Position numbers and translations under genes: made by a program
In this document: piece by piece, positions 1 through 64,000 of the stretch
Numbering within the stretch: position 1 is the first letter of the stretch
Layout of the letters: the number at the start of each line of letters is the position of its first letter
Notes under the pieces: generated by a model
What the model was told of the DNA's origin: nothing
The model's input: only the letters and a program-made list of their open reading frames with translations
Databases searched by the model: none
Assembly (NCBI GenBank): GCA_001779195.1
Contig: MFJL01000014.1
Span: forward strand, 9,522-73,521
Source: Candidatus Gottesmanbacteria bacterium RIFCSPHIGHO2_02_FULL_39_11
Lineage (GTDB): Bacteria > Patescibacteriota > Microgenomatia > 2-02-FULL-39-11
Length of the DNA: 64,000 nucleotides
Direction of reading: 5' to 3'

Positions 1-411
1 TGACAGTCCAAGACTTTCCGTCTGTTCATGAATAATAAATGGAATATTTAACAGGTAGCTCACAATTCCAATCGGAAAAGACACGTATCCCCCAAATGTG
101 ATCACACCGTCCGGATGTACTTTAAAAAAATAATAAAATGCCTGTATCAGTCCGATGGGTATTTTTAAAAGAGAAGTAAAAAAAGAAAGACCAAAATGCC
201 TTTCAAATCTTCCGGTTATTATGGAATAAAAAGGAATATTTAATTCTTTAATGGTTTTGTATTCCAAAGAAAGAGAAGAATCGCCTTCTAGAGGATGTAT
301 CCTCCCGACATAAGAGATTTTGCACGTCTCGTTATTTTTGTGCAGTTCTTCAATTACGGCAATTGCAGGGCTGAGATGTCCCCCCGCAATAAGAATTTTC
401 TTTTGTATCAT
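1..411 (-). CDS. murG: MurG, undecaprenyl-PP-MurNAc-pentapeptide GlcNAc transferase (N-terminal part; gene continues beyond the window start)
   Basis: I translated the reverse strand from the ATG at 409-411: MIQKKILIAGGHLSPAIAVIEEL..., a glycine-rich MurG N-terminus. It lies directly downstream of ftsW as in dcw clusters. It is absent from the ORF track because it runs off the window edge. Confidence 0.75.
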   Translation of the reverse strand, partial: MIQKKILIAGGHLSPAIAVIEELHKNNETCKISYVGRIHPLEGDSSLSLEYKTIKELNIPFYSIITGRFERHFGLSFFTSLLKIPIGLIQAFYYFFKVHPDGVITFGGYVSFPIGIVSYLLNIPFIIHEQTESLGLS

Positions 412-412
412 T

Positions 413-1516
413 TTATTTATTGTGCCGGCTTATGTTTAGCATTATACCAGCGGCACTCATGGAGATAAGTAGATGAGATCCCCCGTATGACACAAAGGGA
501 AGAGGAACTCCAGTTAAAGGCAAAAGAGCAACCATTGCACCTAAGTTGATAAAAATCTGCAAACCAAAATAACTTAATATTCCACATGAAAGAAGAAAGC
601 TGAACCGATCCTGTGTTTTTCTCACAATTAAAAACATCCTGTGCAAAAAAAATAGATAAAAAATTACAACCGTCGTTGTTCCGATAAATCCCAGTTCTTC
701 TCCGATAATGGCAAAAATAGAATCTGTGGTTGCCTCTGGCAAAAACTGATATTTTTGTCGGGAAGCTCCCAATCCCATTCCCCAAAAACCACCGGATCCA
801 AATGAAATTAAAATCTGTCTCAGATGGTAAGATTTGCCAAGCGGATCCTGGTTAGGATTTAAAAAGGTCATCATACGGTTGACCCGGTATGGAGAAATAA
901 CCGCAAGAAGAGACAAAACTGCAATAAGTATCGGCAGGAACATAGCAAATTGACGAACCGGTGCTCCGGAAACAAAATATAAGATAACAAACAAGAGACA
1001 CAATATAATTGCAGTCCCTAAATCCGGCTGTAAAACAACTAGCCCTACGATAACTCCCAAAAGAAGCAAAAAAGCTCTGAGTCTTTCCCGTTCTTTGAAA
1101 GAAAACCAGGCCGATAAGTAAATAATAAGTGCAAGTTTGGCAAGTTCAGAAGGCTGGAAACTAAAACTACCAAATCCGATCCACCGGTGTGCTCCCATTG
1201 TTTTTATTCCGATTCCTGGAATAAAAACAGCAATAAGGGTGAGGATCGCACCGACTAAAATAGGAATTGCCAATCGGTAATAGACTTTGTATGAAACCAG
1301 AGAAATTGCAAGCATGGAAAAAATTCCCAGGAAAAACCATACAGATTGCTCTTTTACGTAATGATACTTATCGGCAAAATCGCGGAATGCGGAAACATTT
1401 GAAGAATCAAAAATCATGAGGAGTCCGAAAAGTGAAAAAAGAATGACCGTTGCAAAAAGCCAAAAGTCCATTTTTCCTGTTGCTGTTGATTTTTTCAGAG
1501 AATGGGCGTTTCTCAT
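413..1516 (-). CDS. ftsW: SEDS-family peptidoglycan glycosyltransferase FtsW/RodA
   Basis: 367 aa and polytopic. It carries the SEDS motifs QPSELAKL, PDLGTA, LPEATTDSIF and GVPLPFVSYGGS, and sits in dcw context between mraY and murG. Confidence 0.9.
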   Translation of the reverse strand: MRNAHSLKKSTATGKMDFWLFATVILFSLFGLLMIFDSSNVSAFRDFADKYHYVKEQSVWFFLGIFSMLAISLVSYKVYYRLAIPILVGAILTLIAVFIPGIGIKTMGAHRWIGFGSFSFQPSELAKLALIIYLSAWFSFKERERLRAFLLLLGVIVGLVVLQPDLGTAIILCLLFVILYFVSGAPVRQFAMFLPILIAVLSLLAVISPYRVNRMMTFLNPNQDPLGKSYHLRQILISFGSGGFWGMGLGASRQKYQFLPEATTDSIFAIIGEELGFIGTTTVVIFYLFFLHRMFLIVRKTQDRFSFLLSCGILSYFGLQIFINLGAMVALLPLTGVPLPFVSYGGSHLLISMSAAGIMLNISRHNK

Positions 1517-1528
1517 AAGGAGAATTTA

Positions 1529-2566
1529 TTATTTCATAAAAGCAAACCACAAACCCAGTGTTGCTAAAAGAACTGAAAAAATCCAGGCACGAAAAACAAT
1601 AGTCGATTCATTCCAGCCCTTTTTTTGCCATAAGAGATGAAAGGGAGCAACTTCAAATAATTTTTTACCCCGATATTTTTTACTTAACAGCTGAAGAAGA
1701 GAAGTAAGAATTTCTAAAACATACAATCCTCCGACAACCAAAAGAGAAAAGGGTTTTCCCAAAAGAAGTCCGATAACCGCAAATGTTGCCCCGAAAGAGA
1801 GTGCTCCTACATCTCCCAAAAAAATACGGGCAGGGAAAATATTAAAATAAAGAAATGCAATAACGCCTCCGAGCCATATTGAAATAAAAACGGAAAGAGG
1901 GGTATCTAAAATCGAATGGGAGATTACCCAGAAAGCAGTCAGGGCAATCATAAGGATTCCGCATGAAAGACCATCTAGGCCATCTGATATATTAAACGCA
2001 TTGGCAAACGAGAGAATAACAAAAGAGGCAAATAAAATATATAGAATACCGACATCCCAAACGCCTATAAAGGGTACATTGATAATATGGATATGAAGCT
2101 CAGAATAGAGATAATACGCTGCTATAAGAGAGAGAAAAATCTGTAAGATGAGTTTATGCCGGAGACGAAGTCCGTAAAACTTCTGGTTTCCGGCAAAAAA
2201 AACTTTTCTCACATCATCATACAACCCTATTGCTCCAAATGAAACAAACGTAAACAGGAGTACTTTTATCTCGCTTCCCACATTGTTATATACGGAATGG
2301 ATGGGTATCCAAAAATAATAAAGAATCGGGAATGAAATAAAGAAAAGCAATGTTGTAACTGCAATTACAAGCATCCCGCCTCCTAAGGGGGTTCCTGATT
2401 TCTTCCCGTGAAATGAGTCAAAAATCGGAGTAGGCACATCAAATGCGTCTGTTGTTTTCTGATTTTGCCTCTGAAGTTTGGCATGATACAGGATGTTAAT
2501 AAAAGGGATAAGAGCAATAAAATGTACGATAAAAGAAAGTAATAAAAAACCTATTATAAATGCCAT
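1529..2566 (-). CDS. mraY: Phospho-N-acetylmuramoyl-pentapeptide transferase MraY
   Basis: 345 aa membrane protein with the motifs LYDDVRK, ANAFNISDGLDGL and IFLGDVGALSFG, in dcw context. The HHH motif is degenerate (PFHLLWQ). Confidence 0.85.
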   Translation of the reverse strand: MAFIIGFLLLSFIVHFIALIPFINILYHAKLQRQNQKTTDAFDVPTPIFDSFHGKKSGTPLGGGMLVIAVTTLLFFISFPILYYFWIPIHSVYNNVGSEIKVLLFTFVSFGAIGLYDDVRKVFFAGNQKFYGLRLRHKLILQIFLSLIAAYYLYSELHIHIINVPFIGVWDVGILYILFASFVILSFANAFNISDGLDGLSCGILMIALTAFWVISHSILDTPLSVFISIWLGGVIAFLYFNIFPARIFLGDVGALSFGATFAVIGLLLGKPFSLLVVGGLYVLEILTSLLQLLSKKYRGKKLFEVAPFHLLWQKKGWNESTIVFRAWIFSVLLATLGLWFAFMK

Positions 2567-2577
2567 AAATTTAAATT

Positions 2578-2949
2578 CTAGAACCCAAAAAGTACTAATA
2601 GTCTGGGAAGAAAAATAATAAGAGAAACCCCGATTGCTCCAAATGCAGTTGTAAGCATCATACCTGCCGCGACATCTTTAGCAATTTTTGCCTCTTTCCT
2701 CCACTCAATAGTAATTAAATCCGTCATTTCTTCAATTGAGGTATTTACCATCTCCGTCCCCAGTCCAAATGCAATTGTCATTATAACAACGGCAAACTCC
2801 CCTCTTGAGATTTTTAAAATAATACTTAGAACTAAGGCGACACAGGCAAGGAGCACATGTATCCTAAAATTCTGCTGTGTTTTTAATGCCCAAAACAATC
2901 CGGCAAAGGCGTTTTTAAAAGATAAGTGGTGTTTTTTGAGAAAATGCAT
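2578..2949 (-). CDS. Diacylglycerol/undecaprenol kinase (DgkA family)
   Basis: 123 aa with 3 TM segments and the DgkA-like motif EMVNTSIEEM. Confidence 0.65.
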   Translation of the reverse strand: MHFLKKHHLSFKNAFAGLFWALKTQQNFRIHVLLACVALVLSIILKISRGEFAVVIMTIAFGLGTEMVNTSIEEMTDLITIEWRKEAKIAKDVAAGMMLTTAFGAIGVSLIIFLPRLLVLFGF

Positions 2950-2976
2950 ACGTCTATTATACCTCTTTTCCCGGGT

Positions 2977-3966
2977 TTAATACCTTTTTTTGATTTTGCG
3001 AAATGACTCAACTGCAAGGGTAATAAGATACTTACGATTTACTGGAAGATCGTGAGCATGCATATATTCCAGAGAGTGTCCTCCGAATCCTTTCTTAAAC
3101 AAAGACAGCCCATACCAGGGATGAGTTTTTCGGTCCGTAGGAGCAATTCCCCAAAAATTATATATTTTTTTATTTCTTTTTCTTGCTTCTTTTATGGCTT
3201 CCCACTGAAGTAAGTAATTGACGGGAATTTTCTGGTCCACACTGGCGCTATGATGATAAACAGCCTGATTATTATAGAAAAGTATAAGAGCAGCAGACAA
3301 TAATTTTTTATCAAAATACCCCTTAAATAACAGAATCTGATCTTTTTTTAGAAATTCCATAAACTCATCGACAATCCCGGTATGCTTAGTAAATCCATGT
3401 CTGCTTGCGGTCATCTCATACAGAGTCATAAAATCTTCTAAATCTTTGGGATTTTTGCTTTTTTCGATTTTAACTCCTATTTTTTCCGCCTGACGGATAA
3501 GATACCGGGTGGTTTTGCGCATGCCGGAAAGCAGTTCTTCCTCGGATTTATCCACATTCAAAACCCAGCAATATTCCCCGTCCATGGCATGAATGGGTGA
3601 GGGTCTGAAATGGAAATCCTTAAACAGACGCTCGTTATATTCGGTGTTTGGAATAAGGGGACTCATTCTTATAAAATTTGCACGTTCTTTTTTGGCTAGT
3701 GAAATAAAATAATCAACCCAAATGGATAACGATTCCCTATCCCAGGATGAGAGTATGGGTCCGTGACGGATATGAAGAAATCTTCCGCGCCTGGCATCAA
3801 TTTTTGCGACCTGTGCAACAGAGGTTAATTTATCTTCGGAAAAATTTCCCAGTCTCCATGCTTTTTCGACGATCTCCCCCCAACTCCAGGATTGAAAAAG
3901 GGCAACAGGCGAGTGCTCCCGTATATATGCTTCCCAGTCATTTTCTGAACGTACTTCTTTAATCAT
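2977..3966 (-). CDS. FemAB/FemX-family peptidyltransferase (peptidoglycan interpeptide bridge formation)
   Basis: 329 aa. The N-terminus FQSWSWGEI and overall GNAT-like FemABX architecture match this family. It is embedded in the dcw operon. Confidence 0.6.
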   Translation of the reverse strand: MIKEVRSENDWEAYIREHSPVALFQSWSWGEIVEKAWRLGNFSEDKLTSVAQVAKIDARRGRFLHIRHGPILSSWDRESLSIWVDYFISLAKKERANFIRMSPLIPNTEYNERLFKDFHFRPSPIHAMDGEYCWVLNVDKSEEELLSGMRKTTRYLIRQAEKIGVKIEKSKNPKDLEDFMTLYEMTASRHGFTKHTGIVDEFMEFLKKDQILLFKGYFDKKLLSAALILFYNNQAVYHHSASVDQKIPVNYLLQWEAIKEARKRNKKIYNFWGIAPTDRKTHPWYGLSLFKKGFGGHSLEYMHAHDLPVNRKYLITLAVESFRKIKKRY

Positions 3967-5201
3967 ATTTCTTTCTTTAAGAGACTGATTACTCTCTCTA
4001 TATCATTTGGGGTCAGCCGAAAATAGGTAGGTAAATTTACTATGTGTCTTGAAACTGACTCAGCCCTAGGACAGCTTCCCAATTTATATCCGATACTCGT
4101 ATAGTCAACACCCGCCGGATCTACAACATGATGATACCAATTTCCAAGTACTATTTTCTTTTTCTTTGCACTGAGGATGACATTTGAAGCTTTATCCGTG
4201 ATAACGGGATACCTTAGATAAACTGCTCCAAAAACAGGTTTTAACTGATTTATTTTTGTAATGTCTTTTAAAGACTGGTAATACCTATTCGCTATTTCCA
4301 CTCTTTTATCATTGATCTGTTTTAATTTACTCAGCTGATACAGAAGAAGAGCCGCTAAAGCATTGGGATATTTTAAGGGGAAAACGCTTGGTCTTCCTCC
4401 TGTATATTCTTCTTTATAAACAGGCTTTGACAGCAAATGCAGTTTCAGCAAGATAAATAAAATAACTTTTCCAATAATGAAAGGATACAACGGCAATATG
4501 ATTGAAAAAAAAATGGGATGAACTATCTGTTGAAAAATCCAACCGTAGGAAGGAAAAGATAAGTCTTCATGCATCTTCTTTAAATTTTTTATCTCCGTTT
4601 TAAAATTTGGCTTAATAATTGCAAGTCCTCCAAAAACAGATGAAACAATTTTATCTCTGCCGAAACTGAAGAAGGCTGCGTCTCCGAAAGTACCCAATTT
4701 TCTATTTTCAACCGCAGCTCCCAGACAGTGGGCGCAGTCTTCAATAAGAATTAGATTATGTTTTTTAGCAATAACTGAAATTTCTTTAATTTGTGCAGGA
4801 ATTCCGAATGTATGTTGGACTATGATTGCACGGGTTTCAGATGTAATTTTTTTTTCAAGGTCTGTTGGGTCTACATTAAGTGTGCGATCAATATCAACAA
4901 ATACCGGCTTTACCCCGCACCAAAGAATAGCATCGCAAACTGCAACACAGGTGAATGCCTGAAGAATTACTTCATCGCCCTCTTTAATTTCGAATGATTT
5001 TAAAAGTGCATATAAAGCTGATCTTCCAGAGTTAAAAGATACCGAAGCACCTGCTGCATACTCATGTTTAAACCACGACTCGACTTTGCCGATTGCTGAG
5101 CCGTCTTTCCAGGACCACGGTGAAAACATTACTCTAACTGCTTCCTGTACGTCCTTTTTATCCGTATTGGGAGATAATGATATTGCAATTGGGTTATTCA
5201 T
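3963..5201 (-). CDS. DegT/DnrJ/EryC1/StrS-family PLP-dependent sugar aminotransferase with an inserted hydrophobic segment
   Basis: 412 aa. The PLP-lysine motif is FSFGRDK and the C-domain motif is KYPNALAALLLYQL. A roughly 45-aa hydrophobic insertion (IVHPIFFSIILPLYPFIIGKVILFILLKLHLL) lies between them. Confidence 0.7.
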   Translation of the reverse strand: MNNPIAISLSPNTDKKDVQEAVRVMFSPWSWKDGSAIGKVESWFKHEYAAGASVSFNSGRSALYALLKSFEIKEGDEVILQAFTCVAVCDAILWCGVKPVFVDIDRTLNVDPTDLEKKITSETRAIIVQHTFGIPAQIKEISVIAKKHNLILIEDCAHCLGAAVENRKLGTFGDAAFFSFGRDKIVSSVFGGLAIIKPNFKTEIKNLKKMHEDLSFPSYGWIFQQIVHPIFFSIILPLYPFIIGKVILFILLKLHLLSKPVYKEEYTGGRPSVFPLKYPNALAALLLYQLSKLKQINDKRVEIANRYYQSLKDITKINQLKPVFGAVYLRYPVITDKASNVILSAKKKKIVLGNWYHHVVDPAGVDYTSIGYKLGSCPRAESVSRHIVNLPTYFRLTPNDIERVISLLKKEI

Positions 5202-6805
5202 TTAATTTTTTTCAATAATAATTCCATCTGTCTTTTGGCTTCCCGGCCGCTGAAATAAATCATAATATCCTCTGTGTCATCAAACGGATAGAAATCCAAT
5301 TGTTTTTCATTTCTTAATATATATATTTTATCTTTTTTAATCCTTAAGAATTCTTCCGAATAATTTGAGTTTGTCAGAAAAATACGGTCACATGTTTTTT
5401 CTGCCTCTTTGCTGATTTCTTTATGAATAAATTTTCCCTCTTTATTTAATTCAATAAGGGGACTAAAAACAAACCATTTTTTCCCGTGAAATTGAGATAA
5501 GTATTTTAAGCCGGTTAATACTCCATCCGGATTTGAATTATAAGTATCATCAACTATATGTACTTTACCAAACTTTTTAAGCTTCATCCGATTATCAGGG
5601 AGCGATAAATTTGAAATACCCTGTGCAATATCAGTTAGACTTAATCCTAATTCTGCTGCAACGGAGGCGGATCCTGAGATATTTTGAATAAACTGCTCTC
5701 CGCCAAATGTTGTCACACAGGGAACACATTTCCCTTTCCAACACATTTCAAAAGATAAAGATTCTAATCCTGATTTAATATCTTTTATATCAACACTATT
5801 TTCTTTATTCTGAAGAGAATACCCTCCGTACCAATACTTTTTAATATCTTTCCTGTCCCTACTGACCCACTTGCCAATCTCAGTTAAAGGCTTGCTGCTA
5901 CTGTTTAGAAAAGCCATTCCATTTTGTTTAAGGCATATGAGCAATTCATACTTAGCTCTCATGGTATTTTCAATGGAGCCAAAGAGCTCAATATGCTCTT
6001 CGTTAATTCCGGTTAATACTCCGATTTGAGGATGAATCAAATTACAGAGAGTTTTTATCTCTCCTCTTTTATACGCTCCCATCTCGGCGATAAAAATTTG
6101 AATGTCGGGTGTAAGTTTTCTTAAAATCGTGTTGGCAATTCCGATTTCCGTGTTGTTTGTGCCTTCTGTCTTAAGAACACGGTATTTTTGAGACACGATA
6201 GTTGCTAAAAATTCCTTTGTAGTTGTCTTTCCAAAGCTTCCTGTAATTCCAATAACAACTAAGTTTGGAAAATTTTTAATTTTTTTATGAGCTTTATATA
6301 CGGTGTACTTTACATAGAGGAGACTTGGAATGGATGTAATTAATACAAGGAAACCAGAAAGAATAAATAAAAGATGGTCTAATAAAAATAGGAAAGAGAA
6401 AAAAAAGAAAAAAGATAATGACAATCCAACGAAAATAATTAGTAATCCAAAAATTAAGGTTAAGCTTCGAAAAGTAAATTTAGGTCTTTTAAAATTTTTA
6501 AATCCAAAAAATAAATTGACAACTATTATGAATTGTGTCAACAAGAAAAATAATATGGTTAAAGAAGGTAGATATAAAGGAGAAAAGAAAAATAAAATAA
6601 ATACTATCCATTTAAGAATAACGAAAGGATTTGCTAAAAATCTTTTTCCTTCTTCAGTATGAATGAAAGATACAATCCTGTCCCATCTGTATTCTTTCCT
6701 CTGCCATATATAAACGTTAAAAAGAATTAAGCGAATAAGATCGATGATGATAAGTGCATAAAAAATAGGGACAGAAATAGACACCAAGGTAAGGAAAAAA
6801 TCCAT
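5198..6805 (-). CDS. murF: UDP-MurNAc-tripeptide--D-Ala-D-Ala ligase MurF with an atypical N-terminal multi-TM domain
   Basis: 535 aa. The Mur ligase P-loop GITGSFGKTTTKE and the MurF C-terminal motif DDTYNSNPDG are present. The first ~180 aa are 4-5 hydrophobic helices, including an SFFFFFSFLF run. Confidence 0.85.
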   Translation of the reverse strand: MDFFLTLVSISVPIFYALIIIDLIRLILFNVYIWQRKEYRWDRIVSFIHTEEGKRFLANPFVILKWIVFILFFFSPLYLPSLTILFFLLTQFIIVVNLFFGFKNFKRPKFTFRSLTLIFGLLIIFVGLSLSFFFFFSFLFLLDHLLFILSGFLVLITSIPSLLYVKYTVYKAHKKIKNFPNLVVIGITGSFGKTTTKEFLATIVSQKYRVLKTEGTNNTEIGIANTILRKLTPDIQIFIAEMGAYKRGEIKTLCNLIHPQIGVLTGINEEHIELFGSIENTMRAKYELLICLKQNGMAFLNSSSKPLTEIGKWVSRDRKDIKKYWYGGYSLQNKENSVDIKDIKSGLESLSFEMCWKGKCVPCVTTFGGEQFIQNISGSASVAAELGLSLTDIAQGISNLSLPDNRMKLKKFGKVHIVDDTYNSNPDGVLTGLKYLSQFHGKKWFVFSPLIELNKEGKFIHKEISKEAEKTCDRIFLTNSNYSEEFLRIKKDKIYILRNEKQLDFYPFDDTEDIMIYFSGREAKRQMELLLKKIK

Positions 6806-6808
6806 ATG

Positions 6809-7525
6809 TTAAATAAATTTTTCTACTAATTTGTAAAATTCCTCAGCATTATTAAAAGGAATTCCGTGAGTTCCGTTTGAAATAACTTCAATATGAGAAT
6901 TAATAATTGTTTTTTTCATTTTTCTAGCAATAGAGACTGAAACCATAGAGTCGTCTTCTCCCCAAATCAAAAGTGTAGGGACTTTAATTTTTTTCATAAA
7001 AGGCTCTAAATCCTCCCGTATAACGGATTGAAACGTTTTTTTAAGATTCCCGTCAACTTTTAGATAATCTACGGATCCGCTTAATCGGTATAGTATTTTT
7101 TTAGAAATGGATGAAAAGATGTTTAAGATAGGAAAAGAGAAAATTAGTTTTCCGATTTTACTTAATATTAAGAACAGGTTCCGTTTAAAAGAATTGACCG
7201 GGACAAATCCGGGAGTTCCGGTTAGAACTAAGACAGACAGCCAATCCAGATCATTCCCGGCAAGAAGAATTCCCACTCTCCCTCCGAATGAATGCCCGAT
7301 AAGAACTGCTTTTTTGATTTTTTTCTCCCGGATAAAATTTTCTACATCAAGAGCGTAATCAGCCAAGCTCATCGGTCTATCTAACGGTTTATCCGGTTCA
7401 AATCCAGCAAAACCAAAAACATATGCCAGGTAACCTGCATAGTTAAAACGTTCTTTAAGATCAGTGTATCTGTTGGAACTAACTCTCCAGCCCGGAAGAA
7501 TAATAACACTTGGAAGTTTATCCAT
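6809..7525 (-). CDS. Alpha/beta-fold hydrolase (esterase/lipase-like)
   Basis: 238 aa with the nucleophile elbow GHSFGG. Confidence 0.6.
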   Translation of the reverse strand: MDKLPSVIILPGWRVSSNRYTDLKERFNYAGYLAYVFGFAGFEPDKPLDRPMSLADYALDVENFIREKKIKKAVLIGHSFGGRVGILLAGNDLDWLSVLVLTGTPGFVPVNSFKRNLFLILSKIGKLIFSFPILNIFSSISKKILYRLSGSVDYLKVDGNLKKTFQSVIREDLEPFMKKIKVPTLLIWGEDDSMVSVSIARKMKKTIINSHIEVISNGTHGIPFNNAEEFYKLVEKFI

Positions 7526-7527
7526 AA

Positions 7528-9294
7528 TTATTTAACAGTTACAGACTTTGCAAGGTTTCGGGGCATATCAGGATCAACATTTTTTTCAAGAGCCAAATAA
7601 TATCCCAGAAGCTGACCGATAATAACTGAGGGTATAACAGATGCAACTGACGCATCTGTATAGGGAAGATGGATATCAAAAATATCATGTTTCTGAGGTG
7701 ATATTCCGATAATTTTTCCTCCCCGTGCTTTTAACTCCATAGCCCCGGCCAAATTAGATCCGTGTGTTTCATCCAGCGGTACAAAAGAGATACAAGGAGT
7801 GTCTTTTTCAATAAGAGCAATTACTCCGTGTTTAAGTTCTCCCGCGGCAAATCCTTCCGCATGGATATAAGACGCTTCTTTTATCTTAAGAGCAGTTTCC
7901 AGTGCAATCGGATAGGAAAGTCCCCGGCCGATAACGTAAATATGTTCTTTTGCTGAAAGTGTTTTTGCCAATCGGCTTATAATTTTAAGGTTCTTAGTAG
8001 TTAAAATTTCCTTTGTTGAATCCCGAGCAAGACGAAGATATTTTCTTCCAACTTCAATATTTCCTGAAAGATCATAGGCAATAAGGATAAGGTGTGCCAG
8101 TTTTGCCGTAAATGCTTTAGTTGATACAACGGCCTTTTCAATCCCTGCCGATAAAAGAATAGAGACATCAGACTCCCGGTTAAGAGTAGATCCCAATACA
8201 TTTACCAAGGATGCAATTCTTGCTTTCTTTTCTTTTGCCTTTTTGACGGATTCAATTACGTCGACAGTTTCCCCGGATTGAGAAAGAGCAACCACTAAGC
8301 TTTTATCCGTCAAAAAGTCTGCGAGAAATCCAAATTCGCTTCCTACTGTAAAATTTACATGGTATTTAGCAATTTTGGAAAATAAATAGGTTCCTGCAAG
8401 TGCTGCGTATGCGGCCGTCCCGCATCCTACAAAATAAGTTCCGAAAGATTTTTTAATCTCTTCAGAGAGTACATGAATCTCGCTGTCCTTTTTTTGGATA
8501 ATCCTCTCTAAAACATCAACCTGGTCATGAATTTCCTTTATCATGAAATGAGGATACATTCCTTTAGATACAAGATCCGGTTTCCAGTCAAGTTGTGTAT
8601 ATTGAATACTTTTTTTACTCAAAGAACCATCATAGACACTAACGGATTTATCATCAACCAAAATATAGTCTTCATCTTCCATAAAATATACATCCTGGGT
8701 ATAGGGAAGGACTGCATGAGCATCAGAGGCTAAATAGTTTCCGTCCTTTCCTTTACCAACCACAAGAGGAGAACCGTTTTTAACCGCTGCAAATTTCTTT
8801 GTCTTTGCATCCATCACTATAATGGCATTGAGTCCTTCAAAACGGGAAAATGATTTATGTAAAGCTTCCAATAATGAATCGGAGTTTTTATAGTATTCCT
8901 CCGTCAAATGGAGAGCAACTTCAGAGTCTGTCTCTGATAAAAATGTATGCCCTTTTTCTATGAGTTCTTTCTTAATTTCAGAATAATTTTCTATGATTCC
9001 GTTATGGATTAAGGCAAGAGTGCAATCGCGAGAAAGATGAGGATGAGCATTAGCGAGTGTTACTCCTCCATGGGTTGCCCACCTGGTGTGTCCGAAGGCA
9101 CTATTTGCAGGAGGTAACTGAATTCCTTTCGCATCTGCTATTTTTCCTGTATTTTTTACAACCTCTATTTTATTTTCTTTGATCCATGCAATTCCCCAGG
9201 AATCATATCCTCTATATTCAAGTGTTTTTAACCCTTCTAAAACCATGTCAGGAGCGTTTTCTTTTTTGCCTATGTATCCGAATATTCCGCACAT
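7528..9294 (-). CDS. glmS: Glutamine--fructose-6-phosphate aminotransferase GlmS
   Basis: 588 aa. It has the N-terminal MCGIFGYIG amidotransferase nucleophile, two SIS domains and a C-terminal KSVTVK. Confidence 0.95.
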   Translation of the reverse strand: MCGIFGYIGKKENAPDMVLEGLKTLEYRGYDSWGIAWIKENKIEVVKNTGKIADAKGIQLPPANSAFGHTRWATHGGVTLANAHPHLSRDCTLALIHNGIIENYSEIKKELIEKGHTFLSETDSEVALHLTEEYYKNSDSLLEALHKSFSRFEGLNAIIVMDAKTKKFAAVKNGSPLVVGKGKDGNYLASDAHAVLPYTQDVYFMEDEDYILVDDKSVSVYDGSLSKKSIQYTQLDWKPDLVSKGMYPHFMIKEIHDQVDVLERIIQKKDSEIHVLSEEIKKSFGTYFVGCGTAAYAALAGTYLFSKIAKYHVNFTVGSEFGFLADFLTDKSLVVALSQSGETVDVIESVKKAKEKKARIASLVNVLGSTLNRESDVSILLSAGIEKAVVSTKAFTAKLAHLILIAYDLSGNIEVGRKYLRLARDSTKEILTTKNLKIISRLAKTLSAKEHIYVIGRGLSYPIALETALKIKEASYIHAEGFAAGELKHGVIALIEKDTPCISFVPLDETHGSNLAGAMELKARGGKIIGISPQKHDIFDIHLPYTDASVASVIPSVIIGQLLGYYLALEKNVDPDMPRNLAKSVTVK

Positions 9295-9297
9295 TTT

Positions 9298-10587
9298 TTA
9301 TTTTTTAGAATGTTTATTAGTAACTAACTTAAAGTTTATTTCCGATTTATAAAAGCTGTTATCCGGCACATCGGACTCCACAATTGCGCCTGAGGAAATA
9401 AACGAATTTTTTCCTATTTTTATCCCCGGCATAAGAGCGGCATGTACTCCGACTTTGCTCATCTGCCCTATAATAGATCCCAACTTTACTTTGCCGGTGT
9501 CCAATTTTTGTTTATTGACAGCAGAAGAAACTGACTTTTGGTCCAGTCTAAAATTAGCTGTTGTTGCCATAGCTCCCATACTGACATGATCTGAAATAAC
9601 ACTGTCTCCGACATAGTTATTATGAAAATAACAATTATTCCCGACAACACTTCTTGCCACTTCGCTTGCAAATCCAACAACACTTCCCTCTCCAATAATT
9701 GATTCACGAATTAGAGTATTATTTCCGACAATACAATTTTTCCCTATATACGTAGGACCAATAATAACTGCGTGATCTAAAACTCGTGAACCACTTTCAA
9801 TAATTACCGGACCTCGAATCGTTGCTGACTTTGCAATTTCGCGAGCTTTAATAGTTTGATTGGTAATTTTACTTAAAAAATAAGAGGAAAGAGTTAAAAC
9901 ATCCCATGGATATTTTACATGTCCCCAAAATCCTGTGTAGGAAAGAAAGGATATGTTAGCTTTTTTCCCGATCAAAATCCCAATTGCTTTTTCATATATA
10001 TCATCATTTTTAGATTCTGTGTTTTGCAAAATTTTCAAAAAATCAGACGTGTCTTTAAAATAATCAAAGATAAGACGCACGATATTGCTTCCTCTTTTTT
10101 CTCTTTCAGGTTTTTCAATAATCGAAACGACTTTATCATTTAGAACTTTAAGATACCCTCCCGGAAAATAGTCATTCAGATGTATTCCGGTAAGCATTCC
10201 ATCCTGTACTTTCGGCAAATAATTAACAAAGTCAGAAACTAGCGTGTCTTCAAAAACATCCGACGGTCCAACAATTAAAACCGGATTCCTTTCAATGTAT
10301 TTCTTTGCGGAAAGTACTGCCCCTGCCATGCCCCTCCGGTCTTCCTGCATTACCAGCGTAATTACAACACCGGGAAATTCAGATTTTAACAATTCAAATA
10401 ATGACTTGTTTCGTTCTGATACTACTACTATGATATTTTTAAATCCAAACCGTACTAACTGGGAAAGTGCATAATACGCAAGCGGCTTTCCCAAAAAAAT
10501 AAGAGAATGTTTATCCGAAAGCGGCCACAGGCGAGTAGAATCCCCTCCTGCTAAAAGTAAAACGGTAGGTAATGTATTCATGACCAT
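9298..10587 (-). CDS. glmU: Bifunctional sugar-1-phosphate nucleotidyltransferase / left-handed beta-helix acetyltransferase (GlmU-like)
   Basis: 429 aa. The N-terminal LLAGGDSTRLWPL nucleotidyltransferase motif and C-terminal hexapeptide repeats are present. It sits between glmS and murA. Confidence 0.7.
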   Translation of the reverse strand: MVMNTLPTVLLLAGGDSTRLWPLSDKHSLIFLGKPLAYYALSQLVRFGFKNIIVVVSERNKSLFELLKSEFPGVVITLVMQEDRRGMAGAVLSAKKYIERNPVLIVGPSDVFEDTLVSDFVNYLPKVQDGMLTGIHLNDYFPGGYLKVLNDKVVSIIEKPEREKRGSNIVRLIFDYFKDTSDFLKILQNTESKNDDIYEKAIGILIGKKANISFLSYTGFWGHVKYPWDVLTLSSYFLSKITNQTIKAREIAKSATIRGPVIIESGSRVLDHAVIIGPTYIGKNCIVGNNTLIRESIIGEGSVVGFASEVARSVVGNNCYFHNNYVGDSVISDHVSMGAMATTANFRLDQKSVSSAVNKQKLDTGKVKLGSIIGQMSKVGVHAALMPGIKIGKNSFISSGAIVESDVPDNSFYKSEINFKLVTNKHSKK

Positions 10588-10590
10588 ATT

Positions 10591-11925
10591 TTACTCCTTT
10601 TTTCTGACAATTTTAGCTCCTAAACTCTGAAGTCTTCCCTCCAGATTTTCATATCCGCGGTCGATATGATCGATCCCATAGATAACACTCTCTCCCTGAG
10701 CTGTTAGTGCGGCAAGAACCAGAGTTGCTCCGGCGCGAAGATCGGAAACTTCCAAAACAGCATTGTGAAGTTTAGCAATACCTTTAACTTCGATAGCCTG
10801 ATGGTAATCTTTTCTTTTATCAGACCAGTTAAAATTATAAACCAGGGATGGGTTTGAAATTTTGGGAGAAAAAAAGTGAATATCCGCTCCCATTTTACGA
10901 AGCTCCTCAACATAAGAAAATCTATTTTCATACACAGTTTCATGAATGGTTGAAACTCCCCCGCAATAATTGGCAAGTATTGCCCATGGAGCCTGCCAAT
11001 CTGTCATAAAAGCGGGATATGCCCCGGTTGTAATATGAGTTGCTTTATACGGATATTTTGAAAAAAATCTGATTTTGTCTTTTTCAACTTCCTGCCAGGA
11101 AGCTCCGATTGCAGTTAATGCGTTTAAAAATGTGGTGAGATATTTTTTTTGAGCCCCGACAATCCTCACATCCCCTCCGGTTGATAGTGCAGCAATTGCG
11201 AATGTGACCACCTCATTCCGATCCGGCATAATTGAAAAATCAGCGCCCTGTAGTTCCGAAACTCCTTCAATCAGGATGGTTTTTTTCGCGGTCCGTTTTA
11301 TATGAGCACCCATCTGATTTAAAAGAGAAATAAGATCATCAATTTCAGGCTCTTCTGCTGCATTTTTTAAAATAGTTTTTCCCTTTGCAAGGACTCCTGC
11401 TAAAATAAGAGTTTCCGTACCGGTATGTGTATTGGATACAAAAGTGTAAGTAGTTCCTTTTAGCCCCCTGGGTGCATCTGCTTCAAAATATCCCTCCCTA
11501 TATGAAATTACCGCCCCCATCGCCTTAAGTCCGTCAATATGCCGGTCGATGGGACGTTTTCCGATGCGGCATCCCCCGGGATTGGGTACCCGCGCATGTC
11601 CCAACCGCGCAAGAAGAGGTCCCAGCACCATACTGGCGGAGCGGTATACCCCTCCAATCTCAAAGGGAACAATAAAATCTCTCATACCGTTTCCTTTTAG
11701 AGTCAACCGGTGAGTATATCTCTCTATGGAAACCTTAACCCCCAGTTTTTCAACGATCCGAGCGGTTCCGTAAACTGAGGAAATAAGGGGAATATTTGAA
11801 ACGGTAATATTTTTTTCAGTTAAAAGGCCACACAAAATAACTTTCATGGCCACATTTTTAGCACCGCTCACACAGACTTCTCCGTGAAGGGGATTTCCTC
11901 CGGTGATTACATATTTGTCCATCAT
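10591..11925 (-). CDS. murA: UDP-N-acetylglucosamine 1-carboxyvinyltransferase MurA
   Basis: 444 aa with GGNPLHGEVCVSGAKNVAMK and the active-site Cys context NPGGCRIGKRPIDRHI. Confidence 0.9.
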   Translation of the reverse strand: MMDKYVITGGNPLHGEVCVSGAKNVAMKVILCGLLTEKNITVSNIPLISSVYGTARIVEKLGVKVSIERYTHRLTLKGNGMRDFIVPFEIGGVYRSASMVLGPLLARLGHARVPNPGGCRIGKRPIDRHIDGLKAMGAVISYREGYFEADAPRGLKGTTYTFVSNTHTGTETLILAGVLAKGKTILKNAAEEPEIDDLISLLNQMGAHIKRTAKKTILIEGVSELQGADFSIMPDRNEVVTFAIAALSTGGDVRIVGAQKKYLTTFLNALTAIGASWQEVEKDKIRFFSKYPYKATHITTGAYPAFMTDWQAPWAILANYCGGVSTIHETVYENRFSYVEELRKMGADIHFFSPKISNPSLVYNFNWSDKRKDYHQAIEVKGIAKLHNAVLEVSDLRAGATLVLAALTAQGESVIYGIDHIDRGYENLEGRLQSLGAKIVRKKE

Positions 11926-11927
11926 AG

Positions 11928-12914
11928 TTAAGGAATTATCACAACCTCAGGCTTTAGCCGGACATGATACTTACTGTAGACCTTGCGGGTTATTAACTGT
12001 ATCAATTGTACCATATCAGAGGATTTAGTTTGGGGCTCAACTACAATAAAATTGGCATGGTCAGAAGAGACTGAAGCTCCTCCAATTTTCGTTCCCTTAA
12101 GACCCAGGGAATCAATAAGATATCCGGCTGATGTCGTATATTGGGGAGTCGGAATACGCATGGCATCGCTTTTTTTAATATTTTGAAATGTGCATCCGGC
12201 CGAGAGTACTCCCCACGGCTGAGTGGTCCTGCGGTACTCGGTTACTCGGTTTCCTATTTCCCAAAGATTTTCTTTCTCAGAAGAGGTAAGAGTAATGATA
12301 ACGGAAAGAAGTACGTCTCCGCTTTTTTGAATGATGGATCTGTCATAGTCGAATTTAAAATAGCCTGCTCCAACTGACTTTATTTCTCCTCTGAGGGTTA
12401 GTATTTTAGCAGATCTAATTAAGTCTCCGAAAAAGGTTCCCCATTTCATATTATGTGCGTTCATATAAACAGCCCCGCCTACACTTCCCGGTTGTCCTAA
12501 AAATGTTTCAAGACCGCCAAGCCCCTGATCCAGGGTAAAACGCACTAGACGGTTGACTCCGACTCCGCTGTCGATTTCAAGATATACCGTTTTTTGAGAA
12601 TCTAAAATATCCCGCGCTTTTTTAATTCCCGTCATACCGATCATACGGATATCCTTGGTTTCATTTCTGATAACCAGTCCCTCAATTCCTGCATCTCCTA
12701 TCAGTACATTTGTCCCTCCTCCTAAAATAGTCCACGGAATTCCGATTTTTTGTGCGGATTTGACTGCCTGTGTAAGCTCACCTTGATTTTTAGCACTTAA
12801 AAAAAACTCAGCCGGTCCCCCGATTCTTAAAGTGGTATAAGAAGAAAGAAGTTCGCTTCGCTTAACGGTATTCGGAGCAACTAATTGTACAAGCTGACTA
12901 TATAAATCTTTCAT
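11928..12914 (-). CDS. murB: UDP-N-acetylenolpyruvoylglucosamine reductase MurB
   Basis: 328 aa with the FAD-binding motif TLRIGGPAEFF and a MurB C-terminal domain. Confidence 0.85.
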   Translation of the reverse strand: MKDLYSQLVQLVAPNTVKRSELLSSYTTLRIGGPAEFFLSAKNQGELTQAVKSAQKIGIPWTILGGGTNVLIGDAGIEGLVIRNETKDIRMIGMTGIKKARDILDSQKTVYLEIDSGVGVNRLVRFTLDQGLGGLETFLGQPGSVGGAVYMNAHNMKWGTFFGDLIRSAKILTLRGEIKSVGAGYFKFDYDRSIIQKSGDVLLSVIITLTSSEKENLWEIGNRVTEYRRTTQPWGVLSAGCTFQNIKKSDAMRIPTPQYTTSAGYLIDSLGLKGTKIGGASVSSDHANFIVVEPQTKSSDMVQLIQLITRKVYSKYHVRLKPEVVIIP

Positions 12915-14320
12915 GTTACCTGCACCCCTTTGTATATTTCATCCTGCCACGTGTTTATATCTCCGGCACCCATGGTAATAATAAGTTCTTTTTTTACCTC
13001 ATTATTTTTAATTCCCTTCACTGCATCTGTCGGACGGTTTACTAAATAGGCATTCTTACCATTTTTTACGAGCGCCGCAACAAGCATTTCAGAAGAAACA
13101 GATGTATCTTTTTCTTCCCGGGCAGATGCATAAATGGGGGCGATAAGTATTTTATCCGCCCAATCAAAAGACGTCAGAAACTGCTTAAAAAGTGATTTAG
13201 TACGTGAGTAAGTATGAGGTTGAAAAATGACAGTGATATAAAAATCCGGAAAAAACATGCGTGCCCCCGAGACGGTTGCCGCAATTTCAGTCGGATGATG
13301 AGCGTAATCATCATAGAATCTGAATTTACCCTTTTCTCTTATAAATTCAAAGCGTCTCCTGCTTCCTTTAAACTTTAAAATATTCTCAGATATTTCATCC
13401 CAGGAAAGTCCGACAGTACGACATACGAGACTTGCGGCTAATGAATTGAGGATATTATGCTTTCCCGTCAAATATGTTGATACCTGTGCTACTTTTGCGC
13501 CTGATTTTGTAATATCAAAAGTTGTTTTGCCTTTTTCAAATTTAAAACTACCCACTTGGTACATGGCATTTTTTGAAAATCCATAGGTAAGTATTTTCCC
13601 CTTATATTTTTTAAGGACTTTTAAAACCGAGTTATTATCGCAGCAGCCAATAAGAATTTTTTCACCTTTGAGGTTTTGCGTCAGTTTATAAAATGCATTT
13701 TCAATTTCGGAAACATCTGAATATGCGTCGGGATGATCATATTCAATATTGGTTATAACAAGTATTTCCGGATGCTGCCATAGAAAACGGGGAGTTGAGT
13801 CAAAGCCGGGAGATGTTATGTATTCATCCGCCTCTGCTATAAAATATTTTCCTCTCCCGTAATGTCCGGGTGCGGTAAGATCTAAAATATCTGAAGTACC
13901 AACAACATAGGAAGGATCACACCCCGCATGGGTTAGAATTGAAGCAACAAGTGCGCTTGTTGTTGTTTTTCCATGAGTTCCGGAAATCGAAATGCCGCAA
14001 TATTTTTTCATCTCTTCTCCTAAGGCCTGACCGTGCATAACAACCTTTAATCCTTTTTCTTTGGCTTCTTGCGCTTCACTATTTTTTATTCCTCCATGAG
14101 CACCTGTAACAACAACTAAATCATAATTTTTTGAAATATTCTTTTTGTCAAACCCCCTAACAACCGGAATATGAAATCGGGATAAGATCTTATCGGTGTG
14201 AAAAACGGCCTCGGTATCAGAACCCTTCACCGTGTACCCCTTTTCTTTAAAATAAATGGAAAGTGCCGTCATACCAACACCTTTAATGCCTACAAAATAA
14301 GCTGATTTTTTTTTCATCAT
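12911..14320 (-). CDS. murC: UDP-N-acetylmuramate--L-alanine ligase MurC
   Basis: 469 aa with the N-terminal YFVGIKGVGMTALS motif and the P-loop GTHGKTTTSAL. Confidence 0.9.
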   Translation of the reverse strand: MMKKKSAYFVGIKGVGMTALSIYFKEKGYTVKGSDTEAVFHTDKILSRFHIPVVRGFDKKNISKNYDLVVVTGAHGGIKNSEAQEAKEKGLKVVMHGQALGEEMKKYCGISISGTHGKTTTSALVASILTHAGCDPSYVVGTSDILDLTAPGHYGRGKYFIAEADEYITSPGFDSTPRFLWQHPEILVITNIEYDHPDAYSDVSEIENAFYKLTQNLKGEKILIGCCDNNSVLKVLKKYKGKILTYGFSKNAMYQVGSFKFEKGKTTFDITKSGAKVAQVSTYLTGKHNILNSLAASLVCRTVGLSWDEISENILKFKGSRRRFEFIREKGKFRFYDDYAHHPTEIAATVSGARMFFPDFYITVIFQPHTYSRTKSLFKQFLTSFDWADKILIAPIYASAREEKDTSVSSEMLVAALVKNGKNAYLVNRPTDAVKGIKNNEVKKELIITMGAGDINTWQDEIYKGVQVT

Positions 14321-14976
14321 ATAAAACCGATAATATTATTAAGGATATTTGGCTGTAATCCCTCCCGCCGGTAAGACCAAAGATTTTTGTTGGTATAGGT
14401 ACATATGGAAAGACAATCAATATTAGACCTGAGTAGTCTTTCATCTTTCATTTGTTTTAATGCAATACTTTCCAGGTTTAAAAACCATTTTCCTCCTCTT
14501 TCTTCTGAAATCTCATTTTTAAGAAATCCCAAGTGGCAAAAAATGGAAACTCTCTCCTGTGGAACATCATAGCAGCATATCCGTATATGAGGGCCGATTG
14601 CGGCATAAATATTTTGGGGGTGAGATCCTATTTTTTTCATCATTTGTATGGTACTCGTTACAATTTTTTTTGATAAGCCTTTCCAGCCCGCATGAACAGC
14701 ACCTGCTATTTTCAGTTTGGGATCATATAAAAATATCGGAATGCAGTCTGCGGTTTTAACACCGCTCCATCCTTTTCCTTTTAAGATAATTCCATCTGTG
14801 CCGTTTAACGGATTCGTTTTTGAGTTCTCTAAAACCACATTTCCTGAATGAATTTGCCTAAGATGGATAAAATTTGATTCGCTTCCTTTAATATTTAATG
14901 AGGAAAGAGATTCTCCTTTTGAGAGAAATGCGTGAAAAAACTCAGGAAATTTCTTAATAAGCTCAGATTGGATCAT
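14317..14976 (-). CDS. pgeF: Peptidoglycan editing factor PgeF / YfiH (DUF152, laccase-domain) family
   Basis: 219 aa with the motifs QIHSGNVV, KTADCIPIF, AAVHAGWKGL and IGPHIRICCYDV. Confidence 0.8.
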   Translation of the reverse strand: MIQSELIKKFPEFFHAFLSKGESLSSLNIKGSESNFIHLRQIHSGNVVLENSKTNPLNGTDGIILKGKGWSGVKTADCIPIFLYDPKLKIAGAVHAGWKGLSKKIVTSTIQMMKKIGSHPQNIYAAIGPHIRICCYDVPQERVSIFCHLGFLKNEISEERGGKWFLNLESIALKQMKDERLLRSNIDCLSICTYTNKNLWSYRREGLQPNILNNIIGFI

Positions 14977-16214
14977 ATTCTTTTTCCCAGCGCTTTTTGA
15001 ACCGTTTTTCTTTCATCCCAGCCGTATTCTTTAGTACCAAAGCACATGGACTTTTCATGTCCCTTTCCGCAGAAAAACACAATATCATCCGGTTTTGCCA
15101 GAGTATTAATGGTAAAATCAATCGCTTCGCTCCTGTCGGGAATTCTGAAAAAATAATTTATTTTTTTCGCACGCCTTCTTATTTTTGCACTTTTGCGCAA
15201 CTCCACCATACCTTTGCATGCGGCACCGTTTGCAATCTGACGGATAATTTCCTTAACATCCTCAGTCCTCGGATCCTCTGCCGTAAAGACAGCAAAATCG
15301 GAATAAGTTGCAGCAATCTCTCCCATCATGGATCTTTTTTCCGTATCCCGAAGACCGGCACACCCAAAAACTACAATAACTTTCCTCTTTGTTATATCCC
15401 GTGCGGTAAGCAAAACTTTTTTAAGCGCATCGGGTTTATGAGCAAAATCAATAACTATTTTAAATCCTCGCCGGTTGGGTACTTCCTCCATCCGTCCGGG
15501 GAGGGTAATAAAATTTTTAATTGCTTTTTCTATTGTTTTTACATCTATGCCGTACACTAAAGATACGGCTGCTCCCGCCAGTGCATTTTCTTCATTAAAC
15601 TCCCCTGGAAAGTTAAGCTTTATTTTTAATGTTGACGGATTTACTGACGCATTTTTGCTTTTTCCGAATGTTACTAACTTACCTTTTACTTTACTCTTAA
15701 GATACTGAAAGTTGCGATCATCATAATTTAGTATACTCACCCGGTTATTTTTCAAAATCTTTTCTTTTGCCTCCCTGTATTTTCCAAAAGTACGGTGATA
15801 ATCCAAATGCTCATGAGTAATATTGGTAATAACTCCTGCGTCAATTGGGATCCCCAAAGTGCGGTACTGATCCAAAGCATGAGAGGTAACTTCTAAAACT
15901 ACATACTCCGTTTGAAATTTGAGCGCTTTTTTCAGAAGTTTTTGCAGATGGTAAGAGGAGGGGGTAGTTACATGCAAACCGGTATCAATCGTTTCACCGT
16001 TAATAACGGCTGAAATGGTAGAAATGAGTGCAACTTTTTTTCCGGCAGATTTAAATATTTCATACACAAGGTGAGCAGTTGTTGTCTTCCCGGATGTCCC
16101 GGTAATTCCGATAATTTTTATCCGTTTAGCAGGAAACCCATACAAAACAACTGCCGCAACCGCCCGTATAAAATGTCCGGCGTTTTTAATTTTTCTTACT
16201 AGATATGATTCCAT
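14973..16214 (-). CDS. murE: UDP-MurNAc-L-Ala-D-Glu--diamino acid ligase MurE (short N-terminal domain)
   Basis: 413 aa. It has GITGTSGKTTT, VTTPSSYHLQKLL...LEVTSHALDQYR, DFAHKPDALKKVL and GCAGLRDTEKR. These are MurE-type signatures, not MurD or MurF. Confidence 0.85.
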   Translation of the reverse strand: MESYLVRKIKNAGHFIRAVAAVVLYGFPAKRIKIIGITGTSGKTTTAHLVYEIFKSAGKKVALISTISAVINGETIDTGLHVTTPSSYHLQKLLKKALKFQTEYVVLEVTSHALDQYRTLGIPIDAGVITNITHEHLDYHRTFGKYREAKEKILKNNRVSILNYDDRNFQYLKSKVKGKLVTFGKSKNASVNPSTLKIKLNFPGEFNEENALAGAAVSLVYGIDVKTIEKAIKNFITLPGRMEEVPNRRGFKIVIDFAHKPDALKKVLLTARDITKRKVIVVFGCAGLRDTEKRSMMGEIAATYSDFAVFTAEDPRTEDVKEIIRQIANGAACKGMVELRKSAKIRRRAKKINYFFRIPDRSEAIDFTINTLAKPDDIVFFCGKGHEKSMCFGTKEYGWDERKTVQKALGKRI

Positions 16215-16266
16215 TTATCTTAGTATTGTACCTGAAAATGCAAAATTAGGCTATTTTGAGGAAAAC

Positions 16267-17955
16267 TCAGCCTCCCGAGCTGGGTGATATCCCATAGTAA
16301 GAAAAGAGCTCTTTGGCGATGTTAAAAAAAGTGGGAGCTGCAGTTTCGGACCCCCACTGGGACGTAGAGGGCTCGTTAATGGTGACAAGCATTATAAACT
16401 TCGGATTGTCAACCGGTGCAAACCCCACAAAAGAGGCAATTGTTTTAGTCGGATCATAATGTCCCGCGATGGGTATCTGAGCCGTACCCGTCTTTCCGGC
16501 AATATTAAACCCGGCTGGCTTAAGCCTATGTGCCTCTCCATCATCAACTGCATGCACCATTATCTGAGCAATTTTTGTTGCTGTCTCCTTTTTAAAAACA
16601 GTTCTTATAACGGTGGGCTTCATTTCAATTTCTCTTCCGTTTGAGAGTTTTATCTTTTTAACAAGATAGGGTTTGACCAGTTTTCCTCCGTTGGCAATCG
16701 AAGCAACCGCCCGAACCATCTGAAGAGGAGTTACGGCAATTCCCTGTCCAAATGAAGCAGTAGCAAAATCAATCTGACGCCACTCCCGACCGGAGCGAAT
16801 TGCCGGAGATGACTCATCCTGAAGATCGATATCCGTATTTTCTCCAAATCCAAGATTTTTTATATAGGAAAGAAGTTTTTCACCCCCCAATTTACTTTGA
16901 GCAAAAACCATACCTACATTTGAGGAGTGAACCAGGACATCTGTCATAGAGGTGTAAGGACCATTATACTGGTTATTCCACGTCCTTATGGTATATCCTC
17001 CTATGTTTACCGGTCCATCCTCGTTATAGGTAGTATCGGGTGTGAGTACTCCTTCATTTATCGCAGCTGCCATTACCAAAACCTTAAATGTAGATCCCGG
17101 CTCATAGGAAGACCCTACAACTGAATTGATATAAAACTCTGCAGGATAGTTACCATAATCTGTCGGATCATAAGAAGGATAGGAAACCATACCAAGTATA
17201 GCTCCCGTTTGCGGCTCCATAATAGTTACGGTCCCGCCTTTTGCCTGGTATTCTTCAATGCTTTCCTTAAGCTTTGCTTCAGCTATATATTGAACTGTTT
17301 TATCAATTGTTAAGTATAAATCCCGCCCGTCTTCACTGGGAAGTTCGCTCATTTTTTCAAGCAAAATGGGATTTCCTATAGCATCTTTTTCTTGCTTTAT
17401 CATTCCGTCCCTTCCCCTTAATTGTTCATCATAAAATCCTTCCAGCCCGAAATATCCCTGATCCAAACCTTTTGAATTCTTTCCTACAAATCCAATAATA
17501 TTGGCGGCCATGGATCCTTCGGGATAATACCTATTCGACTCCTCCAAAAACCCGAGTCCTGGTATGGTACTACTTTCTAATTTTTTTATTTTATCTTCGC
17601 TAATTTTGTTAACCAAGGGAGTCCAATTAGAAAGACTGTTACTGAGCTTTCCCGAAAGGGTGGACTCAGGAATTGTCAAAACACCTGATAGTGATTTTAT
17701 GAGATCTGTTTGGTTTTTAATTTTATCCTTTTCTACAAATACCATATACCCCTTGCGGTTCATCACAATGGCCGCTCCATCAGACGAAAAAATTCTTCCC
17801 CTTTTGGCATAAATTGAGCTCGCATGCACGGTTTGATCATCAGCAATTCCTTTTAATCTGTCAAAAGAGAGAATTTGCCAGTAGAAAAGCCGGGCGATAA
17901 CCGCCATAAATCCGAGAACAAAGACGATAAAAACGACGTAGATTCTTTTATGCAT
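16267..17955 (-). CDS. ftsI: Penicillin-binding protein, class B transpeptidase FtsI/PBP2
   Basis: 562 aa with an N-terminal TM anchor and the transpeptidase motifs STFK, SSN and KTGTA. Confidence 0.9.
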   Translation of the reverse strand: MHKRIYVVFIVFVLGFMAVIARLFYWQILSFDRLKGIADDQTVHASSIYAKRGRIFSSDGAAIVMNRKGYMVFVEKDKIKNQTDLIKSLSGVLTIPESTLSGKLSNSLSNWTPLVNKISEDKIKKLESSTIPGLGFLEESNRYYPEGSMAANIIGFVGKNSKGLDQGYFGLEGFYDEQLRGRDGMIKQEKDAIGNPILLEKMSELPSEDGRDLYLTIDKTVQYIAEAKLKESIEEYQAKGGTVTIMEPQTGAILGMVSYPSYDPTDYGNYPAEFYINSVVGSSYEPGSTFKVLVMAAAINEGVLTPDTTYNEDGPVNIGGYTIRTWNNQYNGPYTSMTDVLVHSSNVGMVFAQSKLGGEKLLSYIKNLGFGENTDIDLQDESSPAIRSGREWRQIDFATASFGQGIAVTPLQMVRAVASIANGGKLVKPYLVKKIKLSNGREIEMKPTVIRTVFKKETATKIAQIMVHAVDDGEAHRLKPAGFNIAGKTGTAQIPIAGHYDPTKTIASFVGFAPVDNPKFIMLVTINEPSTSQWGSETAAPTFFNIAKELFSYYGISPSSGG

Positions 17956-18290
17956 TATCGCGTTTTGTATGCAAGAGGGCTCTCCGTAGTTAATGTAACC
18001 AATTGTGTATTTGACAAAAAGCCGGATTCAGATGCTTTTTGCGATACCGAAGAAAGAGCTGAAAATGAGGCAATTTCCTGATCCAGGTCTACAATTTCGG
18101 CGCTGTATTTATTTATTTCCCTGTTTAAAAGAGTCAGTTTTTCTCCGCTGGTTGAGTCATGATTTAAAATAATAACCTGAAGTACAGAAAGACCGATAAT
18201 TAGACAAACCAGTATTGAATTTATTAAAATAAATTTTTTTCTCCCCAACGAAGCATTATTATGACGATAATACTGGGCAGTATATTCCAT
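17955..18290 (-). CDS. ftsL: Cell division protein FtsL-like (small bitopic coiled-coil protein)
   Basis: 111 aa with a single TM (FILINSILVCLIIGLSVLQVIIL) followed by a coiled-coil-like segment. Its position between rsmH and ftsI fits FtsL. Confidence 0.5.
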   Translation of the reverse strand: MEYTAQYYRHNNASLGRKKFILINSILVCLIIGLSVLQVIILNHDSTSGEKLTLLNREINKYSAEIVDLDQEIASFSALSSVSQKASESGFLSNTQLVTLTTESPLAYKTR

Positions 18291-18319
18291 TTTAAATGTA
18301 AAGTGAAAAGCTGTTAGTC

Positions 18320-19222
18320 TTAAATTTTTTGGGCAACTCTCAGTTTTGCCGAGTGCGCTCTTTTATTTTGTTTTACCTCGTTATAATCAGCTTGTATCGG
18401 TCTTTTTGTAACAATTTCTAATCTTCCACCTTCCTCTTCTCTTTTAAAAAACCTTTTTACGATCCGATCCTCAAGTGAATGAAAGCTAATTACTGCAATT
18501 CTTCCGTTTGGATTTAACAGATTGATTGCATCACCTAATGCCTCTTTTAATGCTTCCAATTCTCCGTTTACCTCAATTCTTAGTGCCTGGAAAATCCGGG
18601 CAAGTGTGGCTGTTTTATTGGGATGTTCTTTTTTCAGTACGCTTTCAATAATTTCACTTAATTCCTTCGTCGTTCTAATTTCTGATTTTTTTATGGAACG
18701 GGCGCGAATAACAGCATCAGCAATTGCCCTAGAATTGAGTTCTTCAGCATTTTGTGCAAACAGTTCATATAATCTCTCACTTCTGTAATGATTTATAACA
18801 TCATAAGCAGTCGTTTTACCCTTTTTACTCATTCTCATGTCTAATTCCTCGTCCTTATGGAAACTAAATCCCCGTCCGGAAGAATCGATTTGAAAACTTG
18901 AAACTCCCAGATCAAATAAAATTCCATCAACTCTTTCAAATCCGTTTTCGCGAGCAATCTTTTCAATATTTCTAAAATTTCCTTCACAAATGATTAAGTT
19001 CCTGTTTATATTTTCTTCACGCGCTCTTTTTTTAACATACGTTATTGCTTCTTCATCCTGATCAATCCCAAGTACTTTTCCTCCTCTTTTTATAATTTCC
19101 AGACTGTGTCCGCCTCCTCCGAGTGTTGCATCTATATACTTCTTACCCGGCACAATGCTTAGTAAGTCCAAAACCTTAGTTAACAGAACCGGTGTATGAA
19201 ATGAATTTAGAATCATAGGCAT
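18320..19222 (-). CDS. rsmH: 16S rRNA (cytosine1402-N4)-methyltransferase RsmH (MraW)
   Basis: 300 aa with the motifs DATLGGGGHS and GGRIAVISFHSLEDRIVK. Confidence 0.9.
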   Translation of the reverse strand: MPMILNSFHTPVLLTKVLDLLSIVPGKKYIDATLGGGGHSLEIIKRGGKVLGIDQDEEAITYVKKRAREENINRNLIICEGNFRNIEKIARENGFERVDGILFDLGVSSFQIDSSGRGFSFHKDEELDMRMSKKGKTTAYDVINHYRSERLYELFAQNAEELNSRAIADAVIRARSIKKSEIRTTKELSEIIESVLKKEHPNKTATLARIFQALRIEVNGELEALKEALGDAINLLNPNGRIAVISFHSLEDRIVKRFFKREEEGGRLEIVTKRPIQADYNEVKQNKRAHSAKLRVAQKI

Positions 19223-19250
19223 TGTGATTCTAAACCGTTATTAATTTTTA

Positions 19251-19643
19251 TCACTGTAACTTATCTCTGTATTCTTCCCAGTTAGTCTTATCCCATATTT
19301 CAAAATGATCCCCGGCACCTATTACAAGCACACTCTCTTTCATTTCAGAACGTTTCACCATACGCTCTGGCATCACAAATCTTCCCTGTGAATCAAGTTT
19401 TATAATTTCAGCTTCAGAAAAAGTCTTTCTTCTGATATCCCGAGCCTCTTTGTCATAAAACACAGATCGAGATAATATATCTTTAGAACCTTCCTCCCAT
19501 TCTTTTTCTTTATAGCCGAGTACGCATTCCTCAAATCCTACCGTCAAAACAAAGCGCTCTCCTCCCAGTTCTTTTCTAATCTTAATTGGAAGCGCTATTC
19601 GATTCGTATCTGTAACATTTATCTCAAAAGTACCAAGAAACAT
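19251..19643 (-). CDS. mraZ: Transcriptional regulator MraZ
   Basis: 130 aa and the first gene of the dcw operon. It has duplicated MraZ domains with an N-terminus MFLGTFEINVTDTNRIALP. Confidence 0.85.
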   Translation of the reverse strand: MFLGTFEINVTDTNRIALPIKIRKELGGERFVLTVGFEECVLGYKEKEWEEGSKDILSRSVFYDKEARDIRRKTFSEAEIIKLDSQGRFVMPERMVKRSEMKESVLVIGAGDHFEIWDKTNWEEYRDKLQ

Positions 19644-19674
19644 ATAATTTCACCATTTACCACCATCTATTTCC

Positions 19675-19703
19675 ATATTGCGACAGGAATTGTCATCTGT
19701 CAA
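19675..19703 (-). promoter_or_regulatory. Predicted sigma70-type promoter of the mraZ/dcw operon
   Basis: On the minus strand there is a perfect TTGACA (19698-19703), a 17-bp spacer and CAATAT (19675-19680), about 30 nt upstream of the mraZ ATG. Confidence 0.45.
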
Positions 19704-19711
19704 GAGGGGAT

Positions 19712-19732
19712 CGTGAAAAGAAACGTGAAAAG
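19712..19732 (-). promoter_or_regulatory. Tandem direct repeat (2 x CGTGAAAAG plus-strand / CTTTTCACG coding-strand, 12-bp period) abutting the -35; candidate MraZ operator
   Basis: Exact 9-mer repeats at 19712-19720 and 19724-19732. MraZ proteins bind short direct repeats in their own promoter. Confidence 0.3.
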
Positions 19733-19783
19733 TAAGACAGATGAGTAAAAAACCCTGGAAGCTATGAAGTTGTGAGAGATAAG

Positions 19784-20239
19784 CTAACCTTGAATGGAAT
19801 AAGATTTCCTAAAGACTTTAGGTCCGTCTAGTGTATTAAACTTTAAGGAAAGATCAACGGAGGTAACACCCGCATCCACTACGCAATGTCCGCTTGAGCA
19901 GGTACCCAAAGTAATATCATCGCGGCTGATAGTTTTCTTTCCTTCTGTTGTAATTTTTCCCAAAACTCCCCGGGGAATTCCGGATCCGGTCATATACGAA
20001 ATTTCATATTCAATGGTATCTACATCAGAGGGAACATTGTCAATTGAAAGTTTTACTGCTTTTCCTCCGTTTACCGGAGTTAAATCCACTTCAACATCTG
20101 AGGATATGGTAGGAAGAGCAACTGTCGGAGTAGGAATATCCTCTATTTCCGCAGGCTCTGAACTTCCTTTACGGGTAAACGCGAATACCCCTCCTCCAAC
20201 TACTAATAAGATAAAAACTGCAATGATTACTTTTTTCAT
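19784..20239 (-). CDS. Hypothetical membrane-anchored or secreted protein
   Basis: 151 aa with an N-terminal signal/anchor (MKKVIIAVFILLVVGGGVFA), a Pro/Thr-rich linker and the Cys motif GTCSSGHCVVD. Confidence 0.5.
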   Translation of the reverse strand: MKKVIIAVFILLVVGGGVFAFTRKGSSEPAEIEDIPTPTVALPTISSDVEVDLTPVNGGKAVKLSIDNVPSDVDTIEYEISYMTGSGIPRGVLGKITTEGKKTISRDDITLGTCSSGHCVVDAGVTSVDLSLKFNTLDGPKVFRKSYSIQG

Positions 20240-20402
20240 AAATATTTTTTATGTCATCCCGGACTTGATCCGAGATCCATCATCGGCTTACTAATTGCCT
20301 ATCATAGATTCCCGCCTTCCCATAAAAACTCTAACGAGTTTTCAGGGTAAACGCGGGAATGACAATATATCCATATTTACATACGCCAGGATAATAATCA
20401 AA

Positions 20403-21827
20403 TTATTCTTTCAGTCTTTTCTGAAAATAGGCTGACAAATTGCTTATTTTTATTCTCTGTTGAGTTGCGGTATCTCTTTCTCTTACCGTCACTGTCTCAT
20501 CCTCCAAACTTTGATAATCAATCGTCACACACCAGGGAGTTCCCACTTCATCCTGTGCAAAATATCTTTTTCCTATGTTTCCCCTGGCATCCCAGTTTGT
20601 TTTAATTCCTTGTTTTTTAAGTTTGTGATAAATTTCCCGGGCCTTTGATACAACATTTTCCTTATTGGCAATAAGAGGAAATACAGCAACTGTGTAAGGG
20701 GCGAGGCTTGGCTTAAGGGCAAGATAAATTCTATTACCGTCTTCCCGGTATCCATCGGCTAATATCATAAGAAAAATCCGGTTTATCCCGACCGCCGGCT
20801 CAATCACGTGGGGAATAAACTTTTTCCCGGAGACAGAATCCACATATTCCAAACTCATTCCTGAATGCTTCATATGCTGCTTCAGATCATAATCTGTCCG
20901 GTAGGCAATACCCCACAGTTCTTTCCATCCAAATGGAAATTCAAAATCCAAATCATACGTGTCGCGGCTATAATGACTTCTTTCCTTATCTGTATGCTGA
21001 CGAAACCGAAGTTTAGATTTATCTATACCTAATGTATCGGTTACAAACTTCCACATATCATCTTTCCACTTATTCATAAGGTTTTTCCACTCTGTCGTGT
21101 CCGGATCAAAAAAATACTCAATCTCCGCCTGCTCCAGCTCCAGAGTTCTAAATATAAATTGACCCGAGGTTATTTCATTTCTGAAAGATTTTCCAATTTG
21201 TCCGATCCCGAAAGGAAGTTTTACACGGCTTGAATCCAGAACATTTTTAAAGTTGGTAAAAATTCCCTGAGCTGTCTCTCCCCGCAGATAGAGGATTGAT
21301 TTTTCGCCTTCAACAACCCCCATTTTTGTTTCAAAAAGAAGATTGAATTTCTTAGGTTCTGTAATTTCATTCCCTTCCGGACTTTTAATCTTATTTTTTG
21401 CAATAAAAGTGGCCATCTCAATAACAAGCAAATTCTCAACCTTAAATCCCGGTTCAACACTTTCCGGATGCTTGCCTATCCACTCTTCTATCAAATGATC
21501 TGCCCGGTATCTTTTATGAGTTTTTTTGTCCTCAACAACCGGGTCTGTAAACGACGCAACATGTCCTGAGGCTATCCACGTGGTCGGATGAAGAAGAATC
21601 TGGGTATCAATCCCGACCATATCATCCCGATTGTTAATAAATGTCTCCCACCAGAGATTCCGTATGTTTCTCAAAAGCTCAGCTCCCATTGGGCCGTAGT
21701 CATATGAACTGGCCAGTCCTCCATATATTTCGCTTGTGGGATAAACAAACCCCCGTCTTTTACACAGAGATACAATTTTATCCATAAGATTTTCCATAAG
21801 TGGCGAAAAAACTTTTAATGACCTCAA
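20403..21827 (-). CDS. glyQS: Glycyl-tRNA synthetase, alpha2 (archaeal/eukaryotic-like GlyQS) type
   Basis: 474 aa class II aaRS. The N-terminus VSLCKRRGFVYPTSEIYGGLASSYDYGPMG is typical of homodimeric GlyRS. Confidence 0.9.
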   Translation of the reverse strand: MRSLKVFSPLMENLMDKIVSLCKRRGFVYPTSEIYGGLASSYDYGPMGAELLRNIRNLWWETFINNRDDMVGIDTQILLHPTTWIASGHVASFTDPVVEDKKTHKRYRADHLIEEWIGKHPESVEPGFKVENLLVIEMATFIAKNKIKSPEGNEITEPKKFNLLFETKMGVVEGEKSILYLRGETAQGIFTNFKNVLDSSRVKLPFGIGQIGKSFRNEITSGQFIFRTLELEQAEIEYFFDPDTTEWKNLMNKWKDDMWKFVTDTLGIDKSKLRFRQHTDKERSHYSRDTYDLDFEFPFGWKELWGIAYRTDYDLKQHMKHSGMSLEYVDSVSGKKFIPHVIEPAVGINRIFLMILADGYREDGNRIYLALKPSLAPYTVAVFPLIANKENVVSKAREIYHKLKKQGIKTNWDARGNIGKRYFAQDEVGTPWCVTIDYQSLEDETVTVRERDTATQQRIKISNLSAYFQKRLKE

Positions 21828-21847
21828 GTTTTTTTACTATAATAGTC

Positions 21848-22405
21848 TTAACTAACCCGTGTCAAGAGAGAACTGCTGGATAGGTTTCTCTCAAGTACTC
21901 CCCTTAGGTAGTTTTCCAACTCGTCTCCCGTCATTATTTTTCCCGGAGCTAAATATCCCATTTCCCTAAGAAAAGACAGGGAAAATTGTTCTGATATTGC
22001 CTGAGCCAGTTCCGGATTTTTATCCAGATCCTTAAAGGATCTTTCCAATAAATAAAAAACCGAAGGATATACTTCTTTCTCTGCACAGAGTTTATCAACG
22101 AGTTCAACCAAATGATAGGCATGTGCAACTACGGGGAGATTTGTTTTGAGACACGGATACGTTTCAACTGTCTGAGCTTCCGTAACAATTGAAAATGTTT
22201 TGCCACTCACAATATAGAGAGAAACTTTATTAAAAACTTCCATATGGGGAGATTTTCTGCTGGTAATCTTCCGTATACCTTTTGCTAAAACTACAAGTTT
22301 CCCGTGATATTTGGTAAAAATCGTGATGATCCGGTCCGCCTCACCGTAATTTTTTTTCTTCAGAATAAATCCCTCTGTTTTATAACTTCTTGCGCGGTAA
22401 CCCAT
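21848..22405 (-). CDS. recO: DNA repair protein RecO (short form)
   Basis: 185 aa with the N-terminal OB-fold region YKTEGFILKKKNYGEADRIITIFTKYHGKL. It is shorter than the typical ~250 aa. Confidence 0.6.
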   Translation of the reverse strand: MGYRARSYKTEGFILKKKNYGEADRIITIFTKYHGKLVVLAKGIRKITSRKSPHMEVFNKVSLYIVSGKTFSIVTEAQTVETYPCLKTNLPVVAHAYHLVELVDKLCAEKEVYPSVFYLLERSFKDLDKNPELAQAISEQFSLSFLREMGYLAPGKIMTGDELENYLRGVLERNLSSSSLLTRVS

Positions 22406-22419
22406 GAGGAAATAAAAAA

Positions 22420-24348
22420 TTAATACCTAAGCGTTAGCATCTGATCAGTCAGAAGTGGAATTTTAGCTTTTTCCCCTCCGTTAATAAGGACGGTATATTC
22501 AGGATTATCCGTTCCGGGCTGTTTCTGAATAAGAAGTTTATAGATACCGTTTTTTTGATCTATTTTAGGCAAATTATATTTAACAATTACCTCTGCAGAT
22601 CCCAAAGGTTTGACCGTCATAAAACCTTCAAAAACAGTTTTACCCAGTTCATCATACGTGACGGTTTCTTTTTCTGATCCTTTAAAATCAACTAACGTTG
22701 CGCCTTTTGGAACATACAGTCTTATCCAATTTCTCAGAATTCCGTTTAGACACAACTGACCGGCTTCCAAATTGCAGTTACTTGCTGGGGAGGGGTTTTT
22801 ATAGCTTATAGTTACTGTCTTGGTAGCTGTCCCATCGCCGTTTATTTGTATTTCGTCTTTAACGGACGTTTTTACAAAAAGGTTGGATTTAGCCCCTGCT
22901 AAATTTACATTGGATATATGAAGATAATCTCCCTCTCCCGACTTGATTCTTCCTCCAAAGTTAAGCGCCTCAATACCTTTTTGCGCATCGCGATTGTTAA
23001 AGTAAAAAAGTACATGCTTTTCTTGCGTTTCGTCCAAAAACGTCTGCATCAGAGGTCCCCAATATTTAGAAGGAGATACTCCTAATGCTCTTTGAAGAAT
23101 CTGGTACATGAGAACACTTATAATATCTTTTCTGTCTTCGCGAACATAATTTACTGGCCTGCTTGAATAGTCCTCGAGCTCATAAATTGCTTTTGGACAA
23201 TCGCACCGTTTATCAAGTACGGCTGAAAATGTCCGTCCGTATATAGTAAAGTCTCCCAGTATTTTTATTGTTGAAGCAAGAACATGGGTATCCAGAGCAA
23301 TTATTCCGTCATATTCGGGAAAACTAGGTACAGACTGGGAAACCATATCCGTAAACTGTTTCATGGATTCCTTGTAATCAGGTGAAAGATTACTATCCCG
23401 AAGCTCCAGATTGGTCACATTGATGTGGTATTTAAGTAAAGGACGTGGCGCGGGAAATTTTTTATTTTTGCTCTCATCTAGCTTGTAAATATCATCCGCT
23501 TTCTCAACTTTTAATTTTCCTTTATCAACACTAAATATCCCGTATGCCGTTATAAATCCCCCGGTTGCACGAAGTTCTGCGTCGTTTTGAAAAAGAATCA
23601 GGTATTTTTTACTCTCCCGCACACCCATAAGCTCGGGCAGTTTTTTAAGAAGAGGTTGTGCTTCTACAAAAAGGGATGCGGTACTCTTAAAAAGATCCTT
23701 GCCGGTTCTAAGCTGTTCCCGAACAACGGTATTTCCGATTTTTTCAGGATATTTATCTATATTTACCTGTTCAAGTTCGCGATCAGCAAGAGCTATTTTA
23801 CTTCCGATTTTGTCTACATTCGGAGTCATTTTATCCAATGTCTCAACCGCAGTTTTTATCCGGTCATCTGCGGATCCTGACACAAACGTGGACTTCCCCT
23901 TTAGCCCCAAAAGATCCGAGTAAGGCAGGATGGTCTCAACTGATATTTTTCCGGCTTGGGTGGTTGCAATACCCGCTTTTATAAAATGGTCGGCATCTCC
24001 TACATATCCCCCCAGGAAGGGTACTGCCCTTAGAAAAAGAATCTTATTTACATTTGTCTGCATGGTATTTAAACTGGTTTCCAGTTCTTTAAGTTTGGCA
24101 TCTGAGGTTACCAAATCCTGTGATTTAGCCGCCGCAGCAAGTTCTTTCCCGATTCGCGTGGTTTTTTGGGCGGAGAGATACAGTTCTTTGACCGGGGAAT
24201 AAATGACGACTCCTAAAACAAGCAGAAGAATTAAAAACAAACCCACAACGATACTGACCCATTTAATAATCGGATGATTTTTTTTGGATTTTACTTTTTT
24301 TCCCCTCTCGGTTTGAATTACATTTATTTTTTTAAATCCCGCACTCAT
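22420..24348 (-). CDS. Large N-terminally anchored extracytoplasmic protein, DUF4012-like
   Basis: 642 aa with one N-terminal TM (IIKWVSIVVGLFLILLLVLGVVIY) and a long extracytoplasmic domain. The family assignment is from memory and uncertain. Confidence 0.4.
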   Translation of the reverse strand: MSAGFKKINVIQTERGKKVKSKKNHPIIKWVSIVVGLFLILLLVLGVVIYSPVKELYLSAQKTTRIGKELAAAAKSQDLVTSDAKLKELETSLNTMQTNVNKILFLRAVPFLGGYVGDADHFIKAGIATTQAGKISVETILPYSDLLGLKGKSTFVSGSADDRIKTAVETLDKMTPNVDKIGSKIALADRELEQVNIDKYPEKIGNTVVREQLRTGKDLFKSTASLFVEAQPLLKKLPELMGVRESKKYLILFQNDAELRATGGFITAYGIFSVDKGKLKVEKADDIYKLDESKNKKFPAPRPLLKYHINVTNLELRDSNLSPDYKESMKQFTDMVSQSVPSFPEYDGIIALDTHVLASTIKILGDFTIYGRTFSAVLDKRCDCPKAIYELEDYSSRPVNYVREDRKDIISVLMYQILQRALGVSPSKYWGPLMQTFLDETQEKHVLFYFNNRDAQKGIEALNFGGRIKSGEGDYLHISNVNLAGAKSNLFVKTSVKDEIQINGDGTATKTVTISYKNPSPASNCNLEAGQLCLNGILRNWIRLYVPKGATLVDFKGSEKETVTYDELGKTVFEGFMTVKPLGSAEVIVKYNLPKIDQKNGIYKLLIQKQPGTDNPEYTVLINGGEKAKIPLLTDQMLTLRY

Positions 24349-24364
24349 ATAATATGTTGAGCTT

Positions 24365-25024
24365 TTACACGGCTCCCTTACCGCTAATCATTGCCCAAGG
24401 AGTTTTTAAAAGTATCTTAATATCATACCACATGGACCGTCGTTTTACGTAATCAGCATCCATCGCGATTCTTTTATCAAAATTTACTTCGCTTCGTCCG
24501 GATACCTGCCAATATCCGGTAATTCCGGGACGGATGGAAAGCACCTCGCCGACAAGCTCCCGTGTGTTGGGATATTTTTTTTGCTGATTTTCAAGTTCGT
24601 CCGGATAGTAAGCACGGGGTCCTACAATACTCATTTCCCCTCTTAATACGTTAATAAGTTGGGGAATCTCATCCAGAGAATGCCGTCTCATAATTTTTCC
24701 GATGACAGTTACCCGGGGATCTTCTTTTAATTTATAACTGTTTTTTTTGTACTGCTCATATAGATTTTTCATTTTGGGATCATTCCGCAAAATGGTATGA
24801 GCATGCTCGATCATGGAGCGGAATTTATACATCTTAAAAAGCTTCCCTTTTTTACCCACCCTCTCAGGGGTATCCGCAAATACGGGCCCCGGTGAATTAA
24901 GTTTGATGGCAACAGCCAGAAAAAGACCGATCGGAGAAAATAACAAAAGGAGAAGAGAGGCAACAGCAATATCTACCAGTCTTTTGAATGTGGAATCGTA
25001 GTTTTCACCGTGAAAAAGAACCAT
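24365..25024 (-). CDS. Polyprenyl-phosphate phosphoglycosyltransferase (small bacterial sugar transferase, PglC/WbaP C-domain type)
   Basis: 219 aa with one N-terminal TM and the motifs IVGPRAYYPDEL and PGITGYWQVSGRSEV. Confidence 0.8.
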   Translation of the reverse strand: MVLFHGENYDSTFKRLVDIAVASLLLLLFSPIGLFLAVAIKLNSPGPVFADTPERVGKKGKLFKMYKFRSMIEHAHTILRNDPKMKNLYEQYKKNSYKLKEDPRVTVIGKIMRRHSLDEIPQLINVLRGEMSIVGPRAYYPDELENQQKKYPNTRELVGEVLSIRPGITGYWQVSGRSEVNFDKRIAMDADYVKRRSMWYDIKILLKTPWAMISGKGAV

Positions 25025-25048
25025 TATAAGAATGTTTTTGAGAAATTT

Positions 25049-26131
25049 TTAAACGAGATTTTCATTTTCAGAGTCCGCAAGGTTTTCGACAAGCTTTTTT
25101 ATCTTAGGAACTGAGTTTTTATTGCATACCAGAACCACATCATGGGTATTAATAACAATATACCCATCCAGATCAATTGCAACTACCATTTGGTCAGTAT
25201 AGTTATACACAAGATCATCCTCACAATCCGTCAGAAGTACTTTTCCCCGCGTCACATTTTGGTTTGGAGAAGTCTGCAGAGCCTCTTTTAAGGCCTCCCA
25301 CGCACCTACATCGCTCCATCCTAAATCTTCTGAAAGAACAACAGCGTTTTGTGAATTAATTTTTTCAAGAATGGCGTTATCAAATGAGATTTTCTTAAGA
25401 GTTGGATAAATCTCCGCAAGAACTTTCTGGTAGTTATCAGTACCTACGCTTTCATATATCTTTTTAAGACCGAGAAACATTTCCGGCTGATGCGTCTGAA
25501 ATAGCTTCCAGATAAATGAGGGGGTAGTTACAAAATATCCCAGATTCCATGCATGATTTCCGCTTTTGAAATACTTTTCCGCATCAACCGGGTTTGGACG
25601 GTACGAAAAATTTTGAAATGAGTGAAAATTGAATCCGTTTATTTTAAATTCTGCGGCTCCGTACTCAATCCACCCCAGATTTTGGCTTGCAAACCGGGGA
25701 GACTGACTGATAAATATAATTTTGTCCGGATTTTGTTTTATGTATTCCTCCGAAACTTTCAGAATATTTTTAAATAGGTCGTTTTTCTTAATGAGGTGAT
25801 CGCTCCATAAAATTACCATCGGAGTTTTGGGGTCTTTTTTTAAGAGATTAGCAATTACTAAACCAACCGCCGGACCAACATCCCGCATGGCGGGCTCTCC
25901 GATGACGTTTTTGGGAGGAAGACTGGAAAGCTGAGAAGTAACCATGGACAGGTACCTCTCCCCGGTACCGATATAAATATCTTCCCACTTAAAATCAGGA
26001 AGAAGTCTCTCAACGGCAAGCTGGAGAGTTGATTTATCTCCAATCACCTTTTCAAATTGCTTAGGTGAATGGCGCCTTGAGAGAGGCCACAAACGGGTCC
26101 CTACCCCTCCCGCAAAAATAACTGCTTTCAT
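25049..26131 (-). CDS. manC: Mannose-1-phosphate guanylyltransferase (ManC/GMP-like nucleotidyltransferase)
   Basis: 360 aa with the N-terminus MKAVIFAGGVGTRLWPLSRRHSPKQF. Confidence 0.8.
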   Translation of the reverse strand: MKAVIFAGGVGTRLWPLSRRHSPKQFEKVIGDKSTLQLAVERLLPDFKWEDIYIGTGERYLSMVTSQLSSLPPKNVIGEPAMRDVGPAVGLVIANLLKKDPKTPMVILWSDHLIKKNDLFKNILKVSEEYIKQNPDKIIFISQSPRFASQNLGWIEYGAAEFKINGFNFHSFQNFSYRPNPVDAEKYFKSGNHAWNLGYFVTTPSFIWKLFQTHQPEMFLGLKKIYESVGTDNYQKVLAEIYPTLKKISFDNAILEKINSQNAVVLSEDLGWSDVGAWEALKEALQTSPNQNVTRGKVLLTDCEDDLVYNYTDQMVVAIDLDGYIVINTHDVVLVCNKNSVPKIKKLVENLADSENENLV

Positions 26132-26166
26132 ATTGCTATGCTCTGGTGAAAAAACTTTTAATAAAC

Positions 26167-27303
26167 CTAATTTTTTTTACTATCTTTCCTATAATTTTCG
26201 TAATTTAATTCAACCGTCTGCCTTATACGGGACTTAAATATAGTTTCTGCGAAACGGGCTGCACTGCCTCTGCAGTTTTCTGATGAATACTTTGCCGGGT
26301 TAAACCGTTTTAACTGAACTGCTAAATCACGCACATGGGCTGACTCGTACATTTCTCCTGTGACACCCGGTATTACGGTTTCCTCAAGTCCCCCCTTTTT
26401 GAGTCCCAAAACGGGTTTTCCGCAGCTTTGAGCCTCAACTGCTGTTATGCCAAAATCTTCTTCGCCGGGAAAAATGAGGCAAAGGCTATTTTGATAGTAC
26501 CAGGCAAGCTGTTCATCTGTCAAACGGTTCGTTAAAAATTGGATTGTCGGGCCGGCCCGTAACATAAGATGTCTTCGGTCAATCCCGTCCCCTATAATTA
26601 TAAGCTTCTTTTTAAGAATATTGCAGGCATCTATTGCATAATCTATTCTTTTATAGGGAACCAAACGGGAAACAATCAGAAAATAATCTTCTTTTCCAGA
26701 TTTAGGAGCGACGCTGAATTGCTGCGTATTAACCGGAGGATATACAACGCTGCTCTCTCTCTTGTAGTACTTTCTAATTCTTTGGGACACGGTTTGAGAA
26801 ATTGCGATATAAGAGTCAGGTCTCTGGGCATATATAAAATCGTTTCTTCTTTGGGAGGGAATCACCATTCTGAGTGCAGTACGCGCCAACGGATTTACAT
26901 AGGAAAAACCGGGCTTATCAACGTAGATTTCAAATCCGCTCCACAGATACCGCGTAGGAGTAAGACAGTAACAAATATGCAAAGTACCCGGTTTTGTAAC
27001 TATTCTCTTTCCGTATGAAGACGTGATTGAAATAACTATATTATATTCATCAAAAGAAAAAGATTCGGATGATAAGGGAGATAAAAATGAATAACAAGAA
27101 GGATGTGCTGAAGCAAAGGGAAGCGTTTGAACATAAGAGGGAATAATCTTAAGGGTGGATGTCCAGGGAGTATTTTTCTTGTTATATACTGTTGTAAAAA
27201 TAGGAGCATCCGGCCATATACTGGAAAGAGATGTCAAAATTCTCTCCGCTCCTCCGAATTTGGTAATTTTATCATAAAAAAAAGCAATTCTGTACGAACT
27301 CAT
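26167..27303 (-). CDS. Glycosyltransferase family 4 (GT-B)
   Basis: 378 aa with the N-terminus IAFFYDKITKFGGAER and the E-x7-E motif EDFGITAVEAQSCGKPV. Confidence 0.7.
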   Translation of the reverse strand: MSSYRIAFFYDKITKFGGAERILTSLSSIWPDAPIFTTVYNKKNTPWTSTLKIIPSYVQTLPFASAHPSCYSFLSPLSSESFSFDEYNIVISITSSYGKRIVTKPGTLHICYCLTPTRYLWSGFEIYVDKPGFSYVNPLARTALRMVIPSQRRNDFIYAQRPDSYIAISQTVSQRIRKYYKRESSVVYPPVNTQQFSVAPKSGKEDYFLIVSRLVPYKRIDYAIDACNILKKKLIIIGDGIDRRHLMLRAGPTIQFLTNRLTDEQLAWYYQNSLCLIFPGEEDFGITAVEAQSCGKPVLGLKKGGLEETVIPGVTGEMYESAHVRDLAVQLKRFNPAKYSSENCRGSAARFAETIFKSRIRQTVELNYENYRKDSKKN

Positions 27304-27312
27304 AATAAGGGG

Positions 27313-28449
27313 TTAACTTCCTGCAATCTGCTGGTAAATTTTAAGGGTTTGATGTGCGGTTTTTTTAAAACTGAATCTGTCAATATTTTTTTTAGCTTGA
27401 ATTACTCTTTTTTTATATTCCTCATCCTTCAGACTTAAAGCATTTTTTAATACCTGGGCCATGCTTTCCTTTTTACTTGGATCGAAATAGAGTAAATCAC
27501 CCTTCCAAATTTCGCGAAATACAGGAATGTCTGAAACAACGGGCAAAACACCACAGGAAAGCGCCTCAAATGTAGGAAGTCCGAATCCTTCCATAAGAGA
27601 AGGAAAAACCAAAAGCTTAGCATATTTATAAAGACTTAATAATTGAGAATCATTTGCAAGACCGTAAAAAATTACAGAATCCTGTAAAGATAATTTTTGT
27701 GCAAAGTGAGAAAGCCTTGGATAAAAAAAAGAGTCATCACCTGCAAGTACCAGCTTAATTTTTTTATTTTTAATAAGAAGTTTGAATGCTTCCAAAAGTT
27801 TTTCTAAATTTTTATGAGGATAGGCATTTCCGACATATAAGATATAGGGCATGGAGAAAATAGGTTTGACATTTTTTTGTGAGGAGACTAATGATTTAAA
27901 ATGCTCATCAAGAGCATCATAAGTAACCTCAATTTTGGATGGATTGACTCCGTAATGATCCATAACCTCTTTTTTTGTAGTTTCAGAGATAGTAGTAATA
28001 AAACTTGCATTTCTGATTCCCTGAGAAAGAGAGACTTGGTATCCAAATCTTTTAAGCCGGTACAAAGGATACGCAAGTGTACTTGCCCGCCCGGTATTAA
28101 AATGATCCAAAATAAGGTCATGAATTGTCAAAAGATATCTCCCGCGATAAAAAATAGGCACGTTAAAATAAGGAAAATGAGCAACTGTTACTTTATCTTT
28201 TTTTAAAACGCTTGGAATAACTATCTGTTCTTTAACTCCGTGCCAGGGAAGGTCAACAAGACGTTTAACAAACTGAGATGAAGGAGGAACAAATTCTTCA
28301 AATTCCTTTTTCCGAAGATATATGTAATATTCATTACCTGAAGGAATTTTAGATAATTCCAGTATCAGGTTTCTGATATATCTTCCCACTCCCGTTTGAT
28401 AATAAAGTCTCGAGTCAATTCCGATTCTCATTCCTCTATTATAGTTCAC
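27313..28449 (-). CDS. Glycosyltransferase family 4 (GT-B)
   Basis: 378 aa with the E-x7-E motif MEGFGLPTFEALSCGVLPVVSD. Confidence 0.8.
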   Translation of the reverse strand: MNYNRGMRIGIDSRLYYQTGVGRYIRNLILELSKIPSGNEYYIYLRKKEFEEFVPPSSQFVKRLVDLPWHGVKEQIVIPSVLKKDKVTVAHFPYFNVPIFYRGRYLLTIHDLILDHFNTGRASTLAYPLYRLKRFGYQVSLSQGIRNASFITTISETTKKEVMDHYGVNPSKIEVTYDALDEHFKSLVSSQKNVKPIFSMPYILYVGNAYPHKNLEKLLEAFKLLIKNKKIKLVLAGDDSFFYPRLSHFAQKLSLQDSVIFYGLANDSQLLSLYKYAKLLVFPSLMEGFGLPTFEALSCGVLPVVSDIPVFREIWKGDLLYFDPSKKESMAQVLKNALSLKDEEYKKRVIQAKKNIDRFSFKKTAHQTLKIYQQIAGS

Positions 28450-29702
28450 TTCAGCATATGATCAATCTGATGGGCTAATTTCATCTGGAGAGAATATATT
28501 TCAGTAAACCCGGCACTGGCGTTAACGTTAAACCGATAACCCCCTGTATTGGTAAATGAAGTATGAGCAAGTCCAAAGGGTGATTTTATCGCAACTACGC
28601 TAACGCATCCCTTAAAAAGTCTGACAGTAACTTCTCCTGTTACTTTTTTATTGACAAAGTCGCAAAAAGCATTGATTGAATCCATAATAGGATCATACCA
28701 GAGAGCTCCATAACAGAGATACCCCCATCTGATATCCATCTGAGATTTTAACTCGTTTAACCGCATGGTACAGACATATTTCTCAAGAGCCTTATGTGCT
28801 TCGATGATGACGTGAGCTGCCGGAAGTTCATATACTCCTCCGTTTTTCAACCCTATTAATCTGTCCTCGACCATATGGACAACTCCGACCCCGTGTCTTC
28901 CTGCAACAGTATTCAGGTTCATAATAAGCTTACTAAGGGAAAGATTTTTTCCGTTTAACCTAACCGGGATACCCTTTTCAAATGTAAGTTTTATCAGTTC
29001 TTCCTTATCGGGAGCATTTTTAGGAAGAGTATAGGTTGTCAAAAACTTCTCAACCGGAGAAATTATTTCAGGCTCCTCAATCTCCCCTCCTTCCCAAGTC
29101 ATGCCCCACATATTATCATCAACGCTGTATGGAAAATCTATACTCGCCGGAACCGGGATATGGTGGTTTTTGGCATATGCAATCTCTTCATTTCTGTCCA
29201 TATTCCATTCCCTGACAGGCGCAATAATTTTCATATTAGGATTAAGAGTTAAAATATATCCTTCAATTCTTACCTGATCATTTCCTTTTCCGGTACACCC
29301 ATGAGCTATGCAGTCGGCGCCTTCATGAATACCTACTTCTACTGCTTTTTTTGCCAAAATTGCCCGTCCCATGGGAGTAGAAAGATGGTAATCTCCCTGG
29401 TAGCTTGCATTTGCTTTAATTCCTTTGGATAAATACTCATTCGCAAACTCTTCTCTAACATCCAGTGTAATTGCTTTAACCGCTCCTAATTTTAGAGCTT
29501 TTTTCTTTATTTTTTCTAAATCATCATGCTGTTGACCTAAATTAAGCGTGAGAGCAATAATCTCGGGGGTGTAATGATCGGAAATCCATCTCAGCATTAC
29601 ACTCGTATCCAATCCCCCTGAATACAGAAGTAAAACTTTTTTAACGTCACTGACTTTTGCTTCGTAAGAAGCAACTTTCACATACTTAGTTTTTTCTCTC
29701 AT
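28446..29702 (-). CDS. argG: Argininosuccinate synthase
   Basis: 418 aa with the N-terminal PP-loop KVLLLYSGGLDTSVMLRWI. Confidence 0.9.
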   Translation of the reverse strand: MREKTKYVKVASYEAKVSDVKKVLLLYSGGLDTSVMLRWISDHYTPEIIALTLNLGQQHDDLEKIKKKALKLGAVKAITLDVREEFANEYLSKGIKANASYQGDYHLSTPMGRAILAKKAVEVGIHEGADCIAHGCTGKGNDQVRIEGYILTLNPNMKIIAPVREWNMDRNEEIAYAKNHHIPVPASIDFPYSVDDNMWGMTWEGGEIEEPEIISPVEKFLTTYTLPKNAPDKEELIKLTFEKGIPVRLNGKNLSLSKLIMNLNTVAGRHGVGVVHMVEDRLIGLKNGGVYELPAAHVIIEAHKALEKYVCTMRLNELKSQMDIRWGYLCYGALWYDPIMDSINAFCDFVNKKVTGEVTVRLFKGCVSVVAIKSPFGLAHTSFTNTGGYRFNVNASAGFTEIYSLQMKLAHQIDHMLK

Positions 29703-31050
29703 AAGAGACTCCCAGTTTTTTTAAAATGTTTAAATAATAGTTGTGTTTTTCTTTCCACCAAATTTTACTTTTCTGTGCATTTTTTCTCGCTTTTTTTAAC
29801 ATAAGATTTCCTGTGCCTCCCAGGTGGGTTGATAACTTTATAATTTCCGCTGGATCAAACAGAGGAAGACTACCCAAAGACTTTCCGATTTTTTTATAAG
29901 CGTCCCTAAAGGGCATCCCCTTTTTTACCAGCAAATAAGAAGCATGCACTGCAAAAATTTCAGGCGTGAAAGACTTTTTCAGCATCTGTGTATTCGGTTC
30001 AATTGAATTAATAACTAATTTGCATATGCTTAGCGCATCTTTAACCATTTCAATGCTTTTTATGAAAGGATATTTAGTCTCTGCAAAATCTCCCTGATAT
30101 CCTGAGGGCAATCCGGCAATAATTCCCGCAATACTTTGCTCAAAGGAAATAACAACATGAGTTCTGGCTCTTAAACTCTCCAGAACATCCAAATTTTTCT
30201 TTTGAGGCATGATGCTGGATCCAGTTGATAATGTTTTATCAACATTAAAAAAATTAAATTCGCTTGTTGTAAAAAGAAGAATATCGGAAGCAAACCGGGA
30301 TAGTGTCAGCATAATCTGAAGTGCTGCATGCATAACAATCAAATGAGATTTACCCCGGGAACTTCCCGCATACAAGCTGTTGCTTTGAACCCGTTTAAAT
30401 CCTAAAAGTTTTGCGGTCAATTCTCTATCCAGCACCAAGGGAACACCATAAGAAGCAGCTGATCCCAAAGGAGACTGGTCATTAATTATAAATGCGCATT
30501 TAAGCATGTTCAGATCGTCAGTCAAGCTTTCTGCAAAACTCCCCGACCACATTCCGACTGAGGAGGGCATTGCCTTCTGCATATGAGTGTATCCGGGCAT
30601 GGGAACAAGCTTATATTTATCTGCAAAATCTAAAAAAGAAGAAACTAGTCTATGGCATAAAAATGAAATCTTAAACAGGTTTTCTTTTGTAAAAAGCCTA
30701 AGATCGGTAAGTACCTGGTCGTTTCTGCTTCTGCCTGTGTGGATTTTCTTGCCTAAATCACCTAGCTTTGAGACTAAATAATTTTCAACTTTTGTATGTA
30801 CATCCTCATCGCCCAATTCAACTTTAAACTTTCTCTTTTTCTCGAGTTTTATTATCTCAATAAGAGCATGTTTCAGCTTTTTAAATTCCTCTTTTGTCAG
30901 AACATCTATTTGACAAAGCATTTGAGCATGAGAAATTGATCCTAAGACATCAGGAACAATAAGTACATTATCCAAAAGCGCTGTATCGCCGAAACAATAC
31001 GTTTCAGCCAATTTATTCTGTGAGTAGTCTTTTTGCCATAATTTTTCCAT
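29686..31050 (-). CDS. argH: Argininosuccinate lyase
   Basis: 454 aa with the fumarate-lyase signature GSSIMPQKKN, TGRSRNDQV and an ArgH-like N-terminus (KLWQKDYS...DVLGSISHAQML). Confidence 0.9.
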   Translation of the reverse strand: MEKLWQKDYSQNKLAETYCFGDTALLDNVLIVPDVLGSISHAQMLCQIDVLTKEEFKKLKHALIEIIKLEKKRKFKVELGDEDVHTKVENYLVSKLGDLGKKIHTGRSRNDQVLTDLRLFTKENLFKISFLCHRLVSSFLDFADKYKLVPMPGYTHMQKAMPSSVGMWSGSFAESLTDDLNMLKCAFIINDQSPLGSAASYGVPLVLDRELTAKLLGFKRVQSNSLYAGSSRGKSHLIVMHAALQIMLTLSRFASDILLFTTSEFNFFNVDKTLSTGSSIMPQKKNLDVLESLRARTHVVISFEQSIAGIIAGLPSGYQGDFAETKYPFIKSIEMVKDALSICKLVINSIEPNTQMLKKSFTPEIFAVHASYLLVKKGMPFRDAYKKIGKSLGSLPLFDPAEIIKLSTHLGGTGNLMLKKARKNAQKSKIWWKEKHNYYLNILKKLGVSYERKN

Positions 31051-31100
31051 AAAAAAAGCCCCTTCCGCCTTTCATCAGAAGATGAAAGACTGATAGGGGC
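31051..31100 (-). terminator. Intrinsic terminator of the T-box leader, abutting the argH ATG
   Basis: GCCCCT...AGGGGC stem with an internal 8-bp CTTTCATC/GATGAAAG helix, followed by TTTTTTT (plus-strand A7 at 31051-31057) immediately before ATG at 31050. Confidence 0.65.
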
Positions 31101-31345
31101 GATTAATAAACCGCGGTACCACCCTGTTTCTTTTATCCCATTAAAAAATCCGCCCTGTGGCGGATGCAAACTCGTTTGAGATAAAACTCATTCAAGCGCT
31201 CCGTTTCCGACACGCTTTGTCTTATTTGTACGGTTGACTTCCGTCGTAGTTATTCCTTCGACTTTGCTCAGGATTTTTCCTACGCAGCGTTTCGACATTC
31301 GTGCCGAATCATCTACTGCGGTAGACTTATACGCTTTTGCAATAT
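31051..31345 (-). promoter_or_regulatory. T-box riboswitch leader (tRNA-sensing antitermination) upstream of argH-argG
   Basis: The minus-strand sequence AGGGTGGTACCGCGG (31111-31125) matches the T-box consensus AGGGUGGNACCGCG. The antiterminator 3' strand CGCCCCT overlaps the 5' strand of the terminator hairpin. A stem-III-like hairpin lies at 31148-31165. The segment is GC-rich and about 295 nt long. Confidence 0.7.
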
Positions 31346-31351
31346 GAAATT

Positions 31352-31379
31352 AGTATACATCCTTTTGATAAAAAATCAA
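31352..31379 (-). promoter_or_regulatory. Predicted promoter for the T-box leader / argHG operon
   Basis: On the minus strand TTGATT (31374-31379), a 16-bp spacer and TATACT (31352-31357). It overlaps the stop codon of the upstream GT2 gene. Confidence 0.4.
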
Positions 31380-32278
31380 ATTTTGAAAAGTGAAACCAAT
31401 CTTTTAAACTCAATTGCACCAAGGATTAACCCTTTAACCCACCATGGGTATCTCTTCTGATAATGTTTTTTGTAAAATATTTTCATCACATCAAACCGGG
31501 CATTTGTGGCTTTTATCTTTGTCTCACGTGTTACGTTTGATAGGTCTATGGAATGCTTTTTTATCCCACTGCTCACTCCTTTATAATGCAGAATGGATAC
31601 CTGAGGAATATAGATAATTTTGCCTCCTTTTTCTTTTATGCGAAAGCAGAAATCCAAATCCTCCCCATACCAGAAATAGTCTTCATCCAGCCACCCAACT
31701 CTTTCCCCTGCGCTTCTTCTGATTAGAAGACATGCTCCTACTCCGCTGTCAATTTCATGAACTTTGTCTAAGTCTTTATACCCTAAATGATATCCATTTA
31801 ATAAATTACTATTTGGAAATAGTTTGCTAATCCCTAAAAAGTGGCAGAATGCATTCCATGGAGTAGGAAATCCTCTATGAGATGCATCATCCATCTGACC
31901 ATTTAGCAATACTATTTTAGGCGTTACAACAGCAACATCTGAATGACTGTCCAGATAGGAAACTAATGTTTCAATCGTTTTATCACTAATTACCGTATCA
32001 GGATTTAGAAGAAGAACGTAGTCTCCTTTTGATTTTTTTATAAGAATGTTGTTCGCTTTTGCAAATCCTACATTTATATCGCTTTGAAATACTTCTATAT
32101 CCTTAAAAGTTTTTTTAATGTAATCAAAACTTCCATCTGTTGAGGCATTATCCATTACTAAAATTTCGTACGTTAAATTATTAGGAATGCTTTTTTTAAG
32201 CGAGTCAACGCATTCCTTTATAAGGTTTTTAGAATTAAACGCAACTATAATAATAGATAATTTAAGATTTTTTGCCAT
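31376..32278 (-). CDS. Glycosyltransferase family 2 (GT-A)
   Basis: LSIIIVAFNSKN, DNASTDGS and a DxD-type GT2 fold. The start is adjusted to the internal ATG at 32276-32278 (MAKNLKLSII); the track ORF extends to 32368. Confidence 0.75.
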   Translation of the reverse strand: MAKNLKLSIIIVAFNSKNLIKECVDSLKKSIPNNLTYEILVMDNASTDGSFDYIKKTFKDIEVFQSDINVGFAKANNILIKKSKGDYVLLLNPDTVISDKTIETLVSYLDSHSDVAVVTPKIVLLNGQMDDASHRGFPTPWNAFCHFLGISKLFPNSNLLNGYHLGYKDLDKVHEIDSGVGACLLIRRSAGERVGWLDEDYFWYGEDLDFCFRIKEKGGKIIYIPQVSILHYKGVSSGIKKHSIDLSNVTRETKIKATNARFDVMKIFYKKHYQKRYPWWVKGLILGAIEFKRLVSLFKI

Positions 32279-33458
32279 AATATGCCCCTTCATAAATTCG
32301 ATCCAGATGTGAGGCAATTGTTTTCCAATTGAAGTTTTTTTCAACAAATGCCCGTCCTTCATAGGCAAGTCTTTCTGATAATTTGGGATTGGTTAAGACT
32401 TGAATTGTTTTATGAGCAAGTTCCTCAGGTGTCTCACCAATTAATGCATTTTTCCCGTCAACGGCGTTTAATCCTTCAATCCCAATTGATGTTGTGACGA
32501 CAGGAAGTCCGGATGCCATGGATTCAAGTATTTTATACCGGGTACCTCCCGGGCCGTATATGGGGGCAAGCATTACATCGGCGTTTGAGTATGCATCCGT
32601 AATGTTTTTAATATCAGATGAGACTTTGACCCAATCTGATTCATATTTTTTAAGAGACTCGGGAGCTGATCTTCCGACAATCCAGAGATTTGCCTGGGGC
32701 ATTTCCTTTCTTATAAGCGGCCATATTTTCTGCAAAAGTATCTCAACTGCCTCCCGGTTTTGAAGCCACTTAAACTGACCTACAAAAAGAATTGTTTTTT
32801 TCTTTCCGGTATTTTTTTTGCGGTTTATTTTGAAAAATTGGGCATCCACTCCATTGGGAACTAAATCAACGTTAATTCCCGGAACTAAATCCTCCATTAT
32901 TTTTTTATCAGCTTCAGACATAGCAACTACTCTTTTTGCATCTTTCCAGTATTTTTTTTCAAAATATCTGATTTTTAAGACATCAAAAAGCATGAGTATT
33001 TTTACAGGTAAAAATGTTACGGTTTCCGTATAGTGTTTATACACCAGATATTCAATGGTTTGTTCCACGAGAATTGTCGGCGTTGTGGTTTTTGGGATAT
33101 TGGGAAGCACATAAAATGTCTCAGCGTGGATAAGATCAAACCTCTTATTTTCAACAAGCTTGGCAATCTGAGATCTGACACTTCTTCTAAGATACAGACA
33201 TACAACCAAGGGATAAATGCTGATTGCTGACAATACCAGACTTTTTAACGACCACGGTTTCCTTTTTTGAAAAACATAAACACTTTCACAAAATTTCCTC
33301 AGCTCCTCTATATATTTTTTTTCACTATCATCCCGGATAAAAGAAACAAGGGTAATATGATGTTTGTGGGAAAGATTCTTCAGAAGATTGTATGTCCGTA
33401 TCTGGCCTCCGGAATACAACGGATAGGGCAAATAGGGAGTAAGCATCAGTATCTTCAT
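32262..33458 (-). CDS. Glycosyltransferase family 4 (GT-B)
   Basis: 398 aa with the E-x7-E motif ESMASGLPVVTTSIGIEGL. Confidence 0.8.
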   Translation of the reverse strand: MKILMLTPYLPYPLYSGGQIRTYNLLKNLSHKHHITLVSFIRDDSEKKYIEELRKFCESVYVFQKRKPWSLKSLVLSAISIYPLVVCLYLRRSVRSQIAKLVENKRFDLIHAETFYVLPNIPKTTTPTILVEQTIEYLVYKHYTETVTFLPVKILMLFDVLKIRYFEKKYWKDAKRVVAMSEADKKIMEDLVPGINVDLVPNGVDAQFFKINRKKNTGKKKTILFVGQFKWLQNREAVEILLQKIWPLIRKEMPQANLWIVGRSAPESLKKYESDWVKVSSDIKNITDAYSNADVMLAPIYGPGGTRYKILESMASGLPVVTTSIGIEGLNAVDGKNALIGETPEELAHKTIQVLTNPKLSERLAYEGRAFVEKNFNWKTIASHLDRIYEGAYYGKKS

Positions 33459-33459
33459 A

Positions 33460-36400
33460 CTATCTTTGGGGAAGATCTTTATCCGGTACTAATTGAATAA
33501 GAATATAGTTAGGCAACTCCTGAATAATTTTATATCCTTTTGTGCTTTCTTTATTCAGAGCTTCTCTCATGAGCTGCTGGGTCACATCATCATAATTTAG
33601 GGATACATAATAATCAGCTCCCTTTTTAACAAGGCTGTCAATTGGCTCGGTGAGAACAGGCCATCCCCACCGGTGGGTCTGGTATAAAAACGCGGTATCT
33701 CCATTATAGGGAGCAACCACAAGCGCTTTATCCGGAGTGTATTTTTCAACAGCCAAGCCTGCTTCAATAATTTCAGGATGATTGATATTGTAATAGTCTT
33801 TAATAAAATACCATCCGAACATCAGCATAAAAATAAAACATATCAAAACAAAGGGATAGACAAAAACCCTATTAAATATCTTTCCTGCATGATCCAGAAG
33901 AAAAACTACTCCCTTAGCGGCAAAAATACATAGAATAGGCACTATAAATATCTGATAATAATCATGCCTTACATTTCCCGTTGCAATAACAACAAGATAC
34001 AAAAGTGCTCCGAGTCCCCATATATGAAAAACCCATCCTTCCTTCGGTTTTTTAAACAGGAGTCCCAGAGAAACAAAAACAACGCCCCAGTAGCCCAGAA
34101 TAAGTCTTCCAATTCGGTCTGCAAATATCCAGTAAAACCAGGCACCTTTGAACCGAATTCCGTCTCCGTTTAAAAGCCAAGTATATGCCGGGACTCCTTC
34201 AGGGAAATTGGCAACCCATTTTCTCCATAAGAGAAGTGGAATAAGTGTCGCAAAAAGCGCAATTCCGATTGCAAGCAACGTTGAAAAAGAAAGCTTAAGT
34301 CTTCTGATAAATACATATATAACAACAGGATATAAAAAGAGTGAGATGGGCTTAATTAAAGCAGCTCCGGATGCAAAGAGAAGGGCTAAAATGCCCGTTA
34401 ATATTAATTTAAGAATGATCCTTTTTTCTCTTTTTCCCTTACTGAATAAGGCAAGATGTATGGCAAATGTATCAAAGAAATAAATCATTCCGACAGATAA
34501 AGAAGCCAAAAGGGGTTCGGGCAAAATGACACGGCTGAAAAAAATATTGTATGGAATAACCGCAAAAAATATGGCAGTTAAAACCGATTCGCGTCTTCCT
34601 AAGAATCGTCTGGCAATAAGAAAAAGAAATATAATAGAGAGCAGGCTTGCAAATATGGAAGTCAGACGGCCTGAAATTTCAATCGTGTAACCGACAAAAA
34701 TCTTGTCCGTGACAGTTGAAAAAAAGTTGTACAAAGGAAATTCTACCATCCGGTATCCGTTGGGATTGTCCTTTCCGGATGCTACATTTGAAAGGTCATG
34801 GTAGGTAGGATACAAAAGATTAATTCCGTTTCTGACAAAACTGCGCGTTACCGAGGAAGTATCTGCCTGCCTCCATGAATGCCAGTCAGCAATAGGAGAA
34901 GTGATTTTATAAAGCCTGACGAAAAAAGCTAAGCCTAAAATAACCAGAAGAATAAATAAGTCCCCTTTTATAAAATGAAGAATACGGACCCTCGTACCTA
35001 TAAAAAATTCCGAGAGATCAGGAATGGAAGGCTTATCAACAGGACCTTTATGATCTTTTTTTAGAATCATAAGAGCAGAGAGGATAATTCCGCTTATTGC
35101 CCAAAACGTAAATGCGACTTTGGATGAAACAAATACATCAATATAAACTGCATTTGCAAAAAGCCCCATTGAAAGTCCGATAAATCCTGCAAAAAGAGAG
35201 AAAAATATAGGATCCTGCGCCACTTTAAGGTTTCTCCACACCAGATACATAGCTACGATGACGGTTCCGTAAAAAGCTACAAATCCCAAGATTCCCGTCT
35301 CCCCCAAGGTTCTAAGATAATCATTGTCGGTTGATTCCGCATCGGTAAAATCAGTAACATTTTGCTTATTAAGAGTTGCGTATCCGCTCCCCAGCAGGGG
35401 ATCCCGTTTAAATCCCGCAATAGCCATAGGCCAAAGTGCATCCAGACGTATCGCGGTTGAAAGATCATATCGAAACGCGGTGTTGGAATAGGTTCTATTT
35501 GTTGGAGTTAATACAGAACTGTCTGTAGCTGTTGGAATCAAAAGAGGGACATCCTCGTATACATCGCTCGGCCGACGGAGTGAAGGAGGCATATCACTCT
35601 TTGAGGTAATCTGAGATATGATATCGGAATTATTTTCAAGAAAAAGAGCGTTTTGAGTAGGCCTTTGAGCAAGAGGAGACATAAAAAGTGACTTGATATT
35701 TCCCAGTCTTTCATCCAACTTTAACAGTTTAGTAAACCGTTCAGACAGGTCCCCAAAAGACAGCATAAGAACAATAGATAAGGTAATCACCCCTATCCAC
35801 CGTGCTACCGACCATGCAATCCCCTTCCGATATGCCCATATGAAAAACATAAAAGTCAGTCCTCCCAGATAGGCAAGAAAAGAGATTCGAGAGGCAGTAA
35901 GTATTAGAGTCCAAAAAGCTGCTCCTATAATTACAAAAACACCAGCTCGTAAGTACCACCTCTTTACTGCAAAAAATAGACTCCACAAGAGAATAAGCAC
36001 CATCATGATAAAAGCCGCAAGATCATAGTGACCTCCGAATGTTGAGAGAACCCGGGCATGTTCCGTAAGATACAAAACCCAGCCCTTAGAAAACTCCCGA
36101 TTCATAGTAGAAAAAGCCGGCCAATATAGATATTTTTGACCAAACCCATACACTGCTACACACACAACAGTAGCTAGAAGAATTCCGATTAATATTTTCA
36201 CCTGCTTGAGATTTCTAATCGACGAAAAAAGAATAAAAAACAGTGAAAAATACTCAATACGTCTGAGGTAATGAAGAACCATTTTGCCGATATGTAGAGT
36301 CTGTAAAGGAACTGTTTGGATGACAAAAACAGCCGTAATCATGGTCAAAAACCCGAAAGTAAGATAAATTAAAATTGGTTTAAACAGGGGATAGTCAGAT

Positions 36401-36603
36401 AGCTTTGTTTTTCCCCGAATGAGGTAGAAAAGCCAGAGTAAAATCGCAAAACTTACTATAAAATCCTCAATTCTTACTCGGACTATATATCCGGGAAGAG
36501 CATCTAAAAGAGGAAGCTTAGGCATAAGAGGAATAAAAGCGATCAAAAACGCCGAGAAGGCAAATAAGAGATGGCTATCCAGCCACTTCAAAAGCTTTAT
36601 CAT
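33460..36603 (-). CDS. Fusion membrane protein: N-terminal Wzy_C/O-antigen ligase-like domain plus C-terminal ArnT/PMT-like GT-C glycosyltransferase (GT39/GT83-like)
   Basis: 1047 aa with more than 20 predicted TM segments. The N-half carries the O-antigen ligase/polymerase signature ...DNDYLRTLGETGILGFVAFYG. The C-half carries an ArnT/YkcB-like first loop (HSWRQADTSSV) and GT-C topology. Confidence 0.6.
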   Translation of the reverse strand: MIKLLKWLDSHLLFAFSAFLIAFIPLMPKLPLLDALPGYIVRVRIEDFIVSFAILLWLFYLIRGKTKLSDYPLFKPILIYLTFGFLTMITAVFVIQTVPLQTLHIGKMVLHYLRRIEYFSLFFILFSSIRNLKQVKILIGILLATVVCVAVYGFGQKYLYWPAFSTMNREFSKGWVLYLTEHARVLSTFGGHYDLAAFIMMVLILLWSLFFAVKRWYLRAGVFVIIGAAFWTLILTASRISFLAYLGGLTFMFFIWAYRKGIAWSVARWIGVITLSIVLMLSFGDLSERFTKLLKLDERLGNIKSLFMSPLAQRPTQNALFLENNSDIISQITSKSDMPPSLRRPSDVYEDVPLLIPTATDSSVLTPTNRTYSNTAFRYDLSTAIRLDALWPMAIAGFKRDPLLGSGYATLNKQNVTDFTDAESTDNDYLRTLGETGILGFVAFYGTVIVAMYLVWRNLKVAQDPIFFSLFAGFIGLSMGLFANAVYIDVFVSSKVAFTFWAISGIILSALMILKKDHKGPVDKPSIPDLSEFFIGTRVRILHFIKGDLFILLVILGLAFFVRLYKITSPIADWHSWRQADTSSVTRSFVRNGINLLYPTYHDLSNVASGKDNPNGYRMVEFPLYNFFSTVTDKIFVGYTIEISGRLTSIFASLLSIIFLFLIARRFLGRRESVLTAIFFAVIPYNIFFSRVILPEPLLASLSVGMIYFFDTFAIHLALFSKGKREKRIILKLILTGILALLFASGAALIKPISLFLYPVVIYVFIRRLKLSFSTLLAIGIALFATLIPLLLWRKWVANFPEGVPAYTWLLNGDGIRFKGAWFYWIFADRIGRLILGYWGVVFVSLGLLFKKPKEGWVFHIWGLGALLYLVVIATGNVRHDYYQIFIVPILCIFAAKGVVFLLDHAGKIFNRVFVYPFVLICFIFMLMFGWYFIKDYYNINHPEIIEAGLAVEKYTPDKALVVAPYNGDTAFLYQTHRWGWPVLTEPIDSLVKKGADYYVSLNYDDVTQQLMREALNKESTKGYKIIQELPNYILIQLVPDKDLPQR

Positions 36604-37495
36604 AAAGTTCCTTGCGAGATTTATGCTTAGGTATTATACCAAATAAGATGCTTCTAAGCTTAATTCCTGCTTGTAGCAGAAGCTGAACCGTCTTCTGCTG
36701 CCACCGAGGCTTATATTTCCTGTAAAAATAAAGGATAAATTTAAATTCTTCAATGATTCCCGCGTCCTTGCCTATTCTTGATGAACCACCTTTGTCATGT
36801 ATAATTTGAATAGAAGGATCTAATTTTACCTCATATCCGGCCCATTTTATGCGAAAGCACCATTCTACCTCTTCTCCATACATAAAGAGAGATTCATCTA
36901 ACAGTCCAATCTTATCAACAACCTCTTTCCTAGCCATGAAATATGCTCCACTCACCCAGTCTACGTTCTGAGACTTTTTGTAAAATCCTGAATTTTCCAC
37001 ATGGTATGGCTTTAAAAAGTGATTCAGTAAAGGAATATCATCAACAAAGAACATCCAGTTAAAAACAGAAATTAAAGTAGGGAAAAAACCAGCAGACTTT
37101 TGCAATGTTCTATCTTCATACACGAGTTTTCCCCCGACAACTCCTAGAGATTTATCTTTTTTAAAATCTTCAATCGATTTTTCAATTGCCCGGTCATTTA
37201 CTCTGGCATCCGTATTTAAAAGAAGAATATACTCCCCTTTTGACTTTAAAATTGCCTGATTATTTGCCTTTGCAAATCCCACATTTTCTTTATTTTCGAT
37301 AAGCGTAACTCTAGGAAAGTTCTCCTTTAATGTTTTCAGGCTTTCATCAGATGAAGCATTATCAACAACCATTATTTCGCTCTTGTCTGTTAGATTTGAA
37401 ATTCTTAATGAGTTATATAGAGAATCAAGACAGGATTTAAGAAGAGAGGACGTATTGTAGTTGACGATAACAATAGATAAAAGACGCTTGTCCAC
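36575..37495 (-). CDS. Glycosyltransferase family 2 (GT-A)
   Basis: 306 aa with LSIVIVNYNTSSLL and VDNASSDES. Confidence 0.8.
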   Translation of the reverse strand: MDKRLLSIVIVNYNTSSLLKSCLDSLYNSLRISNLTDKSEIMVVDNASSDESLKTLKENFPRVTLIENKENVGFAKANNQAILKSKGEYILLLNTDARVNDRAIEKSIEDFKKDKSLGVVGGKLVYEDRTLQKSAGFFPTLISVFNWMFFVDDIPLLNHFLKPYHVENSGFYKKSQNVDWVSGAYFMARKEVVDKIGLLDESLFMYGEEVEWCFRIKWAGYEVKLDPSIQIIHDKGGSSRIGKDAGIIEEFKFILYFYRKYKPRWQQKTVQLLLQAGIKLRSILFGIIPKHKSRKELYDKAFEVAG

Positions 37496-37514
37496 ATTAT
37501 TTATTCCACTGCAC

Positions 37515-38108
37515 TTATTGAAATAATCTAGCTCTTCCTAATTTATAATTTAGATCTGTTCTTTTTCTCTTTCCGATTTCTTTTGCAGGCACTCCTGCCA
37601 CAACCGTGCATGGTTCTACATTTTTAGTAACTACTGCTCCGGCTCCTACTATTGCCCCTTTTCCGATTTTAACTCCAGGCAGGATAATAACTCGGGGCCC
37701 TATAAATACATAATCTTCAATAGTTACTTCCCCGTATTCAGCAGAAAAATCAATACTGTCTATATCATGCTGCGAGTTATAAACCATAACCTCGGACGCG
37801 ATTGCCACATGATTTCCGATGGTAAGCCCGGCACGTCCGTCTAAAAATACCCTATTCCCAATAATCGTATCCTCGCCTATTTTTATATTACTCGGTTCGT
37901 AGAAATTAGCTCCCACATGGATACGGGAACCGTGTCCAAGTCTAATACCTGCTGCTTTATAAAAAAGAAGACGGATGCTGTGAACGGGAACATGTCCGAC
38001 AAAACGGAGAATCATCAGTTCAAAATCAAGGAGAATGCTGAAAAAACGATTTTGAATTTTTTTAAGAATTTCCGAATTACTCAGTACTCTTCCGTTTTTA
38101 TCTTTCAT
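37515..38108 (-). CDS. Hexapeptide-repeat sugar O-acetyltransferase (WcaF/MAT-like)
   Basis: 197 aa with left-handed beta-helix repeats (IGNHVAIASEV, IGPRVIILPGVKIGKGAIVGAGAVV). Confidence 0.75.
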   Translation of the reverse strand: MKDKNGRVLSNSEILKKIQNRFFSILLDFELMILRFVGHVPVHSIRLLFYKAAGIRLGHGSRIHVGANFYEPSNIKIGEDTIIGNRVFLDGRAGLTIGNHVAIASEVMVYNSQHDIDSIDFSAEYGEVTIEDYVFIGPRVIILPGVKIGKGAIVGAGAVVTKNVEPCTVVAGVPAKEIGKRKRTDLNYKLGRARLFQ

Positions 38109-38127
38109 ACAATCAAAAGTATACCTC

Positions 38128-39288
38128 TTATTTGGGTTGCGTTGCTACTTCAATTAGAGTTTTAAAAGTTTGTTCACCTCCCAAGTCCCAACTAAACTTT
38201 TTAATCTGCTCAAATCCTTTTTGAATTAGATTTTTCCGATATAGAGCATCGGTTAAGACTTTTTTTATCCCTTCTTCAATACTTGTGCTGTCTGTGGGAT
38301 CGATAAAACAGGCCGCATCTCCTGCGATCTCGGGAAGGCTGCTTACATTACTTAGAACTGCCGGACACCCACATGCTAATGATTCAATTACCGGTATTCC
38401 AAATCCTTCGTACAGACTGGGGAGAATAAAGCAGGAAGCTAAATTATATAGAAGTGATAAATCTTCATCTTCTGCAAAATCCGTAAATATCACCTTTTTC
38501 TCTTCCATGAGATATTTCTTATGGGTCAAAATACCTTCATACATCCATCCTTTTTTTCCGACCAGAAGAAGCTGAAAATTATCAAACTGCCCGGAATTAA
38601 TAATTCTCTCAAAAGCATCCAGAAGCTTTACAATATTTTTTCTGGGCTGAATAGTGCCGACAAAAAGAATAAAGTTCTCACCGACACAGAACTTCTTTTT
38701 AACAGCTTCTTTTTCTTTTTTTAAAACTTCTCTTTTCTTATACAGATTATCATCAAACCCGGGGTAAGTAACTACAATACTGTCCGGGTTTACCTGATAA
38801 TATTTTATAATTTCTTCTTTGCTGAACTGACTGATAGTAAATATTTTCGATGCGTTTTTGACGGAATACGAAGTCCAGTTCTCAAGCTGATAGAGATCTT
38901 TTTTATTAAACAGTTCCGGAAAATGAAAAAAGGAGAGATCCATGATGGAAATCACACTCGGCTCACGCAGGAAACGGGGAGCATAATGGGAAGGTGAAAA
39001 AAAAATGTTTGAGGATCTAAAAAGAGTCAGATGAAACGGAAGAGCAAATTGAGTCCACATTTTAGAAGGACCAAAAACTTTATATTTCCACCAAGGAGCA
39101 GAAGTTGGTAAGTCAGAGAGGGGTTTGTCTTTCAAATAAATCTCAAAACTTACGTCTCTATATGAAGTATTTTTTTCTTTTTTTCTTAACGCATACAGGG
39201 AAGTTATGGTATGAAAAGCATATTGACCTATACCCACTCTTTTTTTAGTATTGGCTTCATTTCCGTCAATTCCTATTTTAATCGTCAT
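38128..39288 (-). CDS. Glycosyltransferase family 4 (GT-B)
   Basis: YEGFGIPVIESLACGCPAV. The start is adjusted to the internal ATG (MTIKIGIDG) so the overlap with the upstream gene is 4 nt; the track ORF runs to 39336. Confidence 0.75.
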   Translation of the reverse strand: MTIKIGIDGNEANTKKRVGIGQYAFHTITSLYALRKKEKNTSYRDVSFEIYLKDKPLSDLPTSAPWWKYKVFGPSKMWTQFALPFHLTLFRSSNIFFSPSHYAPRFLREPSVISIMDLSFFHFPELFNKKDLYQLENWTSYSVKNASKIFTISQFSKEEIIKYYQVNPDSIVVTYPGFDDNLYKKREVLKKEKEAVKKKFCVGENFILFVGTIQPRKNIVKLLDAFERIINSGQFDNFQLLLVGKKGWMYEGILTHKKYLMEEKKVIFTDFAEDEDLSLLYNLASCFILPSLYEGFGIPVIESLACGCPAVLSNVSSLPEIAGDAACFIDPTDSTSIEEGIKKVLTDALYRKNLIQKGFEQIKKFSWDLGGEQTFKTLIEVATQPK

Positions 39289-40400
39289 AGTATGCTTTGG
39301 TAAACTTTTAACGTTTCCTCTGCTGTTTTTTCCCATGTAAATTTTTTAACATGATTTTTTCCTTTTTCAATTAAATTATCCCGCATTTTTTTATCTTCCA
39401 GAACTTCGCTTATGACTTTTTCCAGCTTTTCTTCACTGGTTGGATCAATAAGAATTGCCGCCGCACCACTTACTTCCTTCATGCTTCCTATATTTGACGT
39501 AACAACCGGACACCCGGCACTCATCGCCTCAAGTATAGGTAGCCCAAATCCTTCATACAAAGAAGGGTAAACAAAAAGACTCGCTCCTTTATATATAGCG
39601 GGCATATCCGGTGCGGGTATAAATCCTGTATAGCAAATTTTTTCATTTCTTTCCGCCGCATCCATCCATCCCGGTTTTCCAACAATTACCAGATTATATT
39701 GGTTTATTTTGTTTTGTTTTTTTAAATTTAAAAATGCAGTTATAAGCAAATTAAGATTTTTACGCGGTTCAATGGTTCCTACTGCTAATATGTATTTATT
39801 GGGCAACTCATATTTTACCAGAGTCTTTTTGCTATCTTCGTCGGTAGCCTCACTAAACAGTGAATTAACTCCTGAATAAATAACTGAAATTTTTTTCGGA
39901 TCAATTCGGAATGCTTTGACTAAATCACTTTCTGTAGTTTTGGAGACGCTTATAATTTTATCGCATTCACTTGCAACATGCAGAAGCCTCCGGCTGTGAG
40001 TTTTTATGATATATGCTTGGGAAACTTCGGGAAATTTAAAAGGAACTAAGTCATGAACGGTCGTCACTTTTTTTGCGCTGGCGGGAAATTGTATCCAGTC
40101 TGAAGAATGGTAGACATCATACGTCCCGATAAAAGTTTCAATCTTCGGAAAATGGATGTAGTTTCCTAAAATGTTTGCAAATTTTTCAGGGAGGGAAATT
40201 ACTTTACTCTCAAAGTTTGAAGAAAACTCCGCCAATTCATGTATGAAATTGGAAATTTTTCGGTCTTCTTTTGTAAAAGCAAAAAGCAGGTAATGATTTT
40301 TTTTATCAATTAAAAGAAGGTGACGCACCAGTTCTTTTGTGTATACGGAAACTCCGGTTCCTTCGTATACAATTTGAGAGATATCAATTGCTATTGTCAT
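39285..40400 (-). CDS. Glycosyltransferase family 4 (GT-B)
   Basis: 371 aa with YEGFGLPILEAMSAGCPVVTS. Confidence 0.8.
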   Translation of the reverse strand: MTIAIDISQIVYEGTGVSVYTKELVRHLLLIDKKNHYLLFAFTKEDRKISNFIHELAEFSSNFESKVISLPEKFANILGNYIHFPKIETFIGTYDVYHSSDWIQFPASAKKVTTVHDLVPFKFPEVSQAYIIKTHSRRLLHVASECDKIISVSKTTESDLVKAFRIDPKKISVIYSGVNSLFSEATDEDSKKTLVKYELPNKYILAVGTIEPRKNLNLLITAFLNLKKQNKINQYNLVIVGKPGWMDAAERNEKICYTGFIPAPDMPAIYKGASLFVYPSLYEGFGLPILEAMSAGCPVVTSNIGSMKEVSGAAAILIDPTSEEKLEKVISEVLEDKKMRDNLIEKGKNHVKKFTWEKTAEETLKVYQSIL

Positions 40401-41191
40401 GGTAGTATTGATACTTGAAAAATTTTCCTGTAGACCGGCTCTTCATTTCTTCTTCTTAAAAAAGGGATAAGGAAGAGCATCACTTTCCGATAAAATATAG
40501 CCTTCAGAGGATTTTTAGACATCCACCCTTGCATCAAAACCTCTCGGATCTTAAGACTCTCATTTCCGATTATATTGATTTCTACTTTTTTGTGTGTCAC
40601 AAGGGAAGCATTTTTTATTTCCTTTAGAATTTCCTCAAGAGAGGGTAGCCCGAGTCCGATCTGCTCTTGTAAAAAATGATAATGCTTATGATGAATTCTT
40701 TCATATTCATAATCTAACCTCTCATCCTGCTCCTGGGCCTTTTTACCTGCAGGAACACCGATAAAAAACATCTTTTTGGCAACTCGCATCATTTCTTCAA
40801 CTGCTTTTGACCGGTTACCGGTACTTATATGCTCAAGCGTATCTGTTGAAACAACTACATCATATGAATTATCAGGAAAAGGAATTCCGATTGCAGAACC
40901 TTTTACCTGTTTTAAATTCGGATGATAGGGAGGATAAAATTCTATGTCCAAACCCGTAACCGGACGCCTGATATAAGGGGCGATACCCAACCCTCCGGAT
41001 CCTACATCTAAAATTGAAGGATTTCCCGGAAGTTTTTTTATAGAATCAACGATGGGAAGATACCGTAAAGCGACCTCGGGATGCCAGCGGTAAAATATAA
41101 AGAAGCCCGTTATATAAGCCAGTAAATCAGATTCTATCATAAATATATATAAAGCCCACCCCGGGATAGTTTTTGATACCTGTATTTTCAA
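40397..41191 (-). CDS. Class I SAM-dependent methyltransferase with an N-terminal membrane segment
   Basis: 264 aa with the SAM motif ILDVGSGGLGIAP and an N-terminal hydrophobic helix. Confidence 0.7.
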   Translation of the reverse strand: MKIQVSKTIPGWALYIFMIESDLLAYITGFFIFYRWHPEVALRYLPIVDSIKKLPGNPSILDVGSGGLGIAPYIRRPVTGLDIEFYPPYHPNLKQVKGSAIGIPFPDNSYDVVVSTDTLEHISTGNRSKAVEEMMRVAKKMFFIGVPAGKKAQEQDERLDYEYERIHHKHYHFLQEQIGLGLPSLEEILKEIKNASLVTHKKVEINIIGNESLKIREVLMQGWMSKNPLKAIFYRKVMLFLIPFLRRRNEEPVYRKIFQVSILP

Positions 41192-42530
41192 ACCCTAGTG
41201 ATAAAAGATATTTTCTCGTTTTGCCAGTAGGATCCGTAAGACCGGTCAGGTACTCAAAGAGATATACGCGATCTTTACCTTGGACAAACGGAACCATCCG
41301 AACAAGATCCTGTCCGGTTAAAATAAAATGGGGAGCAATACCGCGTGCTTCTACTTTACCGGTCTGATACCAAAGAAAGGGTGCGAAGGGATCAGGAAAT
41401 ACAAAAAGCGCAAGCTTGTTTGAATTACTATTATCATTTTCAACATATGCTACCGCATCCCTCCAGTTCTCTCTTTGCACGGATGGATCTAAATAATACT
41501 GCAACAGCCCGGAAAGTGCGATTACTACAACCAGAAAGATTCCGATAGATTTTATTTTTTTGGGAAGACACAACAATCCATCTGCTGTTATAAGATAAAA
41601 AAACGGAATCAGAAATAAAAGTCGTTGAGGAGCCAGAATCGGAATAAAAAAGGAAACCAGAAACAAAGAAATAAAAGAAGAAACAAAAAAAATAAAAATA
41701 AAATCAAAATTTTTTTCTCTTATTCTTCTGACAATTCCTAAAGAGAAAAAAATCAGTCCGGGAATTAAAATAAGTCCATATAACAGATGGTCACTGATAC
41801 TTCCTTTTCCGAATGCAAATTTAGCAAACATGAGGGTCACCGCTTTTAAGGGCGCAAAGGAAACGACATCTGTCCATCCTGCAAAAACCCCTCCGGTTCC
41901 GATTTTCAGCTGTTCAATAAATGACGGTATCCACGGAATATAAAAAATAAGACTGCAGATTATACAATATATCCACCGATGCAATAATTTTCTTTCTTTT
42001 AAGAAAATCCACATGCCCTGACCGATAAGAACAAATGGCCAAAAATAAAGAGAGTAGATTAAAAAAACTACGCCTATAAAATAAAATACCCATTTTTTCC
42101 TCAAAAGTAAAAAGCTTGTTAGCAGGGTTAAAAAAACAAACAGCATATACGGTCTTGCTTCCTGCGAGTACCAAATGTGATAGGGGGAAATAGAAAGAAG
42201 AAATGCTGTAAGAATACTTTTATTAATATTTTCTTTTTTAGGTATTAAATATGCGATAAGTAAGATACAGCCCGTCCCAAGAATCACAGATGGTAGCCGT
42301 ATCCAGTTTTCTGTGTGAGAAAATATCATCCCAAAATGCAAAAATATATGGTAGAGGGGCGGGTGAAAATCGGCTGCGAGTTTAAATTGCAAAAATATCG
42401 GCCGTGCAGATTCAATAACCTGTGCCGCCTCATCCAGCCAAAAGGATTGGTTTAAATTGACAAGCCTCAGAATAAAAGCAAGTATAATAACAAACAAAAT
42501 ATAGTATGATTTTTCAATACTTTTTTTCAT
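41127..42530 (-). CDS. GT-C membrane glycosyltransferase, family 39/PMT_2-like (polyprenyl-P-sugar dependent)
   Basis: 467 aa and polytopic, with the first-loop motif NQSFWLDEAAQV typical of ArnT/PMT-type enzymes. Confidence 0.65.
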   Translation of the reverse strand: MKKSIEKSYYILFVIILAFILRLVNLNQSFWLDEAAQVIESARPIFLQFKLAADFHPPLYHIFLHFGMIFSHTENWIRLPSVILGTGCILLIAYLIPKKENINKSILTAFLLSISPYHIWYSQEARPYMLFVFLTLLTSFLLLRKKWVFYFIGVVFLIYSLYFWPFVLIGQGMWIFLKERKLLHRWIYCIICSLIFYIPWIPSFIEQLKIGTGGVFAGWTDVVSFAPLKAVTLMFAKFAFGKGSISDHLLYGLILIPGLIFFSLGIVRRIREKNFDFIFIFFVSSFISLFLVSFFIPILAPQRLLFLIPFFYLITADGLLCLPKKIKSIGIFLVVVIALSGLLQYYLDPSVQRENWRDAVAYVENDNSNSNKLALFVFPDPFAPFLWYQTGKVEARGIAPHFILTGQDLVRMVPFVQGKDRVYLFEYLTGLTDPTGKTRKYLLSLGFENTGIKNYPGVGFIYIYDRI

Positions 42531-43372
42531 TTTGATTTACGTTCCCCAAAAAATGACATTGAAATGCTTCTCCTTATTCCAAGAGAATATATATAAGAAA
42601 AAGGAATCATTCCTATCTCTTTATATTGAAACGCTTTAATAAAACTTATAACCGTTTGAACAGCAAGTGAATAACGAAAAATATTAATTATTTTTCTGAT
42701 AAGATTTCCTGAGATAAATTCATTTTTTCCAATCCATCTTGCTTGTCTGTAGATTTCTTTTAAAGAATCCGGGTTATGATGGTAGCAAATTGCTCCTTTT
42801 GCCAGAGTTGCTTTGATTCCTAATTTTCTAGATAATGTCCAGTCATCTGTAAATCCTATGTCTGAAAATCCTCCGACTTTTTCAAATTCTTTTTTTAAAA
42901 TAGCGCGAAATACAGGAGATTTATCAGAATAATCTTGAGGAATTCTTCTTTTATCTTTTATTCCCTGATAATAGTTCCAGCACCGGGCCCATTTGTTTTC
43001 CCAATTTGACACATACTCTTCTTTTGTAAATGTTCCTTTTGTTTTTTTATTTTCAATAGGCTCAACTAACTTTTTGATAAAGTCGCGATCAAATGTCATA
43101 TCCGCATCCACAAACACCAGAATGTCCCCTTTTGCATGAGAAACTCCTAAATTCCTAGCCGGCCCAGGTCCTTTATGTTCTTGTCTATAATAAGACATAT
43201 CGCACAATTTTTGGATTTTGTCCGCCTGCCAGCGGATTGGATTTTGAGCTTCATTACTTCCGTCATCAACCAAAATTATTTCACTATCAGAATAGGATTG
43301 CATAGAAAGTGAATCCAAACAACTGGTAATGGTTTCCTCCTCGTTATACATAGGAATAATAATTGAGACCAT
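42527..43372 (-). CDS. Glycosyltransferase family 2 (GT-A)
   Basis: 281 aa with MVSIIIPMYNEEETI, VDDGS and DADM. Confidence 0.8.
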   Translation of the reverse strand: MVSIIIPMYNEEETITSCLDSLSMQSYSDSEIILVDDGSNEAQNPIRWQADKIQKLCDMSYYRQEHKGPGPARNLGVSHAKGDILVFVDADMTFDRDFIKKLVEPIENKKTKGTFTKEEYVSNWENKWARCWNYYQGIKDKRRIPQDYSDKSPVFRAILKKEFEKVGGFSDIGFTDDWTLSRKLGIKATLAKGAICYHHNPDSLKEIYRQARWIGKNEFISGNLIRKIINIFRYSLAVQTVISFIKAFQYKEIGMIPFSYIYSLGIRRSISMSFFGERKSK

Positions 43373-43389
43373 GAATATATTGTATCAAG

Positions 43390-44904
43390 TTATCTCTCTT
43401 CAAACGAATAGTAGCAGTAGTGAGTGTTGTCGTAGTAAGGACTTTTTGAAATATCAGTCTTAAAGTTTCTTTTTAAGAGCATTGCATCTCCCTTTTTATA
43501 TACTACAGAATATCGATTATCTTTTAATATCCAATCGCTTACAAAACGTTTCATTTCTTCATAACTTAACGGAGCATAAGCATTAGGTTGGTCGTGAAAG
43601 TCGAGAATAATATAATCACTATTTAATCCGTATGGTAAGCGATACGCGCTGTTTCTCTCCGTCAGATGAGGAAGAAGATTATTCTGAGCTGCAACTGATA
43701 CACCTGTGGGAACTTGTGATATAACCGCATCGTTATTTCTCATCCACTCTTCCCTCTCATAAAAGTTTCTTTTTAAGAAACTGTGAACGGGAGCTGTGAG
43801 AATAACATCCTGCATAAGAGTTGCCAATATTAAAAAAATTCCGATGAAAATAAAAAATACTTTTTTCTTTTTGTTTGAAATTTTTTTTCCTAACTTTCCC
43901 GAAGCATAAACTGAACTGACAGCAAGAAGCATTGCTCCCGTTGCAGCATTATGATTTATGAGCATCCATTTGGTTATCTGAGGACCTTCGTATAAAAACC
44001 TGAAAGAAAAATCAGCAAGTAATGGAATAAGAATAAAAAGAGGAGAAAAAACGGGAAGTGTAATAAATGTAAAAAAAGAAGTGATTATCGTATGTATTTT
44101 TAAAGGATTCCCTATTAGCCCTTGCAAAACTTTTAGCGGGTCTGTAAATAAAATATGTATTAGTCCCAGAGGACTCGTGGATCCACCCACAGATTTAAAA
44201 TGAGTAAAATGACCATATACACCTTTAATAGAATAAAGAGGCACCAGAACATATACCAAAAGAATAAATACGCAAAATCCTAAAATTCCAGTTACTCCTC
44301 CCCGAATTCTCCATCCTTTTCTGAATAACAGTCCGATTCCAATGGCACTTACCAGTAAGGCCATATCCTCTTTAATGGTAAAAAGTGCAAGAATGCAAAA
44401 CCAGTAAATAAGTCTTTTGTCTTTCTCAATGGCCAAATATAAAAGAGAAATAAAAAAAGGAGCAAAAGTTACCTGATGGAATTCATTTAAAATTGCAAAC
44501 TGAGTACCTATAAAAAAAAGGTATGCAAAAACTATTGCCAGTGACAAAAAAACATGCCGGGTAATTTTTCTAGATAATAAATACAGAGGGAGGGCGGAAA
44601 ACACCATCCAGAAAGACTGAAAAATCAGAATTATCCGAACATTTTCCCAAATGCGATAAAGAGGCGCCAAGAGGTATAAAATAGGCTGAAAATGATCTTC
44701 AAGAAGCCAAATACAGCCGGCTGAACTATATGGGAAAATACCCCGGCTTATTTTCCAGATGGCTTCATCAAAATACCCCAGATCGAGTCCAAATGTCATA
44801 TACCGGTTATGTGTCTGGACTGAAATAAAAGAATAAATAAAAGACATTGTCCCCAAAAAGACAAACAGAATGAAAAACTCACTGATCTGATGTATTCTTT
44901 TCAT
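43390..44904 (-). CDS. Polytopic membrane protein, DUF2079-like (putative GT-C-type glycosyltransferase)
   Basis: 504 aa with about 11 TM segments, an FGLDLGYFDEAIW N-terminal loop and a C-terminal soluble domain. The family call is uncertain. Confidence 0.45.
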   Translation of the reverse strand: MKRIHQISEFFILFVFLGTMSFIYSFISVQTHNRYMTFGLDLGYFDEAIWKISRGIFPYSSAGCIWLLEDHFQPILYLLAPLYRIWENVRIILIFQSFWMVFSALPLYLLSRKITRHVFLSLAIVFAYLFFIGTQFAILNEFHQVTFAPFFISLLYLAIEKDKRLIYWFCILALFTIKEDMALLVSAIGIGLLFRKGWRIRGGVTGILGFCVFILLVYVLVPLYSIKGVYGHFTHFKSVGGSTSPLGLIHILFTDPLKVLQGLIGNPLKIHTIITSFFTFITLPVFSPLFILIPLLADFSFRFLYEGPQITKWMLINHNAATGAMLLAVSSVYASGKLGKKISNKKKKVFFIFIGIFLILATLMQDVILTAPVHSFLKRNFYEREEWMRNNDAVISQVPTGVSVAAQNNLLPHLTERNSAYRLPYGLNSDYIILDFHDQPNAYAPLSYEEMKRFVSDWILKDNRYSVVYKKGDAMLLKRNFKTDISKSPYYDNTHYCYYSFEER

Positions 44905-44922
44905 ACTTGAAGATTATCACAT

Positions 44923-46485
44923 ATGAAATTAACTACCAAAATAATTTTCGGCTTAATTCTGATACTGGGAATATTCTTAAGAACTTGGAACTTTCAAAGT
45001 TTATTTTATTTTGCAATTGATGAAGAAAAAGCAAGCTTTATAATTTCAGATATTGCAAGCGGGTCCCATTTTCCCAGTGTTGGACATCCTTCATCTGTCG
45101 GATTTAGACTGGGCCCCTTACAGTATTATCTTATCGCTCCTTTCTTTAAACTGTTCGGCACAAGCCCGATTGTCTGGGGATATATAGGAATTGGAGTGTC
45201 TGTATCTTCGATAATTCTTATTTTTAAGTTGGGATCGGCAGTAAATAAAAGAGTAGGTCTTCTATCTCAATTTCTCTATGCAGTTTCATATCTTAACACT
45301 CTGTATGACAGACGCGGATGGCAGCTGACTTTCCATTCAAGTATTTCACTTTTCATTATTCTCTTTTTGTACAAATTAAAACAAACTAAAAAAATACGTT
45401 TTTTGTACCTTCTCACGTTACTTTTGATTTGCTCTACTCAGTTTGAAGTGGCTACATTTATTTTTGTCCCTTTTGTGATCATATCATTCTTTATTTTTCG
45501 CATACCGCTCCCCAAAAAACACGTGATGGTTAATATCATTATTTTTATAATCTCTTTTACTCCCCTTTTGTTTTTTGATCTAAGACATAGTTTCCTAAAT
45601 GCCCGCTACTTAGTCAATTATTTTATTCCGGATGCCCAAATCAGAATCGTAAAAAATAAACCTCTTGAAAATGAGCGCTTGGTATATCTTGCACATAATT
45701 TAATTCCGAATACGTTTACGCGGCTTATAAGCCCTGGAAATGAAAAAAATGTTGCACTACAGTATGCTAACTGCCCCCAATACCTGGTGTATAAACAAGA
45801 AAAAATTAATCCTCTCATTCGTTTTTTGGTAATAGGAATATTTATCGGATTTTTTATTTTCATTATTAGACTTAGAAATAAAAACTTAGAAGAATATCTA
45901 ATACCTAAGTCTATCTTTTTGTATTTCTTCCTTTTATTTGCCGCAACTTCTTTGTATACCTATCTCTTTCACGGAGAAATGGCTGAATATTATATGCAAA
46001 GCGGGTTTGCGTACTTTTTTATAATTACTTCTTATGTTTTAGTAAGAATACTTACGTCACGTTTTAAAATAGTTGCTATCTTATTTTTAGCTTACTTTCT
46101 TTTTTCAAATTCTTCTTCCATTTTTCAAAGTTTTAACCCGTACGGATATACAGATAAACTGAATGCTGAAAAATGGATTATCTCTCAAATCGGGAGCGCA
46201 TCGTTTACTTTAAGCTCTGTCCAAACCTGCTGGTATTCAGGAGGATACCGGTATCTTTTCACCTATCTGGGCAAGGAACCCGCATCAAGCTATATGGATC
46301 AGTATCTTGAAGAATATTATAAACCGCAACAAAAAGAGATACCGAAGTATAAAGTAATTCTTTTAACCCCCGAATTAATAGGTAACAATCCAGATGGATA
46401 TGAAGAATTCAAAAAAAATACTGAAAGAAATTCCGTTTCGTTTAGAAAATTTGGAGCTATTGAAGTATATATTGAGAAGATTTAA
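44923..46485 (+). CDS. GT-C-like membrane glycosyltransferase, paralog A (same family as 47287-48732 and 55547-57109)
   Basis: 520 aa. The N-terminal loop FAIDEEKASFIISDIASGSHFPSVG...LGPLQYYL and the C-terminal SGGYRYLFTYLGKEPASSYMDQY are both shared with 55547-57109. Confidence 0.55.
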   Translation: MKLTTKIIFGLILILGIFLRTWNFQSLFYFAIDEEKASFIISDIASGSHFPSVGHPSSVGFRLGPLQYYLIAPFFKLFGTSPIVWGYIGIGVSVSSIILIFKLGSAVNKRVGLLSQFLYAVSYLNTLYDRRGWQLTFHSSISLFIILFLYKLKQTKKIRFLYLLTLLLICSTQFEVATFIFVPFVIISFFIFRIPLPKKHVMVNIIIFIISFTPLLFFDLRHSFLNARYLVNYFIPDAQIRIVKNKPLENERLVYLAHNLIPNTFTRLISPGNEKNVALQYANCPQYLVYKQEKINPLIRFLVIGIFIGFFIFIIRLRNKNLEEYLIPKSIFLYFFLLFAATSLYTYLFHGEMAEYYMQSGFAYFFIITSYVLVRILTSRFKIVAILFLAYFLFSNSSSIFQSFNPYGYTDKLNAEKWIISQIGSASFTLSSVQTCWYSGGYRYLFTYLGKEPASSYMDQYLEEYYKPQQKEIPKYKVILLTPELIGNNPDGYEEFKKNTERNSVSFRKFGAIEVYIEKI

Positions 46486-47183
46486 TTTTTAACTGCAACT
46501 ACAAAAAATTGTTTTCCCAATAGTTTTTGCAGAACAGGTAATTTCAAATAAAATCTTAAAAGAGGCGGCCAGAGAGGAAGCCATTTAACTTTGGTACTAT
46601 ACGGCAAAAAGGGATACCGATAGTCGCCTATTTTATACCCAATTGTGGTTAAGGCTTCAGTAAGACTTAAAAAAGTAATCGGCACCTTATGATCAAAAAA
46701 ATCCCAATAAGCATTTCCCACAAGTCCTATATCCGGCTGCATAATAAGCAAACGTCCGCCGCTTCTTAATGCCTTAAATGCCTCAGACAAGAGTCGAAAA
46801 ACATCTTCTTTACTGTCTAAATGTTCCAAAAGATTACTCATGAAAAAAACATCAACAGATTTTTCCTTAAACTTGGAATGGAGCTCCTTTACAGGCGCAA
46901 TGATTGCTTTCACATTTGAGAAAGCAACTTTTCTAACATCTGTATTAATATCCAATGCAATTTTTTCTTTTGCGTCAATGTTATTGATAAACTCACATAG
47001 ACCTGCCCCCACGTCTACGACACGATCCGAATTTTTTATATAATTCTGTAAAAATTCTCTGCATAAAATCTTCCATAGTTCACTTTTTCTTATTCTTTCA
47101 TATGAGGTGAATCTGCTGTCGTATAATTTTTTTATATCCAGGGACATATTTGGGAGTTTAACTGAAAAACTGATAATATACAA
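46482..47183 (-). CDS. Class I SAM-dependent methyltransferase
   Basis: 233 aa with VVDVGAGLCEF and LLIMQPD. Confidence 0.7.
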   Translation of the reverse strand: MYIISFSVKLPNMSLDIKKLYDSRFTSYERIRKSELWKILCREFLQNYIKNSDRVVDVGAGLCEFINNIDAKEKIALDINTDVRKVAFSNVKAIIAPVKELHSKFKEKSVDVFFMSNLLEHLDSKEDVFRLLSEAFKALRSGGRLLIMQPDIGLVGNAYWDFFDHKVPITFLSLTEALTTIGYKIGDYRYPFLPYSTKVKWLPLWPPLLRFYLKLPVLQKLLGKQFFVVAVKN

Positions 47184-47286
47184 TTGTTTCAGTAGTTTTA
47201 AAATATTAATTAATAGTTTACAACACCTAAATGGTTATCGGAGAAGTTTCGGAAAAGAGTAAGATTATATATATTTACTGTAAAAA

Positions 47287-48732
47287 ATGAACAGAAATAA
47301 AATTTTACTATTATTAATTCTTCTTATTGCTTTATTTTTCAGATTTTATAATAGTCAGAACAGATACGGAATTGGTTACGATGGAAGTCGCGATGCATTA
47401 GTTGCGTTTGAGTCAGCAAGACAGCTGCAGTTACCTCTTACCGGGTCCTTTTCTTCAATCGGACCGATTACGTTTGGACCACTCTACTACTGGTATATTA
47501 CTCTCTCTACTCTTCTTCCAACCGTATGGGGACCATGGGTAGCAATAAACGTTGCAAGTTTTCTGATGGTATTTATCATGTATAAAACCGGCAAATTATT
47601 AATTAACGAATCATTTGGAATTATACTGGCTTGTGTTACAGCGCTATCTCCGGCTCAGATTATATCAGGAACTCAGCTTCAGCAACACGCATTAATTGGA
47701 TTTCTTTCATCCGTTGTTATCTATTTCTTTGTCAAACATTATTATCAAAGATTTAGTACATTTGAATATATACTCTGGGGATTTTGCTTGGGAAGTGCTA
47801 TTAATTCTCACTATCAAGCAGTTTCTCTTCTGACTCTTCCCTTGCTTGCTGTTATTTTTTTTAAAAGGAAAAAATTTATCTTTACCTTTATATTAGGCCT
47901 TTTTATAAGTTTTATTCCTTTTTTAATTTTTGAGCTTACAAATCATTGGTTTAATACACGAAATATCCTTGACTATATTTTAATCGGGCAATATAGAGTC
48001 TGGACAAGCAATAGATGGATTATTTTTTTGGGAAATTTTATTCCACAGTTTTGGTCTTATGTTACTGGAATACCTATATTTTTATCTTCAATTGCATTTT
48101 TTTCTTCAGTTCCTATTATTCTTTATTTGTATATTAAAAAAGTACTTTCTAAACCTTTTTTCGTAATCTTATTAAGCTTTTTGGCACTGCTAACAAGTTT
48201 AAGATATTACCGAGGAGAAAAATTTTTTGGATATCTACAATTTTTTCACCCCTATATTTTTATTTTTACCTCTTTAGTTTTATATCTCCTTGTCCGAAAG
48301 TTCAAAATGAGCGTTTTACCTACTCTTATAATAATTGGTTATATCATTTTAGTTGTTCCATCTTCTTTTTCCTCTGTATCTTCAGATTCATTTAATCAAA
48401 TTACAAAGCGCAGGGTAGAACTGCTTTCTTCGCATTATCCTAATCAAGTTTTTACACCATATGAATGTAAAGGAGCTTACAATGCAAAAAATGATATCCA
48501 GGGACTTACTCTCATGCTGTTTATGAATAAAAAATTCAGTAATAACGGAAGAAAAATAGCTCTTTATAATAAAGAGTGTGATTTTTTTGGAGGAAAAAGA
48601 TTAGATCTTAACCTGATAGACTTAACTGATAGTTCAGCCTCAGGAAGACTAGCCGAAGGAGAATTATATCCCATGACCCCATACACGGTATGGGATGAAA
48701 CTGCCAGATGGTACTTTAGAGAAGAACCATAA
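47287..48732 (+). CDS. GT-C-like membrane glycosyltransferase, paralog B
   Basis: 481 aa and polytopic. It has YGIGYDGSRDALVAFE...LPLTGSFSSIGPITFGPLYYW, which is similar to the first loops of 44923 and 55547. Confidence 0.5.
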   Translation: MNRNKILLLLILLIALFFRFYNSQNRYGIGYDGSRDALVAFESARQLQLPLTGSFSSIGPITFGPLYYWYITLSTLLPTVWGPWVAINVASFLMVFIMYKTGKLLINESFGIILACVTALSPAQIISGTQLQQHALIGFLSSVVIYFFVKHYYQRFSTFEYILWGFCLGSAINSHYQAVSLLTLPLLAVIFFKRKKFIFTFILGLFISFIPFLIFELTNHWFNTRNILDYILIGQYRVWTSNRWIIFLGNFIPQFWSYVTGIPIFLSSIAFFSSVPIILYLYIKKVLSKPFFVILLSFLALLTSLRYYRGEKFFGYLQFFHPYIFIFTSLVLYLLVRKFKMSVLPTLIIIGYIILVVPSSFSSVSSDSFNQITKRRVELLSSHYPNQVFTPYECKGAYNAKNDIQGLTLMLFMNKKFSNNGRKIALYNKECDFFGGKRLDLNLIDLTDSSASGRLAEGELYPMTPYTVWDETARWYFREEP

Positions 48733-48794
48733 CATCTTAACCGAATGGCCAAAGATGTTTGATCAACATAAAACCTGTTACAAAATTAAACCCA

Positions 48795-49502
48795 TTAATT
48801 AAAAAATCTATAATAAAATATTGCTTTTATTGCTTCTATAGCATCCATTGCAGTAAGCTTTTTTCCCGATAAATGATTCCTTCCTTTATAGGTTATAGGA
48901 ACTTCAATAATCTTCACCTTGTTTTTGATAAGTTTTCCAGTTATTTCCGGCTCTAAGTCAAAGTGATTTGACCGAATGGGATGTTTTCGAAAGATTTCAA
49001 TCGGAACTACCTTATACCCGGTTTCCATATCAGTTAAAGAAACATCATATAGAAAAGCTGTAAAAAGAGTCAGAAATTTATTTCCGACATAGTAAAAAAA
49101 GGGAATCGATACATCTTTATGCGCAAATCGGGATCCGTATACGGCAATCTTTTTATTCTTCAAATTTTTAAAAGGAGATATTAATGCCGGGATTTCTAAG
49201 GGATTATATTCAAGGTCTGCATCCTGAATGAGAACATAATCCCCCGTTGCTTTATCAACTCCGCTTCTTATCGCGGCGCCTTTACCTTTATTAATAGTAT
49301 GAGTAACGACGGTAATTTTTGTTTTTGCTTTTTTAAGTTTATTTTTTTGTCCGATTATTTTTTCTGACGTTCCATCTGTTGACGCGTCATCAACTATAAT
49401 TATTTCTTTCTTACAGGGCAGTTTTAACAGGGAAAGTTTTTCTATAACCTCAGAAACAGTTCTCACTTCATTATACACAGGAACGATTATGGAAAGCTTC
49501 AT
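48795..49502 (-). CDS. Polyprenyl-phosphate sugar synthase (GT2, DPM1/ArnC/GtrB-like)
   Basis: 235 aa with MKLSIIVPVYNE, IIIVDDASTDGT and QDADLEY. Confidence 0.75.
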   Translation of the reverse strand: MKLSIIVPVYNEVRTVSEVIEKLSLLKLPCKKEIIIVDDASTDGTSEKIIGQKNKLKKAKTKITVVTHTINKGKGAAIRSGVDKATGDYVLIQDADLEYNPLEIPALISPFKNLKNKKIAVYGSRFAHKDVSIPFFYYVGNKFLTLFTAFLYDVSLTDMETGYKVVPIEIFRKHPIRSNHFDLEPEITGKLIKNKVKIIEVPITYKGRNHLSGKKLTAMDAIEAIKAIFYYRFFN

Positions 49503-49528
49503 AATACTTCTTTATACACGAACAGACC

Positions 49529-50929
49529 TCATTTGAGCAAGATAGGTGAATATAATGTACTCCCGCTCGATTCTTTCTGATATACGACAGTAAGTCCGGA
49601 ATTATTAAAATATTCCCGAAATGCTTTCTCGTCAAACAAAGCAACCTGTATTTCCTTATCGTCTTTATTTATTACTACTTTATTTGAAGATTGAATTATA
49701 TCTCTTTTTTTATCCGCTTCTCCTATCCAATATTTGGCAATGTCAGCGCGTCTTTTGATCCAGTGATTATCCTGATCGAATTTAACGGTAATAATTGATG
49801 CGTAGACCCAAATTAAAATTGCAAAAAGACAAATAATCTGATATTTCAGGGATTTGAGTGAAATTTTTATTACCGGATAAAATATCAGAATAAGAAACGG
49901 CAGGAGAGAAATACTTCCATGGTGAGGGGCAATATGAGACGGAATGATAACAATGGGCGAAAGAGATATAAGGAGCCAGAACAGAAGAAATAGAATGGTT
50001 ACATAATCTCTTTTATGAATCATGTGTTTTTTAAATAAAATAAATAAAGGAAAAAGGGCAACCGCAAAGACAGACACTGTATTTAACATCCATACAGCGG
50101 TCTCTGTGTGGAATGTATTCACAAATTCGGGCCGGATCATCCAGTATTTTAAAAAGTTATCCTTAACTGCCTCGGGCCAGTTCAAAAAATAAAGAAGAAA
50201 AAAACGGTAAGAAGAAATAATACTTTGATTCAAAGAGACGGGGTAGCTTGCCAAATCGGATCTGAAAACGGATCTAAGCATGCCGTATCCCAACATAATA
50301 ATTCCCAGGGAAACAAATAATCTTTTTCCGAGCTTTAGACTGTTTTTCCCTTTGGTTAAGAGTTCAAAAATAAACAGTACGAAAGGCAATAAAAAAGTAA
50401 ATTCATTTGTCAGCAAAGCTAATAGGAAAATAAAACACAGGCTGAATGTTCTGACTGATGAAGGCTTAAAATAAATAAAAATATAAAAACAAAGAAAAAA
50501 CAAAAATGCTCCGATACTATATGAGCTGTTGGCAAGCCATGAAAGGGTATTATAATGAACCGCACTTGTTCCGTACCATAGCAATATTATTAGTCCTCCC
50601 CTGGAAGATTTAAGAATCTTTTTAGATATTTTATAGACCAGAAAAATAGAAAAAATAAAAAACGGCCACAGAAAAAGGTGAAAGGCCGGAGCATTCCACC
50701 CGAAAATACTTCTCCCTAACCAAAAAAATGTTTCAGATCCCAAAGGCCGATAAAACTGAACATCCGGCCGGGGTATAAAAAAATGAAAAAAATCAGATAC
50801 TTTTATTACATGGGATATTTCTAAAATAAAAAAATCATCCTGGGAAAAGTAAACGGATAAAAGAGGAGAAAAAAGTAAAAAAGACTGGACGATTATTAAA
50901 ACAAACAGTAATTTTTTCTTCACAAGCAT
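49529..50929 (-). CDS. Polytopic membrane protein, putative GT-C glycosyltransferase (QDDF-motif family), tandem paralog 2
   Basis: 466 aa. The N-terminus LLSVYFSQDDFFILE parallels the adjacent gene's PSFSTYFHQDDFTHM. Confidence 0.45.
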   Translation of the reverse strand: MLVKKKLLFVLIIVQSFLLFSPLLSVYFSQDDFFILEISHVIKVSDFFHFFIPRPDVQFYRPLGSETFFWLGRSIFGWNAPAFHLFLWPFFIFSIFLVYKISKKILKSSRGGLIILLWYGTSAVHYNTLSWLANSSYSIGAFLFFLCFYIFIYFKPSSVRTFSLCFIFLLALLTNEFTFLLPFVLFIFELLTKGKNSLKLGKRLFVSLGIIMLGYGMLRSVFRSDLASYPVSLNQSIISSYRFFLLYFLNWPEAVKDNFLKYWMIRPEFVNTFHTETAVWMLNTVSVFAVALFPLFILFKKHMIHKRDYVTILFLLFWLLISLSPIVIIPSHIAPHHGSISLLPFLILIFYPVIKISLKSLKYQIICLFAILIWVYASIITVKFDQDNHWIKRRADIAKYWIGEADKKRDIIQSSNKVVINKDDKEIQVALFDEKAFREYFNNSGLTVVYQKESSGSTLYSPILLK

Positions 50930-50934
50930 GTTAT

Positions 50935-52383
50935 TCAGTATCCTAGAAATTTTGAGGAGTCAAATTCCAATACTAACTTTGACTTTTTAACATCCGGAGG
51001 CAAATCTTTTACATCTTCAAAATAACTTTGAATTTTATTGTCGTTATATAGAATATTTATAGCTGCTCCGTTTCCCAAAGCCTGATAAATTTGTTTTGCC
51101 GAACCATATTGAGGAATTTTTATTTCTCCGTTTTTGAAATAAATTATTGAGTCATCAGGCAGTATTGGATATTTTAATCTAAGTGCAAAAAGTGTTTTTT
51201 CAGCCTGCCGCGCGCTTAGTATAACCCAGTGGGTACGCCTTGCAAGAAGAATTGAATTACTCGCATGTACCAGATAAAACACAATCATCAAAAAAGAAAT
51301 TATCTTGAATAGTCCTTTTTCTTTAAATGCAGATGAAAGAACAGATCCTAAATAAATGGATAAGCCTGCCAATGCTAAAGCCTGCTCTGTTGCAAGTTTA
51401 TGAAGAGGAAAAATAATAAGAGGTAAAAGGGCAATTACAAACCAGAATAACGAATAAAAAAGAGTATATATGCTTCCTTTCACATATTTAATTGACCAAA
51501 TCATGAGAAAAAATAAAAGAACTGCAAATACTCCGAAAAAAATAAAGAATACCGAAGAATTTGCTCCTGCTACCTGATGCCAGACCGGACTGATTTTTAA
51601 ATGGGGAAGCAAAAAATCTATAAAAATGTTTGGTACGGAAAGCGCCCATAAAAAATACCAAAAAAGAATTTGAAAAGTTGCTTTTCCGATAATGACTTTA
51701 TAAGAAGATGATGAAGCAAAACCGTAAAATATGGCATGCGCCAGAAAATATATTACACTTAAGAGAATAAAGATTCCTAGTTTCTTAAACTCTGATTTTG
51801 ACGGAATTTTTTTCTTCTCGTAGATATAGGTAAGAATTAAAATTCCGGGAAGCACTACTGCAGTTTCTTTCGACATAAGGGCCAGAATAAAAAATAGAAT
51901 ACTTCTTCCTGTTTTATTGGTTGCCAATGAGTATACGGATAAAAGACCAAAAAAGACCAAAAAAAGCTCATGACAATAAGCAGGTGAAAAAAGAGGAGCA
52001 ATATGAGTACTGTTTACTGCATAAAATAAAGATGAAAAAATTCCTGCTTGTGAGCTTTTAGTCAGATACGTACTTAACCGATATAAAATAAGAATATTTA
52101 ATATAAAAAGAATAAAATTGACTGCATGATAGGGAAACGGATTTAATCCGAAAAAGTGTTTTAAAAAATAAAAATATACCTGTGTAGGAATGGGGCGGTA
52201 AAAAGGAAAATCGCCCTTCGCAAACAAATTAAAAGAAGAAATCACTTTTGAAAAAGTGTCGCTGTATGTCATGTGAGTAAAATCATCCTGGTGGAAATAG
52301 GTACTAAAAGATGGAAAGAAAAGAAAAAAAGAAAGAAGAATAATAACGGAAAGAGGGGCTATAATTCTTAAGGAGACTTTCAT
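50935..52383 (-). CDS. Polytopic membrane protein, putative GT-C glycosyltransferase (QDDF-motif family), tandem paralog 1
   Basis: 482 aa with more than 10 TM segments and YFHQDDF in the first extracytoplasmic loop. Confidence 0.45.
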   Translation of the reverse strand: MKVSLRIIAPLSVIILLSFFLFFPSFSTYFHQDDFTHMTYSDTFSKVISSFNLFAKGDFPFYRPIPTQVYFYFLKHFFGLNPFPYHAVNFILFILNILILYRLSTYLTKSSQAGIFSSLFYAVNSTHIAPLFSPAYCHELFLVFFGLLSVYSLATNKTGRSILFFILALMSKETAVVLPGILILTYIYEKKKIPSKSEFKKLGIFILLSVIYFLAHAIFYGFASSSSYKVIIGKATFQILFWYFLWALSVPNIFIDFLLPHLKISPVWHQVAGANSSVFFIFFGVFAVLLFFLMIWSIKYVKGSIYTLFYSLFWFVIALLPLIIFPLHKLATEQALALAGLSIYLGSVLSSAFKEKGLFKIISFLMIVFYLVHASNSILLARRTHWVILSARQAEKTLFALRLKYPILPDDSIIYFKNGEIKIPQYGSAKQIYQALGNGAAINILYNDNKIQSYFEDVKDLPPDVKKSKLVLEFDSSKFLGY

Positions 52384-53417
52384 ACCTTCTCTATTATTTT
52401 TTTATATTCCGAGGAAATGGTATCCCAGCTGAATTTTTCAGCCTGCCTGCGCGGTTTATTTTCCCAATCATTTTTCAGAGCTTTTATTAAGACGTCGGAA
52501 TATTTAACCGGATCTTCTACATCCGTATATAATCCCGCATTCCTTACAATCTCTCTTCGGCTTTGATCATCGGGGGCTACAACCGGAATATTGGATGCCA
52601 GAGCTTCCAAATAAACCAGACCAAATGCTTCCGATTCTTTGGAAGGGAGGGAAAATACCTGCGCGGTTTTATAATAACGGGTGATATCATTATGGCTTAC
52701 TTTTTTTATGATCTTAAACCTTCCCGGAATTTTTGACTGTGCTTGGTTGTATAAATTTTCATATAAGGGGCCGTCTCCTATCAGAAGCAGTGAGGTGTTG
52801 ACAATACCTGAGACCGCATCAATCAAAAGGCCGATACGTTTATAAGGTAGGAGAGCACTTACGCAAAGAATAACCGGAAGTCGTAATCCTGTATCAATTG
52901 GCTTAAGCGAAGGGTTAAACTGACTTAAGTCTACACCGTTTGGAATATAGACTGTCTTTTGAAATGGAAATTTTTCTTTTACCCATGATAAAGCTTTTTG
53001 CGATAAAGCGACAAATATATCCGGTTTTCCAAACTGTATGTTTATCTTATCATCACGGCCAATTCCGGCGTGCCCGCAAATTAGTATTTTAGAATGAGTA
53101 ACAAATCTGACTACTCTGCAAACAATAACTTGTGATCCTCCGTTTATTGGAACAATCCAATCATATTTATTTTTTAATAGATACGAGAAACATCTCAAAC
53201 TAAAAAGTAAAAGAAAAAAATCGTAAAGAAGTGATTGATTCTTTATATAAGGTATACCTGTAATCTGGTTTACTGTATATTTTTTATCTGTTTTTTTTCC
53301 TATTTGAAAAACATCAACATCATAAGAACCTGAAAATCTTCCTGCTATTTCATCTACAAAAACTTCGGATCCTCTTTCAACTATCCCGTTGTATATATTG
53401 AGAAAAGCAATTTTCAT
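52380..53417 (-). CDS. Glycosyltransferase family 4 (GT-B)
   Basis: 345 aa with SEAFGLVYLEALASNIPVVAPD. Confidence 0.75.
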   Translation of the reverse strand: MKIAFLNIYNGIVERGSEVFVDEIAGRFSGSYDVDVFQIGKKTDKKYTVNQITGIPYIKNQSLLYDFFLLLFSLRCFSYLLKNKYDWIVPINGGSQVIVCRVVRFVTHSKILICGHAGIGRDDKINIQFGKPDIFVALSQKALSWVKEKFPFQKTVYIPNGVDLSQFNPSLKPIDTGLRLPVILCVSALLPYKRIGLLIDAVSGIVNTSLLLIGDGPLYENLYNQAQSKIPGRFKIIKKVSHNDITRYYKTAQVFSLPSKESEAFGLVYLEALASNIPVVAPDDQSRREIVRNAGLYTDVEDPVKYSDVLIKALKNDWENKPRRQAEKFSWDTISSEYKKIIEKV

Positions 53418-53430
53418 ATGTAATTTTTAT

Positions 53431-54252
53431 TCAAAAAATCATTCTCTTTACCATTTTAACTGGCGTTAGGATTGCAGATTCAATAGTGTATACGGTTGAA
53501 CGCTTAGTATGAACATCAGAGACAAACGTGGGATGTTTTTGATTAAAAATATCAGGAATTTTAACAGTATCAGGAAACGATCTGCCCCATTCAATTTTAT
53601 ATTTATTTCTGTGAAATGTCGTTTGAATATTTGCACCGCTTGATGACCTTTTCAGGTACATCGCATGCCACAATTTACCCGTCGTAAAATAAAACAAATG
53701 CGGTGAATGATGGATAATTTCCCTGCCTGATTTATCATAATACCCCTCATAGGGATAGCTCCCTGAAACTCTGATACCGTTTATATTTTTCTTATTAATA
53801 AGCCTTACTACGATGTGCCCTTTTTTTCCAAAAAGATGATAAGGACCAACGTCTGGATTTTGAAAATGGTATATGTCTCCCAGTAAATCATATCTTCCTA
53901 CAACAATCCCTTCCAGAGTCTCTCCTTTTGTTGTTATTACATTTTTAATTTCTTCACATAAGAAACTAGGGTAGATTTCATCCCCGTCCACTACCCAAAA
54001 CCAATCAGTTGTTGTCTTATCTACCTGCTCTTCTCGTATGCGTGCTATATCTATAACATCACGGACTTCCCTTTCATAAAATTCTATTTTTTTTGAGTTA
54101 AAAGATTTAATAATTTTTATCGTATTATCTGTTGAACCGGTATCTGCAATAAAGATTCTGTCAGCATAGGGAAGAACAGATGATATGGAATACCAAATAA
54201 AACGGTCTTCATTTTTAACCATCATGTGGACGGTTAACTGATTATTTTTCAT
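53431..54252 (-). CDS. Glycosyltransferase family 2-like (GT-A)
   Basis: 273 aa with MMVKNEDRFI and ADTGSTDNT. Confidence 0.6.
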   Translation of the reverse strand: MKNNQLTVHMMVKNEDRFIWYSISSVLPYADRIFIADTGSTDNTIKIIKSFNSKKIEFYEREVRDVIDIARIREEQVDKTTTDWFWVVDGDEIYPSFLCEEIKNVITTKGETLEGIVVGRYDLLGDIYHFQNPDVGPYHLFGKKGHIVVRLINKKNINGIRVSGSYPYEGYYDKSGREIIHHSPHLFYFTTGKLWHAMYLKRSSSGANIQTTFHRNKYKIEWGRSFPDTVKIPDIFNQKHPTFVSDVHTKRSTVYTIESAILTPVKMVKRMIF

Positions 54253-55537
54253 GATGATGGCGACGTAAAGAATAAATGCTCAAATAAGAAGTTAAAAATA
54301 CGGTAGCTGCAAACGCAAGTATTAAGGATAGAGCCGGACCCATCCTTCCGTATCTGGGTATAAAAATAAGGTTTCCGACAATCACAATTATCAGTTGCAA
54401 CACACTGTTTATGGTGAGTATTTGAGGTTTTTTGACGTAATATATCGCAACCGCAACAGCGGGAATGGATGCCGTGAAAAAAATCTGGCTTACTAAGAGA
54501 AGTTGAAAAACTCCTACGGAATCCTTTGCTTTTTCTCCGAAAAGAATTGTAATAAAAGGATTCGCAATAACTATTAATACTAAAATGGTTACTATAAGAC
54601 CAAGAGTTGCTAAAATTATTTTTAATAAATAATCTTTAAATTCGTTTTTAGTAGCAATTCCCGATATCCGGGGAGCAATAACTGAAGTAAAGCTTCCGGC
54701 AAGAAGAGGATATATAGAAATCACCCGGGAGGCTGTAGCATATATTCCAGTTTCAACTGAGTTTGTAAATGCAATAAGCATCAGAGTATCGAGCCTGCTT
54801 GAAACTGCCGTCAGGGATCTGGCTATACCTAAAAATTTTGAAAATTTTAGGAGCTCCCCAAAATCCTTTGAACTGGGAGATGATTTTAAAAATCTGGTTC
54901 CGATAAATGCCAATGCTACAAAGGCGGTAAGTATCATACTGGCAATTTGTGTCCATATAACGGAAGTTAAGTTGACAAAAGACAAAAGAATAATAAGAAT
55001 CAAAAAAATAAGTCTTAGGATACTACTCAGTGCCGAAAGGACTGACGCTCCAACAAATCTTTCTTCAGCTGAAAGAATATACGAGAAAAAATTTAAGATC
55101 GTAAGTCCAAATATCCCCACCGTGATAACCCGAACAAGCGGAGTAAGAGAAGGATTATGAAAAAAATTACCTGCTAAAAAATTAGACAGAATTAAAATTA
55201 AAAAACATAATACTAAAACAATTCCTGACTGATACAAAAATGAAGTTTTTATAAACGTATTGAAACGATCACGGTTATTTTTAAGGGAAGGTAGAAAGCG
55301 AGCAAGAGAAGCCCCGATTCCTACATCAGAAACATCGCAAACCAGTATAAAGAGTGAAAAAATAGCAGAATAATATCCAAAATCCGATAGTGAGATAACC
55401 CGGTACAACACAACAGTGAAAATAAAAGCAAAAACCGCCGAAATCATATTTCCCATAAAAACCAGATAAGTATTACGGGCTGTTTTTGAAAGCAATAATT
55501 TGCGGATCAAACTGCTTGTTTTTTGATACATATTCAT
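54242..55537 (-). CDS. wzx: MOP-superfamily polysaccharide flippase (Wzx-like)
   Basis: 431 aa with 12-14 TM segments and Wzx-like spacing and size. Confidence 0.65.
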   Translation of the reverse strand: MNMYQKTSSLIRKLLLSKTARNTYLVFMGNMISAVFAFIFTVVLYRVISLSDFGYYSAIFSLFILVCDVSDVGIGASLARFLPSLKNNRDRFNTFIKTSFLYQSGIVLVLCFLILILSNFLAGNFFHNPSLTPLVRVITVGIFGLTILNFFSYILSAEERFVGASVLSALSSILRLIFLILIILLSFVNLTSVIWTQIASMILTAFVALAFIGTRFLKSSPSSKDFGELLKFSKFLGIARSLTAVSSRLDTLMLIAFTNSVETGIYATASRVISIYPLLAGSFTSVIAPRISGIATKNEFKDYLLKIILATLGLIVTILVLIVIANPFITILFGEKAKDSVGVFQLLLVSQIFFTASIPAVAVAIYYVKKPQILTINSVLQLIIVIVGNLIFIPRYGRMGPALSLILAFAATVFLTSYLSIYSLRRHHHEK

Positions 55538-55546
55538 AATTTGCCT

Positions 55547-57109
55547 TTATGGAGTTTTAGGAGAAAGAATATAGACATATATTGAATTAAATTTCCTTTG
55601 GTTAACCACGTCGTAGTCTGCAAGGTATTTCAACTTTTCCTCTTCCCATCCGCTGATTTCAGAAAAAGTGCTTCTGGGATCAATTAGAGAAAGCAGGACA
55701 AGAGAAGGGTCATTCGCACTGCTTTCTTTTTGAGAGTAAAGCCATGAAAAATAGGAGTCCATATAAGAGGACTGAGGAGTTTTATGATAATAGTCGAATA
55801 AATATCTGTACCCGCCGAATTTTTCACATCCTCCGATTGCCTGCAGGATATACGGCTTGTTTCCGACATTTTCTTTTACATAATGAATCATTTGTATTTT
55901 TTCCCGATATTGAAACGTTTTCTGCGCCGTAAAAAGAGTGCCTAAATTTAAACCGACAAAAGATATGAGTATAGATGTACTTATGATAAGACCGTGATGC
56001 TTACGATCAATGTATGAAAGTGCTAAGGCAAACGCAATTGAGAACCAGGGAAATAAATATAAATAATAATATTCAAAAACAGTTCGGTTATAGAATAGCA
56101 GGACTCCCAAAGTGGCGACAAAAACAGAAGAAATAACTTGAAAACTGAATTTCTGCCTGTGGTGGCGGATAGCAATTAAGAAAAAACATGCCAGAAGAAG
56201 AAATCCGGATAAGACTGCCTCAATATTTGGAGATTTGACAAAACGTATCAATTCCTTACATTGTCCGGATTCAACGGATAAATCAGGAAAAAAGGGAACC
56301 CAGACAATTCTTCCGATAAGAGAAATAAACTCCGAAAACCGCTCTCCCAGAGCCGGGATATTCAGAGATCCGCTTGCTCTGAGAATAAAATTTGCCAATG
56401 CGGATAAGTTCTGATAATTATGCCGGGTGTCAAAAAGGACTACCGGGACAAAACTCAGAATCAAAACAAGCAAGCTTATTTTTAATTCTCCCCTATCTAT
56501 GTGTCTGCGGTTGCCAATGACGAAATATAAAATAACCGGAAGAAAAACGAGGATGGAAAGATGGCACTGAAGTGCGACTGCAAAAACAAAACTTAGATGA
56601 ATTAAAGAATGCTTTTTTTGTTTTAAAAAGCGATAAAGAAAAAAACCAATAAGAAGAGACAAAAGCGGAATCGGCGTCGGATTCCAATACTGTCTTTCAT
56701 AGAATGAAATTAAAAAAGATGACGCGTAAAAAACGCCAGCGAAAACCGCAACTTTATTTGAGAACATTTTTCTGGATATTAGAATTACGGCAAGCGTCGT
56801 CCCTACGCCCCAGAGCGAGGCTAACACGGACCAGCCGATCGGATCTCCCCCGAAAAATACATACGTTAAGGCGGTGAGATAGCTGAAGAGGGGACCCAGA
56901 TATAAGCCGGTATCTGAAGCATTAACCCCTATTAGGGGAAAATGAAGACCGGTTGCTATATTCCCCGCTATAAAAGCCTGGTATTCCTGATCCATGCCAA
57001 ACGAAGTCCATTTTTCGAGATTATAAAACCTGAAAAAAGCAGAAAGAGCTAAAACACAGAAGCATAATAAAATGAAGATACGGTTTTTCTTATCATTTAA
57101 TTTTTGCAT
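55547..57109 (-). CDS. GT-C-like membrane glycosyltransferase, paralog C
   Basis: 520 aa. FGMDQEYQAFIAGNIATGLHFPLIG...LGPLFSYL and the C-terminal GGYRYLFDYYHKTPQSSYMDSY are both shared with 44923-46485. Confidence 0.55.
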   Translation of the reverse strand: MQKLNDKKNRIFILLCFCVLALSAFFRFYNLEKWTSFGMDQEYQAFIAGNIATGLHFPLIGVNASDTGLYLGPLFSYLTALTYVFFGGDPIGWSVLASLWGVGTTLAVILISRKMFSNKVAVFAGVFYASSFLISFYERQYWNPTPIPLLSLLIGFFLYRFLKQKKHSLIHLSFVFAVALQCHLSILVFLPVILYFVIGNRRHIDRGELKISLLVLILSFVPVVLFDTRHNYQNLSALANFILRASGSLNIPALGERFSEFISLIGRIVWVPFFPDLSVESGQCKELIRFVKSPNIEAVLSGFLLLACFFLIAIRHHRQKFSFQVISSVFVATLGVLLFYNRTVFEYYYLYLFPWFSIAFALALSYIDRKHHGLIISTSILISFVGLNLGTLFTAQKTFQYREKIQMIHYVKENVGNKPYILQAIGGCEKFGGYRYLFDYYHKTPQSSYMDSYFSWLYSQKESSANDPSLVLLSLIDPRSTFSEISGWEEEKLKYLADYDVVNQRKFNSIYVYILSPKTP

Positions 57110-57212
57110 ATCTATTTAGCTTTTGTTTTATATATTTTTTGATATAGTCTGCTAGATTGCATTAGCTTAAATACTATATTATAACGTCTTGACCAAGTTC
57201 AAAAGTATTATT

Positions 57213-57815
57213 ATGAAGTCAAAAACGGTAAAACTTACGTCCAAAAAGAGCTTTCTCAGCTTCTATCTCGATAACTTTACTATCAGCTTATCACATCTTG
57301 AGACAAAAAATATAGAAAAAATAATTGATCAGTTGGTACTTTTGAAAAAAAGAAAAGGGAGATTATTTTTGATAGGTATTGGGGGAAGCGCTGCCAACTG
57401 CAGTCACGCGGTTAATGACTTCAGAAAAATCGCAAAAATTGAAACCTATGCGGCCTCTGATAACATTGCGGAGCTTACTGCCCGGATAAACGATGAGGGA
57501 TGGGACGGAATATTTTCTTCTTATCTTGAGGGGAGTCATCTTTCGAAAAATGATATGGTTTTTATTCTGTCAGTAAGCGGTGGAGACCTTATAAAAAATA
57601 AAAGCATAAATATAGTTCATGCTATTTTATATGCCAAAAAAATCGGATCGACCATCCTAGCAATTGTCGGTGCGGGAGGAGGATTCACTAAAGAGTCTGC
57701 AGACTACGTAATCGAAATTAAGACTGAAAGAAATGAACTGATAATTCCCTTTGCAGAAAGCATGCAAAGTGTCATTTGGCATGCGATTGTGAATCATCCT
57801 AAACTTACAAGTTAA
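57213..57815 (+). CDS. gmhA: SIS-domain sedoheptulose-7-phosphate isomerase (GmhA-like)
   Basis: GRLFLIGIGGSAANCSHAVNDFRKI. The start is placed at the ATG at 57213 (MKSKTVKL); the track ORF begins upstream at a TTG. Confidence 0.7.
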   Translation: MKSKTVKLTSKKSFLSFYLDNFTISLSHLETKNIEKIIDQLVLLKKRKGRLFLIGIGGSAANCSHAVNDFRKIAKIETYAASDNIAELTARINDEGWDGIFSSYLEGSHLSKNDMVFILSVSGGDLIKNKSINIVHAILYAKKIGSTILAIVGAGGGFTKESADYVIEIKTERNELIIPFAESMQSVIWHAIVNHPKLTS

Positions 57816-58806
57816 TTGCCGAGTCTTTAATATAATGACTTAAACAGCTGTGGTAGTACTCCTTTGTGGCTTTAAGTCCTTCCCTTAATGATACTTCAGG
57901 ATTCCAGTTAAATTTATTTCTGAATTTCCTGTCATCAATATATACATTTCCGACTTCAATCTTTTTCCTGTCTTTCGGCCACTGCATTTTTTTTATCTTT
58001 CCGCCTACTATTCTCTCGATTGATTTGGCTATTGTATAAACAGTTGGAAAATCTGATGAGCTTACAAAATAAACCTCCCCCTTGCCCCTTTTTCCAATTG
58101 TCCTTAGGAGAGCATCAACTACATCTTCAATATATAAGACAGACCGATGCTGATTACCAGATCCGTAGAGAGGGATCGGTTTACCCGACAAAGCAAGACC
58201 GATAAAGTAGTTGATAAAACCAAACTCACTTGATGAAATGACAGCCCGGGGCCCGTATACATTTGGAAGTCGTATGGAAGTTGTATTTATTCCATATACC
58301 CGTGAATATATTTCCATATACTTCTCTCCCAGGCTTTTATGAGCTGAATATATATCGCATGGAAACTCGCAGTGCAGTTCGGTAATGGGATTAATTTTCA
58401 TTTTTCCCACCTGGGTAGATGTTGCAGTATATATGACCTGTATTTTGGGGTTATACTTCCGAACGGATTCCAACAGCACAAGTGTCCCCCGGGCATTTAT
58501 GTCTAAATCCATAAAGGGGTCTTCCATAGAACCTGGATGAGAAGTATGAGCCGCACAATGAAAAATAATATCAGTATTCGTTAGAATTTTCGCAAGCACT
58601 TTTTCGTTTCTAATATCGTGATTTAAAAAAATAACTTCTTTTTGAATGGGTTTTATATTGTATAAATTCGCTCCCGAATGAAAGTCGCAGTTGTCTAAAA
58701 TAGTGACATTAGCACCTTTTTTAAAACAAGATAAGGCTAAATTGCTTCCAATAAATCCAATACCTCCTGTAATAAGTATTTTTTTACTTTGAAACATTTT
58801 TTCCAT
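57805..58806 (-). CDS. NAD-dependent nucleotide-sugar epimerase/dehydratase (extended SDR)
   Basis: 333 aa with the Rossmann motif ILITGGIGFIGSNLA and the catalytic YSAHK. Confidence 0.8.
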   Translation of the reverse strand: MEKMFQSKKILITGGIGFIGSNLALSCFKKGANVTILDNCDFHSGANLYNIKPIQKEVIFLNHDIRNEKVLAKILTNTDIIFHCAAHTSHPGSMEDPFMDLDINARGTLVLLESVRKYNPKIQVIYTATSTQVGKMKINPITELHCEFPCDIYSAHKSLGEKYMEIYSRVYGINTTSIRLPNVYGPRAVISSSEFGFINYFIGLALSGKPIPLYGSGNQHRSVLYIEDVVDALLRTIGKRGKGEVYFVSSSDFPTVYTIAKSIERIVGGKIKKMQWPKDRKKIEVGNVYIDDRKFRNKFNWNPEVSLREGLKATKEYYHSCLSHYIKDSAINL

Positions 58807-58828
58807 TTATAAAGCTAGGGCAGATATT

Positions 58829-60415
58829 TTACCTGATAATAGACTCATGATTCTTTTTATCCGATTTGAACCTAATAATCAAATAAATAAGAAGCATCAT
58901 GCATAAAACATACATGGTGAGATAAAAAATAAGAAAATAACCTTTGGTAAACCACGGTTTATACTGACTGGCTTCCACTAAAAAACGGCTTACCGGAAGA
59001 ATATCATAATAGGAAGAAAGAAGAGTATATAATCCGTAAATGCTGAAAATAACCGTTAGTACGGCAATCAATTTTATAAACCCTTCTTTCACCTTTTTAA
59101 ATTTTTCGGGAATCAAAGAGTTCCATCCCTTAAGAAATAAATAGGTAAGAATCGTAACCACGGGAAAATAATACCTTCCCTGTATTCCCAATTGAAACCC
59201 AGACTGATACCAGCTTAACCAGTCGAAAACAGAAATTCCGGCATAAAATATCCATGCGATCCCGATTAAAAAAATTATGCTTTGTATGTGCCTGTTTACT
59301 TGCGACCGGTTCCTTATAAGCTTAAATAAAGATAGTCCCAGTCCCACAATTGCAAGTATAAGTATGCGGTTAATTATCCGGTGAATACCTCTGGGATAGG
59401 TTACACCCAGCCATTTGTATATTCCGAAATACCATGGCAATACTTCCGTATAAGTATGAGAGAGAGTATATTCCCGGGTATATTTTAAAAGGCTTTGCAA
59501 ATTTAAATGGTTAATTATCGTTTGAATTAAAACAAACGAGCCAAAACCTATTCTATAGAAAATATATAAAAGAACGACACCAAATACCCCAAACAAACTG
59601 ATATATAACCATTTTTTTTCTGTCTTTAAATCTCTTATTGCAATAGCCAAAATCAAAATGACGGTTATCGGAATAGTTATAATAAATTGAGGTTTTGAAT
59701 AGATGCATAATAAAAGAGTGATAAATAAATTTGCCGTGTTTCCGACTGTAAAAGAATTTTTTATGATATGGACGATCCAATATATAAATATCGTAAACAG
59801 AAGATTACCCAAGGCGTCACTGTTTACTCCCACATTGGCAAAAATAAGCATAGGTTGAAATCCTACCAGTATGGGAAATATGAATTGCTCCAAATGTCTT
59901 TTTGGAAATAATAACCTTCCAAGTTTATAGCTTACTGCAATAAACATCATAAAAAGTAAAAGAGACCATATACGTACTGTAAGAACCCGAGTAAAAATAT
60001 CGGAAGTATAAAACAAACGGTATATTAAACTTCCCGGAATATAATATAAAATCGGATATCGGGATGCTTCAATGCGGACAAAGGTTGATTTATCTTTATG
60101 GGTGTTTACAGCAGAAATACTTGCCTCATGATAACCAATCAGGCTATCGGAATAAGGAATACGGTATTCCGGATGAAAAGTAAAACGGTTATTGCCGGAA
60201 TTGTCCCGGTGCGTTCCTAAGAGTACTTCTGAAGTGTATATTTCTTTTGACAAATCTAACTCTTCGCCCTCTGAGTTTCTTCCTTTTTCTGCCACAAATG
60301 CCACTTGGCCAAAGTGAGACTGTTCATCGGGAGTATGAAATATAGGAACAAGACACACCCAAATAAATGCATTTAAGAAAGCCGTAAAAAAAAATATGGT
60401 ACCAGCATTTCTCAT
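58829..60415 (-). CDS. Polytopic membrane protein, DUF2142-like (putative GT-C glycosyltransferase)
   Basis: PIFHTPDEQSHF first loop and more than 10 TM segments. The start is adjusted to MRNAGTIFFF (ATG 60413-60415), which gives an ATGA overlap with the upstream GT2; the track ORF runs to 60514. Confidence 0.45.
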   Translation of the reverse strand: MRNAGTIFFFTAFLNAFIWVCLVPIFHTPDEQSHFGQVAFVAEKGRNSEGEELDLSKEIYTSEVLLGTHRDNSGNNRFTFHPEYRIPYSDSLIGYHEASISAVNTHKDKSTFVRIEASRYPILYYIPGSLIYRLFYTSDIFTRVLTVRIWSLLLFMMFIAVSYKLGRLLFPKRHLEQFIFPILVGFQPMLIFANVGVNSDALGNLLFTIFIYWIVHIIKNSFTVGNTANLFITLLLCIYSKPQFIITIPITVILILAIAIRDLKTEKKWLYISLFGVFGVVLLYIFYRIGFGSFVLIQTIINHLNLQSLLKYTREYTLSHTYTEVLPWYFGIYKWLGVTYPRGIHRIINRILILAIVGLGLSLFKLIRNRSQVNRHIQSIIFLIGIAWIFYAGISVFDWLSWYQSGFQLGIQGRYYFPVVTILTYLFLKGWNSLIPEKFKKVKEGFIKLIAVLTVIFSIYGLYTLLSSYYDILPVSRFLVEASQYKPWFTKGYFLIFYLTMYVLCMMLLIYLIIRFKSDKKNHESIIR

Positions 60416-61374
60416 CTGATTTGCTTGATTCGTATACGGAAATGAAGTCCGTTTGCGATATAACCCAATCCGAACACAATTTTTGATAGTCTTTCTGCAA
60501 CCCAGTTCTGCCATCTTGGATAGGTAACAAAAGTAACCCCAGAGTACACAATATGAATAAACACATATCCTGCTGCTAAAAAAACTGACATAATTTGACT
60601 TAGATGGGCTTTCCTCCTATTTTGCATATCAAACCACGCGCATCCGCCTGCATAAGACCTTTGAAGAATATAGGAAAGAGTTTGCTTTTTATCAGAGACT
60701 TCATGAAAAACTGATAATTTAGGTGAGTAGAAAATTTTTGCTGTATTATTTGTATACTCGAAGAGTCGGTAGAACAAATCCGTTTCTTCATGAAGATATA
60801 AATTTTTTCCTTTCATTCCCAGCCGCTCATCAAAACCTCCTATCTCCATTAAGGTATTCTTTTTAATTATCATGTTTGAACCGGTTAACGACTCACCTTT
60901 TTTTAAATATCTTTCTTGAGAACCCAGAATTTTTTTCGACATTACTGCGTATTTCGCCTTAAACCAATCCGGCTTTTTTCCACCAGCAAAAAAAGGTTTT
61001 TCCGGACCTCCCAACGCTATTAAGGAATTTCGGTATTTGCTAATTATATACATTGCATTTGATAACCAGTTTTTAGGAATCCTTACATCATCGTCCAGAT
61101 AAGCCACATACTTTCCATGAGCATATTGGTATCCTAAGTTTCGTGAAGCAGATAATCCTTTTCGGTCATCTACAATATACTGAAACAAATTTGAAGAAAA
61201 CTCATGTTGAAATGATTTGACAACTATGGGTGTTTGATCGGTTGATCTATCGTCAATCACAACAACCTCATACCCATCTGACTTACTGGTTTGTTTCATG
61301 ATGGATTTAAGACACTCTCCAAGTAAATTTGCCCGGTTGTATGTACAGATAACAATGGAAATTTTGGGGGTCAT
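60412..61374 (-). CDS. Glycosyltransferase family 2 (GT-A)
   Basis: 320 aa with ISIVICTYNRANLLGECL and VVIDDRSTDQT. Confidence 0.8.
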   Translation of the reverse strand: MTPKISIVICTYNRANLLGECLKSIMKQTSKSDGYEVVVIDDRSTDQTPIVVKSFQHEFSSNLFQYIVDDRKGLSASRNLGYQYAHGKYVAYLDDDVRIPKNWLSNAMYIISKYRNSLIALGGPEKPFFAGGKKPDWFKAKYAVMSKKILGSQERYLKKGESLTGSNMIIKKNTLMEIGGFDERLGMKGKNLYLHEETDLFYRLFEYTNNTAKIFYSPKLSVFHEVSDKKQTLSYILQRSYAGGCAWFDMQNRRKAHLSQIMSVFLAAGYVFIHIVYSGVTFVTYPRWQNWVAERLSKIVFGLGYIANGLHFRIRIKQIR

Positions 61375-61394
61375 ATTATTTCTAATCTGTTCTT

Positions 61395-62438
61395 TTATCT
61401 ATAAAGCAATCTCTTTATTCTCCCTTCTAATAAATGAGGCAAACTGTTTTCATTTTTAAGAATAATTGAGCTTTTTTGACCGGAATTATTGTCTTCTTTC
61501 CATTTTTTAATATACTCGGAAAATAAAGGGAAAAACTGATACTTTTCCAAAATAAGTTCTCGTGCTTTACATATTGTTTTCTGATTACGCTTCCACAGAT
61601 TACTATGAATAATCCGATTAATGGTATCAGGACATTTGGGATCTTCGATATCTATTTTAATATAGGAGGACTCAGGAAAATAATTTGAAATATTAGTGCA
61701 GCCATAATATATGGGCATAGTATAGGACAGATAAGCATCTGCAAGCTTTTCACTCCAGTAGTCAGGTCCGGCAAAGTTCTCAACAACCAGACTATATCGA
61801 TAAGGAGAGAGTGCTTCCCATTTATCCTGTGCGACTGATGAATACCCTTCGGCATATAAAGCTTTTTTCAACTCTTCTTTCTCCTGTTGTGTCTTAACAT
61901 GCAGTTTTCTTTCATAATAATTTAAAGTTGCAGTAATATCGCATGCGGACTTGTGTGAAATATTTTTTAAAAAATTTAATCTTTTTTTATGTCCCTCAAA
62001 AATATTTTTTTTGCTTGTAACCCAACAAAGTAATTTATTTTTTTTCGGCATCGGTTCTTTTCTCAAAAAATCATAAGACCGGTTTATATGCCAAGGCAGT
62101 CCTGTCTGGGTATGAATATACCTTTCCCCAACCAAGTGAGAATCAGTTGTGTACACACGGGAATAAATGCCGCAAGGTTTATAGGTATGCCTGAAAAATT
62201 CGTTCGGGGGCTCCTGATGAATTAACCATAAGTTTTTTTCATTGCAATAAACTCCCGCATCCCGGGTTATTGAGTTTAAAACAAGTACATAATCACAATT
62301 ATCTCCCTCGTCAAATGTAAATTGGATTCCACCCCATACTCCCTTTCCCTGTGGTGTTTGGTTAAGCATGTCAGGCCAATCCCAGCTTTTAATTATTCTT
62401 ATGACTATCTCCTTATTTTTCTTTATATCTGTATCCAT
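61395..62438 (-). CDS. GT10 alpha-1,3/4-fucosyltransferase (FutA/FucT-like)
   Basis: YRYSLVVENFAGPDYWSEKLADAYLSYTMPIYYG closely parallels the Helicobacter FucT motif YKFNLCFENSQGYGYVTEKIIDAYFSHTIPIYWG. Confidence 0.75.
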   Translation of the reverse strand: MDTDIKKNKEIVIRIIKSWDWPDMLNQTPQGKGVWGGIQFTFDEGDNCDYVLVLNSITRDAGVYCNEKNLWLIHQEPPNEFFRHTYKPCGIYSRVYTTDSHLVGERYIHTQTGLPWHINRSYDFLRKEPMPKKNKLLCWVTSKKNIFEGHKKRLNFLKNISHKSACDITATLNYYERKLHVKTQQEKEELKKALYAEGYSSVAQDKWEALSPYRYSLVVENFAGPDYWSEKLADAYLSYTMPIYYGCTNISNYFPESSYIKIDIEDPKCPDTINRIIHSNLWKRNQKTICKARELILEKYQFFPLFSEYIKKWKEDNNSGQKSSIILKNENSLPHLLEGRIKRLLYR

Positions 62439-63298
62439 GATGATGGAAATAAATCTTTAGTTGAAACTTTTAGTTTATAAAACCAATTTCTCGGAGCAAT
62501 CACTATAGATGATGCGTTTGGATTAAGCCACCCTACCCACCAACTAAAGGTACTATTTGTAAGAATATGATGCTTGCACAGACTTCCCAGAATCAGATCC
62601 TCTTCAACCCGATCCGGATAATTTATGTCAACATACGTAGCCGGATAAGACAAAATAATATTATTTTTTACCCATTCAATATCATCTGAGAAAAGAAAAA
62701 AATGAGGGTTCTTAACTCTCTTTCGAATAACTGAAACAGCTTGGTGTATATAGTCTGCCCCTATAAAACCGTGTCTTCGGCTGATTATGTGATTGGTAAC
62801 ATAATCTCCCCGTCTAATATTTATTGAAATGGAATTCACATCTGAAATATACTCTCGAAGTTCTTTACTCTCAGAAGATAACTTCTCGTTTAACCGAAGT
62901 TCCCGTCTAAGAATATTTGCAATACTTAAAAAGTATTTTTCACTCTGAAAGTAACCGATAAGATATGAATTATCGCGAATCCTCTCAAAGCTCCGATCGT
63001 AGTGAAAACTTTTTTCATAATATATATTCGAAAATAACGGAAACAGTATATGGTGAATATACGGGTGGTAATCCTGGGGAAAAAATCTCGAAAACTTTAA
63101 ATATTTTTTAAGATCACTCCCCTTTGATATTTCAGCCTGGATATTGAATTTATCCAGAAGAAATATCCGGTATGTCTTTCTCTGAAGTTCCGTAATATCA
63201 AGTTTTAACGAGGTCCCGAATTTTATCGACAGCATCCTTCCCGCCGCATACTGAAACAGTTGATTTCCCAGTCCACCGGTTATTCGGATAATAATCAT
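62423..63298 (-). CDS. GT11 alpha-1,2-fucosyltransferase (FutC/WbsJ-like)
   Basis: GT11 motifs ITGGLGNQLFQYAAG, INIRRGDY, FLFSDDIEW and NSTFSWWVGWL. Confidence 0.8.
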   Translation of the reverse strand: MIIIRITGGLGNQLFQYAAGRMLSIKFGTSLKLDITELQRKTYRIFLLDKFNIQAEISKGSDLKKYLKFSRFFPQDYHPYIHHILFPLFSNIYYEKSFHYDRSFERIRDNSYLIGYFQSEKYFLSIANILRRELRLNEKLSSESKELREYISDVNSISINIRRGDYVTNHIISRRHGFIGADYIHQAVSVIRKRVKNPHFFLFSDDIEWVKNNIILSYPATYVDINYPDRVEEDLILGSLCKHHILTNSTFSWWVGWLNPNASSIVIAPRNWFYKLKVSTKDLFPSSWIQI

Positions 63299-64000
63299 AT
63301 AGAATTATTTATGTGATTCCTATAGCTTGTGAGTCTTTGTGACACCTCTCTGTCAAAAATAGATTCATCATCTATGTTTTCATATATTTTCTTCCCAAAA
63401 ATTACGTTTTTAACCTTTCCCAGAGAAAGAAAATACTGATTATTCCACAGTTTTGAATCTGTTTTTTCTTCCATTTCTCTTTCTTTTCTGAAATTTATAA
63501 GCGTCGTGAGAGGCTTTGATTCAAGTTTCCCTATTATATCGGCTAATCCGTATATAGGATCCGAATTATGAAAAAAATTTTTCCTTGCCCAAATATTTAA
63601 GACAGAGTAATTTCCTGATTTAGATGCTGAGGCACTGATGAGTTTAAATTCTGTGTACGTTTTTATTGTATCTATATATTTGTACCAGTCCGCCCAAAGC
63701 TCAGAGGGCAATCTATATGGCTGAAGCATATAAATGGATTTTTTTGCAAGTGCTGCTTCAATAAGTGTTGTACTAAATGAAGAAACTATAATATCACTTC
63801 CCAAAATCCACTCACGAACTGTATATGTTTTCAGAACATGAATTCTGTCACTTATATTGGACTGCATCATGTGAAGCTTCTCCTTAAAATAGGATAGACT
63901 AAATGTAGGACGGGGACGAAGAATTACTTCGACATCATCTGCACCTTCTCTGACAATCCGGTCCAGCCACCTGATAACCTCTTCAAAACTTTTCTCACAA
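63295..64000 (-). CDS. TagB/TagF-like polyol-phosphate (glycerophospho)transferase or capsule phosphotransferase (C-terminal part; gene continues beyond the window end)
   Basis: The reading frame stays open upstream of the annotated Met to position 64000. The RPRP...SDIIVSSFSTTLIEAALAKKSIYMLQPY pattern resembles the TagF catalytic region. Confidence 0.35.
   Translation of the reverse strand, partial: CEKSFEEVIRWLDRIVREGADDVEVILRPRPTFSLSYFKEKLHMMQSNISDRIHVLKTYTVREWILGSDIIVSSFSTTLIEAALAKKSIYMLQPYRLPSELWADWYKYIDTIKTYTEFKLISASASKSGNYSVLNIWARKNFFHNSDPIYGLADIIGKLESKPLTTLINFRKEREMEEKTDSKLWNNQYFLSLGKVKNVIFGKKIYENIDDESIFDREVSQRLTSYRNHINNSI

Follow-up and report, generated by a model that had tools for sequence, protein, structure and literature searches.

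A cell-wall and division gene cluster, probably an enlarged dcw cluster, is conserved between Candidatus Gottesmanbacteria and its relatives

Within the 64,000-nucleotide stretch of DNA analysed (hereafter the window), the ORF listing together with Pfam and NCBIfam matches revealed a cell-wall and division cluster of 19 consecutive co-directional genes on the minus strand (19643..1), probably an expanded form of the classic dcw cluster of bacteria; its arrangement is conserved across relatives. The order is mraZ-rsmH-ftsL-like-PBP-murE-pgeF-murC-murB-murA-glmU-like-glmS-a/b-hydrolase-murF-DegT-FemAB-dgkA-mraY-ftsW-murG (Table 1); the family matches agree with the non-canonical order from murE to murG given in the original prediction and, at family level, with its naming of GlmS, the GlmU-like protein, MurA, MurB, PgeF, DgkA, FemAB, DegT and the a/b-hydrolase. 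On the same contig, just past the window edge at base 1, murG (372 aa in full, in L001) is followed immediately by ftsQ-ftsA-ftsZ, making 22 genes from mraZ to ftsZ. The genes murD, ddl and ftsQAZ were indeed missing from the 57 larger window ORFs scanned with Pfam and NCBIfam, but for ftsQAZ this was an effect of the window edge. The NCBI accessions are OGG16255-16264, and A3D77_02255, encoded in a Rifle-site Gottesmanbacteria genome, matches the GlmU-like protein at 100% identity; Candidatus Gottesmanbacteria is a tiny groundwater bacterium of the CPR, represented here by a metagenome-assembled genome.

Table 1. Genes and putative promoter elements of the cluster, in window coordinates
Feature	Position	Strand	Evidence
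mraZ promoter -35 hexamer TTGACA	19698..19703	-	perfect consensus match
mraZ promoter -10 hexamer CAATAT	19675..19680	-	spacer 17 nt; relatives mostly CATTAT or CAATAT
two direct ATGGTG repeats, 10-nt period, candidate MraZ operator	19651..19666	-	RTGGK boxes in relatives
mraZ	19251..19643	-	PF02381, 94.7 bits
rsmH (mraW), 16S rRNA methyltransferase	18320..19222	-	PF01795, 308 bits
ftsL-like small bitopic protein	17955..18290	-	weak sole family match FtsL_Actino, E=0.0024; hydrophobic segment residues 18-46
class B PBP (FtsI/SpoVD-like transpeptidase)	16267..17955	-	PF00905 255 bits + PF03717
internal -10-like TACAAT, 10 nt upstream of murE ATG	16225..16230	-	conserved at junction
murE without N-terminal (UDP-binding) domain	14973..16214	-	TIGR01085 363.6, cut-off 257.3
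pgeF, peptidoglycan editing factor family	14317..14976	-	PF02578 149.5 bits; TIGR00726 138.8, below cut-off 141.15
murC	12911..14320	-	TIGR01082 396, cut-off 335
murB	11928..12914	-	TIGR00179 171, cut-off 144.5
murA	10591..11925	-	TIGR01072 443.8, cut-off 392.7
glmU-like bifunctional nucleotidyltransferase/acetyltransferase, archaeal type	9298..10587	-	best match TIGR03992 243 bits, cut-off 292
glmS	7528..9294	-	TIGR01135 601, cut-off 418
alpha/beta-hydrolase, GHSFGG nucleophile elbow	6809..7525	-	Pfam Hydrolase_4 + Abhydrolase_1
membrane-anchored murF	5198..6805	-	TIGR01143 216, below cut-off 288.6; aligned from profile position 66
DegT/DnrJ/EryC1-family PLP aminotransferase	3963..5201	-	PF01041 212.7 bits
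FemAB-family (FemX-like) aminoacyl-tRNA-dependent transferase	2977..3966	-	PF02388 118 bits
internal -10 TATAAT, 6 nt upstream of dgkA ATG	2956..2961	-	conserved at junction
dgkA-family small membrane kinase	2578..2949	-	PF01219 100 bits
mraY	1529..2566	-	TIGR00445 165, below cut-off 192; PF00953 104.8 bits
ftsW (SEDS)	413..1516	-	TIGR02614 358.8, cut-off 337.5
murG, N-terminal 137 codons, cut by window edge	1..411	-	PF03033; start at 411

Beside the usual dcw genes, the cluster has acquired murA and murB for the first committed steps, sugar-nucleotide supply (glmS and the archaeal-type glmU-like gene, which scored only 89.5 against bacterial GlmU TIGR01173), pgeF as a MurC proof-reading factor, dgkA as a probable lipid-carrier kinase and, grouped around murF, accessory genes for an a/b-hydrolase, a DegT aminotransferase and a FemAB transferase. 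By analogy with Gram-positive DgkA, the dgkA product is probably an undecaprenol kinase; in 25 loci its gene immediately precedes mraY, the median gap being 10 nt. The ftsL-like gene, with its single hydrophobic segment, occupies the canonical place between rsmH and the PBP gene, and the PBP translation shows SxxK (STFK), SxN (SSN) and KTG motifs. No Rfam elements or tRNAs were detected in the cluster region, and no glmS ribozyme at glmS. From mraZ to murG the junctions measure 28, 29, -1, 52, -4, -4, -4, 2, 3, 3, 2, 3, -4, -4, 27, 11, 12 and 1 nt, a range of -4 to +52 nt, so that the predicted ceiling of 52 bp holds exactly. The 4-bp overlaps described as predominant account for just five of the 18 junctions, the others being one 1-bp overlap, six gaps of 1-3 nt and six of 11-52 nt.

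Comparison with related taxa revealed a shared order, mraZ-rsmH-ftsL-pbp-murE-pgeF-murC-murB-murA-glmU-[glmS]-abH-murF-degT-[MBL]-femX-dgkA-mraY-[murI-murD]-ftsW-murG-ftsQ-ftsA, recurring in ~30 loci at 30-60% protein identity with differing neighbouring regions; confinement of the order to one assembly was thereby excluded. Median junctions across loci were at most 22 nt except for hyp151/mraZ (156), pbp/murE (40), femX/dgkA (41) and MBL/femX (126), the last of which is poorly delimited, and junctions skipping a gene unassigned by the search also exceed 22 nt. Of 80 sampled loci, 35 had the glmU-like gene inside the cluster, and in the other 45 (Daviesbacteria and other CPR lineages) it was unlinked to mur genes, showing that its linkage is lineage-specific rather than automatic. 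Among the same 80 loci, glmS was embedded only in the window's clade and, at another position, in two others. The proposal that UDP-GlcNAc genes had been drawn into the dcw cluster was borne out.

We then considered how the cluster may be transcribed. The promoter originally placed before mraZ at ~19.7 kb was recovered: although the -10 hexamer in the window matches only three of six consensus positions, in 24 of 29 loci the region upstream of mraZ carries a perfect TTGACA, then N17/18 and nAnnnT. Between the -10 and the ATG, most relatives also have RTGGK boxes recurring exactly every 10 nt, and the ATGGTG repeats of the window are a candidate MraZ operator by analogy with known MraZ operators. 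Conserved internal -10 elements were found at what were counted as the two widest junctions, before murE in 20 of 26 loci (77%; the extended TGnTAnnnT form in 18 of 26, the window's element being without the TG extension) and before dgkA in 23 of 25 (92%), against a background of 10-57% of loci and at most five extended forms at other junctions. A generic scan of the DNA for promoters and terminators gave nothing above shuffled expectation. These motifs, supported only by their conservation, lead us to infer co-transcription and MraZ control: besides a MraZ-controlled promoter at about 19.70 kb, there would be short-leader or leaderless promoters at about 16.23 kb and 2.96 kb, immediately ahead of murE and dgkA respectively, and, as no convincing terminator separates them, the internal starts would be supplemented by read-through. 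Transcription would then probably proceed as nested co-directional units rather than from a single start, and translational coupling is suggested by the tight or overlapping junctions inside blocks (murE to femX, -4 to +3 nt).

The original prediction had instead envisaged a single ~19.7-kb transcript. An operon of ~20-23 kb read from the mraZ promoter alone, co-transcribing UDP-GlcNAc synthesis, lipid II synthesis and division, would fit the common direction of all the genes, their gaps of 52 nt or less, the strong and conserved mraZ promoter and the number of terminator-like sites (12, against 17.6 expected by chance). It is nonetheless improbable, as the conserved -10 elements before murE and dgkA, often in the form TGnTATAAT, point to internal promoters of the kind that the prediction had itself named as evidence against it, and the dcw clusters of E. 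coli and B. subtilis also contain several internal promoters. Could the adjacency have arisen without selection, as a by-product of extremely tight gene packing and a biased strand usage in a reduced genome of ~1 Mb? Because 54 of the 57 window ORFs lie on the minus strand, the same-strand run alone is unremarkable, and intergenic gaps are short throughout the window. What goes beyond chance is functional coherence, 17 of the 19 genes belonging to one pathway or process, and a gene order kept in ~30 related genomes at 30-60% identity while the flanks differ, which leaves such a by-product very improbable. Still less credible is a chimeric contig of unrelated pieces produced by assembly or binning: the source is a metagenome-assembled genome, but the identical arrangement, with ftsQ-ftsA-ftsZ directly downstream, was present on five independently assembled contigs (ENA and Logan samples), dozens of genomes from other studies have it as well, and GC content and GC skew run unbroken across the cluster. 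A conserved, enlarged dcw cluster remains our preferred reading.

Like the canonical dcw clusters of E. coli and B. subtilis, the cluster is co-directional, starts with mraZ-rsmH-ftsL-ftsI behind a MraZ-type promoter, ends with ftsQ-ftsA-ftsZ, contains murE, murF, mraY, ftsW, murG and murC, and probably shares internal promoters with read-through. It differs in having murC, murB and murA directly after murE, with murF far from murE, in the absence of murD and ddl, in the lack of the usual N-terminal domain in MurE and MurF, and in the extra pgeF, murA, glmU-like, glmS, abH, degT, femX and dgkA. CPR were reportedly included by Megrian et al. 2022. A 17-gene 'complete' dcw cluster with murA and murB, for example in Acetohalobium arabaticum (Halanaerobiales), provides a precedent for recruiting the first committed steps; unlike the present cluster, it has murD and ddl and is without glmS, glmU, pgeF, dgkA, degT and femX, and that study explicitly left out CPR genomes (PMC8871954).

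The two Mur ligases themselves are unusual. The MurE alignment begins at position ~89 of the TIGR01085 profile and at residue 86 of Thermotoga (T.) maritima MurE, and the N-terminal domain is missing in all relatives, whose orthologues are all about 390-420 aa. In MurF, the usual N-terminal domain is replaced by residues 1 to ~175, which make up five helices and contain a WQxKEYRxDR motif (hydrophobic region, residues 1-166), and the AF2 model (pLDDT 92.4) has MurF as its closest fold over about 380 residues. Only 92 cluster representatives among 1.84 billion had this N-terminal domain, in each case at the protein N-terminus, and full-length proteins carrying it are about 490-565 aa. MurT/GatD structures were also among the fold matches, and MurT, of the lipid II amidotransferase MurT/GatD, is likewise a Mur-ligase fold without the N-terminal nucleotide-binding domain. 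However, MurT amidates lipid II, has a DUF1727 C-terminal domain and no five-helix membrane domain, whereas of the window proteins one scores above the NCBIfam cut-off for MurE and the other is MurF-like; we treat the resemblance as a lead, not as membership. The a/b-hydrolase is a constant partner of murF, lying directly upstream in 24 loci, and also precedes murF-ddl in an unrelated CPR lineage. In this Parcubacteria-type abH-murF-ddl module (L087/L088, L009 and L086; in L009 and L086 in the same slot as in the window), abH again directly precedes a membrane-anchored MurF without the N-terminal domain, but the third member is Ddl instead of DegT and FemX, and the membrane domain has about two hydrophobic segments rather than about five.

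The cluster does not encode the 'whole cytoplasmic pathway' originally claimed for it: glmM, murD, murI and ddl are absent from the 22 genes, among which no alanine racemase was seen either. Three of these genes, murD, murI and ddl, are normally essential, and the steps without a cluster gene are D-Glu addition, D-Ala-D-Ala synthesis and conversion of GlcN-6-P into GlcN-1-P. In sister lineages murI-murD separate mraY from ftsW, and ddl adjoins murF; in the window the former slot is a clean 12-nt gap without murI-murD, and the latter holds degT-femX. The best 120 matches of a MurD profile search were all sister-clade proteins, with none on a window-type genome contig among the matches listed. 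That absence from the cluster need not mean absence from the genome is indicated by L053, L071 and L051, whose clusters retain murD but not murI even though MurD depends on D-Glu; the L051 cluster is also without murF and ddl altogether. By default we assume that murD, murI, ddl and glmM are placed elsewhere in the genome and that DegT and FemX decorate or branch the stem peptide. The FemAB protein belongs to the same Pfam family as the branch-forming, aminoacyl-tRNA-dependent FemX enzymes of Weissella viridescens and S. aureus and, like Weissella FemX, has about 330 aa and no coiled-coil insert. Among PDB sequences it comes closest to S. aureus FemX (6snr) and Weissella FemX, though with very low similarity (E=3e-14 and 1e-8); against the equivalog model NF047883 it scores 42.7 (cut-off 500). 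Unlike those enzymes, its gene is joined by a 4-bp overlap to that of a DegT aminotransferase and lies in the ddl slot; DegT itself has a hydrophobic insertion of ~45 aa and an SFGRDK lysine motif kept in all 23 orthologues.

The mutual exclusion of ddl and degT-femX in one slot indicates that DegT-FemX may be more than decoration. Between glmU/glmS and dgkA, 22 loci have degT and femX without ddl and three have ddl with neither degT nor femX; no locus combines them, and one lacks all of them (Fisher p=0.0015, which overstates the evidence because the swap took place independently only twice). L009 falls within the window's clade, yet its slot carries abH-murF-ddl, closer to the Parcubacteria-type module (abH 42%, MurF 43%, Ddl 58%) than to its own clade, which amounts to replacement of the whole module; beyond two near-identical contexts, the closest Ddl relatives are in Parcubacteria. 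A non-canonical stem peptide, in which DegT and FemAB displaced the Ddl step and make the unit that MurF adds, murI-murD being truly lost, would accommodate these swaps. It would also fit the 4-bp overlaps linking murF-degT-femX, the clean mraY/ftsW gap with loss of the murI-murD pair from this slot in several tree branches, and the lack of the N-terminal domain in MurE and MurF, as in MurT, which works on lipid II. We nevertheless hold it to be rather unlikely. The membrane-anchored MurF co-occurs with Ddl (L009 and L087), so its transmembrane domain is not tied to DegT-FemX, and MurE without the N-terminal domain is also found in a cluster with murD, murI and ddl (L022). Moreover, FemAB enzymes acylate amines, making direct extension of a C-terminus impossible, DegT-family enzymes are known for sugar substrates, and the active-site motifs kept by the PBP imply a conventional donor of the D-Ala-D-Ala type. 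Were the non-canonical reading true, the peptidoglycan peptide of these bacteria would be built differently, and the loss of the N-terminal domain from MurE, together with its replacement by a transmembrane domain in MurF, would hint that assembly may take place on a membrane-bound intermediate.

ORF listing revealed that 19 ORFs in a row, all on the minus strand, fill positions 1–19703, and their products were named using Pfam and NCBIfam. The junctions between them, in transcription order, were 28, 29, −1, 52, −4, −4, −4, 2, 3, 3, 2, 3, −4, −4, 27, 11, 12 and 1 nt. The co-directional, contiguous string of cell-wall gene families put forward in the original prediction was thus borne out, with junctions of −4 to 52 nt, although just five of these overlap by 4 bp, where ‘mostly 4-bp overlaps’ had been expected. 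From murE onwards the gene order is murE-pgeF-murC-murB-murA-glmU-glmS-abH-murF-degT-femX-dgkA-mraY-ftsW-murG, in which abH is the α/β-hydrolase gene and degT and femX encode the DegT aminotransferase and the FemAB transferase. The active-site motifs of the PBP were intact when read in translation, and the glmU-like protein was 100% identical to A3D77_02255 (Candidatus Gottesmanbacteria, Rifle site). Public records label MurE, the murF-like ligase, the DegT aminotransferase and the FemAB transferase as ‘hypothetical protein’.

Positions of the genes and promoter elements of the cell-wall cluster
Feature	Position	Strand	Basis or remark
mraZ promoter −35, TTGACA	19703–19698	−	conserved
mraZ promoter −10, CAATAT	19680–19675	−	N17 spacer
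ATGGTG repeats, 10-nt period	19666–19661 and 19656–19651	−	candidate MraZ boxes
mraZ	19643–19251	−	PF02381
rsmH	19222–18320	−	PF01795
ftsL-like, small bitopic protein	18290–17955	−	weak match (E=0.0024), one hydrophobic segment, position
class B PBP (ftsI)	17955–16267	−	strong family assignment; directly after ftsL-like gene
internal −10 before murE, TACAAT	16230–16225	−	conserved in relatives
murE	16214–14973	−	TIGR01085
pgeF	14976–14317	−	PF02578
murC	14320–12911	−	murC model 396 bits, over cut-off
murB	12914–11928	−	Pfam/NCBIfam
murA	11925–10591	−	Pfam/NCBIfam
glmU-like, archaeal type	10587–9298	−	NTP_transferase and left-handed β-helix
glmS	9294–7528	−	Pfam/NCBIfam
α/β-hydrolase	7525–6809	−	Pfam/NCBIfam
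murF-like ligase	6805–5198	−	PF08245 and PF02875 (Mur ligase central and C-terminal domains)
DegT-family aminotransferase	5201–3963	−	Pfam 212.7 bits
FemAB-family transferase	3966–2977	−	Pfam 118 bits
internal −10 before dgkA, TATAAT	2961–2956	−	conserved in relatives
dgkA	2949–2578	−	Pfam/NCBIfam
mraY	2566–1529	−	Pfam/NCBIfam
ftsW	1516–413	−	Pfam/NCBIfam
murG, 5′ end only	411–1	−	Pfam/NCBIfam; cut by window edge

Look-up of the exact FtsW protein, in five independent assemblies, revealed ftsQ (POTRA), ftsA and ftsZ 3′ of murG on the same contig, so the cluster runs from mraZ to ftsZ and comprises 22 genes. As predicted, murD and ddl were absent, both from this cluster and from the whole window with all sizeable ORFs scanned, whereas ftsQAZ, which had been listed with them, sit just past the window edge. 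Neither murI, glmM nor an alanine racemase gene was found among the sizeable ORFs of the window. In L001, the same contig extended past window base 1, an IS200/IS605-type Y1 transposase gene (15584–16255, opposite strand) directly follows ftsZ and delimits the cluster on its 3′ side; beyond it lie ileS, a second SEDS (rodA-like) gene, rplU and rpmA.

The dcw cluster is among the most conserved bacterial gene arrangements, with a canonical order of murE-murF-mraY-murD-ftsW-murG-murC-(murB)-ddl, and it has been used to reason about the early bacterial envelope. The Gottesmanbacteria cluster likewise starts with mraZ-rsmH behind a direct-repeat promoter followed by ftsL and ftsI, has mraY, ftsW and murG, and ends with ftsQ-ftsA-ftsZ. 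However, the canonical order is not kept, and from the full set of murC/D/E/F and ddl the cluster contains only murC, murE and a murF-like gene; unlike the window's cluster, those of sister lineages contain murD and ddl. There is a precedent for murA and murB inside a dcw cluster (PMC8871954), but none was found for glmS, glmU, dgkA, degT or femX in literature outside the CPR survey of Megrian et al. (2022), and the literature search returned nothing on Gottesmanbacteria peptidoglycan genes, a membrane-anchored MurF or DegT-FemX.

Operon structure was compared in related taxa, as the original prediction had proposed, using 80 genome loci around glmU-like homologues whose ORFs were mapped onto the window proteins. 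The glmU-like gene stood among mur genes in 35 of the 80 loci, and approximately 30 of these 35 had the gene order of the window at 30–60% protein identity. Loci from Daviesbacteria, other CPR lineages or archaea had the glmU-like gene isolated or beside glmS only, and glmS was within the cluster only in the window's clade (L006–L018) and, at a different position, in two distant loci. The median junctions across loci were tiny, the exceptions being the region upstream of mraZ (156 nt), pbp|murE (40 nt) and femX|dgkA (41 nt); MBL|femX (MBL being a metallo-β-lactamase-fold hydrolase gene) had a poorly delimited median of 126 nt, and long medians also arose where an unassigned gene was skipped. 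Since the order is kept in approximately 30 loci with short median junctions, the arrangement is a conserved lineage trait and no accident of strand bias. The minus strand holds 54 of the 57 window ORFs and the cumulative GC skew falls monotonically, consistent with a single replichore in which genes and replication run in the same direction.

The expected promoter upstream of mraZ was recovered as TTGACA-N17-CAATAT, and its architecture, a perfect TTGACA, a 17–18-nt spacer and a cAtTAT-type −10 element, was common to 24 of 29 loci. Between this −10 element and the ATG, the loci that share it carry two to four RTGGK boxes with an exact 10-nt period. Known MraZ operators consist of direct repeats that follow the promoter with a helical period, and by analogy MraZ may bind the repeats of the window. 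On the upstream side, the mraZ promoter adjoins a gene (19784–20239) whose 151-aa product has a hydrophobic segment at its N-terminus and matched no family; the position of this gene is kept in at least nine relatives. In many relatives glyS followed by this gene precedes mraZ, and the TTG start of glyS is itself directly preceded by a strong promoter-like site, TTGACA-16 nt-TATTAT (~21840–21870, minus strand).

Promoters were identified by their conservation across loci because a generic consensus scan of 1–20000 gave 62 sites compared with 56.9 in shuffles, which is not above chance. Counting −10 elements at ≥5/6 matches to TATAAT, we detected one only a few bases upstream of the murE start in 20 of 26 loci (in 18 as an extended TGnTAnnnT) and of the dgkA start in 23 of 25, falling at the two widest internal junctions, whereas the remaining junctions had one in 10–57% of loci, with at most five extended forms. 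Elements this close to the ATG imply that the mRNAs are leaderless or have very short leaders. Terminator-like sites in 1–20000 numbered 12 against 17.6 expected from shuffles, none of them convincing, and a weak hairpin (16282–16268) overlaps the end of the PBP gene. Rfam (E≤1, 1–24000) gave no match, hence no glmS ribozyme, and the glmU|glmS gap is 3 nt; a tRNA scan found none. The conserved −10 elements before murE and dgkA argue against the proposed single ~19.7-kb transcript without internal promoters, and transcription from one promoter appears unlikely. Judged from these sequence features, the layout most likely consists of at least three nested units in the same direction, with read-through, an organization also found in other dcw clusters.

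Analysis of the ligases revealed unusual architectures in both MurE and MurF. MurE scored 363.6 bits against TIGR01085 (cut-off 257.3) without its domain 1, the N-terminal UDP-binding domain, as the alignment starts at profile position ~89, corresponding to residue 86 of PDB 4bub; only 52 nt separate the PBP stop codon from murE, and domain 1 is missing in every relative, murD/ddl carriers included. Assignment of this 413-aa ligase as MurD or MurT was rejected, with MurE over its cut-off, MurD at 102 bits and no match to MurT. An Mpl-type recycling role for MurC, bypassing MurD/MurE, was rejected likewise (murC 396 bits, over cut-off; mpl 185 against 388.7). MurF reached 216.2 bits with TIGR01143, below the cut-off of 288.6, aligning from profile position 66, and it matches Thermotoga maritima MurF from residue 72, i.e. 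from the central domain onward. In place of the N-terminal substrate-binding domain, residues 1–~175 form a hydrophobic, five-helix membrane domain. The AlphaFold model (pLDDT 92.4, 41-sequence alignment) predicts five long helices, and its top Foldseek matches were MurF structures (E=2e-27, ~380 aligned columns). For the membrane domain, only 92 relatives were found in 1.84 billion cluster representatives, and in each it was located at the protein N-terminus. A W-Q-x-K-E-Y-R-x-D-R motif (residues 34–43; window 6676–6705) is invariant in 41 homologues, and in the model it occupies the end of the first helix and the loop after it; it may provide a binding site that stands in for the lost N-terminal domain. 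In the Parcubacteria-type MurF paired with Ddl, the membrane segment is shorter and includes an LQLENYxxGRF motif resembling this one.

The DegT protein (cut-off 19.8 bits in Pfam) has a PLP-lysine motif of the SFxxxK type, SFGRDK, invariant in 23 orthologues, and none of the DegT equivalogs (PseC, ArnB, WecE and others) reached its cut-off. This motif is followed by a hydrophobic insertion of ~45 residues (residues ~215–260; window 4425–4560; WIxQQLxHP...LPxYN..IGK), conserved in 23 of 23 orthologues, of which no description was found for DegT-family enzymes. Its PDB relatives are sugar aminotransferases, matched across the N-terminal half only. The FemAB protein (Pfam cut-off 24 bits) is a distant relative of FemX enzymes and scored 42.7 bits with the FemX equivalog NF047883 (UDP-MurNAc-pentapeptide:L-Ala transferase), below the cut-off of 500. 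The glmU-like protein was below cut-off with both the bacterial TIGR01173 (89.5 against 366.85) and the archaeal TIGR03992 (243.2 against 292.1), and PgeF scored 138.8 bits with TIGR00726 (cut-off 141.15) and 149.5 bits with PF02578. By analogy with Gram-positive DgkA, the dgkA product is a probable undecaprenol kinase.

NCBIfam scans of the relatives' unassigned ORFs, combined with re-mapping, resolved three versions of the cluster. Loci L022 and L073 have glmU-ddl-murF(soluble)-MBL-dgkA-mraY-murI-murD-ftsW, a large sister group (L044, L049, L067, L078, L084 and others) has glmU-abH-murF(membrane)-degT-MBL-femX-dgkA-mraY-murI-murD-ftsW, and the window's clade has glmU-glmS-abH-murF(membrane)-degT-femX-dgkA-mraY-ftsW, with no ddl and no murI-murD in the cluster and a 12-nt mraY|ftsW gap. 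The MBL-fold (GloB-like) hydrolase gene (L022 13696–14391, and orthologues) recurs in the murF neighbourhood of the sister lineages, between degT and femX or after murF, and is absent in the window's clade. Further ligase losses from the cluster were seen in L068 (murE, murF and murD) and in L046 and L026 (murF), and L051 has neither the ddl nor the degT module. The peptidoglycan gene content of the cluster looks unusually fluid in these relatives.

An ordinary reading of these gene contents, which we regard as probable, is that the missing genes are elsewhere in the genome and that DegT-FemX is a decoration or branching system. A MurD profile from 10 Gottesmanbacteria sequences gave 7,998 hits below 1e-30 among 5.8 billion proteins, and the best 120 of these were all of the sister-clade type, none being on contigs of window-type genomes. 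Alternatively, an entire clade within the Gottesmanbacteria may make a non-canonical stem peptide without the MurI/MurD (D-Glu) and Ddl (D-Ala-D-Ala) steps. A translationally coupled trio of membrane-anchored MurF, DegT and FemAB would then provide a different terminal unit and attach it, perhaps on an intermediate bound to the membrane, the trio being a functional MurF-plus-Ddl replacement swapped in and out of the slot at least twice. Such a route would fit the loss of the nucleotide-binding domain from both MurE and MurF and the disappearance of the murI-murD pair from its slot in several separate branches, but some relatives hold murD in the cluster without murI, and the PBP active-site motifs are intact.

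The slot itself favours this alternative in that ddl and degT-femX are mutually exclusive there: across 26 loci, 22 had degT and femX only, three ddl only, none both and one neither (Fisher p=0.0015, but with only two independent events). In L009 and L086, nested in the window's clade in a neighbour-joining tree of MurA, MurB and GlmU, abH-murF-ddl replaces abH-murF-degT-femX. The L009 abH, MurF and Ddl proteins are 42, 43 and 58% identical respectively to the Parcubacteria-type abH-murF-ddl module, with the genes of its own clade more distant, indicating replacement of the whole module. Only two proteins are closely related to L009 Ddl, and they are encoded in the same slot; its other matches are 55–60% identical, and the named lineages among these more distant matches are Parcubacteria or unclassified Patescibacteria, which suggests that the ddl was acquired by horizontal transfer. 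However, the cluster of L051 lacks the murF/ddl module altogether, and we consider the non-canonical route unlikely. The best-supported reading is an enlarged, lineage-specific dcw cluster. It brings together sugar-nucleotide supply and the committed steps with most of the ligases, a proof-reading factor and a probable undecaprenol kinase, as well as the membrane steps and the divisome, and its expression would be driven by an MraZ-type promoter together with internal promoters.

Among the sizeable ORFs in the remainder of the window are glyS, recO and those of a large surface-glycan island that includes argG and argH. The island (24365–63870) is nearly unbroken on the minus strand and encodes a priming sugar transferase, a nucleotidyltransferase, at least 17 glycosyltransferases (GT1/2/4/10/11), a flippase, a 1047-aa Wzy_C protein, PMT_2, DUF2079 and DUF4012. 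The GC content drops to 0.33–0.35 across 42–56 kb of the window, and argG and argH (argininosuccinate synthase and lyase; 28446–31050) lie amid glycosyltransferase genes, an odd setting for amino-acid metabolism.

CPR bacteria are largely unculturable, and gene order is among the few handles on their cell-wall biology. The present cluster shows that a dcw cluster can expand to include sugar-nucleotide supply and lipid-carrier recycling, and that conservation by itself suffices to read its regulatory layout, an MraZ promoter with internal promoters. In one CPR class the supposedly universal MurD, MurI and Ddl leave the cluster, and a DegT/FemAB pair and odd MurE/MurF architectures appear. If murD, murI and ddl are merely elsewhere, this is a well-documented lineage-specific cluster variant that allows ‘hypothetical protein’ records to be annotated; if they are truly absent from the genomes, it would represent a new peptidoglycan-precursor route and a concrete biochemical target.

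What the first reader, a model, noticed from the sequence alone, without database searches (positions are those of the whole stretch)
5198..6805. MurF with its N-terminal substrate-binding domain replaced by a ~180-aa multi-helix membrane domain containing a poly-Phe run
The Mur-ligase core (GITGSFGKTTTKE ... DDTYNSNPDG) starts only at residue ~187. Residues 1-180 form 4-5 strongly hydrophobic helices, including SLSFFFFFSFLFLL, which is encoded by an A/G-rich tract on the plus strand (~6380-6420).

Canonical MurF has a soluble ~90-aa N-domain. A membrane-tethered MurF would place the last cytoplasmic step next to MraY. The homopolymeric coding tract is also a potential slippage site.
Basis: seen in the sequence. 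Interest (0 to 1): 0.6.

Follow-up and report, generated by a model that had tools for sequence, protein, structure and literature searches.

The report
Integral-membrane MurF cell-wall ligase
This cell-wall enzyme (MurF), soluble in textbook bacteria, here has its first domain replaced by a conserved five-helix membrane module, and that form is a real, widespread variant in the ultra-small CPR bacteria and some other phyla rather than an assembly error.

Summary
ORF 5198-6805(-) encodes 535 aa. Residues 1-182 form five transmembrane helices. A MurF-type ligase core follows, with its P-loop at 186-197.

It is not an artefact:
- All 120 listed homologues share the layout.
- A profile of the membrane module finds 1182 representative clusters, N-terminal in all 150 listed; the full-length ones are about 450-570 aa.
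- The form occurs across CPR lineages, in high-GC Anaerolineae contigs, and in Poribacteria-like genomes of 4-6 Mb.

The module is more than an anchor. Q35, Y39, R43, P108 and T111 are conserved across phyla and lie on cytoplasmic loops. It matches no Pfam family and no PDB sequence or fold.

The gene sits in the murF slot. A 5.9-Mb Poribacteria-like genome reads murE, hydrolase, TM-murF, ddl, mraY.

A serine α/β-hydrolase is its near-constant neighbour. DegT-like and FemAB-like genes usually follow in CPR. All three partners also occur fused to it.

Best reading: this is the lineage's true MurF working at the membrane, with the module standing in for domain 1. What the module binds is unknown.

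The poly-Phe run is non-conserved helix filler and shows no sign of a frameshift.

Verdict: new variant of a known kind, interest about 0.65.

The parts
5198..6805 (-). Whole gene: integral-membrane MurF (TM-MurF), 535 aa
   Evidence: ORF listed. Pfam Mur_ligase_M and Mur_ligase_C. Best NCBIfam match is murF, 216 bits. 100% identical to a Candidatus Gottesmanbacteria protein.
6260..6805 (-). N-terminal membrane module, residues 1-182: five TM helices, N-terminus outside, loops 1 and 3 and the linker cytoplasmic
   Evidence: Hydropathy. AF2 helices with domain pLDDT 91.2. Positive-inside counts over 107 homologues: K+R 5.7, 3.6 and 5.7 on the inner segments against 0.3-0.4 on the outer loops. 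No Pfam family. No PDB sequence match. No PDB fold match.
6677..6706 (-). Loop-1 signature W34-Q-R-K-E-Y-R-W-D-R43. The family motif in CPR is WQxKEYRxDR; the core shared across phyla is Q-x3-Y-x3-R.
   Evidence: Q35 and Y39 are invariant, and W34, K37, E38, R40, D42, R43 are at least 90% conserved in 107 sequences. Q, Y and R are kept in the Poribacteria-type and other divergent members.
6467..6484 (-). Loop-3 signature P108-K-F-T111-F-R113 (family P-x-x-T-x-K/R)
   Evidence: P108 is invariant, T111 is 101/107 and K113 is 99/107. P and T are kept across phyla.
6380..6421 (-). Poly-Phe stretch SLSFFFFFSFLFLL (residues 129-142), spanning the end of TM4 and the start of TM5. Contains T6 and T8 runs (A-runs on the plus strand).
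   Evidence: Coordinates and homopolymer runs. Columns 129-142 are not conserved; relatives carry mixed L/F/I/P.
6275..6403 (-). TM5 continuing without a break into the cytoplasmic linker helix (residues 135-177) that leads into the first strand of the ligase domain
   Evidence: DSSP on the AF2 model shows one helix 135-177, then strand 183-188. The linker aligns with the helix that precedes the central domain in T. maritima MurF, residues 72-85. A172 is 104/107.
6215..6250 (-). ATP-binding P-loop G186-ITGSFGKTTTK197
   Evidence: T188, G189, S190, G192, K193 and K197 are invariant in 107 homologues. Aligned to the P-loops of solved MurF structures.
5660..6247 (-). Mur ligase central domain (residues 187-382)
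   Evidence: Pfam PF08245, 2.9e-31. Foldseek best matches are MurF structures 4qf5, 3zl8 and 1gg4.
5360..5590 (-). Mur ligase C-terminal domain (residues 406-482), including DDTYNSNP
   Evidence: Pfam PF02875, 2.8e-07. D419, D420, N423, N425 and P426 are at least 90% conserved.
6809..7525 (-). Partner 1: α/β-fold serine hydrolase immediately upstream, 3 nt from the murF start
   Evidence: Pfam Hydrolase_4 and Abhydrolase_1. Present upstream of TM-murF in 65 of 80 loci and in the Poribacteria-like dcw cluster. Orthologous at 31-42% identity. S79, D192 and H220 are conserved in 60 of 61. Fusions with TM-MurF: P0333, P0334.
3963..5201 (-). Partner 2: DegT/DnrJ/EryC1-type PLP enzyme. Its start overlaps the murF stop (ATGA). 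It carries a hydrophobic insert after the PLP lysine.
   Evidence: Pfam PF01041, 1.2e-62, in two stretches. Downstream of TM-murF in 60 of 80 loci. Fused to TM-MurF in L006 and in P0254-P0263. SFG[RS]DK motif and the insert are conserved.
2977..3966 (-). Partner 3: FemAB-family (aminoacyl-tRNA-dependent) peptidyltransferase, with a 4-nt overlap with the DegT-like gene
   Evidence: Pfam FemAB, 6e-34. Present in 53 of 80 loci. Triple fusion P0261, 1293 aa. Closest solved relatives are S. aureus FemX (Lipid II:glycine glycyltransferase) and Weissella FemX.
2578..2949 (-). DgkA-family small membrane kinase between the FemAB-like gene and mraY
   Evidence: Pfam DAGK_prokar, 7.5e-29.
1529..2566 (-). 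mraY, the membrane enzyme that uses MurF's product
   Evidence: Pfam Glycos_transf_4. NCBIfam mraY, 165 bits.
14973..16214 (-). murE of the same cluster. It also lacks domain 1, with nothing in its place.
   Evidence: 413 aa, only Mur_ligase_M and Mur_ligase_C. Aligns from profile position 89 of NF001126. Only 52 nt separate it from ftsI. L029 shows the same, 398 aa.

Best explanation
The gene encodes the organism's genuine MurF, the ATP-dependent ligase that adds the last two residues (D-Ala-D-Ala) to the peptidoglycan stem peptide. It is built as an integral membrane protein.

**Shown**
- The central and C-terminal ligase domains are intact and specifically MurF-like.
- Canonical domain 1, which in solved MurF and MurE structures holds the UDP end of the substrate, is absent.
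- In its place is a five-helix module: N-terminus outside, ligase inside. Its last helix runs straight into the linker helix of the ligase.
- The module is homologous across CPR lineages, Anaerolineae-type contigs and Poribacteria-like genomes.
- Its conserved polar residues (Q35, Y39, R43, P108, T111, K/R113) sit on the two cytoplasmic loops.
- The gene occupies the murF slot of the dcw cluster.
- It is accompanied by a catalytically intact α/β-hydrolase and, in CPR, by DegT-like and FemAB-like enzymes. All three are sometimes fused to it.

**Inferred**
- The ligase is held rigidly against the inner face of the membrane.
- The conserved cytoplasmic loops lie where domain 1 would be. They therefore substitute for it in holding the MurNAc-diphosphate end of the substrate and/or in docking partner enzymes.
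- The stem peptide would then be finished, and possibly branched or edited, beside MraY.
- The poly-Phe run is only lineage-specific hydrophobic filler in one helix.
For: **MurF identity**
- TIGR01143 scores 216 bits. No model of another Mur ligase (MurC, MurD, MurE) exceeds 58 bits.
- Best PDB sequence hits are all MurF: 3zl8 1.1e-33, 1gg4 2.1e-28.
- Best fold hits are MurF: 4qf5 at E 4.8e-28, TM-score 0.71 on the target.
- The catalytic motifs are invariant in 107 homologues.

**Domain replacement**
- Alignments begin at residue about 171-184.
- No Pfam Mur_ligase N-domain is found.

**Real architecture**
- 119 of 120 homologues have a recognisable P-loop, median position 186 (all but two between 160 and 228), behind a hydrophobic N-terminus.
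- All 80 genome loci look the same.
- The N-domain profile finds 1182 representative clusters. In all of the top 150 the module is at the N-terminus. The shorter hits mostly break off inside the TM module or the ligase domain, as gene fragments would.

**Topology and structure**
- AF2 gives pLDDT 93.4 and pTM 0.92, with a continuous helix 135-177.

**Conservation across phyla:**

**murF slot**
- Window order: mraZ, rsmH, ftsL-like, ftsI, murE, pgeF, murC, murB, murA, glmU, glmS, hydrolase, TM-murF, degT, femAB, dgkA, mraY, ftsW.
- No other MurF-like ORF is in the window.
- Five loci read glmS, TM-murF, mraY, ftsW.
- The 5.9-Mb contig L081 reads rsmH, ftsL, ftsI, murE, hydrolase, TM-murF, ddl, mraY, murD, ftsW, murG, murC, ftsQ, ftsA.

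**Partners:**
Against: - No whole CPR genome could be scanned, so a second, canonical murF elsewhere is not excluded.
- The TIGR01143 score is below NCBI's curated cut-off (216 against 288.6).
- No ddl was found in the window or in any of the 80 CPR loci. The supply of D-Ala-D-Ala in CPR is therefore unverified here.
- The role proposed for the conserved loops rests on position and conservation only. Model coordinates could not be inspected and no ligand or complex was modelled.
- This particular protein departs from the family consensus at several well-conserved positions: N26 to L, H47 to F, Q52 to E, E97 to N.
Confidence: 0.72

Rival explanations
1. Plain membrane tether. The helices only anchor MurF near MraY so that UDP-MurNAc-pentapeptide is handed over locally. 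They play no part in substrate binding or partner docking.
For: - murF lies next to, or close to, mraY in the window and in 25 of 80 loci.
- Most of the module is simply hydrophobic and poorly conserved, the poly-Phe run included.
- MurE of the same genome has lost domain 1 without any replacement. Domain 1 may therefore be dispensable in these lineages.
Against: - One helix would be enough for tethering. Here five helices with fixed topology are kept across phyla.
- Polar residues on the cytoplasmic loops are invariant or nearly so.
- The module is always joined rigidly to the ligase, with the same spacing.
- A dedicated hydrolase partner co-occurs with it even in Poribacteria-like genomes.
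Confidence: 0.15
2. Re-ordered pathway. Having lost the UDP-binding domain, the enzyme works on a lipid-linked acceptor (undecaprenyl-PP-MurNAc-tripeptide, that is, lipid I or II lacking D-Ala-D-Ala). The membrane module holds the polyprenyl-diphosphate end.
For: - Domain 1 is lost in both MurF and MurE of CPR.
- The ligase is pinned to the membrane surface.
- The FemAB-like partner's closest solved relative is S. aureus FemX, which acts on lipid II.
- A DgkA-family lipid kinase lies in the same operon.
- From established knowledge, the Mur-ligase relative MurT also lacks domain 1 and acts on lipid II.
Against: - In the Poribacteria-like cluster MurE is full length with its DSR motif, and the gene order is fully canonical. 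This argues for the ordinary soluble tripeptide substrate there.
- Few conserved residues lie within the membrane.
- No direct evidence of any kind.
- MraY is conserved and ordinary.
Confidence: 0.08
3. Not a true MurF. It is a MurF-derived paralogue that ligates a different amino acid or peptide, perhaps made with the DegT-like and FemAB-like enzymes, onto a muropeptide or another envelope polymer.
For: - The score is below the curated MurF cut-off.
- It is tightly coupled, and sometimes fused, to DegT-like and FemAB-like enzymes.
- In CPR these two genes sit where ddl sits in the Poribacteria-like cluster, and no ddl was seen in 80 CPR loci.
Against: - It is the only MurF-like gene in otherwise complete mur/dcw clusters.
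- In L081 it lies directly beside ddl and mraY.
- The score shortfall is explained by the missing domain 1 and a weakly matched C-terminal end.
- MurF-type motifs are retained.
Confidence: 0.05
4. Assembly or annotation artefact: a small membrane ORF fused to a truncated murF by a frameshift in the homopolymer tract.
For: T6 and T8 runs lie inside the ORF, at 6399-6413.
Against: - The same single ORF occurs in independent assemblies from many studies and phyla.
- Conserved residues lie in frame on both sides of the tract.
- The boundary with the ligase is 45 codons downstream of the tract.
- A one-base shift gives a stop within 8-36 codons.
- No remnant of domain 1 exists anywhere nearby.
Confidence: 0

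Closest known systems
Canonical MurF (UDP-MurNAc-tripeptide:D-Ala-D-Ala ligase; e.g. E. coli 1GG4, A. baumannii 4QF5, T. maritima 3ZL8, P. aeruginosa 4CVK)
   Same: - Central ATP-binding domain and C-terminal domain, P-loop, NN-x-IG, E-x-GA, H-x-E-x-FGS and DDTYN-NP motifs.
- Best sequence and fold matches.
- Position in the dcw cluster between murE and mraY.
   Different: - The soluble N-terminal domain 1 of about 80-100 aa is absent. A five-helix integral-membrane module of about 180 aa with its own conserved motifs replaces it.
- It scores below the curated family cut-off.
- It has a dedicated α/β-hydrolase neighbour.
MurT of the MurT/GatD lipid II amidotransferase (e.g. 6GS2)
   Same: A Mur-ligase fold without a UDP-binding domain 1, working with a partner enzyme on a late, membrane-associated precursor. 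The function is from established knowledge; the fold hit at E about 8e-16 is.
   Different: - MurT is soluble, has a DUF1727-type C-terminal region and pairs with the glutaminase GatD.
- Here the NCBIfam MurT model scores only 15 bits.
- No GatD was seen, and the protein is far closer to MurF.
Known MurF gene fusions: MurE-MurF and MurF-alanine racemase bifunctional proteins
   Same: They show that MurF tolerates covalent coupling to enzymes of neighbouring steps. Both kinds appeared as distant hits (P0346, P0365 and others).
   Different: Those fusions keep domain 1 (PF01225 present) and are soluble (no TM segment before the P-loop in all but two). Here the fusion partner is a membrane module of unknown fold, and in some lineages additionally DegT-like, FemAB-like or hydrolase domains.
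PgsB/CapB poly-γ-glutamate synthetase (recalled from memory, not tested here)
   Same: A Mur-ligase-like amide ligase that is membrane-anchored and works in a membrane complex.
   Different: PgsB has a single N-terminal anchor helix and a different substrate. No PgsB/CapB model appeared among the NCBIfam matches.

Membership tests
MurF (UDP-MurNAc-tripeptide--D-Ala-D-Ala ligase, NCBIfam TIGR01143) | Mur ligase central domain with ATP-binding P-loop | tested here: met
   PF08245 at 187-382, 2.9e-31. GITGSFGKTTTK is invariant in the family.
MurF (UDP-MurNAc-tripeptide--D-Ala-D-Ala ligase, NCBIfam TIGR01143) | Mur ligase C-terminal domain | tested here: met
   PF02875 at 406-482, 31.9 bits against a cut-off of 28.4.
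MurF (UDP-MurNAc-tripeptide--D-Ala-D-Ala ligase, NCBIfam TIGR01143) | Closer to MurF than to MurC, MurD, MurE, Mpl, MurT, FolC or CphA | tested here: met
   murF 216 bits against at most 58 bits for other Mur ligases. The top seven PDB sequence hits and the top ten fold hits are MurF.
MurF (UDP-MurNAc-tripeptide--D-Ala-D-Ala ligase, NCBIfam TIGR01143) | N-terminal domain 1 (UDP-binding, DSR-type motif) | tested here: not met
   Alignments start at profile position 66 and at PDB residues 72-116. No PF01225. A membrane module is present instead.
MurF (UDP-MurNAc-tripeptide--D-Ala-D-Ala ligase, NCBIfam TIGR01143) | Whole-protein score above the curated cut-off | tested here: not met
   216.2 bits against a cut-off of 288.6.
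MurF (UDP-MurNAc-tripeptide--D-Ala-D-Ala ligase, NCBIfam TIGR01143) | Sits in the murF position of the dcw/mur cluster as the only MurF-like gene there | tested here: met
   Window cluster. glmS, TM-murF, mraY, ftsW in five loci. murE, hydrolase, TM-murF, ddl, mraY, murD in L081.
MurF (UDP-MurNAc-tripeptide--D-Ala-D-Ala ligase, NCBIfam TIGR01143) | Catalyses addition of D-Ala-D-Ala to UDP-MurNAc-tripeptide | not testable with these tools
   Needs an enzyme assay or genetic complementation.
MurT-type lipid II-modifying Mur ligase | Specific sequence similarity to MurT and a GatD partner | tested here: not met
   NF045635 MurT scores 15 bits, E 0.0089. None of the window ORFs scanned against Pfam or NCBIfam matched a GatD-type protein; the glmS amidotransferase domain is a different family.
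Any described membrane-domain family (Pfam-A, PDB) | Sequence or fold match of residues 1-182 | tested here: not met
   No recurrent Pfam hit among 26 members at E up to 1. No PDB sequence hit at E up to 10 with the profile. Best Foldseek PDB hit E 5.4, with TM-score normalised to the query at most 0.26.

The most novel reading that the evidence does not exclude
In CPR bacteria the last stem-peptide steps are not cytoplasmic. The membrane module of MurF binds the polyprenyl-diphosphate end of a lipid-linked MurNAc-peptide. TM-MurF, the α/β-hydrolase, the DegT-like enzyme and the FemAB-like enzyme together form one membrane-bound complex that finishes the stem peptide beside MraY. That would be a re-ordered peptidoglycan pathway in a large part of bacterial diversity.
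Probability: 0.1. Interest if true: 0.9.

Novelty: new variant of a known kind. Interest (0 to 1): 0.65.

Why it matters
- **Textbook expectation.** MurC to MurF are treated as soluble cytoplasmic enzymes, and the pathway is taken to reach the membrane only at MraY. Here the last of them is an integral membrane protein across the CPR superphylum and in at least two other lineages.
- **An undescribed module.** It has no match in Pfam or the PDB and has replaced the domain that normally holds the nucleotide end of the substrate.
- **Partner enzymes.** It comes with a conserved hydrolase partner, and it is fused in some lineages to a PLP enzyme and to a tRNA-dependent peptidyltransferase. This points to an organised membrane assembly for finishing cell-wall precursors.
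- **Testable questions.** Where is the stem peptide completed in these organisms? What does the hydrolase do? Saccharibacteria that can be cultured on host bacteria appear to carry the same gene set.
- **Practical uses.** The module gives a clean sequence marker (Q-x3-Y-x3-R ... P-x2-T) for annotating these MurF proteins. Curated models currently score them below threshold.

Tried and rejected
**Searches that found nothing**
- Rfam scan of the whole window: no RNA family.
- Pfam on 26 N-domain sequences at E up to 1: only scattered single hits.
- PDB profile search with the N-domain at E up to 10: none.
- Foldseek of the N-domain model against PDB: nothing meaningful.
- tblastn with a Poribacteria-type Ddl against the window and 80 CPR loci: no ddl. 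This says nothing about the rest of those genomes.
- Nine literature searches and two papers read. None describes a membrane-embedded MurF. The TM7x paper's 'Mur ligase' mention concerns host genes. The supplement of Méheust et al. 2019 lists a FemAB family as CPR-enriched but lumps MurE and MurF into one non-membrane family.

**Ideas considered and dropped**
- Frameshift or fusion artefact.
- Programmed slippage at the poly-Phe tract: the run is not conserved.
- MurT, PgsB or cyanophycin-synthetase identity: scores are far lower than for MurF.
- Restriction to CPR: Poribacteria-like and high-GC Anaerolineae-type members exist.

**Uncertain labels**
- Three contigs labelled Nitrospirota have about 39% GC and the CPR-type cassette. 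They may be mis-binned, so they are not counted as a separate phylum.


Full report
**1. What is in the sequence**

The minus-strand ORF 5198..6805 encodes a 535-aa protein. It is 100% identical to a hypothetical protein of a Candidatus Gottesmanbacteria (Microgenomates, CPR) genome from the Rifle aquifer.

Pfam finds only a Mur ligase central domain (187-382) and a C-terminal domain (406-482). Among NCBIfam models murF is by far the best: 216 bits, against at most 58 for models of the other Mur ligases (MurC, MurD, MurE). The alignment covers only profile positions 66-368 of 418, and the score stays below the curated cut-off of 288.6.

Against solved structures the protein aligns from residue 171-184 onward. 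The matching region starts at residue 72 of T. maritima MurF and residue 102 of E. coli MurF, that is, just after their domain 1.

Residues 1-182 are hydrophobic. Phe makes up 17.6% there, against 5.1% in the rest of the protein. The run SLSFFFFFSFLFLL is residues 129-142, nt 6380-6421, and its longest homopolymer is T8 at 6399-6406.

**2. Not an artefact**

- All 120 listed homologues (34-60% identity, mostly 520-560 aa) share the layout. 119 have a recognisable P-loop, at a median position of 186, behind a hydrophobic N-terminus.
- A motif scan of one genome per species found 206 relatives. In all 80 loci fetched, the signature lies about 25-35 residues (a few further in) from the start of a single ORF, usually of 500-590 aa. 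The P-loop is at about 181-210 wherever it is recognisable.
- A profile of the N-terminal 182 residues alone was run against 1.84 billion representative proteins. It found 1182 clusters at E up to 0.001 and 746 at E up to 1e-10.
- In all of the top 150 the module sits at the N-terminus. Ninety of these are at least 450 aa long. Most of the shorter ones break off inside the TM module or the ligase domain, as gene fragments would.
- Family-invariant residues lie in frame on both sides of the poly-Phe tract (P108, T111 and K113 before it; D143, P160 and A172 after it). A one-base slip there gives a stop within 8-36 codons.

**3. Anatomy of the membrane module**

AlphaFold2 with 107 homologues gives a confident model: pLDDT 93.4 and pTM 0.92. 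Its helices are 2-36, 41-48, 51-57, 60-73, 80-104, 112-131 and 135-177. The last helix runs without a break from the membrane into the linker that precedes the first strand of the ligase domain. The isolated module folds the same way, with pLDDT 91.2.

Across the family the charge distribution sets the topology:

| Segment | Mean K+R |
|---|---|
| Loop 1 | 5.7 |
| Loop 3 | 3.6 |
| Linker | 5.7 |
| The two short loops on the other side | 0.3-0.4 |

This puts the N-terminus outside and the ligase inside, with five membrane helices.

Conservation is concentrated on the cytoplasmic loops:
- W34-Q35-x-K37-E38-Y39-R40-x-D42-R43, with Q35 and Y39 invariant
- G53 and K65
- P108-x-x-T111-x-K113
- D143, P160 and A172

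The poly-Phe run falls in columns where relatives carry mixed L/F/I/P, so it is filler. This particular protein departs from the consensus at N26, H47, Q52 and E97.

The module matches nothing described:
- no Pfam family
- no PDB sequence at E up to 10 with the profile
- no PDB fold (best Foldseek E 5.4)

**4. Distribution beyond this genome**

The 80 loci carry labels from across the CPR: Gottesman-, Levy-, Woese-, Magasanik-, Andersen-, Peregrini-, Peri-, Gracili-, Sacchari- and Dojkabacteria, and Paceibacter.

Contigs labelled Anaerolineae have 51-64% GC and a matching amino-acid composition, so they are probably genuine non-CPR carriers. Contigs labelled Nitrospirota have about 39% GC and the CPR cassette, and may be mis-binned.

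A further group comes from contigs of 4-6 Mb or more. Its named members at 53-69% identity are Candidatus Poribacteria. These carry a variant signature (LQLDGYKTxRY ... KKPLVYTARAKR). An alignment across all groups keeps Q35, Y39, R43, P108, T111 and A172. The module is therefore one homologous unit spread over several phyla.

**5. Is it the real MurF?**

In the window the gene lies in a long mur/dcw operon. The order is mraZ, rsmH, ftsL-like, ftsI, murE, pgeF, murC, murB, murA, glmU-like, glmS, α/β-hydrolase, TM-murF, DegT-like, FemAB-like, dgkA-like, mraY, ftsW. No other MurF-like ORF exists in the 64 kb.

Five CPR loci read glmS, TM-murF, mraY, ftsW.

The clearest case is L081, from a 5.9-Mb contig. 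It reads rsmH, ftsL, ftsI, murE (full length), α/β-hydrolase, TM-murF, ddl, mraY, murD, ftsW, murG, murC, ftsQ, ftsA. This is a textbook dcw cluster in which TM-MurF fills the murF slot, next to the enzyme that makes its D-Ala-D-Ala substrate.

The catalytic motifs are conserved: the P-loop, NN-x-IG, E-x-GA, H-x-E-x-FGS and DDTYN-NP. MurF structures are the best fold matches.

I could not scan a whole CPR genome for a second murF. That is the main gap.

**6. Partners**

A tblastn survey of the 80 loci gave these counts:

| Gene | Position relative to TM-murF | Loci (of 80) |
|---|---|---|
| α/β-hydrolase | immediately upstream | 65 |
| DegT-like | downstream | 60 |
| FemAB-like | downstream | 53 |
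| mraY | usually further downstream | 25 |

- **Hydrolase.** It is orthologous between CPR and the Poribacteria-like genome, at 31-42% identity. Its Ser79, Asp192 and His220 residues are conserved in 60 of 61 orthologues.
- **Gene overlaps.** In the window the genes overlap or abut: ATGA at murF/degT, a 4-nt overlap at degT/femAB, and a 3-nt gap between the hydrolase and murF.
- **Natural fusions (L006).**
  - TM-MurF plus DegT-like: L006, 1063-codon open frame (1051 aa from the first Met), and P0254 to P0259, P0262 and P0263. P0254 alone stands for 31 sequences.
  - TM-MurF plus DegT-like plus FemAB-like: P0261, 1293 aa.
  - TM-MurF plus α/β-hydrolase: P0333 and P0334.
- **DegT-like enzyme.** It keeps its PLP lysine motif (SFG[RS]DK). 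About 50 residues later it has a conserved hydrophobic insert (...LPLYN-x4-GK...).
- **FemAB-like enzyme.** Its nearest solved relatives are S. aureus FemX (Lipid II:glycine glycyltransferase) and Weissella FemX.
- **Position of ddl.** In CPR the DegT-like and FemAB-like pair sits where ddl sits in L081. No ddl was found in the CPR loci or the window. This is suggestive, but uninformative about the rest of those genomes.

**7. How it most likely works**

*Shown:*
- a MurF-type ligase
- loss of domain 1
- a conserved five-helix module with cytoplasmic polar signatures
- rigid helical coupling to the ligase
- the murF genomic slot
- conserved and sometimes fused partners

*Inferred:*
- TM5 continues into the helix that in canonical MurF links domain 1 to the central domain. 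The membrane surface and loops 1 and 3 should therefore occupy the space where domain 1 normally lies.
- The loops therefore probably take over holding the MurNAc-diphosphate end of the substrate and/or dock the partners. The stem peptide would then be completed at the membrane beside MraY.
- I put about 0.72 on 'true MurF in a membrane-embedded form whose module has a functional role'. The specific role of the loops is much less certain.

*Rivals:*
- a plain tether (0.15)
- action on a lipid-linked acceptor (0.08)
- a non-MurF paralogue (0.05)
- an artefact (about 0)

**8. Known or new**

Databases already hold thousands of these proteins, named MurF, 'Mur ligase family protein' or hypothetical. 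The sequences are therefore not new.

I found no paper describing a membrane-embedded MurF, its module or its partner set. Pfam has no model for the module.

I class it as a new variant of a known kind.

Noticed in passing
window 14973-16214 (-); also L029 3919-5115: MurE of this cluster is only 413 aa and lacks domain 1 entirely. It aligns from profile position 89, and only 52 nt separate it from ftsI. A second CPR genome has a 398-aa MurE of the same kind. The Poribacteria-like genome has a full-length 498-aa MurE with the DSR motif.
   Followed up: partly
window 3963-5201 (-); 47 DegT-like ORFs in loci L001-L080: The DegT-like PLP enzyme next to murF has a conserved hydrophobic insert (...LPLYN-x4-GK...) about 50 residues after the PLP lysine. 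This splits the Pfam match in two. It might be a membrane-associating hairpin. The hydropathy peak reaches 1.6 or more in 18 of 47.
   Followed up: partly
L006 40-3192; proteins P0254-P0263, P0261, P0333, P0334: Natural fusion proteins join TM-MurF to the DegT-like enzyme, to DegT-like plus FemAB-like, or to the α/β-hydrolase. These link the four genes functionally.
   Followed up: partly
window 2578-2949 (-): A 123-aa DgkA-family membrane kinase (Pfam DAGK_prokar, 7.5e-29) lies between the FemAB-like gene and mraY. In Gram-positive bacteria this family includes undecaprenol kinase, which would fit a lipid-carrier supply role.
   Followed up: partly
window 413-19643 (-): One unusually complete cell-wall operon: mraZ, rsmH, ftsL-like, ftsI, murE, pgeF, murC, murB, murA, glmU-like, glmS, hydrolase, murF, degT, femAB, dgkA, mraY, ftsW. 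The genes are almost all abutting or overlapping. murD, murG and ddl are not in the window.
   Followed up: partly
window 9298-10587 (-): The GlmU-like gene matches the archaeal-type bifunctional sugar-1-phosphate nucleotidylyltransferase/acetyltransferase (TIGR03992, 243 bits) much better than bacterial GlmU (90 bits).
   Followed up: no
window 22420-63870: About 40 kb of surface-polysaccharide genes: many GT1, GT2 and GT4 transferases, GT10 and GT11 fucosyltransferase-like genes, a flippase, DUF2079, PMT_2, and a 1047-aa protein with a Wzy_C domain. Six ORFs of 466-561 aa have no Pfam match at E up to 1e-4 or 1e-5: 41127-42530, 44923-46485, 47287-48732, 49529-50929, 50935-52383 and 58829-60514.
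   Followed up: no
L027, L052, L074; many loci labelled 'uncultured Gammaproteobacteria ... binchicken': Contigs labelled Nitrospirota, and many labelled Gammaproteobacteria, carry the CPR-type cassette (the Nitrospirota-labelled ones at about 39% GC; median for all 80 loci 38.5%). The organism labels look like mis-binning or placeholder names.
   Followed up: partly
L081 9026-13097: In a 5.9-Mb Poribacteria-like genome the hydrolase and TM-murF pair is followed directly by ddl. In CPR loci the DegT-like and FemAB-like genes occupy that position, and no ddl was detected in any of the 80 CPR loci.
   Followed up: partly
window 1-64000: No Rfam family reaches its gathering score anywhere in the 64 kb. 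Nearly all genes are on the minus strand, and cumulative GC skew falls steadily.
   Followed up: no

Follow-up and report, generated by a model that had tools for sequence, protein, structure and literature searches.

A predicted tRNA-Arg-responsive T-box leader with an ultrashort Stem I upstream of argH-argG in a Candidatus Gottesmanbacteria genome

What signal is read by the leader of about 325 nt that precedes argH and argG in Candidatus Gottesmanbacteria bacterium RIFCSPHIGHO2_02_FULL_39_11, and how is it read? The leader occupies positions 31051-31379, on the minus strand, of the 64,000-nt stretch of DNA analyzed here (the window), and the genes upstream of it are co-directional. A preliminary description had taken it for a T-box riboswitch. 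T-boxes are the model for RNA-RNA sensing of tRNA charging, and the accepted view holds that a short Stem I making no contact with the tRNA elbow goes with slow, reversible translational control, as in Actinobacteria, whereas a long Stem I goes with fast, one-shot transcriptional control. Bacteria of the Candidate Phyla Radiation (CPR), to which the host belongs, have minimal genomes, in which few regulators are known. No literature was found that pairs the T-box with the Candidate Phyla Radiation, Patescibacteria, Microgenomates, or Saccharibacteria.

The leader and its terminator switch

Every sequence feature named in the preliminary description was found in its place on the minus strand. 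The leader, which had been called markedly GC-richer than its flanks, is indeed higher in GC, but only modestly so (0.42-0.45 versus 0.33-0.39), and its folding gave a z of -4.3. The proposed TTGATT-16-TATACT promoter is present at 31379-31352 (TTGATT 31379-31374, a 16-nt spacer, and TATACT 31357-31352), where it shares bases with the stop codon of the preceding GT2 gene. It matches the consensus at 9 of 12 positions, yet matches of this type are not enriched in the region (3 seen versus 4.9 expected from shuffles). Related leaders carry a TTGACA-type promoter at an equivalent distance 5' of a conserved AAGC start, and transcription of the window leader presumably starts near the promoter-like site.

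The T-box consensus AGGGTGGTACCGCGG was confirmed at 31125-31111, the T-box sequence AGGGUGGUACCGCG spanning 31125-31112. Together with its antiterminator, the element extends over 31095-31125 on the minus strand and was recognized by motif, Rfam alignment, covariation, and a fold of -8.5 kcal/mol. A1 is formed by AGGG (31125-31122) pairing with CCCT (CCCU in RNA, 31098-31095) and A2 by GCG (31114-31112) pairing with CGC (31101-31099), and between them lies a 7-nt bulge of the UGGNACC type, UGGUACC (31121-31115). Covariation of both A1 and A2 was seen across 104 leaders of the family described below. The intrinsic terminator (31051-31100, minus strand) has the characteristic stable, G+C-rich hairpin, with a stem at 31100-31058, followed by a run of seven U residues at 31057-31051. 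The 3' strand of the antiterminator is also the 5' strand of the terminator, and the shared GCCCCU (31100-31095) makes the two folds mutually exclusive. Both the pairings and the shared strand originally proposed were verified. The computed energy of the terminator, -26.8 kcal/mol, compares with the -8.5 kcal/mol of the antiterminator.

The same segment might instead serve translation only or mainly, the apparent terminator being an SD sequestrator from which tRNA frees the ribosome-binding site. The argH ATG at 31050 directly abuts the U7 run, the sole SD-like sequence, GGAAGGGG, lies inside the 3' strand of the terminator 8 nt 5' of that ATG, and the same layout recurs in eight related leaders. 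However, intrinsic terminators are recognized by just this combination of a stable hairpin and a U run behind it. A U run follows the antiterminator in 102 of 104 family leaders, many of which have their start codon and their own SD well downstream, and the hairpin has a median energy of -27.7 kcal/mol in the 72 leaders with a well-defined hairpin and U run. SD-like 4-mers precede 6 of the 35 window ORFs, a count that is uninformative since start codons were not corrected. We therefore regard predominantly translational control as unlikely and favor transcription attenuation as the main mode. The two modes are not mutually exclusive, and the SD-like sequence buried in the terminator 3' strand may add a translational effect.

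Architecture of the decoding domain

More than 100 leaders, mostly from Microgenomates-type CPR bacteria, share the architecture of the window leader. A covariance model of the decoding domain was built from the relatives only, with the window excluded, and Stem I was classified by anchored extraction, the automatic listing of hairpins being too noisy. When the window-free model was run against the 64 kb, the single match was the window leader (88.5 bits, E 5e-24). Covariation was observed in the basal helix, Stem I, Stem II, Stem IIA, the IIB pseudoknot, and a hairpin with a GNRA loop; paired cells amounted to 91.7%, compared to 27-44% in slid controls, and compensatory changes were present at 21 of 31 pairs. 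At the level of sequence comparison, covariation establishes these helices, and the competing terminator stands alongside them. Motif, folds, family covariation, and the model match bear out the assignment of a T-box riboswitch 5' of argH-argG, at a level that chance would not come near.

The decoding module begins with a basal helix, or C-stem (31286-31335, minus strand), in which the minimum free energy fold pairs AGCGU (31335-31331) with ACGCU (31290-31286) and which encloses the Stem I region. The pair of this helix at family columns 2 and 51 covaries (AU 20, UA 7, GU 4, GC 2), and its GC/GC pairs are nearly invariant. Within it lies an ultrashort Stem I, a 16-nt, 6-bp hairpin (31311-31326, minus strand) formed by GUCUAC (31326-31321) and GUAGAU (31316-31311) and closed by the tetraloop CGCA (31320-31317). 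Stem I was paired in 100% of 39 sequences, with compensatory changes at all six pairs, and the window-free model aligns it. The apical loops of relatives span 5-8 nt and include penta-, hexa-, and heptaloops (for example UCGAA, GUCGCG(A), and UUUCCCG). In a 4-nt loop under a covarying closing pair, presentation of three bases to an anticodon requires opening of the top pair or pairs, a point against the decoding proposed below. An alternative long Stem I, obtained by pairing CUACCGCAG with CUGCGUAG, was dismissed, as relatives show two separate covarying helices there.

Between Stem I and Stem II, the fold places an 18-nt insert hairpin, UUCGGCA-CGAA-UGUCGAA (31291-31308, minus strand). It is specific to this lineage, being missing from most relatives and appearing as an insertion in the alignment; four relatives carry unrelated inserts at the same site. 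Stem II follows (31245-31284, minus strand), with a lower helix of CGUAG (31284-31280) and CUACG (31249-31245), an upper helix of UCC (31273-31271) and GGA (31256-31254), and a purine-rich internal loop with GAAAAA (31279-31274) opposite AUAA (31253-31250). Compensatory changes were found at the five core pairs of the lower helix and at all three of the upper, and the adenines of the internal loop are invariant or nearly so across the family. The canonical AGUA/GAA S-turn sequence is absent from Stem II in the window, and an S-turn there is putative.

Downstream of Stem II is the Stem IIA/B pseudoknot (31219-31243, minus strand). Stem IIA pairs CGG (31243-31241) with CCG (31233-31231), and in IIB the loop sequence GUC (31238-31236) pairs with GAC (31221-31219) of the downstream linker, with compensatory changes at 3 of 3 pairs (GUC/GAC, GUU/AAC, GGAU/AUCC, GCA/UGC). 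An extra hairpin with a GNRA loop, AGCGUGUCGG-AAA-CGGAGCGCU (31195-31216, minus strand), separates the pseudoknot from Stem III. It is conserved in the family and is an insertion relative to RF00230, lying outside the Rfam T-box consensus; its pair at columns 125 and 145, which the search pattern left unconstrained, covaries as CG/UA.

Stem III (31131-31186, minus strand) was delimited by the Rfam alignment and a fold of -18.4 kcal/mol, its outer helix pairing UUUUAUC (31186-31180) with GAUAAAA (31137-31131). The hairpin previously described as stem-III-like, at 31165-31148, exists (7 bp, 5 of them G-C), but it is the apex of this larger Stem III and resembles a terminator or pause. It reads AUCCGCC-ACAG-GGCGGAU and leads into a U run at 31148-31143, the whole spanning 31143-31165 on the minus strand; this T6 run 3' of the hairpin had been overlooked. 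Of 108 family leaders, 99 have this hairpin and U run, the stems covarying among them, and the two together are a candidate RNA polymerase pause signal. The idea that they compensate for a lost elbow contact was abandoned on their distribution, since they are equally present in members with a long Stem I (10 of 11).

We considered whether these elements belong to a decaying relic, the leader having been inactivated by changes at the junction and by the insert, with argH-argG read through from the upstream glycan genes. The basal junction of most relatives is UUUGA / GA, which is K-turn-like, and that of the window is UAUAA / GA, without the key G of the GA motif, so that a K-turn at this junction is doubtful. 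The window also has the 18-nt insert, its upstream genes are co-directional, and no terminator was found between the glycan genes and the leader. However, about 15% of relatives share the non-G base at the junction, inserts at the same site are present in several relatives, and the helices, specifier, T-box bulge, and terminator of the window are all intact. Moreover, the leader sequence is identical in six independent metagenome contigs, although these possibly represent one population. A relic is thus very unlikely.

The expected match to the Rfam T-box family RF00230 did not materialize at the gathering score in a search of the whole window; the leader scores 35.3 bits versus the required 93. 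We attribute this to the lack of a long Stem I with an internal specifier loop. Six relatives with a short Stem I, scored together with the window, likewise fell below the gathering score of 93, at 34-52 bits. One could argue that the leader is a canonical Class I T-box, complete with long Stem I, internal specifier loop, and elbow platform, and that its low score reflects divergence. In a permissive search, RF00230 did align with the leader from end to end (35.3 bits, E = 3e-6), and L082 (97.8 bits) and L134 (98.3 bits), which belong to the same CPR family and have the same GNRA hairpin together with a long Stem I, pass the gathering score. The Stem I portion of the alignment to the window was, however, unusable; it runs into the promoter and is full of non-pairs, and we judged it spurious. 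Only about 60 nt separate the likely start from Stem II, and all of these are taken up by the 16-nt hairpin, the basal helix, and the insert. The AG bulge, distal loop motifs, and long Stem I platform are all absent from the window leader. A diverged Class I T-box is accordingly highly improbable. The Stem I and specifier loop that the preliminary description had called for were found in the form of a covarying 6-bp hairpin presenting CGC (Arg), but not as a long Stem I with an internal loop.

The comparative sequence evidence indicates that the T-box of the window is real and that the short-stem variant is widespread in CPR bacteria and missed by RF00230 at the gathering score.

The specifier and its cognate tRNA

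The apical tetraloop places CGC (Arg) at 31320-31318 on the minus strand, followed by the conserved purine A at 31317, and we identified this triplet as the specifier from loop conservation and from its agreement with the genes downstream. Loop positions C17 and A20 are invariant, and G18 and C19 vary only to CU, in Pro-type leaders. The loop reads CGC 5' of argH in 16 of 16 cases and also precedes argG, OTCase, and tRNA-Arg genes in this form, and it reads CCN in 8 of 8 cases 5' of proB-like genes and also before genes for proC (P5C reductase), ornithine cyclodeaminase (OCD), and proS. With phylogeny ignored, the concordance of loop triplet and downstream gene gave a Fisher p of 2e-8. The tetraloop hairpin type of the window itself occurs with CCU before ProRS, and in heptaloop-type leaders, which have a different Stem II, the apical loop still reads CGC or CCN according to the gene that follows. 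The codon before argH-argG therefore matches the amino acid of the regulated genes, as for a T-box specifier, and concordance across the family identifies it as CGC.

It is hardly credible that the internal loop of Stem II instead holds the specifier on its purine-rich 5' side, where the window would offer AAA (Lys) and most relatives AGA (Arg): cmscan does place GGAAAAAUCC on the specifier region of RF00230, and most Arg-type tetraloop leaders have N-AGA-AA at that position, but the window and L131 read GAAAAA there while preceding argH and tRNA-Arg(GCG), respectively, the ProRS-linked L145 reads GAAAAA too, the heptaloop leaders keep the CGC/CCN switch in the apical loop under another Stem II, and the segment is bounded by two covarying helices, as expected of a Stem II internal loop. 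The AAA (Lys) specifier taken from the Rfam alignment was dropped on this comparative analysis.

The U in the variable position of the UGGU bulge had led to the prediction of a tRNA with discriminator A73. No tRNA genes were found within the 64-kb window, and the evidence on tRNA-Arg comes from other CPR contigs, where the prediction held in that four tRNA-Arg genes on related contigs carry A73. One of these, tRNA-Arg(GCG), is encoded beside family leader L131. The leaders adjoining all four sequenced tRNA-Arg genes have the UGGU bulge; across the family, the bulge is always UGGU in Pro-type leaders and is UGGU or UGGC in those of Arg type.

Proposed mechanism, known T-boxes, and the regulated genes

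On these grounds, the leader is very probably a tRNA-Arg-responsive T-box of a short-Stem-I, Class III-like type that controls argH-argG, mainly by transcription attenuation. In the mechanism we propose, the basal helix and junction would support the 6-bp hairpin, whose tetraloop would offer CGC and the following purine to the tRNA-Arg anticodon (GCG or ICG). Contact with the tRNA elbow would be lacking, there being no distal Stem I platform. Stem III, the UGGU bulge, and A1/A2 would form the discriminator, which would pair with the 3' ACCA of uncharged tRNA, and this pairing would stabilize the weak antiterminator. With charged tRNA-Arg, the stronger terminator would form and transcription would end at U7, ahead of the argH ATG. 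In this scheme, the binding of tRNA and the role of Stem II are inferred.

Class III T-boxes have a short Stem I without the IDTM and a specifier in a penta- or hexanucleotide apical loop followed by a purine; a K-turn joins Stem I to Stem II, an S-turn in Stem II touches the codon-anticodon helix, the Stem IIA/B pseudoknot involves a linker, and the expression platform is "mostly" translational through SD sequestration, which is typical rather than defining (PMC10482949). The window leader resembles the ileS leaders of Nocardia farcinica and Mycobacterium tuberculosis (PDB 6UFM, 6UFG; PMC10482949, PMC7583486) in its short Stem I without an interdigitated T-loop platform, in its apical-loop specifier with a conserved purine at almost equal distance from the 5' end, in having a basal junction to Stem II and then a IIA/B pseudoknot formed by the loop with three bases of the linker, and in its discriminator of Stem III, UGGN bulge, and A1/A2. 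It differs in that its platform is an intrinsic terminator (hairpin and U7) rather than a pure SD sequestrator, although an SD-like sequence is also buried. It is Arg-specific, with Pro-specific relatives, while the ileS leaders are specific for Ile; its family targets biosynthetic and even tRNA genes, not ileS, and it is found in a CPR bacterium instead of an actinobacterium. The tetraloop falls outside the 5-6 nt loops described (PMC10482949), an extra GNRA hairpin lies 3' of the pseudoknot, Stem III carries a terminator-like hairpin with U run, and the K-turn and S-turn sequences are non-canonical. On published kinetic grounds, a T-box coupled to a terminator is held to need contact with the tRNA elbow (PMC7583486), and for this reason the coupling of a terminator to an elbow-less leader is a point against our proposal.

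The window leader shares with Class I T-boxes (RF00230; B. subtilis tyrS) the T-box sequence AGGGUGGUACCGCG, the antiterminator/terminator switch, Stem II with IIA/B, Stem III, and the control of amino-acid genes by attenuation; it lacks their long Stem I, internal specifier loop, AG bulge, and distal loop, in keeping with its 35.3 bits versus 93. Vitreschak et al. reportedly described, in 2008, a broader C. difficile regulon governed by Arg T-boxes. With the Arg T-boxes of Firmicutes, such as the argS leaders and the T-box leader reported for C. difficile argH (PMC7438776), the window leader shares Arg specificity and the control of argH, and its C-ending specifier obeys the 'C-rule' reported from TBDB for Arg T-boxes (PMC7778990). 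The Firmicutes T-boxes are described as standard ones with long leaders, whereas this one has a short Stem I and lies in a CPR genome.

If these predictions hold, CPR bacteria use RNA-based amino-acid sensing for the final two steps of arginine synthesis, and the more than 100 terminator-coupled T-boxes with a short Stem I would be natural test cases for a transcriptional decision made without elbow contact. We suggest more tentatively, and with some doubt, that the family is an undescribed, large CPR lineage of T-boxes that combines Class III decoding (no elbow contact, apical-loop specifier) with transcription termination, in which the Stem III hairpin and U run act as a programmed RNA polymerase pause buying time for tRNA binding and in which cognate tRNA genes (tRNA-Arg, tRNA-Tyr) are also under T-box control. 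Counts of riboswitches in CPR genomes are probably underestimates, because none of the short-Stem-I members tested (the window and six relatives) reaches the gathering score of RF00230. The concordance of specifier and gene could also be used to connect several unknown protein families encoded behind such leaders with Arg- or Pro-related functions.

The identities proposed for the two genes downstream were upheld at the equivalog level. The argH gene (argininosuccinate lyase, 29686-31050, minus strand) matched Pfam Lyase_1 and NCBIfam TIGR00838 (310.9 bits, cut-off 279.5), and argG (argininosuccinate synthase, 28446-29702, minus strand), also assigned by profile match, overlaps argH by 17 nt. 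T-box control of argH, which had been considered rare, is common in this CPR group, occurring at 30 of 80 argH loci, and is known from C. difficile as noted above. The adjacency of argH and argG is kept in most relatives. The larger operon put forward earlier, continuing into glycan genes, recO, and glyRS, is not borne out by conservation, as argH-argG was linked to these genes in 0 of about 80 relatives, and promoter-like sites lie 5' of the GT4 gene and of the GlyRS gene. Since no clear terminator was found 3' of argG, read-through past it is conceivable. Gene order suggests that argH-argG is the only conserved regulated unit and that a connection with the glycan genes, recO, and glyRS, if there is one, is specific to this genome. 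One gene assignment was also corrected: the 642-aa ORF encodes a DUF4012 protein, and GlyRS is encoded by the next-but-one ORF, at 20403-21827.

The leader upstream of argH and argG

The leader occupies the minus-strand intergenic region between the stop codon of a GT2 glycosyltransferase gene (31376) and the ATG of the next open reading frame (31050). All of the core elements named in the preliminary description were found there: the T-box sequence AGGGUGGUACCGCGG (31125-31111), an antiterminator made up of helix A1 (AGGG/CCCU), a 7-nt bulge (UGGUACC), and helix A2 (GCG/CGC), and a long terminator hairpin (31100-31058) followed by U7 (31057-31051) and, directly after, the ATG. The 3' strand of the antiterminator is the 5' strand of the terminator hairpin. 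ViennaRNA folded the antiterminator at -8.5 kcal/mol and the terminator at -26.8 kcal/mol, corresponding to the default-OFF layout expected for a T-box, and the fold of the 301-nt leader was better than that of 100 of 100 shuffles (z = -4.3). The downstream genes were identified at the equivalog level as argH and argG, as had been proposed. A TTGATT-16-TATACT promoter-like site is present as described, but such matches are not enriched, and the GC excess over the flanks, previously called marked, proved to be modest.

The Rfam T-box model RF00230 gave no match at its gathering score of 93 bits across the whole window. A permissive search returned the leader at 35.3 bits (E = 3e-6), in an alignment with a good Stem III and antiterminator and a Stem I that ran into the promoter with many non-pairs; by the Rfam threshold, the T-box call was therefore not upheld. 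Since no match reached the gathering score, the question had to be decided by comparison with relatives. The threshold was passed by only one of 19 argH loci scanned (L082).

An identical ArgH protein is encoded on six metagenome contigs. The next relatives, at 63% identity or less, come from metagenome-assembled genomes of Roizman-, Levy-, Gottesman-, Woese-, and Daviesbacteria, which belong to the Microgenomates group of CPR/Patescibacteria. A T-box core was found upstream of argH in 30 of 80 related argH loci. Metagenome sequences were then searched with a pattern spanning two conserved blocks, yielding more than 119 loci, approximately 103 of them genuine AT-rich leaders. Most of the retrieved leaders are not upstream of argH, indicating a general leader type. 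Many TPA assembly records among loci L007-L086 that carry a Microgenomates-type ArgH and leader are labeled "uncultured Gammaproteobacteria bacterium", organism names that look like placeholders.

Conserved architecture of the leader family

The family leaders share, from 5' to 3', AAGC-NUUUGA, a short hairpin, (G/A)AGC, Stem II, a Stem II (IIA/B) pseudoknot, a GNRA-loop hairpin, Stem III, the T-box, and the terminator. We aligned 39 leaders having the hairpin type of the window, the window included, and found 91.7% of cells paired, compared to 27-44% with slid partners. Both sides had changed at 21 of 31 pairs, and no shuffle attained any of five measures. The Stem I hairpin, 6 bp long, was paired in all 39 leaders, with compensatory changes at each of its six pairs. 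Covariation extended to five core pairs of the lower helix of Stem II, all three pairs of its upper helix, all three pairs of the pseudoknot, and the basal helix that encloses the Stem I region. Helices A1 and A2 covary across 104 leaders, 102 of which have a U-run downstream of the antiterminator; the terminator median was -27.7 kcal/mol over the 72 leaders in which the terminator hairpin is well defined. A covariance model trained on 34 relatives, with the window excluded, produced a single match in the window (31336-31194, minus strand) at 88.5 bits (E = 5e-24).

Between the pseudoknot and Stem III lies the GNRA hairpin, AAGCGUGUCGG-GNRA-CGGAGCGCUU (31195-31216, minus strand), which is nearly invariant and contains internal U-G pairs along with a G-A mismatch; one of its pairs, free of search-pattern constraint, alternates between C-G and U-A. 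This hairpin is absent from the Rfam consensus, relative to which it is an insertion, and is common to short- and long-Stem-I members of the CPR family. At the apex of Stem III is a G+C-rich hairpin with a U-run (31143-31165, minus strand), found in 99 of 108 family leaders. It often has a GNRA loop, is followed by U5-7, and precedes the T-box sequence by 25-35 nt, with stems that covary across the family. The element, placed ahead of the discriminator, resembles an intrinsic terminator or a site of hairpin-dependent pausing. Its occurrence in long-Stem-I members as well means that it does not specifically replace the missing elbow contact.

Stem I of argH leaders in CPR genomes ranges from the canonical long form (L082, L072, L035) to several ultrashort forms, with AGA, CGA, or CGC as specifier. 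Two argH leaders (L019, L059) have a GAUGA...UGAGC K-turn plus a hairpin with the loop UCGAA or UCGAG, and three (L018, L008, L063) an additional CACGUCGC-UAAAGCUAUG element. These forms, preceding orthologous argH genes, offer a natural series for the course of Stem I truncation.

Specifier triplets and downstream genes

The hairpin loop in family leaders is invariably pyrimidine-[triplet]-purine. Tetraloop CGC-A occurs in 42 unique leaders, hexa/heptaloop GU-CGC-G(A) in 24, heptaloop U-CCC-G, U-CCU-A, or U-CCU-G in 16, and tetraloop CCU-A in three, with pentaloop U-CGA-A in some genome leaders. The window has CGC as its specifier (31320-31318, minus strand), followed by A31317. The triplet tracks the downstream gene. 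CGC precedes all 16 members of the ArgH cluster, ArgG (L196, identified by eye from the translation), and ornithine carbamoyltransferase (L142). CCN precedes all eight members of an amino-acid-kinase (ProB-like) cluster, P5C reductase, ornithine cyclodeaminase, and an ArgZ-like enzyme, and CCU, in exactly the hairpin type of the window, precedes prolyl-tRNA synthetase (L145). The association gave a Fisher p of 2e-8, with relatedness ignored. The T-box bulge is always UGGU in Pro-type leaders and either UGGU or UGGC in Arg-type leaders. Four Arg-type leaders adjoin tRNA-Arg genes, one with anticodon GCG, the perfect partner of CGC; A73 was the discriminator base in all four tRNA-Arg genes examined for it, in agreement with the UGGU bulge of the leader next to each. 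Among the Arg codons of the genome of the window, CGC is a minor one (8%), which fits the preference for C-ending specifiers in TBDB (PMC7778990).

Many Arg-type leaders precede proteins with no or only weak Pfam matches, including proteins of ~190-260 aa (L103, L112, L117, L173, L177, L189, L192), ~330-346 aa (L096, L166, L188), and 109 aa (L090, L198), HAD-domain proteins of 460-481 aa (L111, L115), an M42 peptidase (L123), and others (L127, L130, L147). The CGC specifier suggests arginine-related roles for these CPR families, in uptake, salvage, or peptide degradation. Between the Pro-type terminator and proS of L145 is a small open reading frame (7826-8074, plus strand) of 82 aa, or ~68 aa if the ATG at 7869 is the start, for which no family match was found.

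At six loci, terminator-bearing T-box leaders have cognate tRNA genes 1-45 nt behind them on the same strand, with an open reading frame coming next. Arg-type CGC leaders precede tRNA-Arg GCG (L131, 6110-5768, minus strand), tRNA-Arg UCU plus UCG (L130, 1198-1609, plus strand; L136, 2912-2608, minus strand), and tRNA-Arg UCU (L102, 540-236, minus strand). In L134 (5425-5019, minus strand), whose Rfam score of 98.3 bits exceeds the threshold, and in L119 (5547-5301, minus strand), the leader has a long Stem I and UAC in the specifier position, and the tRNA gene behind it is tRNA-Tyr GUA. To our knowledge, T-box control of tRNA genes has not been described, and the logic is odd, with uncharged tRNA leading to more tRNA. 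Another contig with an Arg-type leader, L205, has a 91-nt ARAGORN "tRNA-Stop" with anticodon UUA (7513-7603, plus strand), which could be a suppressor/recoding tRNA or a false call.

Proposed mechanism and genomic setting

By comparative sequence evidence, the leader of the window is a real and well-supported T-box, but the textbook anatomy first ascribed to it was not supported, a short Stem I with an apical specifier being found instead. It represents a lineage of short-Stem-I T-boxes coupled to terminators in CPR bacteria, one that escapes the Rfam threshold. Classical attenuation driven by uncharged tRNA-Arg, with a Class III-type decoding module, is very probably the mechanism. For the 4-nt loop to display its codon, the top pair or pairs would probably open to give a C-CGC-A-G loop, comparable to heptaloop GU-CGC-GA.

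The start codon abuts the terminator U-run in the window (31048-31069, minus strand) and in about ten relatives, among them L049, L064, L066, L098, L123, L181, L190, and L195. With this placement, the terminator 3' strand, which in the window contains GGAAGGGG, is the only sequence resembling an SD (AAGGGG/GGAGG). That strand is necessarily SD-like because helix A1 supplies CCCU/CCUU as its pairing partner. Control at both the transcriptional and the translational level, the latter through the buried SD-like sequence, is possible.

Class III T-boxes such as N. farcinica ileS have a short Stem I without an elbow-binding platform, depend on Stem II, place the specifier in an apical loop of five or six nucleotides, and, with Class IV, "mostly regulate translation initiation" (PMC10482949). 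The decoding module of the window fits this class in having a short Stem I, a specifier in the apical loop followed by a purine, a Stem II, and a IIA/B pseudoknot. Neither a K-turn nor an S-turn could be confirmed there. Unlike Class III, the leader uses a terminator as its expression platform, is specific for Arg, targets biosynthetic genes, and comes from a CPR bacterium; it also has an apical tetraloop, the extra GNRA hairpin, and the terminator-like hairpin with U-run at the Stem III apex. T-box control of argH is already known in C. difficile (PMC7438776), and TBDB applied a truncated-Stem-I model beyond Actinobacteria (PMC7778990). Our literature search, of incomplete coverage, returned no paper that connects T-boxes with CPR bacteria.

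The argH and argG genes share a 17-nt overlap, and most relatives have them side by side. The transcript had been proposed to continue through GT4, manC, phosphoglycosyltransferase, recO, and glyRS genes. We compared the upstream GT2 and the downstream two GT4, ManC-like, sugar transferase, DUF4012, RecO, and GlyRS genes, and none was linked to argH-argG in any relative examined, so the extended operon was not borne out. The GT4 and GlyRS genes are preceded by promoter-like sites (10/12 and 11/12, the latter at 21865-21836), but such matches occur at chance frequency, and no convincing terminator was found downstream of argG; for this genome, read-through to the glycan genes is a possible but unsupported reading. 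Lacking a link to these genes in any relative, argH-argG with its leader looks like an insertion into a glycan-synthesis cluster (20403-36603, minus strand), with a Wzy_C/PMT_2 fusion, GT4, and GT2 on the upstream side and GT4, GT4, ManC-like, sugar transferase, and DUF4012 on the downstream side. The DUF4012 protein is a 642-aa open reading frame that may earlier have been taken for glyRS. GlyRS itself is encoded at 20403-21827 (minus strand), and RecO is unusually short at 185 aa.
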